Source: Heterodontus francisci (Eukaryota). Taken from it: a stretch of DNA of 64,000 bases. The stretch covers positions 16,340,945-16,404,944 of the forward strand of contig NC_090416.1 of assembly GCF_036365525.1 (NCBI RefSeq). Reading direction: 5' to 3'. Below are positions 1 to 64,000 of this stretch, in pieces. Below the pieces are notes generated by a model that was not told the origin of the DNA, did not search any database, and worked only from the letters and a program-made list of their open reading frames with translations. Numbering within the stretch: the first letter of the stretch is position 1; every line of letters starts with the position of its first letter. The translations under genes were made by a program, and so were the position numbers.

Positions 1-129
1 GCCCAAAAGAAAATTCCTCTAATCGCCATTATTCGTACAGTTAACCACTGACTTGCACCAATATCCACCTCAACTCACCCCCACCCCCTCCCCACAAAAA
101 ATAACAGAGCAATTTGAATTCATGTCATC

Positions 130-135
130 TTTATT
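130..135 (-). terminator. PolyA signal AATAAA of IgL cluster 1
   Basis: + strand tttatt about 330 nt downstream of the C stop codon. Conserved at 16442-16447, 33158-33163 and 49505-49510. Confidence 0.7.
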
Positions 136-464
136 AAAACAGCCACACACAGAGAGATACATTTTTCAATTCTAACAAATGGTACTACTGAGAGAAAGGA
201 GAGAGGGAGCAGAACCCATCCAGCTCCAAATGGGAATGTACTCCCGGGATAGGTGGTCCTGATATTCACTGTCACCCACCTGCGCCCCCCAGTTAAAATT
301 GGATCCAAAATTGGATCGTTAAACTGCGATTGAAGTGACTGTTTCAACATCGTTGGCCACATTTGCTACAGTGATTACATTGCAAAACAACAACAACAAC
401 ATTCCACATATTGAATAATATTTCATCAGCAATAAATCAAACTCTAAACCCCAGTTGCTCCCTC

Positions 465-793
465 TCAGTCGGAACAAGCGGTGGAGCTGATGGTTTTGAG
501 GAGAGGTGAGCTCAGAGAGCCGTGGTCCACACTGCAGGTATAGCTGGAGCCCTTATTCCAGGCAGTGGCGGGGACTCTCAGGTAACTGCTCAGGCTGTAG
601 GTTTGATCACTGTCCGTGGACACAGTGCCTGTGGTCACCCCGCTGTCTGTCTCTTTATCATCCACTCTCCAGAGAACCCGCACGAAACCCGGCTTAAAGC
701 GGCTCACCAGGCAGGACAGAGTAGCCCATCCGGAGTCTATTTCTTCCGAGGAAGGAGGGAGCAGGAGAACTGATGGTTTCCGATCCTCACTAC
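465..793 (-). CDS. IGL: Ig light chain constant exon, cluster 1 (type I / sigma-cart-like)
   Basis: Acceptor cacacag|GT AGT GAG, phase 1. Translates (S)SEDRKPSVLLLPPSSEEIDSGWATLSCLVSRFKPGFVRVLWRVDD...YSLSSYL...YTCSVDHGSLSSPLLKTISSTACSD*. C1-set Cys/Trp/Cys motifs and a near-terminal Cys for the H-L disulfide. Confidence 0.96.
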
Positions 794-1799
794 CTGTGTG
801 TGAGAGACAGGGTGGAAGAAAGGAATCTCACTGTTAGTATCAATCATTTTTTCTAAAAGGCATATCCAGAATTAGTAACACATACTATAATTTAAAACAA
901 ACATTTAACTTGACTTCAGACTTAGGTAGAGACAGTAAATAATACAATAGCCTGAGTGTTTCCAGCACTCGATTTCAGATTTCCAGCATCTGCAGGATTT
1001 TGCTTTGATTGGATTAAAATTAAATATTTAGTCCAATCTTAACTCCCTGTCAATTGAGAGCTGGACTTGTACATGGATTCGAGACATTCAATATAAATTA
1101 ATTAACTGAATATTAAATACAACAGACAATATCGAATTGTTTAAAATTCAGGGGCAGATTAAAATCAAAAGTTTAAAAATTGAGGAAGTTTCACATTTCG
1201 GATAGGCTGTACTGGAGGTCTTATGGAGGTGCTCGGAGTATGTATTGGGAGTAACTCAACCTCCCAGATCCACACTCAGAGTTCGGTGATCACCTCACCA
1301 GGAAAAATTCTTTATTTATAAAAAAAAGTTTTAAAAGTAATAAAGTTCGGGGCGGTTTCCATTTAGAAAGTAGGTTAGACACTTCACATGAACGAACGAC
1401 AGCCGGAAGGAGGGGGCTGGGAAGGGAGACGGGGACTGGGGGGTAGAGAGACCGGGTGCGTTAGGAACAGACAAGATGGGGTGGGGGGGCGCAGAATGAG
1501 GCCATTCGGTCCATCGAGTCCCTGCCGCTGCCTAACCCCACTTCCCAACTTTGGGAGTCTTTTTTTGAGGTGGGGGAGGGGGTGCTAGTGTCAAACTCGA
1601 CCCCATTTGACTCTGAGTAAAATTCCTGTTTGTAAATCTTCCAGCAACACCCGGGGCAGGCTCGCTATTTATACAACAGTGCAGCGAATAGACGGAGAAG
1701 TCCACACCTGCACACTGCAGACCTGGCCGAACAGACTCGAGGGGCTGAATGGCCTTTCTCCCCTGTTCATTCTGCATTTTCTTTTGCCAATGTAGTTTT

Positions 1800-1950
1800 T
1801 CCTCGGTTCTGAGGAAAGGTCAGAGACCCGAAACTGTTCACCGTTTCTCCCTCTCTCTCCGCAGAGGCTGCCCAGACCTGCTGAGTATTTCCAGCATCTT
1901 CTGTTTTTTTTATTTCAGATTTCCAGCATCCGCAATTGTTTTGCTGCTAT
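1800..1950 (+). mobile_element. Penelope-like terminal-repeat fragment in the J-C intron (present in all units)
   Basis: ctgagga...ggtc-aga-gacc-cgaaac followed by gacctgctgagtatttccagcatc...atttcagatttccagcatc, which I recognise as a common shark interspersed repeat. A partial second copy lies near 950-1010. Confidence 0.5.
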
Positions 1951-2127
1951 TTTAGTGTTTATTTTTCTACCCTCCAGAATCCAAATTCCCAGCACTGAAT
2001 CAGTGGACAGAAAAATAAAAATCTGACCCAATTTGTTTTCACCGTTATCAGGGCAGATCCGATTCTGCAACAATAAATGAATAAATAATTGAAACAATAT
2101 GAATGATAGGATGAGGGAATTACTTAC

Positions 2128-2164
2128 TCTGTAAACTCAGGGCGGTCCCAGGTCCGAAGGTAAA
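2128..2164 (-). CDS. IGL: Ig light chain J segment, cluster 1 (FTFGPGTALSLQ)
   Basis: FGxGT motif, donor A|gtaagt, preceded by an RSS heptamer. Its phase matches the C exon. Confidence 0.95.
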
Positions 2165-2203
2165 CACAGTGCAGCGTTTTAATGGGACGGGTCACTTAAA
2201 ACC
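2165..2203 (+). promoter_or_regulatory. J recombination signal sequence, 23-bp spacer (CACAGTG-23-CTTAAAACC)
   Basis: Perfect heptamer abutting J, with a 6/9 nonamer at exactly 23 bp. Confidence 0.9.
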
Positions 2204-2518
2204 CAGGCTGGGAAGAAAGAGGGGAAAATATTAATAATCTGTCCTTTATCACATTCCCTTTCACATTCTGCCTTTCACTGGGGCCGGAATGCTGAGAGTC
2301 TGGAGAAGGATTTTCACATATCAGTGAGGAAACCCTGAGAATATCAGTGTTTACCTACCCAGCGAATAGTCCAAATATTGGGGAAAATCCAAATAAACCC
2401 ATGGAATTCCAGTGAGATTTTCCACAAGTTACATAAGGAATATTTCTGAAGCTCATCACACAGTCTCAGGCAGGAATATTTCAGTAGCTGTTGGAATTCT
2501 GAGTGGTTCTGTTGGTGC

Positions 2519-2546
2519 AGTTTTTGTATTGCCCTGTCTCACTGTG
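2519..2546 (-). promoter_or_regulatory. V recombination signal sequence, 12-bp spacer (CACAGTG-12-ACAAAAACT)
   Basis: Perfect heptamer and 8/9 nonamer at exactly 12 bp. Confidence 0.95.
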
Positions 2547-2874
2547 TATGTAGCTGCTGAGCCATCGTTGGCAGCACAGTAATAGACGGCGGAGTCTCCC
2601 GGTTCCAAGCTGCCGATGGTCAGAATGTGACTGTTACTGGAGGTGTCTCTGGAAGGTTTAAAACGGTCCGTGAAGCCGGTGCCTCGATAGATGCTACCAC
2701 TTGTATAGTGGGCTAACACCCACACCGGAGCCTCCCCGGGTCTCTGTCGGTACCAGTACATGTAGTAACTGCCCACATTGCCGTTCTGCATCGCACACTT
2801 TAACTCGGAGGTCTCACCGGCGGAGACTGGGTCTGAAATTGGGGTCTGATTGAGGACAGGAACCGCCAGGACAC
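2547..2874 (-). CDS. IGL: Ig light chain V exon, cluster 1 (germline, unrearranged)
   Basis: Acceptor ttgaag|GT GTC. Translates GVLAVPVLNQTP...ELKC...WYRQRPG...DRFKPSRDTSSNSHILTIGSLEPGDSAVYYCAANDGSAAT with no stops, followed by a 12-RSS. Confidence 0.96.
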
Positions 2875-3036
2875 CTTCAACACAAAACACAAGAGAGAGA
2901 AAAACACATTCAGTATATTGGAGCAAAAAAACACACTGATAAATAAACAGGCCGGGCTACCAAATCCCTTTGCTTCCTAATCTAATGGTTTACAAATGAA
3001 TAATTGAGTAACGTTCTGTTAACATAAGTCTCTCAC

Positions 3037-3085
3037 CTGTTAAATGGAGTAGCAGGGTCCCCAGGAGATACATTACTGCAGCCAT
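3037..3085 (-). CDS. IGL: Ig light chain leader exon, cluster 1 (MAAVMYLLGTLLLHLT-G)
   Basis: ATG, hydrophobic signal peptide, 49 nt, donor G|gtgaga, phase 1 matching the V exon. Confidence 0.92.
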
Positions 3086-3190
3086 TCCCTCCGGGGGGGA
3101 AAAAAACCCGTGAAGAATTAGTGAGCAGGGTTTTACTGTAACTCCAGAAAGTGGATCCAGTTACAGTGCCGGACAAGGTGAGACCAGTAT

Positions 3191-3330
3191 CTATTATATG
3201 AACCTGTATGCAAATACAGGGAGGGTTGAGAGGAGCAGGGGCGGCGGGGGGTTGGGGGGGGGGGGTGGGTGGGGGGGGGGGGGGGGTGGACCAGACCAGA
3301 TTTTTTTTATTGAGCCTCTATTGGTCCCCA
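3191..3330 (-). promoter_or_regulatory. IgL V promoter, cluster 1: TATA-like (TATAATA about 3192-3198), octamer ATTTGCAT (3208-3215), C-rich tract, CCAAT (about 3320-3324)
   Basis: Octamer in the light-chain orientation about 125 bp upstream of the leader ATG. Confidence 0.85.
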
Positions 3331-4149
3331 ATTAAACATTTCCATGTATTTATTTCCACCGAGTTGAGGGTTAATTCACAATAATTTCTGATTTTAACCC
3401 CTCCTTCTCATGTCAAGAGTGTGAGATTTAAAAGAACAACTGTAGAAATTGCACATTTTATCCCAGATGGTCAAAGACAAAAGCCCTTCAGAATCCAGTG
3501 CCTTGAATTCATCCAGAACAAGTTTAACCCAGCGATCGTTAAGGATTTGTTTTTTTTTATATTTGGGTCTGCAATGTGTACTTAAACACATATCTTTATA
3601 TCCAACACGCTGGTGTTTGAAACAAAGCAGTTCATTGGAAGGATTGGAATGGAAGAGATTGACTGGACTGCTTCTCTGAGCTGCTCTTTTTTCCTATCCG
3701 CCACTGTACAAGTGCACTGCTTGTCCTGGCGTTTGAGCCGAGTGTCGGGTCAAAACACTCGTTTCTCACTCAGGCCGACGTTCAGAAACAGCCAGAATCA
3801 ACTCCAATATCCGTTTTAATTGGTAATGCAACGAGGAGTGAGATTCTGACCGGGCAAGCTGACTGCTCGGCTAGTTTCTGTGTTGTGTCCGGATCCTGTG
3901 TTAAGTCCAGTTTCAATGAAATGTGTTTTCCTGCTGCAACAGTTCCTGCCCTGACTTTTTTTTGTTGCAACTAAACCACATGTATCGGAACCTCAGTCCC
4001 AGGCATACATTTGTTTTAACATTCCATTTCAGATGTTTTATGTCAATCACTCGATGCCAAGGGAAAACTTGCAACAAGTTGCTCGTGAGAGGAGTTAGTT
4101 TCTTTAAAATGAATATTTTCTATCTTTTTATTTAAAATTCACTTAATTG

Positions 4150-4915
4150 GATGTGGACATCACTTGGCCCTGCCCGCATTTATTGCCCATCCCTCATTGC
4201 CGTTGAGGGCGGCACAGTGGCGCAGTGGTTAGCATTACAGCCTCACAGCTCCACGAACCCGGGTTCGATTCCGGGTACTGCCTGTGTGGAGTTTGCAAGT
4301 TCTCCCTGTGTCTGCGTGGGTTTTCTCCGGGTGCTCCGGTTTCCTCCCACAAGCCAAAAGACTTGCAGGTTGATAGGTAAATTGGCCATTATAAATTGTC
4401 ACTAATATAGGTAGGTGGTAGGGTAATATAGGGACAGGTGGGGATGTTTGGTGGGAATATGGGATTAGTGTAGGATTAGTATAAATGGGTGGTTGATGTT
4501 CGGCACAGACTCGGTGGGCCGAAGGGACTGTTTCATTGCTGCATCTCTAATCTAATCTAAAGGTGGTGGTGGAGTCGCCTTCTTGAACTGCTACAGTGCA
4601 GTGGTTTTTGTACAACAGAACTGAGGGCAGTTAAGAGTCAACCACATTGCCGTGGGTCTGGAGTCACATGTCGGCCAGACCAGGTGAGGACGGCAGATTT
4701 CCTTCCCTAAAAGGACATTTGTGAAACAGATGGTTTTTTGTTAATGAACATTCAATTTATGGTCACCATTACTGAGACTAGGTTTCAATTCCAATTTTTC
4801 TTTTAATTAATTAGTTGAATTTAAATTCCATGGTGGGATTTGAACTCGTGTCTCCAGAGCATTATCCTGGGCCTCTGGATTAGTAATATCTAGTGCCATA
4901 ACTACTACGCCACCT
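4150..4915 (-). mobile_element. tRNA-derived SINE (minus strand), interrupted by the V-SINE
   Basis: The reverse complement of 4830-4912 has A-box/B-box-like features (...agttcaaatcccacc). The LINE-type tail gggatgggcaataaatgc lies at about 4175-4192. Uninterrupted in unit 2 (about 20460-20885). Confidence 0.55.
4207..4560 (+). mobile_element. V-SINE (HE1-like), unit 1
   Basis: tRNA head (gtggcgcagtggttagc; ggttcgattcc), V-domain gtgtggagtttgca...gggtgctccggtttcctcccac, and LINE-derived tail gggccgaaggg...(tctaa)n. Confidence 0.85.
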
Positions 4916-4934
4916 TGTGATGGATCAATATTAA

Positions 4935-5290
4935 TTCTAGAAATGTGATAGGATTTGAGCCAGTGAAAGGGAGAGGGTGGGAAGAAGAACAGCAGGGAAG
5001 GTCTGTGACAGGGGTGGAGGGCAGGAGAGATTAAATGACAAAAAGGGTGTCAAGGTGCAAAGCCAAAGGGAGTGGTAATAAAAGATGTGTCTGGAGGAGA
5101 TGTGAATGGCAGGATCGGAACACAAAGTAAAGGAAATAAGAGGTAAACAAGAGAGATAAAATAACAAATCAGCAAAGAAAAGGGCAACAAAAATGAGGGC
5201 AGGGGGGTTACAAACTAAAATTGTAGAATTCAGTGTTGAGTCCGGAAGGTTGTAGAGTGCCCAGTCGAAAGATGAGGTGCTGTTCCTGCA
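4935..5290 (-). mobile_element. Penelope-like element 3' fragment (GIY-YIG C-terminus plus 3' flank); also near 20903-21258, 37972-38340, 54296-54650
   Basis: The minus strand from 5288 translates QEQHLIFRLGTLQPSGLNTEFYNFSL*, resembling the C-terminal motif of the Penelope endonuclease. Confidence 0.65.
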
Positions 5291-5540
5291 GTTAGCCTCC
5301 GATTACTGACATGTTCAGTCAAGTCAGTGTCGACTAGCTGCCCCCTAGACAGAGAATTTCACCCCTCCCCCATTCAAAATCCATTTCTGATTGGTCTCCA
5401 CAGCAGAAACAGACCCACCTCCCTCCCCTCCCACCAGGCAGATTCTCTGGGTCATTTTCAACTAACCCTAACCTGCATTACTATAGAGACCTCAGGATGT
5501 CCTAAAGACAGACAAATAAACACCTGTTTTGAAGTTTTGT

Positions 5541-5655
5541 CATTGTAACATCGTAATAAAGTGTTTTCCCCTGCTCCCCTTGACCCCCTCCCTGTATTTG
5601 CATATTGACTAATATATAGATACTAGTCTTCTCCGGGTTCCCGGAGTTACAGTAA
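5541..5655 (+). promoter_or_regulatory. Inverted paralogue of the IgL V promoter, unit 1 (octamer 5596-5603; 61-bp upstream deletion)
   Basis: 5586-5604 is the exact reverse complement of 3207-3225. Further blocks align: cccctgctcc, tagatact(a/g)gtct and ggagttacagtaa. Confidence 0.75.
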
Positions 5656-5714
5656 TATTGTTGAAGTGAAAGCACAATTGCTAAATGTGTGAGAAGCTGA
5701 ACTCAGCTTTGCCC

Positions 5715-5835
5715 ATGTAGTTGAATGGAGAGTGCACATATGTAGTTAAATGGAGTCATCCTCGTATGTAGTTAAATGGAGTCATCCGCGTATGTAGTTA
5801 AATGGAGTCATCCACGTATGTAGTTAAATGGAGTG
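5715..5835 (+). repeat. About 26-bp tandem repeat (atgtagttaaatggagtcatccacgt)
   Basis: About 5 imperfect copies in unit 1 and about 4 in the other units. Confidence 0.8.
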
Positions 5836-6094
5836 TGCCAGTGTGCAGTAAAATGGGGTTGTGCACATGTCTAATGGAAAGCAGTTCAGCACCTCTAGGT
5901 TCATAGAATCTCTCACTTTGCACAGCAGATGTCACATGGCTGCAGCTTTGCCCAGGGAGCCTACCCGGTTCACACAGGATAGGCCAGGTGTTAAAGCAAG
6001 AGCATTTGGTGTTGCCTATTGAAGCTTGCACAGCGGTTAAAGGAAAATACAATTAAAGCTCACAAGATGGGAATCTTGTAAAGTGTCAGCCATG

Positions 6095-6635
6095 GCCTCG
6101 TGGCTTCAAGTCACAATCCAGAGACTTGAGCACAAAAAGCAGTCTCACATTCGCCGTGTAGTACTGAGGGAGTGCTGCACTGTCAAAGGGTCAGTACTGA
6201 GTGAGTGCCGCACTCAGAGGGTCAGTACTGAGGGAGTGCTGCATTGTCAGAGGGTCAGTCCTGAGGGAGCGCTGAACTGTTGGAGGGTCAGTACTGAGGG
6301 AGTGCTGAACTGTTGGAGGGTCAGTACTGAGGGAGTGCTGCACTGTCGGAGGGTCAGTACTGAGGGAGTGCTGCACTGTCTGAGGTGCCATATTCACAAG
6401 TCCCCCTCAGGTGGACATTATCGATCCCATGACTCTATTTGAAGGAGAGCAGGTGCCCTGGACAATATATATTCCAACATTAACACCTAAAGCTGTAACT
6501 GGTCATTATCACATTGCTATTTGTGGGAGCTTGCTGTGTAAATGACTGTCAGATTTCCTGCATTTCAACAGTGACTACATTTCAAAACACACTTCAAAAG
6601 TACGTCATTAGATGTAAACCACTTTGGGGCAGCCT
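6095..6635 (+). mobile_element. DeuSINE (SacSINE1/AmnSINE1-like) with an internal 30-bp minisatellite, unit 1
   Basis: ttcaagtc..tccagagacttgagcac..gtactgagggagtgctgcactgtc..ctcaggtggac..ctggtcattatcacattgct..gtgggagcttgctgtg..caacagtgactac..cttcaaaagtac matches the Deu-domain SINE as I recall it. Confidence 0.75.
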
Positions 6636-6649
6636 AGTGATCAGACCTC

Positions 6650-7215
6650 TCTGTCTCTCCATCTGTCTATCTNNNNNNNNNNNNNNNNNNNNNNNNNNNN
6701 NNNNNNNNNNNNNNNNNNNNNNNNNNNNNNNNNNNNNNNNNNNNNNNNNNNNNNNNNNNNNNNNNNNNNNNNNNNNNNNNNNNNNNNNNNNNNNNNNNNN
6801 NNNNNNNNNNNNNNNNNNNNNNNNNNNNNNNNNNNNNNNNNNNNNNNNNNNNNNNNNNNNNNNNNNNNNNNNNNNNNNNNNNNNNNNNNNNNNNNNNNNN
6901 NNNNNNNNNNTTCTCTCCATATCTATCTATCTCTCTATCTATCTATCTATCTATCTGTCTATCCATCTATCTGTCCATCTCTTGCTATCTATCTATCTAT
7001 CTGTTTATCTGTTTATCTATCTGTCTGTTTATCTATCNNNNNNNNNNNNNNNNNNNNNNNNNNNNNNNNNNNNNNNNNNNNNNNNNNNNNNNNNNNNNNN
7101 NNNNNNNNNNNNNNNNNNNNNNNNNNNNNNNNNNNNNNNNNNNNNNNNNNNNNNNNNNNNNNNNNNNNNNNNNNNNNNNNNNNNNNNNNNNNNNNNNNNN
7201 NNNNCTGTCAATCGA
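6650..7215. repeat. (TATC/TGTC)n microsatellite, partly N; equivalents at 23020-23650, 39898-40238, 56208-56918
   Basis: Directly visible tetranucleotide repeats flank the N runs. Confidence 0.9.
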
Positions 7216-7216
7216 T

Positions 7217-7415
7217 CTCGGAGGGCGGAGTTCCAGACCGGTAAGTGCAAAAACCTTACTTCGGGGATTCTCGGACAGACTCGGAGGGCGGAATTAACCT
7301 CGGTGATTCTCGGACAGACTCGGAGGGCGGAGTTAACCTCGGGGATTCTCGGACAGACTCGGAGGGCGGAGTTAACCTCGGGGATTCTCGGACAGACTCG
7401 GAGGGCGGTGTTCTC
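7217..7415 (+). repeat. 39-bp CpG-rich minisatellite (about 4 copies)
   Basis: Monomer tcggggattctcggacagactcggagggcggagttaacc. Confidence 0.92.
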
Positions 7416-7469
7416 CTCGATGGGTCGAAGGGCCTGTTTCAGTGCTGTATCTCTAAATAAAAAATAAAA

Positions 7470-10400
7470 ATAAATAAAATAATATTTATAGTAGAAATCT
7501 AGCACTGGGGACCATATCGTTTATTATAACAATTTAGTAAGGATTTAATAAGTATTTATTTTATATTAATTAACTAATTAGTGATAGAAATGTCAGTTAA
7601 AGGGGTGAAGTGCTTCACCTGTGAGATGTGGGAAGTCCGTGACACTTCCAGCATTCCGGGCGACTCCGCCTGCAGGAAGTTTACCCAGTTGCAGCTCCTC
7701 ACAGACCACATGGATCGGTTGGAGCGGCAACTGGAAGCACTTGGGAGCATGCAGGTGGCAGAGAGCGTCATAGACAGGAGTTTTAGAGAAGTGGTTGCAC
7801 CCAATGTGCAGGCAGATAGATGGGTGACCGCTAGAAGGAGCAGGCAGTCAGTGCAGGAATCCCCTGTGGCTATCCCCTTCTCCAACAAGTATACAGTTTT
7901 GGATACTGTTGGGGGGGATGGCCGAGCAGGGGAAAACAACAGCAGCAGCCAGAGCAGTGGCACCACGGCTATCACTGTTGTTCAGCAGGGAGGGACAAAG
8001 CGCAAAGAACAATAGTTATAGGGGACTCTATAGTCAGGGGCACAGATAGGCGCATCTGTGGACGTGAAAGAGACTCCAGGATGGTATGTTGCCTCCCTGG
8101 TGCCAGGGTGAAGGATGTCTCTGAACGGACAGGGGGCATTCTGAAGGGCGAGGGTGAACAGCCAGAGGTTGTGGTACACATCGGTACCAATGACAAAGGC
8201 AGGAAGAGTGCTGAGGGCCTGCAGGGGGAGTTTAGGTAGTCAGGTAGAAAGTTGTAATCTCTGGATTAAACCCTGTGCCACGTGCCAGAGAGGATAGAAA
8301 TAGGAAGATACTGCAGCTAAACACGTGGCTGAGCAGCTGGTGTCGAAGGGAGGGTTTCAGATATCTGGACCATTGGGCTCTCTTCAGGGACAGATGGGAC
8401 CTGTACAAGAAGGACGGGTTGCATCTAAACTGGAGGGGCACTAATATCCTGGCTGCAAAGTTTGCCAGCGTCACTCGGGAGGGTTTAAACTAGTGTGGCA
8501 GGGGGGTGGGAACCAGAGCAGTGGGACAGCTAGAAAAATAAATGAGGAGGACATAGTAAATAAGGCCAGTAAGACTAAGTGGAAGAGCAGGCAGGAAGAT
8601 GTTGCTGAGCACAGCGGGACTGGTGCTCTGAAGTACATTTCTTTCAATGCGAGAAGTATAGCAGGTAAGGCAGATGAAATTAGAGCTTGGATTAGTACTT
8701 GGAAATATGATGTTGTTGCTATTACAGAGACTTGGTTGAGGGAAGGGCAGGATTGGCAGCTAAATGTTCCAGGCTTTAGAAGCTTCAGGTGGGATAGAGG
8801 GGGATGTAAAAGGGGTGGGGGAGTTGCATTACTGGTTAAGGAGAATATCACAGCTGTACTGCGGGAGGACACCTCAGAGGGGTCATGCAGCGAGGCAATA
8901 TGGGTGGAGCTCAGGAATAGGAAGGGTGCAGTCACGAAGTTGGGGGTTTACTACAGGCCTCCCAACAGCCAGCGGGAGGTAGAGGACAAGATATGTAGAC
9001 AGATTTTGGAAAGATGTAAAGGTAACAGGATTGTGGTGGTGGGTGATTTTAACTTCCCCGATATTGACTGGGACTCACTTAGTGCTAGGGGCTTGAATGG
9101 GGCAGAATTTGTGAGGAGCATCCAGGAGGGCTTCTTGAAACAGAATGTAGATAGTCCAACTAGGGATGGGGCCATTCTGGACCTGGTATTGGGGAATGAG
9201 CCCGGCCAGGTGGTCGAAGTTTCAGTGGGGGAACATTTCGGGAGCAGTGACCATAATTCCATAAGTTTTAAGGTACTTGTGGATAAGGATAAGAGTAGTC
9301 CTCGGGTGAAGGTGCGAACTTGGGGGAAGGCTAATTATAACAATATTAGGCAGGAATTGAAGAATTTAGATTGGGGGCGGCTGTTTGAGGGTAAATCAAC
9401 ATCTGACATGTGGGAGTCTTTCAAACGTCAGCTGATTAGAATCCAGGACCAGCATGTTCCTGTGAGGAAGAAAGACAAGTTTGGCATGTTTCGGGAAATT
9501 TGGATAACACTGGATGTTGTGAGCCTAGTCAAAAAGGAAAAGGAAGCATTTGTAAGGGCTGGAAGGTTAGGAACAGACGAAGCACTTGAGGAATATAAAG
9601 ACAGTGGGAAGGAACTTAAGCAAGGAGTTAGGAGGGCTAAAAGGGGTCATAAAAAGTCATTGGCAAACAGGATTAAGGAGAATCCGAAGTCTTTTTATAC
9701 ATGTATAAAGAGCAAGAGGGTACCAGGGAAAGGGTTGGCCCACTCAAGGATAGAGATGGGAATCTATGTGTGGAGCCAGAGGGAATGGGCGAGGTGCTAA
9801 ATGAGTACTTTGCATCAGTATTCACCAAAGAGAAGGACTTGGTGGATGATGAGCCTAGGGAAGGGAGTGCAGATAGTCTCAGTCATGTCATTATTAAAAA
9901 GGAGGAGGTGTTGGGTGTCTTGCAAAGCATTAAGGTAGATACGTCCCCAGGGCCTGATGGGATCTACCCTAGAATACTGAGGGAGGCAATGGAAGAAATT
10001 GCTGGGGCCTTGACAGAAATCTTTGCATCATCATTGGCTACAGGTGAGGCCCCAGAGGACTGGAGAACAGCCAATGTTGTTCCTTTGTTTAAGAAGGGTG
10101 GCAAGGATAATCCAGGAAATTATAGGCCGGTGAGCCTTACGTCAGTGGTTGGGAAATTATTAGAGAGGATTCTTCGGGATAGAATTTACTCCCATTTGGA
10201 AACAAACGAACTTATTAGCGAGAGACTGCATGGTTTTGTGCTGGGGAGGTCATGTCTTACTAATTTGATTGAGTTTTTTGAGGAAGTGACGAAGATGATT
10301 GATGAAGGAAGGGCAGTGGATGTTATCTAAATGGAATTTATTAAAGCCTTTGACAAGGTCCCGCATGGCAGACTGGTACAAAAGATAAAGTCACACGGGA

Positions 10401-11520
10401 TCAGAGGTGAGCTGGCAAGATGGATACAGAACTGGCTCGGTCATAGAAGACAGAGGGTATCAGTGGATGGGTGTTTTTCTGAATGGAGGGATGTGACTAG
10501 TGGTGTTCCGCAGGGATGAGTGCTGGGACCTTTGCTGTTTGTAGTATTATAAATGATTTGGAGGAAAATGTAGCTGGTCTGATTAGTAAGTTTGCGGACG
10601 ACACAAAGGTTGGTGGAGTTCCGGATAATGATGAGGATTGTCAGAGGATACAGCAGGATATAGATCGGTTGGAGACTTGGGCGGAGAAATGGCACATGGA
10701 GTTTAATCCGGACAAATGTGAGGTAATGCATTTTGGAAGGACTAATGCAGGTGGGAGGTATACAGTAAATGGCAGAACCCTTAGGAGTATAGACAGACAG
10801 AGAGATCTGGGCGTACAGGTCCACAGGTCACTGAAAGTGGCAACGCAGGTGGATAAGGTAGTCAAGAAGGCATACGGCATGCTTGCCATCATTGGTCGGG
10901 GCATAGAGTATAAAAATTGGCAAGTCATGTTGCAGCTGTACAGAACCTTAGTTAGGCCACACTTAGAATATTGCTTGCAATTCTGGTCGCCACACTACCA
11001 GAAGGACGTGGAGGCTTTGGAGAGGGTACAGAGGAGGTATACCAGGATGTTGCCTGTTCTGGAGGGCATGAGCTATGAGGAGAGGTTGGAAAAACTCGGA
11101 TTGTTTTCACTGGAACGATGGAAGTGGAGGGGTGACATGATAGAGGTTTACAAAGTTATGAGCGGCATGGACAGAGTGGATAGTCAGAAGCTTTTTCCCA
11201 GGGTGGAAGAGTCAGTTACTAGGGGACATAGGTTTAAGGTGAGAGGGGCAAAGTTTAGAGGGGATGTGTGAGGCAAGTTTTTTACACAGAGGGTGGTGAG
11301 TGCCTGGAACTTGCTGCCAGGGGAGGTGGTGGAAGCAGATACGATAGCGACGTTTAAGAGACATCTTGACAAATACATGAATAGGAAGGGAATAGAGGGA
11401 TATGGGCCCCGGAAGTGCAGAAGGTGTTAGTTTAGGCAGGCATCAAGATCGGTGCAGGCTTGGAGGGCCGAATGGCCTGTTCCTGTGTGGTACTGTTCTT
11501 TGTTCTTGTTCTTTGTTCTC
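7470..11520 (+). mobile_element. Near full-length CR1-clade LINE, decayed, unit 1
   Basis: ORF1 has CxxC and SGNH esterase motifs (IGDS, HIGTND, DGLHLN). ORF2 has APE motifs (ITETW, GDFN, SDH) and RT motifs (PGPDG, NYRPVSL, GVPQG, FADD). The tail is (ttgttct)n. Several frameshifts and stops are present. Confidence 0.93.
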
Positions 11521-11757
11521 TGTCTATCTGTCCATCTCTCTGTCTATCTATCTGTCTATCTGTCTATCTGACTATCTATCTATCGATTTATCTATCTGTC
11601 CATATCTATCTATCTATGTATCTATCTATCTGTCTATCTATCCACCTGTCCATCTCTCTCGCTCTATCTATTTGTCTGTCTGTTTATCTCTATCTATCTG
11701 TCTGTCCATCTCTATCTATCTGTCTGTCCATCTCTGTCTGTCTGTCTGTCTATCCCT
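11520..11757. repeat. (TATC/TGTC)n microsatellite 3' of the LINE; equivalents at 28262-28478, 44605-44820, 61245-61483
   Basis: Directly visible. Confidence 0.9.
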
Positions 11758-11804
11758 CAGTACTGACCCTTTGTCAGTGCGGCACTCCTCAGTACTGACC
11801 CTTT

Positions 11805-13025
11805 GGGAACTGAATATTCCAGGGTATTTGACAGTTTGGAATGACAGGAAGCAAGGAAAAGGAGGTGGTGTAGTTCAGTTAATAAAGGATGAGATCAGTA
11901 CAGTAGTGAGAAATGATCTTGGCTCAGAAAATCAAGATGTGGAATCAGTTTGGGTGGAGATATGAAATAGCAAAAATTCATACAGGAGCTGCACTGTGGG
12001 ACAGAGTATAAATCAAGAAATAAGGGGGGGCTTGTAAGGAAAATACTGCAGTAATCCTGGGTAATTTTAATCTTCATATAAATTGGAGTAATCAAACTGG
12101 TAAAGTTAGATAGAGGATGAGTTCATGGAGTGTACTCAGGACAGTTTCTTAGAACAATACATTCTGGAACCAATCCGGGAGCAGGATATTTTAGACCTGG
12201 TAATGTGTAAGGAGACGGAATTAATTAATGACCTCTTAGTAAAGGAAGAATAGAAAAGTAGAATATTATTTACATGGAGAGAGACCGCAGAATGCTGCAG
12301 TACAGAGGGATCTGGGTGTCCTTGTACATGAATCACAAAATGTTAACATGCAGGTACAGCAAGTAATTAGGAAGGCAAATGGAATGTTGGTATTTATTGC
12401 AATGGGGATGGAGTATAAAAGTAGGGACATCTTGCTACAACTGTCCCGGGTATTGGTGAGACCGCACCTAGAATACTGCATACAGTTTTGGTCTCCTTAT
12501 TTAAGGAGGGATATACTTGCATTGGAAGCAGTTCAGAGAAGGTTCACTTGGCTGATTCCTGGGATGAAGGGATTGTCTTATTAGGAAAGGTTGAGCAGGT
12601 TGGGCCTGTTTAGAGTTTAGAAGAATGAGAGGTGATCTTATTGAAAAATATAAAGTCCTGAAGGGGCTTAATTGGGTGGATGGTGAGAGGATGTTTCCCC
12701 TCGTGGGGGAATCTAGAACTAGGGGGAACAGTTACAGAATACGGGGTCTCCCATTAAAGACGGAGATGAGGAGGAATTTCTTCTCTGAGGGTCATTAATC
12801 TTTGGAATTCTCTTCCCCAGGGAGCAGTGGAGGCTGGGTCATTGAATATATTCAAGGCTGAGTTGGAGAGTTTTTTGATCTACAAGGGAGTTGAGGGTTA
12901 TGGTGGGGGGCAGACAGGAAAGTGGAGATAAGGTCACAATCAGATCATCCATGATCTTATCGAATGGCGGAACAGGCTCGAGGGGCCGAATGGCCTTCTC
13001 CTGTTCTTATTTCTTATGCTTTTAT
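11805..13025 (+). mobile_element. Second, older internally deleted CR1 element; also 28530-29745, 44872-46095, 61533-62758
   Basis: An APE remnant (LNIPGY..DRKQGKGGGV..ESVWVEI) is joined to the ORF2 C-terminus ([21 protein letters not shown]) and a CR1 3' tail. Confidence 0.85.
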
Positions 13026-13314
13026 GTTGAAGATATCGTACCTGCTGTATTCAATAGCTGTCCAGGTCTTTAAAGCCCAAAGTGGCCGTAACTGTTCCTA
13101 TCTGTGCAGAGAGCCCTTGGCAGTAATATAATATAATGAAAATGGCCTGGCTGAAACTCCCGGGTCTGGATATCTCAGTACAGATCGGGGAAGGGGTGGT
13201 CGGAGTGCTGGAATCTGGGCCTTCCCAGCAAGTGTCCTGTAAGGGAACTGAATGACCTCAACGAAGGAACGAGTTCACAGAGGGAGATGAGGCTGATGTG
13301 ATTGCAGTGTGTGC

Positions 13315-13555
13315 GAACAAGAGGAGGCCATTCAGCCCTTCGAGACTGCTGTACCATTCCATTAGATCATAGCTGGTCTGTACCTTAACCCCATATACCC
13401 TGCCTTAGCTCCATAGTCCTTGCTGCCCTTACCCAATAAAAATCTATCAACCACAATCTTTATAACTCCAATTTTTAATGAAGTGCATTTCTATAGCGTC
13501 TTTCACAACCTCAGGATGTTCCCAAAGTGCTTCGCAGCCAATGAAATACCTTGAA
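13315..13555 (-). mobile_element. Short CR1 3'-end and DeuSINE 3'-end fragments (minus strand)
   Basis: ggaggccattcagccc... and gcatttctatagcgtctttcacaacctcagga...cagccaatgaa are reverse complements of tails seen elsewhere in the window. Confidence 0.55.
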
Positions 13556-14059
13556 AAGCAATATTGGGAAATGAAGAATGGGATGTAGAGCAGGAGGAGT
13601 TCAGTTCAGTTCTCCTGAGGGGCCCAGTCCAGATAATGGGTTGTTTTGTTGTAAATGTGTGACGTGTCCAAGAATGTAACCGTTTAACGGTGTTTCTCGG
13701 ATTTCCGTCCTGTTTCTGTGTGTTTCAGAGCAGGGGAACTGGGCCCAGATGCTGCTGCTCTCTGCTGCTTATCAGACAGTGAACAGGGATGTTTCGGTTC
13801 CTCCCCGAGGCTCCTCTCCCACCCCCTGCAGCGAGTGACCACACCACCTGCACCACATCACAAACAAGACAAAAACAGCATCGATTTGGGTATCAGGATC
13901 TAAAATAAGGCTTTCAGAACACCGCCCAGGTCCCTGTGGTTGATGACGAGGGCCTGATCTGAGCTGCATTCAGTGCCATTCTCAGACCCAGTCTGGAACC
14001 TGGCTGTTCGGCCATGTGAATCATCAACATTGTAGATTTAACTGGACTGATAAACGTTT

Positions 14060-14225
14060 GATGGCCTTTAAGATACTCCTTAAAAACCTACCTCTTTGAC
14101 CGAGCTTTTGGTCACCTGCTCTAATATCTCCGAATGTGGCTCAGCATTAAACTTTGTTTGCTGACGCCCCTTGCGACGTTTTATTACATTAAAGGCGCCA
14201 TATAAATGCAGATTGGTGGTTGTTT
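14060..14225 (+). mobile_element. L2-type LINE 3' end fragment
   Basis: ctccttaaaaacctacctctttgacc..gcttt (LLKTYLF-like) and tail aaaggcgccatataaatgca. Confidence 0.55.
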
Positions 14226-14319
14226 GCAGATGACAATTCGTTGAAGACCTTAATAACTAACCGACTGCAGGCCATGAAGTACATCAACTAAAGCCACAAT
14301 TAAAACTCAAGGCTTCTGA

Positions 14320-14645
14320 TGTAAGTACAATACTGAAGGAATACCGCACTGCCGAGGGGCTATCTGTCACTTGGAATCTGCCCTCTGTTAAAGATACTGC
14401 AACCCCCATTTATAAAAGAGTTGGGGAGTTCTCCCCCACCCCCGTGTCTTGGCTGATATTTATCCTTCAATCAATATCACAAAAAAAGATCACCTGGGTC
14501 ATTATCTCATTGTTATGTGTGTGGGATCATGCTGTGCACAAATTGTCTGCTGTGTTTCCTACATTGCAACAGTTGACTAGACTTCAAAAAAAATACTTGG
14601 TTGGCTGTAAAGCGCTGTGGGACATTCTGAAGCTGTGAAAGGAGG
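14320..14645 (+). mobile_element. Second DeuSINE; also about 31045-31365 and 47395-47718
   Basis: ggggagttctcccc..gtcattatctcattg..gtgggatcatgctgtgcacaaatt..tttcctacatt..ttggctgtaaagcgct. Confidence 0.7.
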
Positions 14646-15019
14646 CTCACTGTCACCTTCTCAGGGGGACAAATAGTGATGGACAATAAATGGCTGGTCT
14701 TACCAGAGATGCCCACATCTCGAGAATGAAGAAGTGCAGGTTCTGTCTCTCTGGACGCTGTGATGTCCCCTTGTAAAACATACTGAAACTAAATAGTTCT
14801 AAAAACATCTGCATAAATACAGCATCCTCAGACTCGAGATGAGGATTAAACCTACATTTAATACCTCTTTAAGTGCGTGGCCCCTTTAAGGTGTGCTGAG
14901 GGACTGGGCTTTTCCAGCACTCTCTGTCCATTTACTCTTTGAGGTGATGCAACCGATACTCTCTCCACAGCCGGGGGCTCAGTTAACAGCCCTTCCCTCT
15001 TATGGCCCTAGTTCTGCTC

Positions 15020-15580
15020 TCACCCGCAAGTGGAAACGTCTCGACTTATCGAGTCCTTTCATAACCTTAAAGGGCTCCATCAGGTCCTACCCTCCCCCCC
15101 TCTCAGTCTTCTCTTTTCAACCTATCCTGGTAGCCTATCTCAGTACTGGTACCATCCCAGCACATCTTTTCTTGCACCTTCTCCAGTGTCATTTTATAAT
15201 ATGGAGACGGGAACAGTGCACAGTAATTCCAAGTGTGGTCTAACTGAGGTTCCCTACAAGTTTGACTTAATGTATCTGCTTCTCAATTCTATCCCTCGAG
15301 AAATTAACCCCGGTGTTTGGATTGCTTTTTATATGGCCTTATTCAGCAGCATTGCTGCAGTTACTCTATAACCCTCGATCCACAACCCTATTTAGACTCT
15401 TTCTTCCCCACCTCCCCCTCCCTCCAGGACTAGGTGACCTCATTCATCCTCCCAAAAAGTAGCACCTCACACTTATCCAGACTGACCTTCATTTGCCAAT
15501 TACACACCCATTCTGCATGTCCTGTCATTTGTGATGGACCTAATATTAACTGCAGCCTCCCCCAATTTGGAGTCATCAGC
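15020..15580 (-). mobile_element. Degenerate CR1 ORF2 C-terminal fragment (minus strand)
   Basis: The reverse complement includes ttagaccacacttggaattactgtgcactg (RPHL..C-like) and tttgctgatgactcc (FADD-like). Confidence 0.55.
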
Positions 15581-15719
15581 AAACTGATCCCGTGCCATCC
15601 TATCTCTCGGACCGGGATAGTGAGCAGTTCTCCCTGGGAGGGACGGTATTTTATTCCAAACAGAGGCTTTTCCTGTAAATCACATACAATGATGGTCTAG
15701 TATGGGAGAAACTACACTT

Positions 15720-16103
15720 TAGGATGGGAGGGTTGTTGAGAGGGTGCAGAGGAGGTTTACTGGAATGGTTCCAGGGATGGGGGAATTCTAGTTATAAGGT
15801 CAGCCTGGAGAAGCTGGGATTGTTTTCCTTGGAGCGAAGGAGATTGCAGGGAGATTTAATAGAGGTGGACAAGATTATGACAGATCTGGATAGAGTAGAC
15901 AAGGAAAAACAGTTCCCATTAACTGATGGTACAAGGGCTAGGGGACACATATTGAACGTTTTGGGCAAGGGATACAAGGGGGGGGGGGGGATGTGAGGAA
16001 GAATTTATTTATTTTTAAATGCAGTGAGTGACAATGACCTGGAACTCAGTGCCTACCAGAGTGGTGGAAGCTGGAGACAATGATTTCAGTAACAAACTGG
16101 GGT

Positions 16104-16136
<33 letters not shown>

Positions 16137-16250
16137 ACTTGAAGGAAATAAATTCGCAGGGGGCCACGGGGGTGCGGAGAGTGGGACTGACTGGATTGCA
16201 CTACGGGGAGCTGGCACGGACCCGAGGGGCCGAATAGCCTCCTTCTGTGC
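15720..16250 (+). mobile_element. CR1 3' fragment; also 32445-32965 and 48805-49315
   Basis: LEKLGLFSLERRRLQGDLIEV and tail ggggccgaatagcctccttctgtgc. Confidence 0.8.
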
Positions 16251-16776
16251 CAGAAATGAAATCGAATTCGTTTAAAATAGTTAACTCTGCTTGAATATTT
16301 TTTTTTAAATCTGCCCAAAAGAAAATTCCTCTAATCGCCATTATTCGTACAGTTAACCACTGACTTGCACCAATATCCACCTCAACTCACCCCCACCCCC
16401 TCCCCACAAAAAATAACAGAGCAATTTGAATTCATGTCATCTTTATTAAAACAGCCACACACAGAGAGATACATTTTTCAATTCTAACAAATGGTACTAC
16501 TGAGAGAAAGGAGAGAGGGAGCAGAACCCATCCAGCTCCAAATGGGAATGTACTCCCGGGATAGGTGGTCCTGATATTCACTGTCACCCACCTGCGCCCC
16601 CCAGTTAAAATTGGATCCAAAATTGGATCGTTAAACTGCGATTGAAGTGACTGTTTCAACATCGTTGGCCACATTTGCTACAGTGATTACATTGTAAAAC
16701 AACAACAACAACATTCCACATATTGAATAATATTTCATCAGCAATAAATCAAACTCTAAACCCCAGTTGCTCCCTC

Positions 16777-17105
16777 TCAGTCGGAACAAGCGGTGGAGCT
16801 GATGGTTTTGAGGAGAGGTGAGCTCAGAGAGCCGTGGTCCACACTGCAGGTATAGCTGGAGCCCTTATTCCAGGCAGTGGCGGGGACTCTCAGGTAACTG
16901 CTCAGGCTGTAGGTTTGATCACTGTCCGTGGACACAGTGCCTGTGGTCACCCCGCTGTCTGTCTCTTTATCATCCACTCTCCAGAGAACCCGCACGAAAC
17001 CCGGCTTAAAGCGGCTCACCAGGCAGGACAGAGTAGCCCATCCCGAGTCTATTTCTTCCGAGGAAGGAGGGAGCAGGAGAACTGATGGTTTCCGATCCTC
17101 ACTAC
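16777..17105 (-). CDS. IGL: Ig light chain constant exon, cluster 2
   Basis: Same acceptor and protein as cluster 1. Confidence 0.96.
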
Positions 17106-18452
17106 CTGTGTGTGAGAGACAGGGTGGAAGAAAGGAATCTCACTGTTAGTATCAATCATTTTTTCTAAAAGGCACATCCAGAATTAGTAACACATACTAT
17201 AATTTAAAACAAACATTTAACTTGACTTCAGACTTAGGTAGAGACAGTAAATAATACAATAGCCTGAGTGTTTCCAGCACTCGATTTCAGATTTCCAGCA
17301 TCTGCAGGATTTTGCTTTGATTGGATTAAAATTAAATATTTAGTCCAATCTTAACTCCCTGTCAATTGAGAGCTGGACTTGTACATGGATTCGAGACATT
17401 CAATATAAATTAATTAACTGAATATTAAATACAACAGACAATATCGAATTGTTTAAAATTCAGGGGCAGATTAAAATCAAAAGTTTAAAAATTGAGGAAG
17501 TTTCACATTTCGGATAGGCTGTACTGGAGGTCTTATGGAGGTGCTCGGAGTATGTATTGGGAGTAACTCAACCTCCCAGATCCACACTCAGAGTTCGGTG
17601 ATCACCTCACCAGGAAAAATTCTTTATTTATAAAAAAAGAGTTTTAAAAGTAATAAAGTTCGGGGCGGTTTCCATTTAGAAAGTAGGTTAGACACTTCAC
17701 ATGAACGAACGACAGTCGGAAGGAGGGGGCTGGGAAGGGAGACGGGGGGTCGTGGGTAGAGGGACCGGGTGCGTTAGGAACAGACAAGATGGGGGCGGGG
17801 GGGGGGGGGGGGGGCGCAGAATGAGGCCATTCGGTCCATCGAGTCCGTGCCGCAGCCTAACCCACTTCCCAACTTTGGGAGTCTTTTTTTGAGGTGGGGG
17901 GAGGGGGTGCTAGTGTCAAACTCGACCCCCTTTGAGTGTGAGTAAAATTCCTGTTTGTAAATCTTCCAGCAACACCCGGGCAGGCTCGCTATTTATACAA
18001 CAGTGCAGCGAATAGACGGAGAAGTCCACACCTGCACACTGCAGACCTGGCCGAACAGACTCGAGGGGCTGAATGGCCTTTCTCCCCTTTTCATTCTGCA
18101 TTTTTATTTTGCCAATGGAGTTTTTCCTCGGTTCTGAGGAAAGGTCAGAGACCCGAAACTGTTCACCGTTTCTCCCTCTCTCTCCGCAGAGGCTGCCCAC
18201 ATCTGCTGAGTATTTCCAGCATCTTCTGTTTTTTTTATTTCAGATTTCCAGCATCCGCAATTGTTTTGCTGCTATTTTAGTGTTTATTTTTCTACCCTCC
18301 AGAATCCAAATTCCCAGCACTGAATCAGTGGACAGAAAAATAAAAATCTGACCCAATTTTTTTTCACCGTTATCAGGGCAGATCCGATTCTGCAACAATA
18401 AATGAATAAATAATTGAAACAATATGAATGATAGGATGAAGGAATTACTTAC

Positions 18453-18489
18453 TCCGTAAACTCAGGGCGGTCCCAGGTCCGAAGGTAAA
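18453..18489 (-). CDS. IGL: Ig light chain J segment, cluster 2 (FTFGPGTALSLR)
   Basis: FGxGT motif, gtaagt donor, adjacent heptamer. Confidence 0.95.
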
Positions 18490-18528
18490 CACAGTGCAGT
18501 GTTTTAATGGGACGGGTCACCTAAAACC
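18490..18528 (+). promoter_or_regulatory. J 23-RSS, cluster 2 (CACAGTG-23-CCTAAAACC)
   Basis: Heptamer, 23-bp spacer, nonamer. Confidence 0.9.
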
Positions 18529-18842
18529 CAGGCTGGGAAGAAAGAGGGGAAATATTAATAATCTGTCCTTTATCACATTCCCTTTCACATTCTGCCTTTC
18601 ACAGGGGCCGGAATGCTGAGAGTCTGGAGAAAGATTTTCACATATCAGTGAGGAAACCTTGAGAATATCAGTGTTTACCTACCCAGCTAATAGTCCAAAT
18701 ATTGGGGAAAATCCAAATAAACCCATGGAAACCCAGTGAGATTTTCCACAAGTTACATAAGGAATATTTCTGAAACTCATCACACAGTCTCAGGCAGGAA
18801 TATTTCAGTAGCTGTTGGAATTCTGAGTGGTTCTGTTGATAC

Positions 18843-18870
18843 AGTTTTTGTATTGCCCTGTCTCACTGTG
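18843..18870 (-). promoter_or_regulatory. V 12-RSS, cluster 2
   Basis: CACAGTG-12-ACAAAAACT. Confidence 0.95.
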
Positions 18871-19198
18871 TATGTAGCTGCTGAGCCATCCCCGGCAGCA
18901 CAGTAATAGACGGCGGAGTCTCCCGGTTCCAAGCTGCCGATGGTCAGAATGTGACTGTTACTGGAGGTGTCTCTGGAAGGTTTAAAACGGTCCGTGAAGC
19001 CGGTGCCTCGATAGATGCTACCACTTGGATAGTGCTCTAACACCCACACCGGAGCCTCCCCGGGTCTCTGTCGGTACCAGCTCATGTAGTAACTGCCCAC
19101 ATTGCCGTTCTGCATCGCACACTTTAACTCGGAGGTCTCACCGGTGGAGACTGGGTCTGAAATTGGGGTCTGATTGAGGACAGGAACCGCCAGGATAC
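18871..19198 (-). CDS. IGL: Ig light chain V exon, cluster 2
   Basis: Open V domain ending YYCAAGDGSAAT. CDR2 region LEHYPSGS. Confidence 0.96.
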
Positions 19199-19361
19199 CT
19201 TCAACACAAAACACAAGAGAGAGGAAAACACATTCAGTTTATTGGAGCAAAAAAAGCACACTGAGAAATAAACAGGCCGGGCAACCAAATCCCTTTGCTT
19301 CCTAATCTAATGGTTTACAAATGAATAATTGAGTAACGTTCTGTTAACATAAGTCTCTCAC

Positions 19362-19410
19362 CTGTTAAATGGAGTAGCAGGGTCCCCAGGAGATACATTA
19401 CTGCAGCCAT
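19362..19410 (-). CDS. IGL: Ig light chain leader exon, cluster 2
   Basis: Same 49-nt leader and donor. Confidence 0.92.
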
Positions 19411-19515
19411 TCCCTCCGGGGGGGAAAAAAACCCGTGAAGAATTAGAGAGCAGGGTTTTACTGTAATTCCAGAAAGTGGATCCAGTTACAGTGCCGGACA
19501 AGGTGAGACCAGTAT

Positions 19516-19640
19516 CTATTATATGAACCTGTATGCAAATACAGGGAGGGTTGAGAGGAGCAGGGGCGGCGGGGGGGCGGGGGGGTGGGGGGAGGGGGAC
19601 TGGACCAGATTTTTTAATTTGAGCCTCTATTGGTCCCCAA
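19516..19640 (-). promoter_or_regulatory. IgL V promoter, cluster 2 (octamer 19533-19540)
   Basis: ATTTGCAT plus TATA-like and CCAAT elements. Confidence 0.85.
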
Positions 19641-21537
19641 TTAAACATTTCCATGTATTTATTTCCACCGAGTTGAGGGTTAATTCACAATAATTTCTGA
19701 TTTTAACCCCCCCTTCTCATGTCAAGAGTGTGAGATTTAAAAGAACAACTGTAGAAATTGCACATTTTATCCCAGATGGGCAAAGACAAAAGCCCTTCGG
19801 AATCCAGTGCCTTAAATTCATCCAGAACAAGTTTAACCCAGCGATCGTTAGGATTTGTTTTTTTTATATTTGGGTCTGCAATGTGTACTTAAACACATAT
19901 CTTTATATCCAACACGCTGGTGTTTGCAACAAAGCAGTTCATTGGAAGGATTGGAATGGAAGAGATTGACTGGACTGCTTCTCTCAGCTGCTCTTTTTTC
20001 CTATCCGCCACTGTGCAAGTGCACTGCTTGTCCTGGCGTTTGAGCCGAGTGTAGGGTCAAAACACTCGTTTCTCACTCAGGCCGACGTTCAGAAACAGCC
20101 AGAATCAACTCCAATATCCGTTTTAATTGGTAATGCAACGAGGAGTGAGATTCTGACCGGGCAAGCTGACTGCTCGGCTAGTTTCTGTGTTGTGTCCGGA
20201 TCCTGTGTTAAGTCCAGTTTCAATGAAATGTGTTTTCCTGCTGCAACAGTTCCTGCCCTGACTTTTTTGTTGTTGCAACTAAACCACATGTATCGGAACC
20301 TCAGTCCCAGGCTTACATTTGTTTTAACATTCCATTTCAGATGTTTTATGTCAATCACTCGATGCCAAGGGAAAACGTTCAACAAGTTGCCCGTGAGAGG
20401 AGTTAGTTTCTTTAAAATGAATATTTTCTATCTTTTTGTTTAAGTTCACTTCATGGGATATGGGCATCACTTGGCCCTGCCCGCATTTATTGTCCATCCC
20501 TCATTGCCGTTGAGATGGTGGTGGTGGAGCCGCCTTCTTGAACTGCAACAGTGCAGTGGTTTTTGTACAACAGAACGTCCATTTCTGAGGGCAGTTAAGA
20601 GTCAACCACGTCCCGTGGGTCTGGAGTCACATGTAGGCCAGACCAGGTGAGGACGGCAGATTTCCTTCCCTAAAAGGACATTTGTGAACCAGATGATTTT
20701 TTGTTAATGAACATTTAATGGTAGTTTTATGGTCACCATTACTGAGACTAGGTTTCAATTCCAATGTTTTATTGTTAATTAGTTGAATTTAAATTCCATG
20801 GTGGGATTTGAACACGTGTCTCCAGAGCGTTATCCTGGGCCTCTGGATTAGTAATATCTAGTGACATTACTACTACGCCACCTTGTGATGGATCAATATT
20901 AATTCTAGAAATGTGATAGGATTTGAGACAGTGAAAGGGAGAGTGTGGGAAGAAGAACAGCAGGGAAGGTCTGTGACACGGGTGGAGGGGAGGAGAGATT
21001 AAATGACAAAAAGTGTTTCAAGGTGCAAAGCCAAAGGGAGTGGTAATAAAAGATGTGTCTGGACGAGGTGTGAATGGCAGGTACTGAACACAAGGTAAAG
21101 GAAATAAGAGGTAAACAAGAGAGATAAAATAACAAATCAGCAAAAAAAAAGGGAAATAAAAATGAGGGCAGGGGGGTTACAAACTAAAATTGTAGAATTC
21201 AGTGTTGAGTCCGGAAGGCTGTAGAGTGCCCAGTCGAAAGATGAGGTGCTGTTCCTGGAGTTAGTCTCCTATTACTGACATGTTCAGTCAAGTCAGTGTC
21301 GACTAGCTGCCCCCTAGACAGAGAATTTGACCCCTCCCCCATTAAAAATCCGTTTCTGATTGGTCTCCACAGCAGAAACAGACCCACCTCCCTCCCCTCC
21401 CACCAGGCAGTTTCTCTGGGTCATTTTCAACTAAACCTAACCTGCATTACTATAGAGACCTCAGGGTGTCCTAAAGACAGACAAATAAACACCTGTTTTG
21501 AAGTCTGGTCATTGTAACATCGTAACCCAATGCACAA

Positions 21538-21685
21538 TGGAAATAAATATTTGGAAATGTTTACTCAGGGACAAATATATTTTTAATAAAGTGTTTTCCC
21601 CTGCTCCCCTTGACCCCCTCCCTGTATTTGCATATTGACTAATATGTAGATACTAGTCTTCTCCGGGTTCCCGGAGTCACAGTAA
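21538..21685 (+). promoter_or_regulatory. Inverted paralogue of the IgL V promoter, unit 2 (octamer 21626-21633)
   Basis: tggaaataaatatttggaaatgttt...cccctgctcc...ccctccctgtatttgcata aligns with the minus-strand promoter tggaaataaatacatggaaatgttt...cccctgctcc...ccctccctgtatttgcata. Confidence 0.78.
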
Positions 21686-22099
21686 TCTTGTTGAAGTGAA
21701 AGCACAATTGCTAAATGTGTGAGAAGCTGAACTCAGCTTTGCCCATGTAGTTGAATAGAGGGTGCACATATGTAGTTGAATAGAGTCATCCACGTATGTA
21801 GTTAAATGGAGTCATCCACGTATGTAGTTAAATGGAGTGTGCCAGTGTGTAGTAAAATGGGGTTGTGCACATGTCTAATGGAAAGCAGTTCAGCACCTCT
21901 AGGTTCATAGAATCTCTCACTTTGCACAGCAGATGTCACATGGCTGCAGCTTTGCCCAGGGAGCCTACCCGGTTCACACAGGATAGGCCAGGTGTTAAAG
22001 CAAGAGCATTTGGTGTTGCCTATTGAAGCTTGCACAGCGGTTAAAGGAAAATACAATTAAAGCTCACAAGATGGGAATCTTGTAAAGTGCCAGCCATGG

Positions 22100-23005
22100 C
22101 CTCGTGGGTTCAAGTCAAAATCCAGAGACTTGAGCACAAAAAACAGTCTCACATTCCCCGTGTCGTACTGAGGGAGCGCTGCACTGTCGGAGGGTCAGTA
22201 CTGAGGGAGTGCGGCACTGTCGGAGGGTCAGTACTGAGGGAGCGCTGCACTGTCGGAGGGTCAGTACTGAGGGAAAGCTGTATTGTCAGAGGGTCAGTAC
22301 TGAGGGAGTGCTGCACTGTCAGAGGGTCAGTACTGAGAGAGTGCTGCACTGTCGGAGGGTCAGTACTGAGGGAGTGCGGCACTGTCGGAGGTTCAGTACT
22401 GAGGGAGTGCCGCACTGTCAGAGGGTCAGTACTGAGGGAGTGCGGCACTGTCGGAGGGTCAGTACTGAGGGAGCGCTGCACTGTCGGAGGGTCAGTACTG
22501 AGGGAAAGCTGTATTGTCAGAGGGTCAGTACTGAGGGAGTGCTGCACTGTCAGAGGGTCAGTACTGAGAGAGTGCTGCACTGTCGGAGGGTCAGTACTGA
22601 GGGAGTGCGGCACTGTCGGAGGTTCAGTACTGAGGGAGTGCCGCACTGTCAGAGGGTCAGTACTGAGGGAGTGCTGCACTGTCTGAGGGTCAGTACTGAG
22701 AGAGTGCTGCACTGTCAGAGGGTCAGTACTGAGGGAGTGCTGCACTGTCTGAGGTGCTATCTTCACAAGTCCCCCTCAGGTGGACATTATCGATCCCATG
22801 ACTCTATTTGAAGGAGAGCAGGTGCCCTGGACAATATATATTCCAACATTAACACCGAAAACTGTAACTGGTCATTATCACATTGCTATTTCTGGGAGCT
22901 TGCTGTGTAAATGACTGTCAGATTTCCAGCATTTCAACAGTGACTACACTTCAAAACACACTTCAAAAGTACGTCATTGGATGTAAACCACTTTGGGGCT
23001 GCCTA
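22100..23005 (+). mobile_element. DeuSINE with expanded 30-bp minisatellite (about 20 copies), unit 2
   Basis: As in unit 1. The array spans about 22165-22755. Confidence 0.75.
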
Positions 23006-23601
23006 GGGATCAGACCTCTCTGTCTCTCCATCTGTCTATCTGTCTATGTATCTGACCACCCATCTATTTATCTATCTGTCTGTCTATCTATCTGTCCATA
23101 TCTATCTCTCTATCTATCTATCCGTCCNNNNNNNNNNNNNNNNNNNNNNNNNNNNNNNNNNNNNNNNNNNNNNNNNNNNNNNNNNNNNNNNNNNNNNNNN
23201 NNNNNNNNNNNNNNNNNNNNNNNNNNNNNNNNNNNNNNNNNNNNNNNNNNNNNNNNNNNNNNNNNNNNNNNNNNNNNNNNNNNNNNNNNNNNNNNNNNNN
23301 NNNNNNNNNNNNNNNNNNNNNNNNNNNNNNNNNATCTCTCCATNNNNNNNNNNNNNNNNNNNNNNNNNNNNNNNNNNNNNNNNNNNNNNNNNNNNNNNNN
23401 NNNNNNNNNNNNNNNNNNNNNNNNNNNNNNNNNNNNNNNNNNNNNNNNNNNNNNNNNNNNNNNNNNNNNNNNNNNNNNNNNNNNNNNNNNNNNNNNNNNN
23501 NNNNNNNNNNNNNNNNNNNNNNNNNNNNNNNNNNNNNNNNNNNNCATCTCTTGCTATCTGTCTATCTCTCTGTCTATCTATCGATCTATCTATCTGACTG
23601 A

Positions 23602-23647
<46 letters not shown>

Positions 23648-23649
23648 GT

Positions 23650-24395
23650 CTCGGAGGGCGGAGTTCCAGACCGAGAAGTCTAAAAAACTTACTTCGGGGA
23701 TTCTCGGACAGACTCGGAGGGCGGAATTAACCTCGGGGATTCTCGGACAGATTCGGCGGGCGGAGTTCACCTCGGGGATTCTGGGACAGACTCGGAGGGC
23801 GGAGTTAACCTCGGGGATTCTGGGACAGACTCGGAGGGCGGAGAGAACCTCGGGTATTCTCGGACAGACTCGGAGGGCGGAGTTAACCTCGGGGATTCTC
23901 GGACTGACTCGAAGGGCGCAGTTAACCTCGGGGATTCTCGGACAGACTCGGAGGGCGGAGTTAACCTCGGGGATTCTCGGACAGACTCGGAGGGCGGAGT
24001 TAACCTCGGGGATTCTGGGACAGACTCGGAGGGCGGAGAGAACCTCGGGTATTCTCGGACAGACTCGGAGGGCGGAGTTAACCTCGGGGATTCTCGGACT
24101 GACTCGAAGGGCGCAGTTAACCTCGGGGATTCTCGGACAGACTCGGAGGGCGGAGTTAACCTCGGGGATTCTCGGACTGACTCGGAGGGCGGAGTTAATC
24201 TCGGGGATTCTCGGACAGACTCGGAGGGCGGAGTTAACCTCGGGGATTCTCGGACAGACTCGGAGGGCGGAGTTGACCTCGGGGATTCTCGGACAGACTC
24301 GGAGGGCGGAGTTAATCTCGGGGATTTTCGGACAGACTCGGAGGGCGGAGTTAACCTCGGGGATTCTCGGACAGACTCGGAGGGCGGTGTTCACC
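23650..24395 (+). repeat. 39-bp CpG-rich minisatellite (about 18 copies)
   Basis: Same monomer. Confidence 0.95.
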
Positions 24396-24449
24396 TCGAT
24401 GGGTCGAAGGGCCTGTTTCAGTGCTGTATCTCTAAATAAAAAATAAAAA

Positions 24450-27400
24450 TAAATAAAATAATGTTTATAGTAGAAATCTAGCACGAGGGACCATATCGTT
24501 AATTATAACAATTTAGTAAGAATTTAATAAGTATTTATTTTATATTAATTAACTAATTAGTGATAGAAATGTCAGTTAAAGGGGTGAAGTGCTTCACCTG
24601 TGAGATGTGGGAAGTCCGTGACACTTCCAGCATTCCGGGCGACTCCGCCTGCAGGAAGTTTACCCAGTTGCAGCTCCTCACAGACCGCATGGATCGGTTG
24701 GAGCGGCAACTGGATGCACTTAGGAGCATGCAGGTGGCAGAAAGCATCACAGACAGGAGTTTTAGAGAAGTGGTTACACCCAATGTGCAGGCAGATAGAT
24801 GGGTGACCGCTAGAAGGTGCAGGCAGTCAGTGCAGGAATCCCCTGTGGCTATCCCCCTCTCTAACAAGTATACCGTTTTGGATACTGTTGGGGGGGGATG
24901 GCCTATCAGGGGAAAACAACAGCAGCAGCCAGAGCAGTGGCACCACGGCTGGCTCTGTTGTTCAGCAGGGAGGGACAAAGCGCAGAAGAGCAATAGTTAT
25001 AGGGGACTCTGTCGTCAATGGCACAGTTAGGCGCTTCTGTGGACGTGAAAGCGACTCCAGGATGGTATGTTGCCTACCTGGTGCCAGGGTCAATGATGTC
25101 TCTGAACGGACAGGGGGCATTCTGAAGGGCGAGGGTGAACAGCCAGAGGTTGTGGTACACATCGGTACCAATGACATAGGCAGGAAGAGTGATGAGGTCC
25201 TGCAGGGGGAGTTTAGGGAGTTAGGTAGAAAGTTAAAAAACAGGACCTCTAGGGTTGTAATCTCCAGATTAGTCCCTGTGCCACGTGCCAGAGAGGCTAG
25301 AAATAGGAAGATACTGCAGCTAAACACGTGGCTGAGCAGCTGGTGTCGAAGGGAGGGTTTCAGATATCTGGACCATTGGGCTCTCTTCAGGGACAGATGG
25401 GACCTGTACAAGAAGGACCGGTTGCATCTAAACTGGAGGGGCACTAATATCCTGGCTGCAAAGTTTGCTAGCGTCACTCGGGAGGGTTTCAACTAGTGTG
25501 GCAGGGGGATGGGAACCAGAGCAGTGGGACAGCTAGAAAAATAAATGAGGAGGACATAGTAAATAAGGCCAGAAAGACTAAGTGGAAGAGCAGGCAGGGA
25601 GATGTTGCTGAGCACAGCGGGACTGGTGCTCTGAAGTGCATTTTTTTCAATGCGAGAAGTATAACAGGTAAGGCAGATGAACTGAGAGCTTGGATTAGTA
25701 CTTGGAAATATGATGTTGTTGCTATTACAGAGACTTGATTGAGGGAAGGGCAGGATTGGCAGCTAAATGTTCCAGGCTTTAGAAGCTTCAGGCGGGATAG
25801 AGGGGGGTGTAAAAGGGATGGGGGAGTTGCATAACTGGTTCAGGAGAATATCACAGCTGTACTGCGGGAGGACACCTCAGAGAGGTCATGCAGCGAGGCA
25901 ATATGGGTGGAGCTCAGGAATAGGAAGGGTGCAGTCACGATGTTGGGGGTTTACTACAGGCCTCCCAACAGCCAGCGGGAGGTAGAGGAGCAGATATGTA
26001 GACAGATTTTGGAAAGATGTAAAGGTAACAGGGTTGTGGTGGTGGGTGATTTTAACTTCCCCTATATTGACTGGGACTCACTTAGTGCTAGGGGCTTGAA
26101 TGGGGCAGAATTTGTGAGGAGCATCCAGGAGGGCTTCTTGAAACAGTATGTAGATAGTCCAACTAGGGATAGGGCCATTCTGGACCTGGTATTGGGGAAT
26201 GAGCCCGGCCAGGCAGTCGAAGTTTCAGTGGGGGAACATTTCGGGAGCAGCGACCATAATTCCATAAGTTTTAAGATACTTGTGGATAAGGATAAGAGTA
26301 GTCCTCGGGTGAAGGTGCTAAATTGGGGGAAGGCTAATTATAACAATATTAGGCAGGAATTGAAGAATTTAGATTGGGGGCGGCTGTTTGAGGGTAAATC
26401 AACATCTGACATGTGGGAGTCTTTCAAACGTCAGCTGATTAGAATCCAGGACCAGCATGTTCCTGTGAGGAAGAAAGACAAGTTTGGCATGTTTCGGGAA
26501 ATTTGGATAACACTGGATATTGTGAGCCTAGTCGAAAAGAAAAAGGAAGCATTTGTAAGGGCTGGAAGGCTAGGAACAGACGAAGCACTTGAGGAATATA
26601 AAGACAGTGGGAAGGAACTTAAGCAAGGAGTTAGGAGGGCTAAAAGGGGTCTTAAAAAGTCATTGGCAAACAGGATTAATAAGAATCCAAAGGCTTTTTA
26701 TACATATATAAAGAGCAAGAGGGTAACCAGGGAAAGGGTTGGCCCACTCAAGGATAGAGAAGGGAATCTATGTGTGGAGCCAGAGGGAATGGGCGAGGTG
26801 CTAAATGAGTACTTTGCATCAGTATTCACCAAAGAGAAGGACTTGGTGGATGATGAGCCTAGGGAAGGGAGTGCAGATAGTCTCAGTCATCTCATTATCA
26901 AAAAGGAGGAGGTGTTGGGTGTCTTGCAAAGCATTAAGGTAGATAAGTCCCCAGGGCCTGATGGGATCTACCCTAGAATACTGAGGGAGGCAAGGGAAGA
27001 AATTGCTGGGGCTTGACAGAAATCTTTGCATCATCATTGGCTGCAGGTGAGGCCCAAGAGGACTGGAGAAAAGCTAATGTTGTTCCTTTGTTTAAGAAGG
27101 GTGGCAAGGATAATCCAGGAAATTATAGGCCGGTGAGCCTTACGTCAGTGGTAGGTAAATTATTAGGGAGGATTCTTCGGGACAGAATTTACTCCCATTT
27201 GGAAACAAACGAACTTATTAGCGAGAGACAGCATGGTTTTGTGCAGGGGATGTCATGTCTTACTAATTTGATTGAGTCTTTTGAGGAAGTGACGAAGATG
27301 ATTGATGAAGGAAGGGCAGTGGATGTTATCTATATGGACTTTATTAAAGCCTTTGAGAAGGTTCCGCGTGGCAGACTGGTACAAAAGGTGAAGTCACACG

Positions 27401-28262
27401 GGATCAGAGGTGAGCTGGCAAGATGGATACAGAACTGGCTCGGTCATAGAAGACAGAGGGTATCAGTGGAAGGGTGCTTTTCTGAATGGAGGGATGTGAC
27501 TAGTGGTGTTCCGCAGGGATGAGTGCTGAGGAGTATTGACAGACAGAGAAATCTGGGCGTATAGGTCCACAGGTCACTGAAAGTGGCAACGCAGGTGGAT
27601 AAGGTAGTCAAGAAGGCATACGGCATGCTTGCCATCATTGGTCGGGGCATAGAGTATAAAAATTGTCAAGTCATGTTGCAGCTGTACAGAACCTTAGTTA
27701 GGCCACACTTAGAATATTGCGTGCAATTCTGGTCGCCACACTACCAGAAGGACGTGGAGGCTTTGGAGAGGGTACAAAGGAGGTTTACGGATGCTGCCTG
27801 GTCTGGAGGGCATTAACTATGAGGAGAGGTTGGAAAAAGTCGGTTTGTTTTCACTGGAACGACGGAGGTGGAGGGGCGACATGATAGAGGTTTACAAAGT
27901 TATGAGCGGCATGGACAGAGTGGATAGTCAGAAGCTTTTTCCCAGGGTGGAAGAGTCAGTTACTAGGGGACATCGGTTTAAGGTGCGAGGGGCAAAGTTT
28001 AGAGGGGATGTGCGAGGCAAGTTTTTGACACAGAGGGTGGTGAGTGCCTGGAACTTGCTGCCAGGGGAGGTGGTGGAAGCAGATACGATAGCGACGTTTA
28101 AGAGACATCTTGACAAATACTTGAATAGGATGGGAATAGAGGGATACGGTCCCCAGAAGTGCAGAAGTTGTTAGTTTAGACAGGCATCAAGATCGGTGCA
28201 GGCTTGGAGGGTCGAATGGTCTGTTCCTGTGTGGTACTGTTCTTTGTTCTTGTTCTTTGTTC
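24450..28262 (+). mobile_element. CR1-clade LINE, unit 2 (258-bp deletion removing the RT catalytic motif)
   Basis: Same motifs as unit 1. Deletion junction gagtgctg|aggagtatt at 27528/27529. Confidence 0.93.
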
Positions 28263-31200
28263 TCTCTGTCNNNNNNNNNNNNNNNNNNNNNNNNNNNNNN
28301 NNNNNNNNNNNNNNNNNNNNNNNNNNNNNNNNNNNNNNNNNNNNNNNNNNNNNNNNNNNNNNNNNNNNNNNNNNNNNNNNNNNNNNNNNNNNNNNNNNNN
28401 NNNCTCGCTCTATCTATTTGTCTGTCTGTTCATCTCTATCTATCTGTCTGTCCATCTCTGTCTGTCTGTCTGTCTATCCCTCAGTACTGACCCTTTGACA
28501 GTGCGGCACTCCCTCAGTACTGACCCTTTGGGAACTGAATATTCCAGGGTATTTGACAGTTTGGAATGACAGGAAGCAAGGAAAAGGAGGTGGTGTAGTT
28601 CAGTTAATAAAGGATGAGATCAGTACAGTGGTGAGAAATGATCTTGTATCAGAAAATCAAGATGTGGAATCAGTTTCGGTGGAGATATGAAATAGCAAAA
28701 ATTCATACTGGAGCTGCACTCTGGAACAGAGTATAAATCAAGAAATAAGGGGGGCTTGTAAGGAAAATACTGCAGTAATCCTGGGTGATTTTAATCTTCA
28801 TATAGATTGGAGTAATCAAACTGGTAAAGTTAGATAGAGGATGAGTTCATGGAGTGTACTCAGGACAGTTTCTTAGAACAATACACTCTGGAACCAATCC
28901 GGGAGCAGGATATTTTAGACCTGGTAATGAGTAAGGAGACGGAATTAATTAATGACCTCTTAGTAAAGGAAGAATAGAAAAGTAGAATATTATTTACATG
29001 GAGAGAGACTGCAGAATGCTGCAGTACAGAGGGATCTGGGTGTCCTTGTACATGGATCACAAAATGTTAACATGCAGGTTCAGCAAGTAATTAGGAAGAG
29101 AAATTGAATGTTGGTATTTATTGCAATGGGGATGGAGTATAAAAGTAGGGACATCTTGCTACAACTGTACCGGGTATTGGTGAGACCGCACATAGATTAC
29201 TGCATACAGTTTTGGTCTCCTTATTTAAGGAGGGATATACTTGCATTGGAAGCAAGGTTCACTTGGCTGATTCCTGGGATGAAGGGATTGTCTTGTGAGG
29301 AAAGGTTGAGAAGGTTGGGCCTGGACTCATTGGAGTTTAGAAGAATGAGAGGTGATCTTATTGAAAAGTGTAACGTTCTGAAGGGGTTTGACGGGGTAGA
29401 TACTGAGAGGATGTTTCCCCTCGTGGGGGAATCTAGAACTAGGGGGAATAGTTACAGAATACGGGGTCTCCCATTTAAGACGGAGATGAGGAGGAATTTC
29501 TTCTCTGAGGGTCATTAATCTTTGGAATTCTCTTCCCCAGGGAGCAGTGGAGGCTGGGTCATTGAATATATTCAAGGCTGAGTTGGAGAGTTTTTTGATC
29601 TACAAGGGAGTTGAGGGTTATGGTGGGGGGCAGACAGGAAAGTGGAGATAAGGTCACAATCAGATCATCCATGATCTTATCGAATGGCGGAACAGGCTCG
29701 AGGGGCCGAATGGCCTTCTCCTGTTCTTATTTCTTATGCTTTTATGTTGAAGATATCGTACCTGCTGTATTCAATAGCTGTCCAGGTCTTTAAAGCCCAA
29801 AGTGGCCGTAACTGTTCCTATCTGTGCAGAGAGCCCTTGGCAGTAATATAATATAATGAAAATGGCCTGGCTGAAACTCCCCGGGTCTGGATATCTCAGT
29901 ACAGATCGGGGAAGGGGTGGTCGGAGTGCTGGAATCTGGGCCTTCCCAGCAAGTGTCCTGTAAGGGAACTGAATGACCTCAACGAAGGAACGAGTTCACA
30001 GAGGGAGATGAGGCTGATGTGATTGTAGTGTGTGCGAACAAGAGGAGGCCATTCAGCCCTTCGAGACTGCTGTGCCATTCCATTAGATCATAGCTGGTCT
30101 GTACCTTAACCCCATATACCCTGCCTTAGCTCCATAGTCCTTGCTGCCCTTACCCAATAAAAATCTATCAACCACAATCTTTATAACTCCAATTTTTAAT
30201 GAAGTGCATTTCTATAGCGTCTTTCACAACCTCAGGATGTTCCCAAAGTGCTTCGCAGCCAATGAAATACCTTGAAAAGCAATATTGGGAAATGAAGAAT
30301 GGGATGTAGAGCAGGAGGAGTTCAGTTCAGTTCTCCTGAGGGGCCCAGTCCAGATAATGGGTTGTTTTGTTGTAAATGTGTGACGTGTCCAAGAATGTAA
30401 CCGTTTAACGGTGTTTCTCGGATTTCCGTCCTGTTTCTGTGTGTTTCAGAGCAGGGGAACTGGGCCCAGATGCTGCTGCTCTCTGCTGCTTATCAGACAG
30501 TGAACAGGGATGTTTCGGTTCCTCCCCGAGGCTCCTCTCCCACCCCCTGCAGCGAGTGACCACACCACCTGCACCACATCACAAACAAGACAAAAACAGC
30601 ATCGATTTGGGTATCAGGATCTAAAATAAGGCTTTCAGAACACCGCCCAGGTCCCCTGTGGTTGATGACGAGGGCCTGATCTGAGCTGCATTCAGTGCCA
30701 TTCTCAGACCCAGTCTGGAACCTGGCTGTTCGGCCATGTGAATCATCAACATTGTAGATTTAACTGGACTGATAAACGTTTGATGGCCTTTAAGATACTC
30801 CTTAAAACCTACCTCTTTGACCGAGCTTTTGGTCACCTGCTCTAATATCTCCGAATGTGGCTCAGCATTAAACTTTGTTTGCTGACGCCCCTTGCGACGT
30901 TTTATTACATTAAAGGCGCCATATAAATGCAGATTGGTGGTTGTTTGCAGATGACAATTCGTTGAAGACCTTAATAACTAACCGACTGCAGGCCATGAAG
31001 TACATCAACTAAAGCCACAATTAAAACTCAAGGCTTCTGATGTAAGTACAATACTGAAGGAATACCGCACTGCCGGAGGGGCTATCTGTCACTTGGAATC
31101 TGCCCTCTGTTAAAGATACTGCAACCCCCATTTATAAAAGAGTTGGGGAGTTCTCCCCCACCCCCGTGTCTTGGCTGATATTTATCCTTCAATCAATATC

Positions 31201-33492
31201 ACAAAAAAAGATCACCTGGGTCATTATCTCATTGTTATGTGTGTGGGATCATGCTGTGCACAAATTGTCTGCTGTGTTTCCTACATTGCAACAGTTGACT
31301 AGACTTCAAAAAAAATACTTGGTTGGCTGTAAAGCGCTGTGGGACATTCTGAAGCTGTGAAAGGAGGCTCACTGTCACCTTCTCAGGGGGACAAATAGTG
31401 ATGGACAATAAATGGCTGGTCTTACCAGAGATGCCCACATCTCGAGAATGAAGAAGTGCAGGTTCTGTCTCTCTGGACGCTGTGATGTCCCCTTGTAAAA
31501 CATACTGAAACTAAATAGTTCTAAAAACATCTGCATAAATACAGCATCCTCAGACTCGAGATGAGGATTAAACCTACATTTAATACCTCTTTAAGTGCGT
31601 GGCCCCTTTAAGGTGTGCTGAGGGACTGGGCTTTTCCAGCACTCTCTGTCCATTTACTCTTTGAGGTGATGCAACCGATACTCTCTCCACAGCCGGGGGC
31701 TCAGTTAACAGCCCTTCCCTCTTATGGCCCCTAGTTCTGCTCTCACCCGCAAGTGGAAACGTCTCGCCTTATCGAGTCCTTTCATAACCTTAAAGGGCTC
31801 CATCAGGTCCTACCCTCCCCCCCTCTCAGTCTTCTCTTTTCAACCTATCCTGGTAGCCTATCTCAGTACTGGTACCATCCCAGCACATCTTTTCTTGCAC
31901 CTTCTCCAGTGTCATTTTATAATATGGAGACGGGAACAGTGCACAGTAATTCCAAGTGTGGTCTAACTGAGGTTCCCTACAAGTTTGACTTAATGTATCT
32001 GCTTCTCAATTCTATCCCTCGAGAAATTAACCCCGGTGTTTGGATTGCTTTTTATATGGCCTTATTCAGCAGCATTGCTGCAGTTACTCTATAACCCTCG
32101 ATCCACAACCCTATTTAGACTCTTTCTTCCCCACCTCCCCCTCCCTCCAGGACTAGGTGACCTCATTCATCCTCCCAAAAAGTAGCACCTCACACTTATC
32201 CAGACTGACCTTCATTTGCCAATTACACACCCATTCTGCATGTCCTGTCATTTGTGATGGACCTAATATTAACTGCAGCCTCCCCCAATTTGGAGTCATC
32301 AGCAAACTGATCCCGTGCCATCCTATCTCTCGGACCGGGATAGTGAGCAGTTCTCCCTGGGAGGGACGGTATTTTATTCCAAACAGAGGCTTTTCCTGTA
32401 AATCACATACAATGATGGTCTAGTATGGGAGAAACTACACTTTAGGATGGGAGGGTTGTTGAGAGGGTGCAGAGGAGGTTTACTGGAATGGTTCCAGGGA
32501 TGGGGGAATTCTAGTTATAAGGTCAGCCTGGAGAAGCTGGGATTGTTTTCCTTGGAGCGAAGGAGATTGCAGGGAGATTTAATAGAGGTGGACAAGATTA
32601 TGACAGATCTGGATAGAGTAGACAAGGAAAAACAGTTCCCATTAACTGATGGTACAAGGGCTAGGGGACACATATTGAACGTTTTGGGCAAGGGATACAA
32701 GGGGGGGGGGGGGATGTGAGGAAGAATTTATTTATTTTTAAATGCAGTGAGTGACAATGACCTGGAACTCAGTGCCTACCAGAGTGGTGGAAGCTGGAGA
32801 CAATGATTTCAGTAACAAACTGGGGTGGGGGGGGGGGGGGGGTGGGGGGGACACTTGAAGGAAATAAATTCGCAGGGGGCCACGGGGGTGCGGAGAGTGG
32901 GACTGACTGGATTGCACTACGGGGAGCTGGCACGGACCCGAGGGGCCGAATAGCCTCCTTCTGTGCCAGAAATGAAATCGAATTCGTTTAAAATAGTTAA
33001 CTCTGCTTGAATATTTTTTTTTAAATCTGCCCAAAAGAAAATTCCTCTAATCGCCATTATTCGTACAGTTAACCACTGACTTGCACCAATATCCACCTCA
33101 ACTCACCCCCACCCCCTCCCCACAAAAAATAACAGAGCAATTTGAATTCATGTCATCTTTATTAAAACAGCCACACACAGAGAGATACATTTTTCAATTC
33201 TAACAAATGGTACTACTGAGAGAAAGGAGAGAGGGAGCAGAACCCATCCAGCTCCAAATGGGAATGTACTCCCGGGATAGGTGGTCCTGATATTCACTGT
33301 CACCCACCTGCGCCCCCCAGTTAAAATTGGATCCAAAATTGGATCGTTAAACTGCGATTGAAGTGACTGTTTCAACATCGTTGGCCACATTTGCTACAGT
33401 GATTACATTGTAAAACAACAACAACAACATTCCACATATTGAATAATATTTCATCAGCAATAAATCAAACTCTAAACCCCAGTTGCTCCCTC

Positions 33493-33821
33493 TCAGTCGG
33501 AACAAGCGGTGGAGCTGATGGTTTTGAGGAGAGGTGAGCTCAGAGAGCCGTGGTCCACACTGCAGGTATAGCTGGAGCCCTTATTCCAGGCAGTGGCGGG
33601 GACTCTCAGGTAACTGCTCAGGCTGTAGGTTTGATCACTGTCCGTGGACACAGTGCCTGTGGTCACCCCGCTGTCTGTCTCTTTATCATCCACTCTCCAG
33701 AGAACCCGCACGAAACCCGGCTTAAAGCGGCTCACCAGGCAGGACAGAGTAGCCCATCCCGAGTCTATTTCTTCCGAGGAAGGAGGGAGCAGGAGAACTG
33801 ATGGTTTCCGATCCTCACTAC
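33493..33821 (-). CDS. IGL: Ig light chain constant exon, cluster 3
   Basis: Same acceptor and protein as cluster 1. Confidence 0.96.
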
Positions 33822-35155
33822 CTGTGTGTGAGAGACAGGGTGGAAGAAAGGAATCTCACTGTTAGTATCAATCATTTTTTCTAAAAGGCACATCCAGAAT
33901 TAGTAACACATACTATAATTTAAAACAAACATTTAACTTGACTTCAGACTTAGGTAGAGACAGTAAATAATACAATAGCCTGAGTGTTTCCAGCACTCGA
34001 TTTCAGATTTCCAGCATCTGCAGGATTTTGCTTTGATTGGATTAAAATTAAATATTTAGTCCAATCTTAACTCCCTGTCAATTGAGAGCTGGACTTGTAC
34101 ATGGATTCGAGACATTCAATATAAATTAATTAACTGAATATTAAATACAACAGACAATATCGAATTGTTTAAAATTCAGGGGCAGATTAAAATCAAAAGT
34201 TTAAAAATTGAGGAAGTTTCACATTTCGGATAGGCTGTACTGGAGGTCTTATGGAGGTGCTCGGAGTATGTATTGGGAGTAACTCAACCTCCCAGATCCA
34301 CACTCAGAGTTCGGTGATCACCTCACCAGGAAAAATTCTTTATTTATAAAAAAAAGTTTTAAAAGTAATAAAGTTCGGGGCGGTTTCCATTTAGAAAGTA
34401 GGTTAGACACTTCACATGAACGAACGACAGCCGGAAGGAGGGGGCTGGGAAGGGAGACGGGGACTGGGGGGTCGAGAGACCGGGTGCGTTAGGAACATAC
34501 AAGATGGGGTGGGGGGGCGCAGAATGAGGCCATTCGGTCCATCGAGTCCCTGCCTCTGCCTAACCCCACTTCCCAACTTTGGGAGTCTTTTTTTGAGGTG
34601 GGGGAGGGGGTGCTAGTGTCAAACTCGACCCCATTTGACTCTGAGTAAAATTCCTGTTTGTAAATCTTCCAGCAACACCCGGGGCAGGCTCGCTATTTAT
34701 ACAACAGTGCAGCGAATAGACGGAGAAGTCCACACCTGCACACTGCAGACCTGGCCGAACAGACTCGAGGGGCTGAATGGCCTTTCTCCCCTGTTCATTC
34801 TGCATTTTCTTTTGCCAATGTAGTTTTTCCTCGGTTCTGAGGAAAGGTCAGAGACCCGAAACTGTTCACCGTTTCTCCCTCTCTCTCCGCAGAGGCTGCC
34901 CAGACCTGCTGAGTATTTCCAGCATCTTCTGTTTTTTTTATTTCAGATTTCCAGCATCCGCAATTGTTTTGCTGCTATTTTAGTGTTTATTTTTCTACCC
35001 TCCAGAATCCAAATTCCCAGCACTGAATCAGTGGACAGAAAAATAAAAATCTGACCCAATTTGTTTTCACCGTTATCAGGGCAGATCCGATTCTGCAACA
35101 ATAAATGAATAAATAATTGAAACAATATGAATGATAGGATGAGGGAATTACTTAC

Positions 35156-35192
35156 TCCGTAAACTCAGGGCGGTCCCAGGTCCGAAGGTAAA
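35156..35192 (-). CDS. IGL: Ig light chain J segment, cluster 3 (FTFGPGTALSLR)
   Basis: FGxGT motif, donor, heptamer. Confidence 0.95.
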
Positions 35193-35231
35193 CACAGTGC
35201 AGTGTTTTAATGGGACGGGTCACTTAAAACC
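35193..35231 (+). promoter_or_regulatory. J 23-RSS, cluster 3 (CACAGTG-23-CTTAAAACC)
   Basis: Heptamer, 23-bp spacer, nonamer. Confidence 0.9.
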
Positions 35232-35546
35232 CAGGCTGGGAAGAAAGAGGGGAAAATATTAATAATCTGTCCTTTATCACATTCCCTTTCACATTCTGCC
35301 TTTCACAGGGGCCGGAATGCTGAGAGGCTGGAGAAAGATTTTCACATATCAGTGAGGAAACCTTGAGAATATCAGTGTTTACCTACCCAGCTAATAGTCC
35401 AAATATTGGGGAAAATCCAAATAAACCCATGGAAACCCAGTGAGATTTTCCACAAGTTACATAAGGAATATTTCTGAAGCTCATTACACAGTCTCAGGCA
35501 GGAATATTTCAGTAGCTGTTGGAATTCTGAGTGGTTCTGTTGATAC

Positions 35547-35574
35547 AGTTTTTGTATTGCCCTTTCTCACTGTG
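35547..35574 (-). promoter_or_regulatory. V 12-RSS, cluster 3
   Basis: CACAGTG-12-ACAAAAACT. Confidence 0.95.
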
Positions 35575-35903
35575 TATGTAGCCTGCTGAGTATTCCGCGG
35601 CAGCACAGTAATAGACGGCGGAGTCTCCCGGTTCCAAGCTGCCGATGGTCAGAATGTGACTGTTACTGGAGGTGTCTCTGGAAGGTTTAAAACGGTCCGT
35701 GAAGCCGGTGCCTCGATAGATGCTACCACTTGGATAGTGGGCTAACACCCACACCGGAGCCTCCCCGGGTCTCTGTCGGTACCAGCTCATGTAGTAACTG
35801 CCCACGTTGCCGTTCTGCATTGCACACTTTAACTCGGAGGTCTCACCGGCGGAGACTGGGTCTGAAATTGGGGTCTGATTGAGGACAGGAACCGCCAGGA
35901 CAC
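35575..35903 (-). CDS. IGL: Ig light chain V exon, cluster 3
   Basis: Open V domain ending YYCAAAEYSAGYI, 329 nt. Confidence 0.96.
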
Positions 35904-36068
35904 CTTCAACACAAAACACAAGAGAGAGAAAAAAAACACATTCAGTTTATTGGAGCAAAAAAACACACTGATAAATAAACAGGCCGGGCTACCAAATCCC
36001 TTTGCTTCCTAATCTAATGGTTTACAAATGAATAATTGAGTAACGTTCTGTTAACATAAGTGTCTCAC

Positions 36069-36117
36069 CTGTTAAATGGAGTAGCAGGGTCCCCAGGAGA
36101 TACATTACTGCAGCCAT
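36069..36117 (-). CDS. IGL: Ig light chain leader exon, cluster 3
   Basis: Same 49-nt leader and donor. Confidence 0.92.
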
Positions 36118-36222
36118 TCCCTCCGGGGGGGAAAAAACCCCGTGAAGAATTAGTGAGCAGGGTTTTACTGTAACTCCAGAAAGTGGATCCAGTTACAGTG
36201 CCGGACAAGGTGAGACCAGTAT

Positions 36223-36365
36223 CTATTATATGAACCTGTATGCAAATACAGGGAGGGTTGAGAGGAGCAGGGGCGGCGGGGGGGGGGGGGGGGGGGGGGG
36301 GGGTGGGGGGGGGGGGGGTGGGAGTGGACCAGACCAGATTTTTTTTATTGAGCCTCTATTGGTCC
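36223..36365 (-). promoter_or_regulatory. IgL V promoter, cluster 3 (octamer 36240-36247)
   Basis: ATTTGCAT plus TATA-like and CCAAT elements. Confidence 0.85.
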
Positions 36366-37243
36366 CCAATTAAACATTTCCATGTATTTATTTCCACCGA
36401 GTTGAGGGTTAATTCACAATAATTTCTGATTTTAACCCCCCCTTCTCATGTCAAGAGTGTGAGATTTAAAAGAACAACTGTAGAAATTGCACATTTTATC
36501 CCAGATGGACAAAAACAAAAGCCCTTCAGAATCCAGTGCCTTAAATTCATCCAGAACAAGTTTAACCCTGCGATCGTTAAGGATTTGTTTTTTTTTATAT
36601 TTGGGTCTGCAATGTGTACTTAAACACATATCTTTATATCCAACACGCTGGTGTTTGCAACAAAGCAGTTCATTGGAAGGATTGGAATGGAAGAGATTGA
36701 CTGGACTGCTTCTCTCAGCTGCTCTTTTTTCCGATCCGCCACTGTACAAGTGCACTGCTTGTCCTGGCGTTTGAGCCGAGTGTAGGGTCAAAACACTCGT
36801 TTCTCACTCAGGCCGACGTTCAGAAACAGCCAGAATCAACTCCAATATCCGTTTTAATTGGTAATGCAACGAGGAGTGAGATTCTGACCGGGCAAGCTGA
36901 CTGCTCGGATAGTTTCTGTGTTGTGTCCGGATCCTGTGTTAAGTCCAGTTTCAATGAAATGTGTTTTCCTGCTGCAACAGTTCCTGCCCTGACTTTTTTT
37001 TTGTTGCAACTAAACCACATGTATCGGAACCTCAGTCCCAGGAATACATTTGTTTTAACATTCCATTTCAGATGTTTTATGTCAATCACTCGATGCCAAG
37101 GGAAAACTTGCAACAAGTAGCTGGTGAGAGGAGTTAGTTTCTTTAAAATGAATATTTTCTATCTTTATTTAAAATTCACTTAATTGGATATGGACATCAC
37201 TTGGCCCTGCCCGCATTTATTGCCCATCCCTTATTCCCGTTGA

Positions 37244-37597
37244 GGGCGGCACAGTGGCGCAGTGGTTAGCACTCCAGCCTCACAGCTCCAGGGACCCGGG
37301 TTCGATTCCGGGTACTGCCTGTGAGGAGTTTGCAAGTTCTCCCTGTGTCTGCGTGGATTTTCTCCGGGTGCTCCGGTTTCCTCCCACAAGCCAAAAGACT
37401 TGCAGGTTGATAGGTAAATTGGCCATTATAAATTGTCACTAATATAGGTAGGTGGTAGGGTAATATAGGGACAGGTGGGGATGTTTGGTGGGAATATGGG
37501 ATTAGTGTAGGATTAGTATAAATGGGTGGTTGAGGTTCGGCACAGACTCGGTGGGCCGAAGGGACTGTTTCATTGCTGTATCTCTAATCTAATCGAA
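37244..37597 (+). mobile_element. V-SINE (HE1-like), unit 3
   Basis: Same insertion at the equivalent site. Confidence 0.85.
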
Positions 37598-38617
37598 AGG
37601 TGGTGGTGGAGCCGCCTTCTTGAACTGCGACAGTGCAGTGGTTTTTGTACAACAGAACTGAGGGCAGTTAAGTGTCAACCACATTGCCGTGTGTCTGGAG
37701 TCACTAGTCGGCCAGACCAGGTGAGGAAGGCAGATTTCCTTCCCTAAAAGGACATTTGTCAACCAGATGGTTTTTTGTTAATGAACATTCAATTTATGGT
37801 CACCATTACTGAGACTAGGTTTCAATTCCAATTTTTCTTTTAATTAATTAGTTGAATTTAAATTCCATGGTGGGATTTGAACTCGTGTCTCCAGAGCATT
37901 ATCCTGGGCCTCTGGATTAGTAATATCTAGTGACATTACTACTACTCCACCTTGTGATGGATCAATATTAATTCTAGAAATGTGATAGGATTTGAGCCAG
38001 TGAAAGGGGGAAGGTGGGAAGAAGAACAGCAGGGAAGGTCTGTGACACGGGTGGAGGGCAGGAGAGATTAAATGACAGAAAGGGTGTCAAGGTGCAAAGC
38101 CAAAGGGAGTGGTAATGAGAGATGTGTCTGGAGGAGGTGTGAATGGCAGGATCAGAACACAAGGTAAAGGAAATAAGAGGTCAACAAGAGAGATAAACTA
38201 ACAAATCAGCAAAGAAAAGGGCAACAAAAATGAGGGCGGGTGGGGGGGGGGGGGGGGTTACAAACTAAAATTGTTGAATTCAGTGTTGAGTCTGGAAGGT
38301 TGTAGAGTGCCCAGTCGAAAGATGAGGTGCTGTTCCTGCAGTTAGCCTCCGATTACTGACGTGTTCAGTCAAGTCAGTGTCGACTAGCTGCCCCCTAGAC
38401 AGAGAATTTGACCCCTCCACCACTAAAAATCCATTTCTGATTGGTCTCCACAGCAGAAACAGACCCATCTCCCTCCCCTCCCACCAGCAGATTCTCTGGG
38501 TCATTTTCAACTAACCCTAACCTGCATTACTATAGAGACCTCAGGATGTCCTAAAGACAGAAAAATAAACACCTGTTTTGAAGTCTGGTCATTGTAACAT
38601 CGTAACCCAATGCACAA

Positions 38618-38765
38618 TGGAAATAAATATTTGGAAATGATTAATTAGGGACAAATATATTTTTAATAAAGTGTTTTCCCCTGCTCCCCTTGACCCCCTC
38701 CCTGTATTTGCATATTGACTAATATATAGATACTAGTCTTCTCCGGGTTCCCGGAGTTACAGTAA
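38618..38765 (+). promoter_or_regulatory. Inverted paralogue of the IgL V promoter, unit 3 (octamer 38706-38713)
   Basis: Same alignment as in unit 2. Confidence 0.78.
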
Positions 38766-39179
38766 TCTTGTTGAAGTGAAAGCACAATTGCTAAATGTGT
38801 GAGAAGCTGAACTCAGCTTTGCCCATGTAGTTGAATGGAGAGTGCACACATGTAGTTAAATGGAGTCATCCACGTATGTAGTTAAATGGAGTCATCCACG
38901 TATGTAGTTAAATGGAGTGGACCAGTGTGCAGTAAAATGGGGTTGTGCACATGTCTAATGGAAAGCAGTTCAGCACCTCTAGGTTCATAGAATCTCTCAC
39001 TTTGCACAGCAGATGTCACATGGCTGCAGCTTTGCCCAGGGAGCCTACCCGGTTCACACAGGATAGGCCAGGTGTTAAAGCAAGAGCATTTGGTGTTGCC
39101 TATTGAAGCTTGCACAATGGTTAAAGGAAAATACAATTAAAGTTCACAAGATGGGAATCTTGTAAAGTGTCAGCCATGG

Positions 39180-39885
39180 CCTCGTGGGTTCAAGTCCCAA
39201 TCCAGAGACTTGAGCACAAAAAACAGTCTCACATTCGCCGTGTAGTACTGAGGGTGTGCTGCACTCTCGGAGGGTCAATACTGAGGGAGTGCGGCACCGT
39301 CGGAGGGTCAGTATTGAGGGAGTGCTGCACTGTTGGAGGTTCAGTACTGAGGGAGTGCTGCACTGTCAGAGGGTCAGTACTGAGGGAGCGCTGCACTGTC
39401 GGTGGATCAGTACTGAGTGAGTGCCGCACTCAGAGGGTCAGTACTGAGGGAGTGCTGCATTGTCAGAGGGTCAGTACTGAGGGAGTGCTGAACTGTCGGA
39501 GGGTCAGTCCTGAGGGAGTGCTGCACTGTCGGAGGGTCAGTACTGAGGGAGTGCTGCACTGTTGGAGGTTCAGTACTGAGGGAGTGCTGCAGTGTCAGAG
39601 GGTCAGCACTGAGGGAGTGCTGCACTGTCTGAGGTGCCATATTCACAAGTCCCCCTCAGGTGGACATTATCGATCCCATGACTCTATTTGAAGGAGAGCA
39701 GGTGTCCTGGACAATATATATTCCAACATTAACACCTAAAGCTGTAACTGGTCATTATCACATTGCTATTTGTGGGAGCTTGCTGTGTAAATGACTGACA
39801 GATTTCCTGCATTTCAACAGTGACTACACTTCAAAACACACTTCAAAAGTACGTCATAAGATGTAAACCACTTTGGGGCAGCCTA
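39180..39885 (+). mobile_element. DeuSINE with 30-bp minisatellite, unit 3
   Basis: As in unit 1. The array spans about 39243-39633. Confidence 0.75.
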
Positions 39886-40237
39886 GTGATCAGACCTCTC
39901 TGTCTCTCCATCTGTCTATCTGTCCATNNNNNNNNNNNNNNNNNNNNNNNNNNNNNNNNNNNNNNNNNNNNNNNNNNNNNNNNNNNNNNNNNNNNNNNNN
40001 NNNNNNNNNNNNNNNNNNNNNNNNNNNNNNNNNNNNNNNNNNNNNNNNNNNNNNNNNNNNNNNNNNNNNNNNNNNNNNNNNNNNNNNNNNNNNNNNNNNN
40101 NNNNNNNNNNNNNNNNNNNNNNNNNNNNNNNNNNNNNNNNNNNNNNNNNNNNNNNNNNNNNNNNNNNNNNNNNNNNNNNNNNNNNNNNNNNNNNNNNNNN
40201 GCGATCTATCTATCTATCTGTCTATCGATCGATCTAT

Positions 40238-40477
40238 CTCGGAGGGCGGAGTTCCAGACCGGGAAATCTAAAAAACTGACTTCGGGGATTCTCGGACAGC
40301 CTCGGAGGGCGGAATTAACCTCGGGGATTCTCGGACAGACTCGGAGGGCGGAGTGAACCTCGGGGATTCTCGGACAGACTCGGAGGGCGGAGTTAACCTC
40401 GGGGATTCTCGGACAGACTCGGAGGGCGGTGTTCACTTCGGGGATTCTCGGACAGACTCGGAGGGCGGTGTTCACCT
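40238..40477 (+). repeat. 39-bp CpG-rich minisatellite (about 5 copies)
   Basis: Same monomer. Confidence 0.92.
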
Positions 40478-40529
40478 CGATGGGTCGAAGGGCCTGTTTC
40501 AGTGCTGTATCTCTAAATAAAAAATAAAA

Positions 40530-43500
40530 ATAAATAAAATAATATTTATAGTCGAAATCTAGCACTGGGGACCATATCGTTAAATATAACAATTTAGTAA
40601 GGATTTAATAAGTATTTATTTTATATTAATTAACTAATTAGTGATAGAAATGTCAGTTAAAGGGGTGAAGTGCTTCACCTGTGAGATGTGGGAAGTCCGT
40701 GACACTTCCAGCATTCCGGGCGACTCCGCCTGCAGGAAGTTTACCCAGTTGCAGCTCCTCACAGACCGCATGGATCGGTTGGAGCGGCAACTGGATGCAC
40801 TTAGGAGCATGCAGGTGGCAGAAAGCGTCATCGACAGGAGTTTTAGAGAAGTGGTTACACCCAAGGTGCAGGCAGATAGATGGGTGACCGCTAGAAGGGG
40901 CAGGCAGTCAGTGCAGGAATCCCCTGTGGCTATCCCCCTCTCTAACAAGTATACAGTTTTGGATACTGTTGGGGGGGGATGGCCTATCAGGGGAAAACAA
41001 CAGCAGCAGCCAGAGCAGTGGCACCACGGCTGGCACTGTTGTTCAGCAGGGAGGGACAAAGCGCAGAAGAGCAATAGTTATAGGGGACTCTGTAGTCAGG
41101 GGCACAGATAGGCGCTTCTGAGGACGTGAAAGAGACTCCAGGATGGTATGTTGCCTACCTGGTGCCAGGGTCAATGATGTCTCTGAACGGACAGGGGGCA
41201 TTCTGAAGGGCGAGGGTGAACAGCCAGAGGTTGTGGTACACATCGGTACCAATGACATAGGCAGGAAGAGTGATGAGGTCCTGCAGGGGGAGTTTAGGGA
41301 GTTAGGTAGAAAGTTAAAAAAACAGGATTCTGGGGTTGTAATCTCTGGATTATTCCCTGTGCCACGTGCCAGAGAGGCTAGAAATAGGAAGATAGTGCAG
41401 CTAAACACGTGGCTGAGCAGCTGGTGTAGAAGGGAGGGTTTCAGATATCTGGACCATTGGGCTCTCTTCAGGGACAGATGGGACCTGTACAAGAAGGACG
41501 CGTTGCATCTAAACTGGAGGGGCACTAATATCCTGGCTGCAAAGTTTGCTAGCGTCACTCGGGAGGGTTTAAACTAGTGTGGCAGGGGGATGGGAACCAG
41601 AACAGTGGGACAGCTAGAAAAATAAATGAGGAGGACAGAGTAAATAAGGCCAGTAAGACTAAGTGGAAGAGCAGGCAGGGAGATGTTGCTGAGCACAGCG
41701 GGACTGGTGCTCTGAAGTGCATTTCTTTCAATGCGAGTAGTATAACAGGTAAGGCAGATGAACTTAGAGCTTGGATTAGTACTTGGAAATATGATGTTGT
41801 TGCTATTACAGAGACTTGGTTGAGGGAAGGGCAGGATTGGCAGCTAAATGTTCCAGGCTTTAGAAGCTTCAGGCGGGATAGAGGGGCATGTAAAAGGGAT
41901 GGGGGAGTTGCATAACTGGTTAAGGAGATTATCACAGCTGTCCTGCGGGAGGACACCTCAGAGGGGTCATGCAGCGAGGCAATATGGGTGGAGCTCAGGA
42001 ATAGGAAGGGTGCAGTCACGATGTTGGGGGTTTACTACAGGCCTCCCAACAGCCAGCGGGAGGTAGAGGAGCAGATCAGTGGACAGATTTTGGAAAGATG
42101 TAAAGGTAACAGGGTTGTGGTGGTGGGTGATTTTAACTTCCCCTATATTGACTGGGACTCACTTAGTGCTAGGGGCTTGGATGGGGCAGAATTTGTGAGG
42201 AACATCCAGGAGGGCTTCTTGAAACAGTATGTAGATAGTCCAACTAGGGATAGGGCCATTCTGGACCTGGTATTGGAGAATCAGCCCGGCCAGGTGGTCG
42301 AAGTTTCAGTGGGGGAACATTTCGGGAGCAGTGACCATAATTCCATATGTTTTAAGGTACTTGTGGATAAGGATAAGAGTAGTCCTCGGGTGAAGGTGCT
42401 AAATTGGGGGAAGGCTAATTATAACAATATTAGGCAGGAATTGAAGAATTTAGATTGGGGGGGCGGCTGTTTGAGGGTAAATCAACATCTGACATGTGGG
42501 AGTCTTTCAAACGTCAGCTGATTAGAATCCAGGACCAGCATGTTCCTGTGAGCAAGAAAGACAAGTTTGGCATGTTTCGGGAAATTTGGATAACACTGGA
42601 TATTGTGAGCACAGTCAAAAAGAAAAAGGAAGCATTTGTAAGGGCTGGAAGGTTAGGAACAGACGAAGCACTTGAGGAATATAAAGACAGTGGGAAGGAA
42701 CTTAAGCAAGGAGTTAGGAGGGCTAAAAGGGGTCATAAAAGGTCATTGGCAAACAGGATGAAGGAGAATCCCAAGGCTTTTTATACATATACAAAGAGCA
42801 AGAGGGTAACCAGGGAAAGGGTTGGCCCACTCAAGGATAGAGATGGGAATCTATGTGTGGAGCCAGAGGAAATGGGCGAGGTGCTAAATGAGTACTTTGC
42901 ATCAGTATTCACCAAAGAGAAGGACTTGGTGGATGATGAGCCTAGGGAAGGGAGTGCAGATAGTCTCAGTCATCTCATTATTAAAAAGGAGGTGGTGTTG
43001 GGTGTCTTGCAAAGCATTAAGGTAGATAAGTCCCCAGGGCCTGATGGGATCTACCCTAGAATACTGAGAGAGGCAAGGGAAGAAACTGATGGTTTCTTGT
43101 CAGAAATCTTTGCATCATTTTTGGCTACAGGTGAGGCCCCAGAGGACTGGAGAATAGCCAATGCTGTTCCTTTGTTTAAGAAGGGTGGCAAGGATAATCC
43201 AGGAAATTATAGGCCGGTGAGCCTTCCGTCAGTGGTAGGGAAACTATTAAAGAGGATTATACGGGACAGGATTTACTCCCATTTGGAAACAAACGAACTT
43301 ATTAGTGAGAGACAGCATGGCTTTGTGAAGTGGAGGTTGTGTCTTACTAATTTGATTGAGTTTTTTGAGGAAGTGACGAAGATGATTGATGAGGGAAGGG
43401 CAGTGGATGTTATCTATATGGACTTTATTAAAGCCTTTGAGAAGGTCCCGCATGGCAGACTGGTACAAAAGGTAATGTCACATGGGATCAGATGTGAGCT

Positions 43501-44605
43501 GGCAAGATGGATACAGAACTGGCTCGGTCATAGAAGACAGAGGGTATCAGTGGATGGGTGTTTTTCTGAATGGAGGGATGTGACTAGTGGTGTTCCGCAG
43601 GGATCAGTGCTGGGACCTTTGCTGTTTGTAGTATATATAAACGATTTGGAGGAAAATGTAGCTGGTCTGATTAGTAAGTTGGCGGACGACACAAAGGTTG
43701 GTGGAGTTGCAGATAATGATGAGGATTGTCAGAGGATACAGCTGGATATAGATCGGTTGGAGACTTGGGTGGAGAAATGGCAGATGGAGTTTAATCTGGA
43801 CAAATGTGAGGTAATGCATTTTGGAAGGACTAATGCAGGTGGGAGGTATACAGTAAATGGCAGAACCCTTAGGAGTATTGACAGACAGAGAAATCTGGGC
43901 GTTTCGGTCCACAGGTCACTGAAAGTGGCAACGCAGGTGGATAAGGTAGTCAAGAAGGCATACGGCATGCTTGCCATCATTGGTCGGGGCATAGAGTATA
44001 AAAATTGGCAAGTCAAGTTGCAGCTGTACAGAACCTTAGTTAGGCCACACTTAGAATATTGCGTGCAATTCTGGTCGCCGCACTACCAGAAGGACGTGGA
44101 GGCTTTGGAGAGGGTACAAAGGAGGTTTACGGATGCTGCCTGGTCTGGAGGGCATTAACTATGAGGAGAGGTTGGAAAAAGTCGGATCGATTTCACTGGG
44201 ACGACGGAGGTGGAGGGGCGACATGATCGAGGTTTACAAAGTTATGAGCGGCATGGACAGAGTGGATAGTCAGAAGCTTTTTCCCAGGGTGGAAGAGTCA
44301 GTTACTAGGGGACATAGGTTTAAGGTGCGAGGGGCAAAGTTTAGAGGGGATGTGCGAGGCAAGTTTTAGACACAGAGGGTGGTGAGTGCCTGGAACTTGC
44401 TGCCAGGGGAGGTGGTGGAAGCAGATACGATAGCGATGTTTAAGAGACATCTTGACAAATACTTGAATAGGAAGGGAATAGAGGGATATGGGCCCCGGAA
44501 GTGCAGAAGGTTTTAGTTTAGGCAGGCATCAAGATCGGTGCAGGCTTGGAGGGCCGAATGGCCTGTTCCTGTGTGGTACTGTTCTTTGTTCTTGTTCTTT
44601 GTTCT
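40530..44605 (+). mobile_element. CR1-clade LINE, unit 3 (longest open RT segment, 42455-44158)
   Basis: 567-aa ORF with GVPQGSVLGPLLF and YINDL...LADD. Confidence 0.93.
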
Positions 44606-47600
44606 CTCTGTCTATCTCTCCATCTCTCTGTCTATCTATCTGTCTATCTATCTATCTGAGTATCTCTCTATCGATTTATCTATCTGTCCATATCTATCTA
44701 TCCATGTCTCTATCTATCTGTCTATCTATCCACCTGTCCATCTCTCTTGCTCTATCTATTTGTCTGTCTGTCCATCTCTATCTATCCGTCTGTCCATCTC
44801 TGTCTGTCTGTCTGTCTATCCCTCAGTACTGACCCTTTGACAGTGCGGCACTCCCTCAGTACTGACCCTTTGGGAACTGAATATTCCAGGGTATTTGACA
44901 GTTTGGAATGACAGGAAGCAAGGAAAAGGAGGTGGTGAAGCTCAGTTAATAAAGGATGAGATCAGTACAGTCGTGAGAAATGATCTTGGCTCAGAAAATC
45001 AAGATGTGGAATCAGTTTGGGTGGAGATATGAAATAGCAAAAATTCATACAGGAGCTGCACTGTCGGACAGAGTATAAATCAAGAAATCAAGGGGGGGTT
45101 TGTAGGAAAATACTGCAGTAATCCTGGGTAATTTTAATCTTCATATAAATTGGAGTAATCAAACTGGTAAAGTTAGATAGAGGATGAGTTCATGGAGTGT
45201 ACTCAGGACAGTTTCTTAGAACAATACATTCTGGAACCAACATGGGAGCAGGATATTTTAGACCTGGTAATGTGTAAGGAGACGGAATTAAATAATGACC
45301 TCTTAGTAAAGGAAGAATAGAAAAGCAGAATATTATTTACATGGAGAGAGACTGCAGAATGCTGCAGTACAGAGGGATCTGGGTGTCCTTGTACATGAAT
45401 CACAAAATGTTAACATGCATGTTCAGCAAGTAATTAGGAAGAGAAATGGAATGTTGATATTTATTGCAATGGGGATGGAGTATAAAAGTAGGGACATCTT
45501 GCTACAACTGTACCGGGTATTGGTGAGACTGCACCTAGAATACTGCATACAGTTTTGGTCTCCTTATTTAAGGAGGGATATACTTGCATTGGACGCAGTT
45601 CAGAGAAGGTTCACTTGGCTGATTCCTGGGATGAAGGGATTGTCTTATGAGGAAAGGTTGAGCAGGTTGGGCCTGTACTCATTAGAGTTTAGAAGAATGA
45701 GAGGTGATCTTATTGAAATGTGTAAGGTTCTGAAGGGGCTTGACGGGGTAGATACTGAGAGGATGTTTCCCCTCGTGGGGCAACCTAGAACTAGGGGGAA
45801 CAGTTACAGAATACGGGGTCTCCCATTTAAGACGGAGATGAGGAGGAATTTCTTCTCTGAGGGTCATTAATCTTTGGAATTCTCTTCCCCAGGGAGCAGT
45901 GGAGGCTGGGTCATTGAATATATTCAAGGCTGAGTTGGAGAGTTTTTTGATCTACAAGGGAGTTGAGGGTTATGGTGGGGGGCAGACAGGAAAGTGGAGA
46001 TAAGGTCACAATCAGATCATCCGTGATCTTATCGAATGGCGGAACAGGCTCGATGGGCCGAATGGCCTTCTCCTGTTCTTATTTCTTATGCTTTTATGTT
46101 GAAGATATCGTACCTGCTGTATTCAATAGCTGTCCAGGTCTTTAAAGCCCAAAGTGGCCGTAACTGTTCCTATCTGTGCAGAGACACCTTGGCAGTAATA
46201 TAATATAATGAAAATGGCCTGGCTGAAACTCCCCGGGTCTGGATATCTCAGTACAGATCGGGGAAGGGGTGGTGGGAGTGCTGGAATCTGGGCCTTCCCA
46301 GCAAGTGTCCTGTAAGGGAACTGAATGACCTCAACGAAGGAACGAGTTCACAGAGGGAGATGAGGCTGATGTGATTGTAGTGTGTGCGAACAAGAGGAGG
46401 CCATTCAGCCCTTCGAGACTGCTGTGCCATTCCATTAGATCATAGCTGGTCTGTACCTTAACCCCATATACCCTGCTTTAGCTCCATAGTCCTTGCTGCC
46501 CTTACCCAATAAAAATCTATCAACCACAATCTTTATAACTCCAATTTTTAATGAAGTGCATTTCTATAGCGTCTTTCACAACCTCAGGATGTTCCCAAAG
46601 TGCTTCGCAGCCAATGAAATACCTTGAAAAGCAATGTTGGGAAATGAAGACTGGGATGTAGAGCAGGAGGAGTTCAGTTCAGTTCTCCTGAGGGGCCCAG
46701 TCCAGATAATGGGTTGTTTTGTTATAAATGTGTGACGTGTCCAAGAATGTAACCGTTTAACGGTGTTTCTCGGATTTCCGTCCTGTTTCTGTGTGTTTCA
46801 GAGCAGGGGAACTGGGCCCAGATGCTGCTACTCTCTGCTGCTTATCAGACAGTGAACAGGGATGTTTCGGTTCCTCCCCGAGGCTCCTCTCCCACCCCCT
46901 GCAGCGAGTGACCACACCACCTGCACCACATCACAAACAAGACAAAAACAGCATCGATTTGGGTATCAGGATCTAAAATAAGGCTTTCAGAACACCGCCC
47001 AGGTCCCCTGTGGTTGATGACGAGGGCCTGATCTGAGCTGCATTCAGTGCCATTCTCAGACCCAGTCTGGAACCTGGCTGTTCGGCCATGTGAATCATCA
47101 ACATTGTGGATTTAACTGGACGGATAAACGTTTGATTGCCTTTAAGATACTCCTTAAAACCTACCTCTTTGACCGAGCTTTTGGTCACCTGCTCTAATAT
47201 CTCCGAATGTGGCTCAGCATTAAACTTTGTTTGCTGACACTCCTTGCGACGTTTTATGACATTAAAGGCGCCATATAAATGCAGATTGGTTGTTGTTTGC
47301 AAATGACAATTCGTTGAAGACCTTAATAACTAACCGACTGCAGGCCATGAAGTACATCAACTAAAGCCACAATTAAAACTCAAGGCTTCTGATGTAAGTA
47401 CAGTACTGAAGGAATACCGCACTGCCGGAGGGGCTATCTGTCACTTGGAATCTGCCCTCTGTTAAAGATACTGCAACCCCTATTTAGAAAAAGAGTTGGG
47501 AATTCTCCCCCATCCCCGTGTCTTGGCTGATATTTATCCTTCAATCAATATCACAAAAAAAAATCACCTGGGTCATTATCTCATTGTTATGTGTGTGGGA

Positions 47601-49839
47601 TCATGCTGTGCACAAATTGGCTGCTGTGTTTCCTACATTACAACAGTTGACTAGACTTCAAAAAAAAATACTTGGTTGGCTGTAAAGCGCTGTGGGACAT
47701 TCTGAAGCTGTGAAAGGAGGCTCACTGTCACCTTCTCAGGGGGACAACTAGTGATGGACAATAAATGGCTGGTCTTACCAGAGATGCCCACATCTCGAGA
47801 ATGAAGAAGTGCAGGTTCTGTCTCTCTGGACGCTGTGATGTCCCCTTGTAAAACATATTGAAACTAAATAGCATCCTCAGACTCGAGATGGGGATTAAAC
47901 CTGCATTTAATACCTCTTTCAGTGCGTGGCCCCTTTAAGGTGTGCTGAGGGACTGGGCTTTTCCAGCACTCTCTGTCCATTTACTCTTTGAGGTGATGCA
48001 ACCGATACCCACTCCACAGCCGGAGGCTCAGTTAACAGCCCTTCCCTCTTATGGCCCCTAGTTCTGCTCTCACCCGCAAGTGGAAACGTCTCGCCTTATC
48101 GAGTCCTTTCATAACCTTAAAGGGCTCCATCAGGTCCTACCCTCCCCCCCTCTCAGTCTTCTCTTTTCAACCTATCCTGGTAGCCTATCTCAGTACTGGT
48201 ACCATCCCAGCACATCTTTTCTTGCACCTTCTCCAGTGTCATTTTATAACATGGAGACAGGAACAGTGCACAGTAATTCCAAGTGTGGTTTAACTGAGGT
48301 TCCCTACAAGTTTGACTTAATGTATCTGCTTCTCAATTCTATCCCTCGAGAAATTAACCCCGGTGTTTGGATTGCTTTTTATAAGGCCTTATTCAGCAGC
48401 ATTGCTGCAGTTACTCTATAACCCTCGATCCACAACCCAATTTAGACTCTTTCTTCCCCACCTCCCCCTCCCTCCAGGACTAGGTGACCTCATTCATCCT
48501 CCCAAAAAGTAGCACCTCACACTTATCCATACTGACCTTCATTTGCCAATTACACACCCATTCTGCATGTCACTTCATGTCCTGTCATTTGTGATGGACC
48601 TAATATTAACTGCAGCCTCCCCCAATTTGGAGTCATCAGCAAACTCTCAAATTGTACCTGGGGCTAGTCTGTCCCGTGCCATCCCATCTCTCGGACCGGG
48701 ATAGTGAGCAGTTCTCCCTGGGAGGGACGGTATTTTATTCCAAACAGAGGGTTTTCCTGTAAATCACATACAATGATGGTCTAGTATGGGAGAAACTACA
48801 CTTTAGGATGGGAGGGTTGTTGAGAGGGTGCAGAGGAGGTTGACCGGAATGGTTCCAGGGATGGGGGAATTCTAGTGATAAGGTCAGCCTGGAGAAGCTG
48901 GGATTGTTTTCCTTGGAGCGAAGGAGATTGCAGGGAGATTTAATAGAGGTGGACAAGATTATGACAGATCTGGATAGAGTAGACAAGGAAAAAGAGTTCC
49001 CATTAACTGATGGTACTAGGGCTAGGGGACACAGATTGAACGTTTTGGGCAAGGGATACAAGGGTGGGGGGAGGATGTGAGGAAGAATTTATTTATTTTT
49101 AAATGCAGTGAGTGACAATGACCTGGAACTCACTGCCTACCATGGTGGTGGAAGCTGGAGACAATGATTTCAGTAACAAACTGGGGTGGGGGGGGGGGGA
49201 CACTTGAAGGAAATAAATTCGCAGGGGGCCACGGGGGTGCGGAGAGTGGGACTGACTGGATTGCACTACGGGGAGCTGGCACGGACCCGAGGGGCCGAAT
49301 AGCCTCCTTCTGTGCCAGAAATGAAATCGAATTCGTTTAAAATAGTTAACTCTGCTTGAATATTTTTTTTTAAATCTGCCCAAAAGAAAATTCCTCTAAT
49401 CGCCATTATTCGTACAGTTAACCACTGACTTGCACCAATATCCACCTCAACTCACCCCCAAACCCCCACAAAAAAATAACAGAGCAATTTGAATTCATGT
49501 CATCTTTATTAAAACAGTCACACACAGAGAGATACACTTTTCAATTCTAACAAATGGTACTACTGAGAGTAAGGAGAGAGGGAGCAGAACCCATCCAGCT
49601 CCAAATGGGAATGTACTCCCGGGATAGGTGGTCCTGATATTCACTGTCACCCACCTGCGCCCCCCAGTTAAAATTGGATCCAAAATTGGATCGTTAAACT
49701 GCGATTGAAGTGACTGTTTCAACATCGTTGGCCACATTTGCTACAGTGATTACATTGTAAAACAACAACAACAACATTCCACATATTGAATAATATTTCA
49801 TCAGCAATAAATCAAACTCTAAGCCCCAGCTGCCCCCTC

Positions 49840-50168
49840 TCAGTCGGAACAAGCGGTGGAGCTGATGGTTTTGAGGAGAGGTGAGCTCAGAGAGCCGTGA
49901 TCCACACTGCAGGTATAGCTGGAGCCCTTATTCCAGGCAGTGGCGGGGACTCTCAGGTAACTGCTCAGGCTGTAGGTTTGATCACTGTCCGTGGACACAG
50001 TGCCTGTGGTCACCCCGCTGTCTGTCTCTTTATCATCCACTCTCCAGAGAACCCGCACGAAACCCGGCTTAAAGCGGCTCACCAGGCAGGACAGAGTAGC
50101 CCATCCCGAGTCTATTTCTTCTGAGGAAGGAGGGAGCAGGAGAACTGATGGTTTCCGATCCTCACTAC
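49840..50168 (-). CDS. IGL: Ig light chain constant exon, cluster 4
   Basis: Same protein as cluster 1. Only silent changes were noticed. Confidence 0.96.
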
Positions 50169-51504
50169 CTGTGTGTGAGAGACAGGGTGGAAGAAAGGAA
50201 TCTCACTGTTAGTATCAATCATTTTTTCTAAAAGGCACATCCAGAATTAGTAACACATACTATAATTTAAAACAAACATTTAACTTGACTTCAGACTTAG
50301 GTAGAGACAGTAAATAATATAATAGCCTGAGTGTTTCCAGCACTCGATTTCAGATTTCCAGCATCTGCAGGATTTTGCTTTGATTGGATTAAAATTAAAT
50401 ATTTAGTCCAATCTTAACTCCCTGTCAATTGAGAGCTGGACTTGTACATGGATTCGAGACATTCAATATAAATTAATTAACTGAATATTAAATACAACAG
50501 ACAATATCGAATTGTTTAAAATTCAGGGGCAGATTAAAATCAAAAGTTTAAAATTTGAGGAAGTTTCACATTTCGGATAGGCTGTACTGGAGGTCTTATG
50601 GAGGTGCTCGGAGTATGTATTGGGAGTAACTCAACCTCCCAGATCCACACTCAGAGTTCGGTGATCACCTCACCAGGAAAAATTCTTTATTTGTTAAAAA
50701 AAAAGTTTTAAAAGTAATAAAGTTCGGGGCGGTTTCCATTTAGAAAGTAGGTTAGACACTTCACATGAACGAACGACAGTCGGAAGGAGGGGGCTGGGAA
50801 GGGAGACGGGGGCTGGGGGGTAGAGAGACCGGGTGCGTTAGGAACAGACAAGATGGGGGGAGAAGGCGCAGAATGAGGCCATTCGGTCCATCGAGTCCCT
50901 GCCGCAGCCTAACCCCACTTCCCAACTTTGGGAGTCTTTTTTTGAGGTGGGGGAGGGGGTGCTAGTGTCAAACTCGACCCCCTTTGAGTGTGAGTAAAAT
51001 TCCTGTTTGTAAATCTTCCAGCAACACCCGGGGCAGGCTCGCTATTTATACAACAGTGCAGCGAATAGACGGAGAAGTCCACACCTGCACACTGCAGACC
51101 TGGCCGAACAGACTCCAGGGGCTGAATGGCCTTTCTCCCCTGTTCGTTCTGCATTTTTTTTTTGCCAATGGAGTTTTTCCTCGGTTCTGAGGAAAGGTCA
51201 GTGACCCGAAACTGTTCACCGTTTCTCCCTCTCTCTCCGCAGAGGCTGCCCAGACCTGCTGAGTATTTCCAGCATCTTCTGTTTTTTTATTTCAGATTTC
51301 CAGCATCCGCAATTGTTTTGCTGCTATTTTAGTGTTTATTTTTCTACCCTCCAGAATCCAAATTCCCAGCACTGAATCAGTGGACAGAAAAATAAAAATC
51401 TGACCCAATTTCTTTTCACCGTTATCAGGGCAGATCCGATTCTGCAACAATAAATGAATAAATAATTGAAACAATATGAATGATAGGATGAGGGAATTAC
51501 TTAC

Positions 51505-51541
51505 TCCGTAAACTCAGGGCGGTCCCAGGTCCGAAGGTAAA
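51505..51541 (-). CDS. IGL: Ig light chain J segment, cluster 4 (FTFGPGTALSLR)
   Basis: FGxGT motif, donor, heptamer. Confidence 0.95.
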
Positions 51542-51580
51542 CACAGTGCAGTGTTTTAATGGGACGGATCAACTAAAACC
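51542..51580 (+). promoter_or_regulatory. J 23-RSS, cluster 4 (CACAGTG-23-ACTAAAACC)
   Basis: Heptamer, 23-bp spacer, 8/9 nonamer. Confidence 0.92.
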
Positions 51581-51895
51581 CAGGCTGGGAAGAAAGAGGG
51601 GAAAATATTAATAATCTGTCCTTTATCACATTCCCTTTCACATTCTGCCTTTCACTGGGGCCGGAATGCTGAGAGTCTGGAGAAAGATTTTCACATATCA
51701 GTGAGGAAACCCTGAGAATATCAGTGTTTACCTACCCAGCTAATAGTCCAAATATTGGGGAAAATCCAAATAAACCCATGGAATTCCAGTGAGATTTTCC
51801 ACAAGTTACATAAGGAATATTTCTGAAGCTCATTACACAGTCTCAGGCAGGAATATTTCAGTAGCTGTTGGAATTCTGAGTGGTTCTGTTGGTGC

Positions 51896-51923
51896 AGTTT
51901 TTGTATTGCCCTGTCTCACTGTG
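51896..51923 (-). promoter_or_regulatory. V 12-RSS, cluster 4
   Basis: CACAGTG-12-ACAAAAACT. Confidence 0.95.
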
Positions 51924-52252
51924 TATGTAGCCTGCTGAGCCATCGTTGGCAGCACAGTAATAGACGGCGGAGTCTCCCGGTTCCAAGCTGCCGATGGTCA
52001 GAATGTGACTGTTACTGGAGGTGTCTCTGGAAGGTTTAAAACGGTCCGTGAAGCCGGTGCCTCGATAGATGCTACCACTTGTATAGTGGGCTAACACCCA
52101 CACCGGAGCCTCCCCGGGTCTCTGTCGGTACCAGCTCATGTAGTAACTGCCCACATTGCCGTTCTGCATTGCACACTTTAACTCGGAGGTCTCACCGGCG
52201 GAGACTGGGTCTGAAATTGGGGTCTGATTGAGGACAAGAACCGCCAGGACAC
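51924..52252 (-). CDS. IGL: Ig light chain V exon, cluster 4
   Basis: Open V domain ending YYCAANDGSAGYI, 329 nt, with a P-to-L change near the mature N-terminus. Confidence 0.96.
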
Positions 52253-52414
52253 CTTCAACACAAAACACAAGAGAGAGAAAAACACATTCAGTTTATTGGA
52301 GCAAAAAAGCTAACTGATAAATAAACAGGCCGGGCTACCAAATCCCTTTGCTTCCTAATCTAATGGTTTAAAAATGAATAATTGAGTAACGTTCTGTTAA
52401 CATAAGTCTCTCAC

Positions 52415-52463
52415 CTGTTAAATGGAGTAGCAGGGTCCCCAGGAGATACATTACTGCAGCCAT
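52415..52463 (-). CDS. IGL: Ig light chain leader exon, cluster 4
   Basis: Same 49-nt leader and donor. Confidence 0.92.
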
Positions 52464-52569
52464 TCCCTCCGGGGGGGGAAAAAAACCCGTGAAGAATTAG
52501 TGAGCAGGGTTTTACTGTAACTCCAGAAAGTGGATCCAGTTACAGTGCCGGACAAGGTGAGACCAGTAT

Positions 52570-52690
52570 CTATTATATGAACCTGTATGCAAATACAGGG
52601 AGGGTTGAGAGGAGCAGGGGCGGGGCGGGGGGGGGGGGGGGGTGGGTGGGGGACTGGACCAGATTTTTTTTATTGAGCCTCTATTGGTCC
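52570..52690 (-). promoter_or_regulatory. IgL V promoter, cluster 4 (octamer 52587-52594)
   Basis: ATTTGCAT plus TATA-like and CCAAT elements. Confidence 0.85.
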
Positions 52691-53567
52691 CCAATTAAAC
52701 ATTTCCATGTATTTATTTCCACCGAGTTGAGGGTTAATTCACAATAATTTCTGATTTTAACCCCCACCCCCCTTCTCATGTCAAGAGTGTGAGATTTAAA
52801 AGAACAACTGTAGAAATTGCACATTTTATCCCAGATGGGCAAAGACAAAAGCCCTTCAGAATCCAGTGCCTTAAATTCATCCAGAACAAGTTTAACCCAG
52901 CGATCGTTAAGGATTTTGTTTTTTTTTATATTTGGGGCTGCAATGTGTACTTAAACACATATCTTTATCTCCAACACGCTGGTGTTTGCAACAAAGCAGT
53001 TCATTGGAAGGATTGGAATGGAAGAGATTGACTGGACTGCTTCTCTTTTTTCCGATCCGCCACTGTACCAAGTGCATTGCTTGTCCTGGCGTTTGAGCCG
53101 AGTGTGGGGTCAAAACACTCGTTTCTCACTCAGGCCGACGTTCAGAAACAGCCAGAATCAACTCCAATATCCGTTTTAATTGGTAATGCAACGAGGAGTG
53201 AGATTCTGACCGGGCAAGCTGACTGCTCGGCTAGTTTCTGTGTTGTGTCCGGATCCTGTGTTCAGTCCAGTTTCAATGAAATGTGTTTTCCTGCTGCAAC
53301 AGTTCCTGCCCTGACTTTTTTTTTGTTGCAACTAAACCACATGTATCGGAACCTCAGTCCCAGGCAGACATTTGTTTTAACATTCCATTTCAGATGTTTT
53401 ATGTCAATCACTCGATGCCAAGGGAAAACGTTCAACAAGTTGCTCGTGAGAGGAGTTAGTTTCTTTAAAATGAATATTTTCTATCTTTTTATTTAAAATT
53501 CACTTAATTGGATATGGGCATCACTTGGCCCTGCCCGCATTTATTGCCCATCCCTCATTGCCGTTGA

Positions 53568-53921
53568 GGGCGGCACAGTGGCGCAGTGGTCAGCACTCCA
53601 GCCTCACAGCTCCAGGGACCCGGGTTCGATTCCGGGTACTGCCTGTGTGGAGTTTGCAAGTTCTCCCTGTGTCTGCGTGGGTTTTCTCCGGGTGCTCCGG
53701 TTTCCTCCCACAAGCCAAAAGACTTGCAGGTTGATAGGTAAATTGGCCATTATAAATTGTCACTAATATAGGTAGGTGGTAGGGTAATATAGGGACAGGT
53801 GGGGATGTTTGGTAGGAATATGGGATTAGTGTAGGATTAGTATAAATGGGTGGTTGATGTTCGGCACAGACTCGGTGGGCCGAAGGGACTGTTTCATTGC
53901 TGTATCTCTAATCTAATCTAA
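53568..53921 (+). mobile_element. V-SINE (HE1-like), unit 4
   Basis: Same insertion at the equivalent site. Confidence 0.85.
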
Positions 53922-54928
53922 AGGTGGTGGTGGAGTCGCCTTCTTGAACTGCTCCAGTGCAGTGGTTTTTGTACAACAGAACTGAGGGCAGTTAAGAGTC
54001 AACCACTTTGCCGTGGGTCTGGAGTCACTAGTCGGCCAGACCAGGTGAGGACGGCAGATTTCCTCCCCGAAAAGGATATTTGTGAACCAGATGGTTTTTT
54101 GTTAATGAACATTCAATTTATGGTCACCATTACTGAGACTAGGTTTCAATTCCAATTTTTTTTTTTATTAATTAGTTGAATTTAAATTCCATGGTGGGAT
54201 TTGAACACGTGTCTCCAGAGCATTATCCTGGGCCTCTGGATTAGTAATATCTAGTGACATTACTGCTACGCCACCTTGTGATGGATCAATATTAATTCTA
54301 GAAATGTGATAGGATTTGAGCCAGTGAAAGGGAGAGTGTGGGAAGAAGAACAGCAGGGAAGGTCTGTGACAGGGGTGGAGGGCAGGAGAGATTAAATGAC
54401 AAAAAGGGTTTCAAGGTGCAAAGCCAAAGGGAGTGGTAATGAGAGATGTGTCTGGAGGAGGTGTGAATGGCAGGATCGGAACACAAAGTAAAGGAAATAA
54501 GAGGTAAACAAGAGAGATAAAATAACAAATCAGCAAAGAAAAGGGCAACAAAAATGAGGGCGGGGGGGTTACAAACTAAAATTGTTGAATTCAGTGTTGA
54601 GTCCGGAAGGTTGTAGAGTGCCCAGTCGAAAGATGAGGTGCTGTTCCTGCAGTTAGCCTCCGATTACTGACATGTTCAGTCAAGTCAGTGTCGACTAGCT
54701 GCCCCCTAGACAGAGAATTTGACCCCTCCACCACTAAAAATCCATTTCTGATTGGTCTCCACAGCAGAAACAGACCCACCTCCCTCCCCTCCCACCAGCA
54801 GATTCTCTGGGTCATTTTCAACTAACCCTAACCTGCATTACTATAGAGACCTCAGGATGTCCTAAAGACAGACAAATAAACACCTGTTTTGAAGTCTGGT
54901 CATTGTAACATCGTAACCCAATGCACAA

Positions 54929-55076
54929 TGGAAATAAATATTTGGAAATGATTAATTAGGGACAAATATATTTTTAATAAAGTGTTTTCCCCTGCTCCCC
55001 TTGACCCCCTCCCTGTATTTGCATATTGACTAATATATAGATACTAGTCTTCTCCGGGTTCCCGGAGTTACAGTAA
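54929..55076 (+). promoter_or_regulatory. Inverted paralogue of the IgL V promoter, unit 4 (octamer 55017-55024)
   Basis: Same alignment as in unit 2. Confidence 0.78.
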
Positions 55077-55489
55077 TCTTGTTGAAGTGAAAGCACAATT
55101 GCTAAATGTGTGAGAAGCTGAACTCAGCTTTGCCCATGTAGTTGAATGGAGAGTGCACATATGTAGTTGAATAGAGGCATCCACGTATGTAGTTAAATGG
55201 AGTCATCCACGTATGTAGTTAAATGGAGTGTGCCAGTGTGCAGTAAAATGGGATTGTGCACATGTCTAATGGAAAGCAGTTCAGCACCTCTAGGTTCATA
55301 GAATCTCTCACTTTGCACAGCAGATGTCACATGGCTGCAGCTTTGCCCAGGGAGCCTACCCGGTTCACACAGGATAGGCCAGGTGTTAAAGCAAGAGCAT
55401 TTGGTGTTGCCTATTGAAGCTTGCACAATGGTTAAAGGAAAATACAATTAAAGTTCACAAGATGGGAATCTTGTAAAGTGTCAGCCATG

Positions 55490-56195
55490 GCCTCGTGGGT
55501 TCAAGTCCCAATCCAGAGACTTGAGCACAAAAAACAGTCTCACATTCGCCGTGTAGTACTGAGGGTGTGCTGCACTCTCGGAGGGTCAATACTGAGGGAG
55601 TGCGGCACCGTCGGAGGGTCAGTATTGAGGGAGTGCTGCACTGTTGGAGGTTCAGTACTGAGGGAGTGCTGCACTGTCAGAGGGTCAGTACTGAGGGAGC
55701 GCTGCACTGTCGGTGGATCAGTACTGAGTGAGTGCCGCACTCAGAGGGTCAGGACTGAGGGAGTGCTGCATTGTCAGAGGGTCAGTACTGAGGGAGTGCT
55801 GAACTGTCGGAGGGTCAGTCCTGAGGGAGTGCTGCACTGTCGGAGGGTCAGTACTGAGGGAGTGCTGCACTGTTGGAGGTTCAGTACTGAGGGAGTGCTG
55901 CAGTGTCAGAGGGTCAGCTCTGAGGGAGTGCTGCACTGTCTGAGGTGCCATATTCACAAGTCCCCCTCAGGTGGACATTATCGATCCCATGACTCTATTT
56001 GAAGGAGAGCAGGTGCCCTGGACAATATATATTCCAACACTAACACCTAAAGCTGTAACTGGTCATTATCACATTGCTATTTGTGGCAGCTTGCTGTGTA
56101 AATGACTGACAGATTTCCACATTTCAACAGTGACTACACTTCAAAACACACTTCAAAAGTACGTCATTAGATGTAAACCACTTTGGGGCTGCCTA
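55490..56195 (+). mobile_element. DeuSINE with 30-bp minisatellite, unit 4
   Basis: As in unit 1. The array spans about 55554-55945. Confidence 0.75.
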
Positions 56196-56825
56196 GTGAT
56201 CAGACCTCTCTGTCCCTCCATCTGTCTATCTGTCTATNNNNNNNNNNNNNNNNNNNNNNNNNNNNNNNNNNNNNNNNNNNNNNNNNNNNNNNNNNNNNNN
56301 NNNNNNNNNNNNNNNNNNNNNNNNNNNNNNNNNNNNNNNNNNNNNNNNNNNNNNNNNNNNNNNNNNNNNNNNNNNNNNNNNNNNNNNNNNNNNNNNNNNN
56401 NNNNNNNNNNNNNNNNNNNNNNNNNNNNNNNNNNNNNNNNNNNNNNNNNNNNNNNNNNNNNNNNNNNNNNNNNNNNNNNNNNNNNNNNNNNNNNNNNNNN
56501 NNNNNNNNNNNNNNNNNNNNNNNNNNNNNNNNNNNNNNNNNNNNNNNNNNNNNNNNNNNNNNNNNNNNNNNNNNNNNNNNNNNNNNNNNNNNNNNNNNNN
56601 NNNNNNNNNNNNNNNNNNNNNNNNNNNNNNNNNNNNNNNNNNNNNNNNNNNNNNNNNNNNNNNNNNNNNNNNNNNNNNNNNNNNNNNNNNNNNNNNNNNN
56701 NNNNNNNNNNNNNNNNNNNNNNNNNNNNNNNNNNNCTTTCCATCTATCTATCTATCCATCTAACTGTCCATCTCTTGCTATCTGTCTATCTATCTGTCCA
56801 TCTATCGATCTATCTATCTGACTGA

Positions 56826-56899
<74 letters not shown>

Positions 56900-56917
56900 G
56901 TCTATCGATCGATCTAT

Positions 56918-57118
56918 CTCGGAGGGCGGAGTTCCAGACCGGGAAGTCTAAAAAACTGACTTCGGGGATTCTCGGACAGCCTCGGAGGGCGGAATTAACC
57001 TCGGGGATTCTCGGACAGACTCGGAGGGCGGAATTAACCTCGGGGATTCTCGGACAGACTCGGAGGGCGGAATTAACCTCAGGGATTCTCGGACAGACTC
57101 GGAGGGCGGTGTTCACCT
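56918..57118 (+). repeat. 39-bp CpG-rich minisatellite (about 4 copies)
   Basis: Same monomer. Confidence 0.92.
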
Positions 57119-57159
57119 CGATGGGTCGAAGGGCCTGTTTCAGTGCTGTATCTCTAAAT

Positions 57160-60100
57160 AAAAATAAAAATAAAAAAATAAAATAATATTTATAGTCGAA
57201 ATCCAGCACTAGGGACCATATCGTTAATTATAACAGTTTAGTAAGGATTTAATAAGTATTTATTTTATATTAATTAACTAATTAGTGATAGAAATGTCAG
57301 TTAAAGGGGTGAAGTGCTTCACCTGTGAGATGTGGGAAGTCCGTGACACTTCCAGCATTCCGGGCGACTCCGCCTGCAGGAAGTTTACCCAGTTGCAGCT
57401 CCTCACAGACCGCATGGATCGGTTGGAGCGGCAACTGGATGCACTTTGGAGCATGCAGGTGGCAGAGAGCGTCAAAGACAGGAGTTTTAGAGAAGTGGTT
57501 ACACCCAAAGTGCAGGCAGATAGATGGGTGACCGCTAGAAGGGGCAGGCAGTCAGTGCAGGAATCCCCTGTGGCTATCCCCCTCTCTAACAAGTATACAG
57601 TTTTGGATACTGTTGGGGGGGATGGCCTATCAGGGGAAAACAACAGCAGCAGCCAGAGCAGTGGCACCACGGCTATCACTGTTGTTCAGCAGGGAGGGAC
57701 AAAGCGCAGAAGAGCAATAGTTATAGGGGACTCTGTAGTCAGGGGCACAGATAGGCGCGTCTGTGGACGTGAAAGCGACTCCAGGTTGGTATGTTGCCTA
57801 CCTGGTGCCAGGGTCAATGATGTCTCCGAACGGACAGGGGGCATTCTGAAGGGCGAGGGTGAACAGCCAGAGGTTGTGGTACACATCGGTACCAATGACA
57901 TAGGCAGGAAGAGTGATGAGGTCCTGCAGGGGGAGTTTAGGGAGTTAGGTAGAAAGTTAAAAAAACAGGATTCTGGGGTTGTAATCTCTGGATTAGTCCC
58001 TGTGCCACGTGCCAGAGAGGCTAGAAATAGGAAGATAGTGCAGCTAAACACATGGCTGAGCAGCTGGTGTAGAAGGGAGGGTTTCAGATATCTGGACCAT
58101 TGGGCTCTCTTCAGGGACAGATGGGACCTGTACAAGAAGGACGCGTTGCATCTAAACTGGAGGGGCACTAATATCCTGGCTGCAAAGTTTGCTAGCGTCA
58201 CTCGGGAGGGTTTAAACTAGTATGGAAGAGGGATGGGAACCAGATTAGTGGGACAGCTAGAAAAATAAATGAGGAGGACATAGTAAATAAGGCCAGTAAG
58301 ACTAAGTGGAAGAGCAGGCAGGGAGATGTTGCTGAGCACAGCGGGACTGGTGCTCTGAAGTGCATTTCTTTCAATGCGAGAAGTATAGCAGTTAAGGCAG
58401 ATGAACTTAGAGCTTGGATTAGTACTTGGAAATATGATGTTGTTGCTATTACAGAGACTTGGTTGAGGGAAGGGCAGGATTGGCAGCTAAATGTTCCAGG
58501 CTTTAGAAGCTTCAGGCGGGATAGAGGGGGATGTAAAAGGGATGGGGGAGTTGCATAATTGGTTAAGGAGATTATCACAGCTGTACTGCGGGAGGACACC
58601 TCAGAGGGGTCATGCAGCGAGGCAATATGGGTGGAGCTCAGGAATAGGAAGGGTGCAGTCACGATGTTGGGGGTTTACTACAGGCCTCCCAACAGCCAGC
58701 GGGATTTAGAGGAGCAGATCAGTGGACAGATTTTGGAAAGATGTAAAGGTAACAGGGTTGTGGTGGTGGGTGATTTTAACTTCCCCTATATTGACTGGGA
58801 CTCACTTAGTGCTAGGGGCTTGGATGGGGCAGAATTTGTGAGGAGCATCCAGGAGGGCTTCTTGAAACAGTATGTAGATAGTCCAACTAGGGATAGGGCC
58901 ATTCTGGACCTGGTATTGGAGAATGAGCCCGGCCAGGTGGTCGAAGTTTCAGTGGGGGAACATTTCGGGAACAGTGAACATAATTCCTTATGTTTTAAGG
59001 TGCTTGTGGATAAGGATAAGAGTAGTCCTCGGGTGAAGGTGCTAAATTGGGGGAAGGCTAATTATAACAATATTAGGCAGGAACTGAAGAATTTAGATTG
59101 GGGGGGCGGCTGTTTGAGGGTAAATCAACATCTGACATGTGGGAGTCTTTCAAACGTCAGCTGATTAGAATCCAGGACCAGCATGTTCCTGTGAGCAAGA
59201 AAGACAAGTTTGGCATGTTTCGGGAAATTTGGATAACACTGTATATTGTGAGCACAGTCAAAAAGAAAAAAGAAGCATTTGTAAGGGCTGGAAGGTTAGG
59301 AACAGACGAAGCACTTGAGGAATATAAAGACAGTGGGAAGGAACTTAAGCAAGGAGTTAGGAGGGCTAAAAGGGGTCATAAAAAGTCATTGGCAAACAGG
59401 ATTAAGGAGAATCCCAAGGCTTTTTATACATATATAAAGAGCAAGAGGGTAACCAGGGAAAGGGTTGGCCCACTCAAGGATAGAGATGGGAATCTATGTG
59501 TGGAGCCAGAGGAAATGGGCGAGGTGCTAAATGAGTACTTTGCATCAGTATTCACCAAAGAGAAGGACTTGGTGGATGATGAGCCTAGGGAAGGGAGTGC
59601 AGATAGTCTCCGTCATGTCATTATTAAAAAGGAGGAGGTGTTGGGTGTTTTGCAAAGCATTAAGGTAGATAAGTCCCCAGGGCCTGATGGGATCTACCCT
59701 AGAATACTGAGGGAGGCAAGGGAAGAAATTGATGGGTTCTTGTCAGAAATCTTTGCATCATTTTTGGCTACAGGTGAGGCCCCAGAGGACTGGAGAATAG
59801 CCAATGTTGTTCCTTTGTTTAAGAAGGGTGGCAAGGATAATCCAGGAAATTATAGGCCGGTGAGCCTTCCGTCAGTGGTAGGGAAACTATTAAAGAGGAT
59901 TATTCGGGACAGGATTTACTCCCATTTGGAAACAAACGAACTTATTAGTGAGAGACAGCATGGCTTTGTGAAGTGGAGGTTGTGTCTTACTAATTTGATT
60001 GAGTTTTTTGAGGAAGTGACGAAGATGATTGATGAAGGAAGGGCAGTGGATGTTATCTATATGGACTTTATTAAAGCCTTTGAGAAGGTCCCGCATGGCA

Positions 60101-61250
60101 GACTGGTACAAAAGGTAATGTCACATGGGATCAGATGTGAGCTGGCAAGATGGATACAGAACTGGCTCGGTCATAGAAGACAGAGGGTATCAGTGGATGG
60201 GTGTTTTTCTGAATGGAGGGATGTGACTAGTGGTGTTCCGCAGGGATGAGTGCTGGGACCTTTGCTGTTTGTAGTATTATAAATGATTTGGAGGAAAATG
60301 TAGCTGGTCTGATTAGTAAGTTTGCGGACGACACAAAGGTTGGTGAAGTTGCGGATAATGATGAGGATTGTCAGAGGATACAGCTGGATATAGATCGGTT
60401 GGAGACTTGGGCGGAGAAATGGCAGATGGAGTTTAATCTGGACAAATGTGAGGTAATGCATTTTGAAAGGACTAATGCAGGTGGGAGGTATACAGTAATA
60501 GGCAGAACCCTTAGGAGTATTGACAGACAGAGAAATCTGGGCGTATAGGTCCACAGGTCACTGAAAGTGGCAACGCAGGTGGATAAGGTAGTCAAGAAGG
60601 CATACGGCATGCTTGCCATCATTGGTCGGGGCATAGAGTATAAAAATGGCAAGTCATGTTGCAGCTGTACAGAACCTTAGTTCGGCCACACTTAGAATAT
60701 TGCGTGCAATTCTGGTCGCCACACTACCAGAAGGACGTGAAGGCTTTGGAGAGGGTACAAAGGAGGTTTACGGATGCTGCCTGGTCTGGAGGGCATTAAC
60801 TATGAGGAGAGGTTGGAAAAAGTCGGATTGTTTTCACTGGGACGACGGAGGTGGAGGGGCGACATGATAGAGGTTTACAAAGTTATGAGCGGCATGGACA
60901 GAGTGGATAGTCAGAAGCTTTTTCCCAGGGTGGAAGAGTCAGTTACTAGGGGACATAGGTTTAAGGTGCGAGGGGCAAAGTTTAGAGGGGATGTGCGAGG
61001 CAAGTTTTTTACACAGAGGGTGGTGAGTGCCTGGAACTTGCTGCCAGGGGAGGTGGTGGAAGCAGATACGATAGCGACGTTTAAGAGACATCTTGACAAA
61101 TACATGAATCGGAAGGGAATAGAGGGATATGGCCCTGGAAGTGCAGAAGGTGTTAGATTAGGCAGGTATCAAGATCGGTGCAGGCTTGGAGGGCCGAATG
61201 GCCTGTTCCTGTGTGGTACTGTTCTTTGTTCTTGTTCTTTGTTCTCTCTG
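57160..61250 (+). mobile_element. CR1-clade LINE, unit 4
   Basis: Same motifs as unit 1. ORF2 is disrupted. Confidence 0.93.
57294..58220 (+). CDS. CR1 ORF1p (zinc-finger-like N-terminus plus SGNH/GDSL esterase), uninterrupted 308-aa frame
   Basis: Open from ATG to TAG, with KCFTC, IVIGDSVVRG, VVVHIGTND and DALHLN. Confidence 0.7.
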   Translation: MSVKGVKCFTCEMWEVRDTSSIPGDSACRKFTQLQLLTDRMDRLERQLDALWSMQVAESVKDRSFREVVTPKVQADRWVTARRGRQSVQESPVAIPLSNKYTVLDTVGGDGLSGENNSSSQSSGTTAITVVQQGGTKRRRAIVIGDSVVRGTDRRVCGRESDSRLVCCLPGARVNDVSERTGGILKGEGEQPEVVVHIGTNDIGRKSDEVLQGEFRELGRKLKKQDSGVVISGLVPVPRAREARNRKIVQLNTWLSSWCRREGFRYLDHWALFRDRWDLYKKDALHLNWRGTNILAAKFASVTREGLN

Positions 61251-64000
61251 TCNNNNNNNNNNNNNNNNNNNNNNNNNNNNNNNNNNNNNNNNNNNNNNNN
61301 NNNNNNNNNNNNNNNNNNNNNNNNNNNNNNNNNNNNNNNNNNNNNNNNNNNNNNNNNNNNNNNNNNNNNNNNNNNNNNNNNNNNNCTTGCTCTATCTATT
61401 TGTCTGTCTGTCCATCTCTATCTATCTGTCTGTCCATCTCTATCTATCTGTCTGTCCATCTCTGTCTGTCTGTCTGTCTGTCCCTCAGTACTGACCCTTT
61501 GACAGTGCGGCACTCCCTCAGTACTGACCCTTTGGGAACTGAATATTCCAGGGTATTTGACAGTTTGGAATGACAGGAAGCAAGGAAAGGGAGGTGGTGT
61601 AGTTCAGTTAATAAAGGATGAGATCAGTACAGTGGTGAGAAATGATCTTGTATCAGAAAATCAAGATGTGGAATCAGTTTGGGTGGAGATATGAAATAGC
61701 AAAAATTCATACTGGAGCTGCACTGTGGAACAGAGTATAAATCAAGAAATAAGGGGGGCTTGTAAGGAAAATACTGCAGTAATCCTGGGTGATTTTAATC
61801 TTCATATAGATTGGAGTAATCAAACTGGTAAAGTTAGATAGAGGATGAGTTCATGGAGTGTACTCAGGACAGTTTCTTAGAACAATACATTCTGGAACCA
61901 ATCCGGGAGCAGGATATTTTAGACCTGGTAATGTGTAAGGAGACGGAATTAATTAATGACCTCTTAGTAAAGGAAGAATAGAAAAGTAGAATATTATTTA
62001 CATGGAGAGAGACTGCAGAATGCTGCAGTACAGAGGGATCTGGGTGTCCTTGTACATGGATCACAAAATGTTAACATGCAGGTTCAGCAAGTAATTAGGA
62101 AGAGAAATTGAATGTTGGTATTTATTGCAATGGGGATGGAGTATAAAAGTAGGGACATCTTGCTCCAACTGTGCCGGGTATTGGTGAGACCGCACCTAGA
62201 ATACTGCATACAGTTTTGGTCTCCTTATTTAAGGAGGGATAGACTTGCATTGGAAGCAGTTCAGAGAAGGTTCACTTGGCTGATTCCTGGGATGAAGGGA
62301 TTGTCTTGTGAGGAAAGGTTGAGCAGGTTGGGCCTGTACTCATTGGAGTTTAGAAGAATGAGAGGTGATCTTGTTGAAACATATAAGATCCTGAGGGGGC
62401 CTGACAGGGTAGATGCTGAGAGGATGTTTCCCCTCGTGGGGGAATCTAGAACTAGGGGGAACAGTTACAGAATACGGGGTCTCCCATTTAAGACGGAGAT
62501 GAGGAGGAATTTTTTCTCTGAGGGTCATTAATCTTTGGAATTCTCTTCCCCAGGGAGCAGTGGAGGCTGGGTCATTGAATATATTCAAGGCTGAGTTGGA
62601 GAGTTTTTTGATCTACAAGGGAGTTGAGGGTTATGGTGGGGGGCAGACAGGAAAGTAGAGATAAGGTCACAATCAGATCATCCGTGATCTTATCGAATGG
62701 CGGAACAGGCTCGAGGGGCCGAATGGCCTTCTCCTGTTCTTATTTCTTATGCTTTTATGTTGAAGATATCGTACCTGCTGTATTCAATACCTGTCCAGGT
62801 CTTTAAAGCCCAAAGTGGCCGTAACTGTTCCTATCTGTGCAGAGAGCCCTTGGCAGTAATATAATATAATGAAAATGGCCTGGCTGAAACTCCCCGGGTC
62901 TGGATATCTCAGTACAGATCGGGGAAGGGGTGGTGGAGTGCTGGAATCTGGGCCTTCCCAGCAAGTGTCCTGTAAGGGAACTGAATGACCTCAACGAAGG
63001 AACGAGTTCACAGAGGGAGATGAGGCTGATGTGATTGTAGTGTGTGCGAACAAGAGGAGGCCATTCAGCCCTTCGAGACTGCTGTACCATTCCATTAGAT
63101 CATAGCTGGTCTGTACCTTAACCCCATATACCCTGCCTTAGCTCCATAGTCCTTGCTGCCCTTACCCAATAAAAATCTATCAACCACAATCTTTATAACT
63201 CCAATTTTTAATGAAGTGCATTTCTATAGCGTCTTTCACAACCTCAGGATGTTCCCAAAGTGCTTCGCAGCCAATGAAATACCTTGAAAAGCAATATTGG
63301 GAAATGAAGAATGGGATGTAGAGCAGGAGGAGTTCAGTTCAGTTCTCCTGAGGGGCCCAGTCCAGATAATGGGTTGTTTTGTTATAAATGTGTGACGTGT
63401 CCAAGAATGTAACCGTTTAACGGTGTTTCTCGGATTTCCGTCCTGTTTCTGTGTGTGTTTCAGAGCAGGGGAACTGGGCCCAGATGCTGCTGCTCTCTGC
63501 TGCTTATCAGACAGTGAACAGGGATGTTTCGGTTCCTCCCCGAGGCTCCTCTCCCACCCCCTGCAGCGAGTGACCACACCACCTGCACCACATCACAAAC
63601 AAGACAAAAACAGCATCGATTTGGGTATCAGGATCTAAAATAAGGCTTTCAGAACACCGCCCAGGTCCCCTGTGGTTGATGACGAGGGCTTGATCTGAGC
63701 TGCATTCAGTGCCATTCTCAGACCCAGTCTGGAACCTGGCTGTTCGGCCATGTGAATCATCAACATTGTGGATTTAACTGGACGGATAAACGTTTGATGG
63801 CCTTTAAGATACTCCTTAAAACCTACCTCTTTGACCGAGCTTTTGGTCACCTGCTCTAATATCTCCGAATGTGGCTCAGCATTAAACTTTGTTTGCTGAC
63901 ACTCCTTGCGACGTTTTATTACATTAAAGGCGCCATATAAATGCAGATTGGTTGTTGTTTGCAAATGACAATTCGTTGAAGACCTTAATAACTAACCGAC

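What the first reader, a model, noticed from the sequence alone, without database searches (positions are those of the whole stretch)
465..52594. Four intact V-J-C clusters only about 16.5 kb apart in one orientation, permitting joining between clusters and editing
Seen: every V has a 12-RSS and every J a 23-RSS in the same relative orientation. For example, the V2 RSS (18843-18870) is about 16.7 kb from the J1 RSS (2165-2203). Known: the 12/23 rule allows such pairs, and cartilaginous-fish Ig genes are organised as clusters generally described as rearranging within a cluster. Inference: this packing allows deletional V(n+1)-to-J(n) joins, and leap-frog secondary joins that excise an already rearranged cluster. 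That would give translocon-like combinatorial use and receptor editing from a cluster layout.
Basis: partly seen in the sequence, partly recalled or inferred. Interest (0 to 1): 0.7.

Follow-up and report, generated by a model that had tools for sequence, protein, structure and literature searches.

The report
Thirty-six shark light-chain genes in tandem
The four genes belong to a run of 36 near-identical horn shark antibody light-chain genes packed head to tail every 16.5 kb, much closer than shark antibody genes were thought to lie, yet each V piece most likely still joins its own J piece 382 bases away, and joining between neighbours would give almost no new proteins because the J and C pieces are nearly identical.

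Summary
Observation confirmed and larger than reported. The four clusters are units 5-8 of a gap-free tandem array of 36 intact, unrearranged sigma-2 (type I) light-chain V-J-C clusters plus one C-only unit, all on one strand, median period 16,480 bp, about 600 kb. A second group lies 1.1 Mb away. The family is transcribed, spliced and V-J joined with N bases. Inter-cluster deletional joins are allowed by geometry, but 35 of 36 J proteins are identical and C has 2 forms, so there is almost no combinatorial gain. A 16.7-kb join removes no rearranged gene; editing needs a 33-kb join that bypasses two partners 382 bp away. The one junction I could phase was within-cluster (1 of 1). Germline diversity sits in V CDR2 and CDR3 (28 proteins). 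New: the spacing removes the 'distance' explanation for within-cluster joining, and unique markers, including a J-C with no V, make the rule testable. I found no paper on this array in 10 searches, but key older papers were not held. The scan earlier noted the second group (e1-9896080), not this array.

The parts
465..793 (-). C exon, cluster 1 (sigma-2 C; ends in TGA)
   Evidence: translation; 5' edge from spliced contigs
2128..2164 (-). J1 (FTFGPGTALSLQ; the only Gln J among 36)
2165..2203 (+). J1 23-RSS (CACAGTG-23-CTTAAAACC read on +)
2519..2546 (-). V1 12-RSS (CACAGTG-12-ACAAAAACT)
2547..2874 (-). V1 exon
   Evidence: splice joint
3037..3085 (-). Leader exon 1
   Evidence: splice joint
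3208..3215 (.). Octamer upstream of leader 1
7500..11400 (+). Decayed LINE (CR1-type by recalled resemblance of its endonuclease/reverse-transcriptase pieces) in the spacer, repeated in each unit; limits approximate
   Evidence: ORF pieces; repeat alignment
16777..17105 (-). C exon, cluster 2
   Evidence: 5' edge by analogy with cluster 1
18453..18489 (-). J2
18490..18528 (+). J2 23-RSS
18843..18870 (-). V2 12-RSS
18871..19198 (-). V2 exon
   Evidence: cluster index 13, 328 nt
19362..19410 (-). Leader exon 2
33493..33821 (-). C exon, cluster 3
35156..35192 (-). J3
35193..35231 (+). J3 23-RSS
35547..35574 (-). V3 12-RSS
35575..35903 (-). V3 exon
36069..36117 (-). Leader exon 3
49840..50168 (-). 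C exon, cluster 4
51505..51541 (-). J4
51542..51580 (+). J4 23-RSS
51896..51923 (-). V4 12-RSS
51924..52252 (-). V4 exon
52415..52463 (-). Leader exon 4
52587..52594 (.). Octamer upstream of leader 4

Best explanation
This is a tandem array of 36 intact horn shark sigma-2 (type I) light-chain V-J-C clusters, in which RAG most likely joins each V by deletion to its own J 382 bp away, so the array likely works as a bank of parallel, self-contained cassettes and not as a translocon. Shown: the anatomy, copy number, one orientation, expression, splicing, V-J junctions with N bases, near-identical J and C, and V variation piled into CDR2 and the germline part of CDR3. Inferred: the array grew and is reshuffled by unequal crossing-over and gene conversion in the germ line, which recombines CDR variants between units; a failed join is likely followed by a try at another cluster, which adds a gene and deletes nothing. 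Rare inter-cluster joins may occur but would give the same proteins.
For: Every V has its own J at 378-382 bp (36 of 36) with a near-consensus 12-RSS; the nearest foreign J is about 40 times farther. The one defective unit in the array lost V and J together at a poly-G microhomology, leaving no lone RSS. J 35 of 36 identical proteins, C 99.4% identical, V 28 distinct proteins. Non-synonymous diversity 18-20% in CDR2 and germline CDR3 against about 1% in frameworks and 1.7-2.6% in introns, V-J spacer and UTR; at least 51 recombination events in 3.6 kb. A silent J marker unique in the assembly (cluster at C46:16,623,166-16,623,202) is expressed, and the single junction phased with it carries that cluster's own V end, unique among 43 V. 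Horn shark IgH joins are intra-cluster (PMC2191167 abstract); 96 of 97 nurse-shark IgH joins too (PMC2435157 passage); mouse lambda clusters in one polarity rarely leapfrog (PMC3014032 passage). In mouse Igk, scanning RAG is captured by the nearest transcribed or strong-RSS V (PMC13190342 abstract and section 7), which here would be the J's own V (extrapolation to shark).
Against: The phased evidence is one junction: 2 of 137 laid contigs (X1 66, X2 70, X3 1) reached into V, and both show the same junction from one sample; it carries one mismatch to its own V, and the second haplotype is unknown. Published within-cluster data are for IgH clusters at least 120 kb apart, not for this array. The spacing of 16.5 kb is well inside the range RAG covers in other loci. 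No insulator was shown between units (recalled CTCF consensus: 0 hits in the array, but 0.67 expected per shuffled unit and the units are copies, so uninformative). Editing joins would be invisible at protein level, so near-identical J and C do not argue against them.
Confidence: 0.75

Rival explanations
1. Inter-cluster deletional joining is common and leap-frog joins (V(n+1) to J(n-1), about 33 kb) delete autoreactive or failed clusters, giving receptor editing from a cluster layout.
For: All 36 V and J are compatible and in one orientation; spacing is small; no barrier shown; inter-cluster joins occur in zebrafish IgL, though by inversion (PMC3014032 passages); a downstream J RSS could act like the mouse RS element (inference).
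Against: Each such join must pass over two intact partners 382 bp away; no lone RSS in the unit scanned; 1 of 1 phased junction within-cluster; mouse lambda leapfrog is rare; J nonamers depart from consensus by 1-3 bases, which likely favours short range (inference).
Confidence: 0.12
2. The tandem layout or its copy number is partly an assembly artefact: allelic or dispersed clusters stitched into one run.
For: 3 of 630 unit pairs differ by under 0.15% (0.06, 0.09, 0.13%), two of them being the window's units 2 and 3 against units seven places upstream; no long reads could be laid.
Against: No N in the 626 kb fetched around the window; mean unit divergence 2.8% with unit-specific lengths 14.5-17.9 kb; all 42 exact V-RSS hits lie on this contig, none on others; the repeat includes the whole 13-kb spacer and ends cleanly on both sides. 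A recent block duplication explains the near-identical pairs equally well.
Confidence: 0.07
3. Inter-cluster joining is real but limited to odd members: the V-less J-C and the inverted cluster in the second group (C46:15.04-15.19 Mb).
For: One J-C there has an intact-looking 23-RSS and no V (V and leader lost in a 1.0-kb deletion), and one cluster faces the others in the opposite orientation.
Against: That C carries seven residue changes including two added cysteines and looks like a decaying copy; expression not tested; no germline signal joint found (0 hits).
Confidence: 0.06

Closest known systems
Horn shark type I / sigma-2 (sigma-cart, NS5) Ig light-chain clusters (CAA33375.1; WKK30312.1 'Igsigma-2')
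   Same: C domain 99-100% identical to horn shark records; the record named Igsigma-2 differs from four array V by 2 of up to 98 residues and has the common J; split V and J, V12/J23, one V-J-C per cluster (PMC5192425, PMC11223323, PMC2193156 passages).
   Different: The papers I could read give no linkage or spacing; a 2025 paper says the genomic distribution of miniclusters is not well known (PMC12227049 passage). Here 36 clusters lie head to tail every 16.5 kb. Nurse shark has four such genes; skate genes are all pre-joined.
Nurse shark IgM heavy-chain miniloci (PMC2435157)
   Same: Self-contained clusters with segments about 400 bp apart, joined within the cluster.
   Different: At least 120 kb apart and about 15 loci, against 16.5 kb and 36 here.
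Zebrafish IgL clusters with inter-cluster joining (PMC3014032)
   Same: Closely linked V-J-C clusters with V12/J23 signals.
   Different: Zebrafish V are often inverted and join by inversion, keeping the DNA between; here all 36 are in one orientation and any join deletes.
Mouse Ig lambda two-cluster locus (as described in PMC3014032)
   Same: Clusters in one polarity, deletional joins, strong within-cluster bias.
   Different: Two clusters with V23/J12 signals (recalled), against 36 one-V one-J units.
Mouse Igk editing locus (PMC13190342)
   Same: V12/J23 signals; upstream V in deletional orientation to downstream J.
   Different: Igk keeps spare J with no V in front of them and an RS element; here every spare J has its own V 382 bp in front.

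Membership tests
Cartilaginous-fish sigma-2 (type I) IgL cluster | Sequence belongs to the type I / sigma-2 family | tested here: met
   C 99-100% to horn shark records, 69% to skate 'type I'; WKK30312.1 Igsigma-2 in the same 90% cluster as gene models of this contig and 2 residues from four array V. No tree was built.
Cartilaginous-fish sigma-2 (type I) IgL cluster | One V, one J, one C per cluster | tested here: met
   36 of 37 units in the array; one unit has C only
Cartilaginous-fish sigma-2 (type I) IgL cluster | V 12-RSS and J 23-RSS, split in horn shark | tested here: met
   36 of 36 array clusters; one V in the second group has an 11-bp spacer
Cartilaginous-fish sigma-2 (type I) IgL cluster | Somatic rearrangement and expression | tested here: met
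   Contigs of 4 runs of one sample (RNA by guess) show both splices and V-J joints with N bases
Cartilaginous-fish sigma-2 (type I) IgL cluster | Joining confined to the cluster | tested here: inconclusive
   1 of 1 phased junction within-cluster
Translocon / Igk-type editing locus | Many V upstream of a J group with no V between the J | tested here: not met
   Every J in the array has its own V 378-382 bp upstream
Translocon / Igk-type editing locus | Distinct J segments that give combinatorial diversity | tested here: not met
   35 of 36 identical J proteins, 34 of 36 identical in DNA
Translocon / Igk-type editing locus | Lone deleting signal (RS/kde, intronic heptamer partner) | tested here: not met
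   Only the V and J signals were found in the one 16.3-kb unit scanned at heptamer <=1 and nonamer <=3 mismatches
Translocon / Igk-type editing locus | Secondary joins that replace a primary V-J | not testable with these tools
   Needs signal-joint or single-cell DNA data
Teleost-type inter-cluster rearranging IgL | V inverted relative to J and C | tested here: not met
   All array segments on one strand; one whole cluster inverted in the second group

The most novel reading that the evidence does not exclude
The 36-unit array is a nested editing cassette: after a bad within-cluster join, an upstream V joins a downstream J about 33 kb away and excises the offending gene, many times over, giving sharks receptor editing without a translocon and showing an intermediate on the way from cluster to translocon.
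Probability: 0.12. Interest if true: 0.78.

Novelty: new variant of a known kind. Interest (0 to 1): 0.45.

Why it matters
Within-cluster joining in sharks has been put down partly to distance between clusters (PMC3014032 passage). A 36-copy array at 16.5-kb spacing removes that explanation for this locus. If joining is still confined to the cluster, nearest-partner capture is enough to keep clusters independent, and the question becomes how a B cell keeps 70 or more open, compatible light-chain cassettes from being expressed together. If it is not confined, sharks have receptor editing from a cluster layout. The array carries markers to decide: 33 of 35 neighbour pairs differ in J, C or 3' UTR, 34 of 35 in the J-side RSS flank, and one J-C has no V.

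Tried and rejected
Mis-assembly as the main reading: rejected on gap-free sequence and unit divergence, not on long reads. Germline-joined genes in the array as relics of inter-cluster joining: 0 of 36. RAG as the cause of the C-only unit: rejected, the break lies in poly-G tracts away from any RSS. Germline signal joints: 0 hits for one exact pattern. CTCF insulation: scan with a recalled consensus was uninformative. Phasing with the J1 Gln marker: not attempted, it lies 35 bases into J and short contigs rarely carry it with V. The first lay (88% likeness) pools all clusters and cannot phase. No run was on record as RNA; the four used are RNA by the tool's guess and by their spliced joints. 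Four public horn shark proteins could not be assigned to a cluster (2-5 residue differences from the nearest V; probably other animals), so they were not used for phasing. PDB search gave only generic antibody V domains. Six papers likely to bear on this were not held (Shamblott and Litman 1989, Hsu 2016, Hsu and Criscitiello 2006, Zhu 2011, Criscitiello and Flajnik 2007, a 2017 J Immunol paper on shark light-chain exclusion). Look-ups of earlier findings near the window and by sequence were empty.
Full report
Observation. The window is a head-to-tail repeat of about 16.3-16.7 kb. Each unit holds, on the minus strand, an octamer promoter, leader exon, V exon with a 12-RSS, a J with a 23-RSS 381-382 bp away, and a C exon about 1.34 kb further on. 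All four clusters are open. The quoted coordinates and the 16.7-kb distance (16,706 bp) are right. The C exon begins at 793, as spliced contigs show.

What it is. The window lies at G000:C46:16,340,945-16,404,944. I fetched 626 kb around it and 170 kb of a second region. The array runs from about 16.274 to 16.869 Mb and holds 36 complete V-J-C clusters and one C-only unit, all on the minus strand, median spacing 16,480 bp. There is no N outside the window. The window's clusters are the 5th to 8th counted from the downstream end. All 36 V are open with intact signals and none is pre-joined. A second group at 15.04-15.19 Mb has 8 J, 7 V and 7 C: one whole cluster inverted, one V-J-V-J-C, one J-C without V, one V with an 11-bp spacer. 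An exact V-RSS pattern hits 42 times in the assembly, all in these two groups, control 0. I did not fetch the 1.02 Mb between the groups; the DNA searches scored 40 of 46 and 40 of 57 candidates, so diverged copies elsewhere are not excluded. The C domain is 99-100% identical to Heterodontus francisci records and 69% to skate type I, and a record named Igsigma-2 differs from four array V by two residues. This is the horn shark type I / sigma-2 family, known to be split in horn shark and to dominate its light chains (PMC5192425 passages). From memory, the 1989 description gave clusters of about 2.7 kb and about 40 genes, which would fit; I could not read that paper.

Is the tandem real? The 36 unit intervals differ on average by 2.8% (630 pairs) and in length from 14.5 to 17.9 kb. 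Three pairs differ by under 0.15%; two are the window's second and third units against units seven places upstream. That fits a recent block duplication, but a haplotype artefact is not excluded without long reads. The C-only unit lost about 1.8 kb, from the J-C intron to the promoter, between two poly-G tracts, not at an RSS.

Where the diversity is. Leader: 1 sequence in 36. J: 34 of 36 identical in DNA, 35 of 36 in protein. C: 99.4% identical, two protein forms (30 and 6). V: 29 DNA and 28 protein forms. Non-synonymous diversity is 18% in CDR2, 20% in the germline part of CDR3, 5% in CDR1 and about 1% in frameworks; introns, V-J spacer and UTR show 1.7-2.6%; synonymous diversity in CDR2 is also high (12%), which points to exchange of short tracts as well as selection. 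The four-gamete test gives at least 51 recombination events in 3.6 kb, and 17 CDR2 types pair with 10 CDR3 types in 21 combinations. The shuffling that matters therefore likely happens in the germ line (inference).

Expression. No listed run was on record as RNA. Contigs of four runs of one sample, RNA by the tool's guess, show both splice joints, V-J joints with trimming and N bases, and lower cover across the V-J spacer. They pool all clusters. To phase, I used the one marker close to the junction: a silent change at J base 12 in the cluster at C46:16,623,166-16,623,202, unique in the assembly, whose V end is unique among 43 V. At 100% likeness 137 contigs were laid from three of the four runs; the marker is expressed, and two contigs (one each in X1 and X2, the same junction) reached into V. 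By eye their V end matches that cluster's own V with one mismatch; three other V would need that mismatch plus three matching N bases, three more would need two mismatches. A random V would give this with probability 1 in 43, or 1 in 15 among V at or upstream of that J. It is one clone from one animal whose second haplotype is unknown: consistent with within-cluster joining, far from proof.

How it most likely works. Shown: anatomy, expression, junctional diversity. Inferred: RAG at a J takes the V 382 bp away. Combinatorial gain is nearly nil, since only 9 of 35 neighbour joins change the protein, by one residue in J or C. Editing is possible in principle but the geometry is unfavourable. A V(n+1)-J(n) join removes only unrearranged parts. 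Removing a rearranged cluster needs V(n+1)-J(n-1), 33.4 kb, and both ends must ignore a partner about 90 times closer. Igk edits well because its spare J have no V in front of them, and scanning RAG is captured by the nearest transcribed or strong-RSS V (PMC13190342 abstract and section 7); applied here, that predicts capture by the J's own V. No lone RSS lies in the unit scanned, and a CTCF scan says nothing either way. Against my reading: 16-33 kb is a short distance for RAG elsewhere, editing would leave no protein trace, and no published test covers this array.

What is known. Reviews state that shark joining is within clusters (PMC5192425, PMC4279169, PMC12227049 passages), on IgH evidence (PMC2191167 abstract; PMC2435157 passages: clusters at least 120 kb apart, 97 joins with one possible exception). 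PMC3014032 (passages) shows inversional inter-cluster joins in zebrafish, says shark clusters are thought to lie farther apart and that distance may explain the lack of such joins, and notes that leapfrog joins in mouse lambda are extremely rare. PMC11223323 (passages) gives V12/J23 for sigma-2 and cluster spacings of 1.5-6.5 kb in cod. PMC2193156 (passages) confirms type I as split in horn shark. PMC2192082 was seen only as a listing and one reference line. Ten searches and one supplement search of PMC12227049 (first places only) found no description of this array or its spacing; six likely papers were not held, so absence from print is not established, and automatic gene models of these genes already exist.

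Verdict. Combinatorial use is not supported; editing is possible but unlikely (about 0.12). Its value is that it removes the distance explanation and supplies markers for a direct test. Interest 0.45.

Noticed in passing
G000:C46 about 16,884,780-16,885,170, minus strand (L061): A divergent (53% to the array V) pre-joined VJ exon with almost no CDR3 (YYCAIWGPGT), a splice donor reading CT in place of GT and no C found nearby, 2 kb beyond the 5' end of the repeat.
   Followed up: partly
G000:C46:15,114,400-15,116,959 (L072): J-C with intact-looking 23-RSS but no V or leader (about 1.0 kb deleted); usable only by inter-cluster joining; C looks decayed.
   Followed up: partly
G000:C46:15,156,009-15,163,064 (L076-L077): V-J-V-J-C unit: a 3.46-kb duplication gives two identical V-J ahead of one C.
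   Followed up: partly
G000:C46:16,638,248-16,640,200 (L036): C-only unit; V and J lost between two poly-G tracts, one in the J-C intron and one upstream of the promoter, that every unit carries.
   Followed up: yes
G000:C46:15,052,000-15,108,400 (L066-L071): Three unsplit V-J-type exons and three C1-type exons unrelated to sigma-2 (29-33% identity) between the inverted cluster and the rest of the second group; also noted by earlier finding e1-9896080.
   Followed up: no
window 6160-7419, 22165-24398 and each unit: 33-bp and 39-bp minisatellites and TATC tracts with unit-specific copy numbers (6.9 against 17.9; 4.1 against 18.1), useful for telling units apart in long reads.
   Followed up: no
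array clusters at C46:16,310,378, 16,703,980, 16,735,218 and 16,801,367: 4 of 36 V have YSC in place of YYC before the second cysteine, with frame and signals intact.
   Followed up: no
protein P0001: An automatic gene model splices three array V exons onto one C and is named 'gamma-1 heavy chain-like': an annotation artefact of the tandem layout.
   Followed up: no

What the first reader, a model, noticed from the sequence alone, without database searches (positions are those of the whole stretch)
21538..21685. Inverted, diverged twin of the Ig V promoter upstream of every cluster, facing away from the V gene
Seen: read on the gene strand, the true promoter is tggaaataaatacatggaaatgtttaattggggaccaata...cccctgctcc..ccctccctgtATTTGCATacaggttcatataatagatactggtct...ggagttacagtaa. 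About 2.1-2.5 kb upstream, on the opposite strand, is tggaaataaatatttggaaatg(t/a)tta..agggacaaata...cccctgctcc..ccctccctgtATTTGCATattgactaatat(a/g)tagatactagtct...ggagt(t/c)acagtaa. The 19 bp around the octamer are identical (5586-5604 vs 3207-3225) while the flanks have diverged, and no V exon follows. Copies lie at 5541-5655, 21538-21685, 38618-38765 and 54929-55076. Known: ATTTGCAT binds Oct-1/Oct-2 with OBF-1 and drives B-cell Ig transcription. Inference: it is either the relic of a lost head-to-head V gene, or a retained B-cell divergent promoter/enhancer. Its transcript would run sense through the DeuSINE and the CR1 LINE and antisense toward the neighbouring cluster's C exon, and could control cluster accessibility.
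Basis: partly seen in the sequence, partly recalled or inferred. Interest (0 to 1): 0.78.

Follow-up and report, generated by a model that had tools for sequence, protein, structure and literature searches.

The report
Silent inverted copy of antibody promoter
Each horn shark antibody light-chain gene unit in this window carries, about 2 kb upstream, a short backwards copy of its own promoter that has no gene behind it and shows no RNA, so it is most likely an old duplication relic.

Summary
The window holds four tandem type I light-chain V-J-C clusters on the minus strand. Their C exon is 100% identical to a Heterodontus francisci protein. Each cluster has, 2.09-2.46 kb upstream of its V promoter and on the opposite strand, a roughly 150-165 nt copy of that promoter. 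The copy spans the distal block, a C-rich block, the octamer, the TATA box and the first part of the 5'UTR. Identity is 78-82% pairwise, with local score 58 against 16.4 +/- 2.2 in shuffles. Homology stops on both sides, and no leader, V or C relic lies on the plus strand.

In four RNA runs from one sample the V exon reaches depths of millions. Bins 21299-22080, which cover the twin and about 400 nt downstream, are empty. The twin is no better conserved among the four copies than its surroundings. One copy lost the distal block through a 61-bp deletion and one has a changed TATA. The 19-20 nt perfect run at the octamer is only marginally unusual (P 0.15 untargeted, 0.02-0.05 targeted).

Best reading: a promoter-only relic of an old inverted duplication, carried along when the 16.5-kb unit was amplified. 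An octamer-dependent enhancer role is not excluded.

The parts
21523..21685 (+). Twin of cluster 2 (the finding). It is an inverted partial copy of the V promoter, with the distal block at 21538-21577, the C-rich block, the octamer at 21626-21633, a TATA-like box carrying an A>G change, and a 5'UTR-like end at 21673-21685.
19458..19682 (-). True V promoter of cluster 2. It has the distal block, a long poly-C tract, the octamer at 19533-19540, the TATA box near 19516-19523, and the first part of the 5'UTR. The RNA contigs start within bin 19378-19490.
18874..19412 (-). Leader exon (ATG at 19410-19412), leader intron (19196-19358) and V exon (18874-19195) of cluster 2, ending in a 12-spacer RSS. 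It is expressed, spliced and V-J joined in RNA.
16780..17100 (-). C exon of cluster 2 (C1-set domain), 100% identical to the H. francisci protein P0002.
5541..5655 (+). Twin of cluster 1. The proximal half is intact (octamer at 5596-5603), but a 61-bp deletion removed the distal block.
38618..38765 (+). Twin of cluster 3, with the octamer at 38706-38713 and an intact TATA-like box.
54929..55076 (+). Twin of cluster 4, with the octamer at 55017-55024. It is identical to twin 3 over 148 nt.
21745..21868 (.). A 26-bp tandem repeat that begins 60 nt after the end of the twin's homology.
22165..22754 (.). A 33-bp minisatellite with 17.9 copies, downstream of the twin. From my own reading of the sequence it lies inside a SINE-like element whose tRNA-like head sits at about 22060-22160. 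No TE library was available to test this.
   Evidence: ARAGORN found no tRNA
24560..28174 (+). LINE remnant with endonuclease and reverse-transcriptase ORFs, in the same direction as the twin.

Best explanation
The twin is a promoter-only relic. Long before the present tandem array formed, a short piece of a type I light-chain V gene was copied in inverted orientation about 2 kb upstream. That piece ran from about -190 to +35 of the transcription start. It either came without the gene body or lost it afterwards. Later the whole unit of about 16.5 kb (C-J-V-promoter, spacer, twin, satellites, LINE) was amplified in tandem, so every cluster now carries a twin. The twin still has a perfect octamer and, in three of four copies, a TATA-like box. 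It drives no stable transcript and is drifting. The homology, its limits, the absence of a gene, the absence of RNA and the relative age are shown. That it has no function is inferred.
For: 1. Homology is real but confined to twin 21523-21685 against V 19682-19458. Sequence on either side scores at noise level, 20-21 against shuffle means of 19.5-20.1. Only two significant HSPs appear under permissive blastn scoring.
2. No leader, V, J or C relic lies on the plus strand anywhere in the unmasked window. tblastn finds 4 V and 4 C hits, all on the minus strand, and the next best E is above 4.
3. RNA was examined in four runs from one sample and one study. They are shown to be RNA by leader-intron joints at 19195/19359 and by V-J joined loose ends. 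V-exon depth is up to 3.9 million. The promoter bins 19491-19716 are 0. Bins 21299-22080 are 0 in 4 of 4 runs, apart from depth 5.75 in one bin of X1. Intergenic DNA at 19717-20394 is detected at depth 14-70. Reads were accepted from 90% likeness, so paralogous clusters elsewhere in the genome would also have mapped.
4. Signs of decay are present. Twin 1 lost the distal block through a 61-bp deletion, and twin 2 has A>G in the TATA-like box.
5. Among the four copies the twin windows have 3-5 variable columns per 150, against a mean of about 8. Other non-coding windows have 1-4, so the twin does not stand out.
6. For relative age, K2P between twin and promoter is 0.37-0.43, against 0.03-0.05 among promoters and 0-0.035 among twins 2-4. 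The inversion therefore predates the amplification.
7. First-reader notes on other windows report the same twin 137-433 kb further along the array. These are unchecked, but they fit a twin that is part of the amplified unit.
Against: 1. The best-conserved stretch between twin and promoter is the 19-20 nt around the octamer. If the run is required to cover the octamer, P is 0.02-0.05. That is a weak hint of selective retention, although constraint on the V-promoter branch alone can produce it.
2. The proximal 100 nt of the twin has only 2 variable sites among four copies, fewer than the roughly 5 expected, which by my arithmetic is not significant.
3. Promoter and twin hold the only octamers in each 16.5-kb unit. 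If these clusters use an octamer-bearing enhancer, the twin is the only candidate in the window.
4. The RNA evidence comes from assembled contigs of one sample, with unknown tissues and no strand information. The tool itself warns that a hole proves nothing, and rare, unstable or stage-specific transcripts would be missed.
5. No other species or older paralogue could be compared.
Confidence: 0.6

Rival explanations
1. The twin is a promoter copy co-opted as an upstream, octamer-dependent enhancer or accessibility element of its own cluster. Oct factors plus their B-cell co-activator bind it and help open or activate the V promoter 2 kb away, without making a stable RNA.
For: The octamer and its 11 flanking bases are intact in 4 of 4 twins and identical to the V promoters. 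The run over the octamer is marginally longer than expected, P 0.02-0.05. No other octamer lies in the 16.5-kb unit. The changes seen, a distal-block deletion and a TATA change, hit parts an enhancer might not need. From recall rather than any call here: mammalian Ig enhancers carry octamers and have promoter-like activity.
Against: Conservation among the four copies does not exceed that of the surroundings. The untargeted run test gives P 0.15. The copies are only 0-3.5% diverged, so an intact octamer in each is expected by descent. No RNA was seen, although active enhancers usually give low bidirectional RNA. There are no chromatin or cross-species data.
Confidence: 0.25
2. The twin is an active divergent promoter, used only in a cell stage or tissue not sampled, such as developing B cells. 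Its non-coding transcript runs through the satellites and the LINE toward the next cluster's C exon and controls accessibility.
For: The octamer, a TATA-like box at the right spacing and a 5'UTR-like segment are retained.
Against: Contig depth over 21299-22080 is zero in 4 of 4 RNA runs, two of which carry millions-deep V transcripts. The TATA is changed in twin 2 and the distal block is deleted in twin 1. Tandem repeats begin 60 nt downstream.
Confidence: 0.08
3. The similarity is not a duplication of the promoter. It is either chance or convergence on the same motifs, or the two arms are terminal inverted repeats of a transposon that supplied the promoter.
For: The two arms face outward about 2.1-2.5 kb apart, as inverted repeats of an element would.
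Against: The alignment score is about 19 sd above the shuffles and is colinear over about 165 nt, including non-motif bases. I saw no target-site duplication at the outer ends when reading. The spacer holds a SINE-like insert and no transposase ORF.
Confidence: 0.03

Closest known systems
Immunoglobulin V-gene octamer/TATA promoter (light-chain orientation, ATTTGCAT on the coding strand)
   Same: The twin keeps the octamer, a C-rich tract just upstream, a TATA-like box about 20 nt downstream and the start of the 5'UTR, in the same order and spacing as the functional V promoter of the same cluster. An octamer upstream of the leader in shark light-chain genes is in print (passages of PMC2193156).
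   Different: No leader or V exon lies behind it and no RNA was seen from it. It points away from the cluster.
Solo or partial pseudogene relics left by segmental duplication in tandem gene arrays
   Same: The twin is a fragment of a gene copied with its regulatory part. It is older than the array's amplification, is present in every unit by descent, and is accumulating deletions and point changes.
   Different: Only the promoter is recognisable. That can follow simply from the functional partner being constrained, so that only one of the two branches has drifted. This is inference.
Bidirectional Ig V promoters and promoter-like Ig enhancers of mammals (recalled, not retrieved by any search here)
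   Same: These are octamer-bearing elements that can act in both orientations or at a distance.
   Different: They are single elements with starts within a few hundred nt, or intronic enhancers with sterile transcripts. Here two separate inverted copies lie 2.1-2.5 kb apart and the second is silent in the RNA examined.

Membership tests
Functional Ig V-gene promoter | Octamer ATTTGCAT with a TATA box about 20-30 nt downstream | tested here: met
   The octamer is intact in 4 of 4 twins. The TATA-like box is intact in 3 of 4 and carries A>G in twin 2.
Functional Ig V-gene promoter | Followed by a leader exon and a V exon | tested here: not met
   No V or C match lies on the plus strand. No significant alignment to the 5'UTR, leader, intron or V appears downstream. 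The only shared feature is a 10-mer at the leader start, which is within chance.
Functional Ig V-gene promoter | Initiates transcription in lymphoid tissue | tested here: not met
   Contig depth is 0 over 21299-22080 in 4 of 4 RNA runs that hold the V exon at depths up to 3.9 million. The data are contigs from one sample, so rare RNA is not excluded.
Bidirectional (divergent) promoter pair | Two opposite-strand starts sharing one regulatory region, usually less than 1 kb apart, both transcribed | tested here: not met
   The octamers are 2086-2459 nt apart. A SINE-like insert lies between them. The second side shows no RNA.
Octamer-dependent Ig enhancer | Binds Oct factors and raises transcription of a linked promoter independently of orientation | not testable with these tools
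   Only the motif is shown. No chromatin, binding or reporter data are available.
Neutral duplication relic | Evolves no more slowly than flanking non-coding DNA and tolerates disabling changes | tested here: inconclusive
   Twin windows have 3-5 variable columns per 150 against a mean of 8, and other windows have 1-4. There is a 61-bp deletion and a TATA change. The octamer run gives P 0.02-0.05 in the targeted test. Four young copies give little power.
Type I (sigma-cart) light-chain cluster of Heterodontus | V-J-C in one short cluster with V-set and C1-set domains, closest to named type I chains | tested here: met
   Pfam V-set scores 1.5e-13 and C1-set 2.1e-15. The C exon is 100% identical, and the V exon 93%, to H. 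francisci proteins. A hit is named 'type I immunoglobulin light chain' of Leucoraja. The equation of type I with sigma-cart is recalled.

The most novel reading that the evidence does not exclude
The twin is a promoter duplicate turned into the cluster's own upstream octamer enhancer or accessibility switch. This would be a regulatory module born by inverting a promoter, kept in every type I light-chain cluster of the array, and the first cis-element beyond the V promoter defined for a shark Ig cluster. It could bear on how one cluster among dozens is chosen for rearrangement and expression.
Probability: 0.2. Interest if true: 0.6.

Novelty: new member of a known kind. Interest (0 to 1): 0.3.

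Why it matters
If the twin is only a relic, it is an ordinary by-product of duplication. Its value is as a marker showing that the inversion came before the tandem amplification of the horn shark type I light-chain array. If instead its octamer is used, it would be a candidate for the unknown cis-control that lets shark B cells activate one small Ig cluster among many. That question is open and could be tested with ATAC-seq, CAGE and reporters. The evidence here favours the ordinary reading.

Tried and rejected
I looked for a V-gene relic behind the twin in several ways. Smith-Waterman alignment of 21686-22086 against the 5'UTR-to-RSS stretch scored 20 against a shuffle mean of 19.5. Permissive blastn over 21480-23127 gave only the two promoter HSPs. 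tblastn with the V and C exons over the whole window found nothing on the plus strand.

The 10-mer at the leader ATG also lies 254 nt downstream of every twin. The window has 8 hits, 4 at leaders and 4 downstream of twins. Alignments around it are at noise level: 27 and 60 of 300 shuffles, and 201 of 500 shuffles, reach the score. I leave it as a weak hint.

I looked for inverted homology of the spacer beyond the promoters and found none. No other copies of the spacer or twin lie elsewhere in the window, only the cluster-periodic ones.

Rfam at gathering thresholds over the whole window gave 0 matches. ARAGORN over 19400-24700 found 0 tRNAs, so the SINE labels rest on my own reading of the sequence.

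A metagenome scan for the twin/promoter core pattern gave 0 hits. A metagenome scan with a V-domain profile gave one distant locus, L001, at 37% identity over residues 10-52. Its source organism is unknown to me, it cannot bear on the twin, and I did not read, compare or search it further.

For the literature, searches found no paper describing an inverted promoter copy upstream of shark light-chain clusters. I saw only search listings, plus passages of PMC2193156 on the octamer of nurse shark NS4 genes. For PMC2192082 only the abstract and reference list are held. The 1989 horn shark light-chain gene paper was not in the searchable library. Supplementary files were not consulted and are closed.

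The transposon-arm idea was rejected, as set out under the rivals.

Full report
What the window is. The 64-kb window holds four tandem repeats of a unit of about 16.3-16.7 kb, at 92-98% identity. Each unit carries one immunoglobulin light-chain cluster on the minus strand.

In unit 2 the parts are as follows. The C exon is at 16780-17100 (Pfam C1-set, 2.1e-15). The J segment is near 18440-18480, with a 23-spacer signal. The V exon is at 18874-19195 (Pfam V-set, 1.5e-13), with a 12-spacer signal. The leader intron is at 19196-19358 and the leader ATG at 19410-19412.

A protein search with the ORF around the V exon alone gave Heterodontus francisci light chains as best hits, plus a skate chain named 'type I'. 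Compared exon by exon, the C exon is 100% and the V exon 93% identical to the H. francisci protein P0002. I did not build or search a joined V-J-C model. Notes of other agents also call this genome horn shark. Equating type I with sigma-cart is from recall.

The observation. ATTTGCAT occurs exactly eight times: four on the minus strand at the V promoters and four on the plus strand 2086-2459 nt upstream of them. Chance expectation is 2.23.

The plus-strand sites sit in a segment that aligns to the reverse complement of the V promoter. The shared parts, in order, are:
- a distal block that is itself a short internal repeat;
- a C-rich block;
- a 19-nt stretch including the octamer, invariant in 8 of 8 sequences;
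- a TATA-like box with the bases after it;
- a 13-nt piece of the 5'UTR.

The V promoter has in addition a long poly-C tract and about 25 nt near the start site that the twin lacks. Identity is 78-82% in pairwise alignment over 146 nt and about 70% in the eight-sequence alignment. The local score is 58 against 16.4 +/- 2.2 in shuffles, with 0 of 200 reaching it. blastn gives two colinear HSPs, twin 21523-21577 and 21598-21659, at E about 1e-8 and 1e-7.

Limits of the homology. Nothing upstream or downstream of the roughly 165-nt segment aligns, even with scoring suited to about 65% identity. tblastn with the V and C exons finds only the four V and four C exons on the minus strand, and no plus-strand relic anywhere in the unmasked window.

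The 10-mer that starts the leader, including the ATG, also lies 254 nt downstream of each twin. The window has eight hits, four at leaders and four downstream of twins. Alignment around it is at noise level. By my arithmetic a shared 10-mer between two stretches of this size is expected about 0.1 times, so this is at most a faint trace of a lost leader.

Sixty nt after the twin a 26-bp tandem repeat begins. It is followed by a 33-bp minisatellite, (TCTA)n runs around the masked N stretches, a 39-bp minisatellite, and a LINE remnant with endonuclease and reverse-transcriptase ORFs on the plus strand. I left the N stretches as they are.

Age. K2P distance between twin and promoter is 0.37-0.43. 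It is 0.03-0.05 among the four promoters and 0-0.035 among twins 2-4. The inversion is therefore roughly ten times older than the amplification of the unit, and each twin is there by descent. First-reader notes on other windows report the same twin 137, 222, 250 and 433 kb further along. These notes are unchecked and not followed up.

Is it under selection? Among the four copies, 150-column windows over the twin have 3-5 variable columns. The mean is about 8, and other non-coding windows have 1-4. Twin 1 has lost the whole distal block through a 61-bp deletion, and twin 2 has A>G in the TATA-like box.

Between twin and promoter, the longest perfect run is 20 nt in pairwise alignment, and 15% of shuffles of the match pattern reach it. 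If the run is required to cover the octamer, 2-5% reach it. This weak signal is expected in part even if the twin drifts freely. The octamer is constrained on the promoter side, so only one branch contributes changes there. The same argument explains why only the promoter piece is still recognisable. Where the functional partner is constrained the two copies differ by one neutral branch. In the flanks they differ by two. So there is no clear evidence of constraint, but four young copies give little power.

Is it transcribed? One search found four runs from one sample and one study, kept as assembled contigs. Laid on 18700-22080 at 90% likeness or more, they prove to be RNA. Many contigs skip the leader intron (19195 to 19359), and loose ends at 18874/18878 continue into J sequence, which marks V-J joined messages.

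Depths along the stretch are:
- V exon: 3.9 million, 3.5 million, 0.44 million and 0.011 million in X1 to X4;
- promoter bins 19491-19716: 0;
- spacer at 19717-20394: 14-70 in X1 and about 16-18, in its first three bins only, in X2;
- SINE-like element at 20395-20846: thousands to 120,000 in all four runs;
- bins 21299-22080, the twin and 400 nt downstream: 0 in all four runs, apart from depth 5.75 in one bin of X1.

Because reads of 90% likeness were accepted, twins of paralogous clusters would also have shown up. The limits are these. The data are contigs, not reads. There is one sample, the tissues are unknown and there is no strand information. The tool warns that a hole proves nothing. 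Within those limits there is no stable transcript from the twin at about 1e-5 of the V message level.

Reading. The best-supported account is a promoter-only relic of an old inverted duplication, carried along by the amplification of the unit. It is silent and drifting (confidence 0.6). The main rival is that the copy has been kept as an octamer-dependent enhancer or accessibility element (0.25). In its favour, promoter and twin hold the only octamers in each 16.5-kb unit, and the changes seen spare the octamer half. An active divergent promoter used only in unsampled cells is less likely (0.08). Chance similarity or transposon arms are very unlikely (0.03).

What is known. An octamer upstream of the leader in shark light-chain genes is in print (passages of PMC2193156). 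My searches found no description of an inverted promoter copy upstream of shark Ig clusters. The older horn shark gene papers are not in the searchable library, and for PMC2192082 only the abstract and references were readable. Supplements were closed.

What could not be done. Two metagenome scans gave nothing usable. The one distant locus fetched, L001, was not opened.

Verdict. The 'divergent promoter with a transcript' half is not. The enhancer possibility stays open. Interest is modest.

Noticed in passing
window 19717-20394: Low-depth RNA contigs lie just upstream of the V promoter: depth 14-70 across the stretch in X1, and about 16-18 in X2 up to about 20055 only. These are the two runs with the highest V expression, and X3 and X4 show 0 there. 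The contigs could be upstream antisense transcription from the true V promoter or read-through. Contigs give no strand.
   Followed up: no
window 20440-20870 (minus strand by my reading): A SINE-like element lies between promoter and twin. Contig depth is very high in all four RNA runs, up to about 120,000. Many contigs break at 20615 and 20674-20676, which suggests a conserved core of about 60 nt shared with many transcripts.
   Followed up: partly
window 5936, 21940, 39020, 55331 (+) and 3085, 19410, 36117, 52463 (-): The 10-mer at the leader start codon occurs eight times in the window: at the four leaders and about 254 nt downstream of each twin. Alignment around it is not significant. It may be a last trace of a lost leader, or chance.
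   Followed up: yes
window 4207-4562 against 20514-20517: Unit 2 lacks about 355 nt that units 1, 3 and 4 have in the promoter-twin spacer. This is why its octamers are 2086 nt apart rather than about 2400 nt.
   Followed up: partly
window 1-5556 against 5554-6386 and their counterparts: Identity between units is a mosaic. The gene-bearing part is 97-98% identical between units. The stretch from the twin onward is about 92-94% identical, with a break near the twin. This may reflect homogenisation of the gene part or different crossover histories.
   Followed up: no
window 18874-19195: RNA contigs show many alternative bases across the V exon, in dozens of contigs per site, and junctional variety at 18874-18878. 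This fits many expressed paralogous clusters and/or somatic mutation, and active V-J joining.
   Followed up: no
window 22165-22754 and 23694-24398: Two minisatellites, of 33 bp (17.9 copies) and 39 bp (18.1 copies), flank the masked N stretches. The N stretches themselves are bordered by (TCTA)n runs.
   Followed up: partly
window 19555-19606 and counterparts: The poly-C tract of the V promoter differs in length between the four units and is absent from the twins. The reads tool skipped it as a repeat.
   Followed up: no
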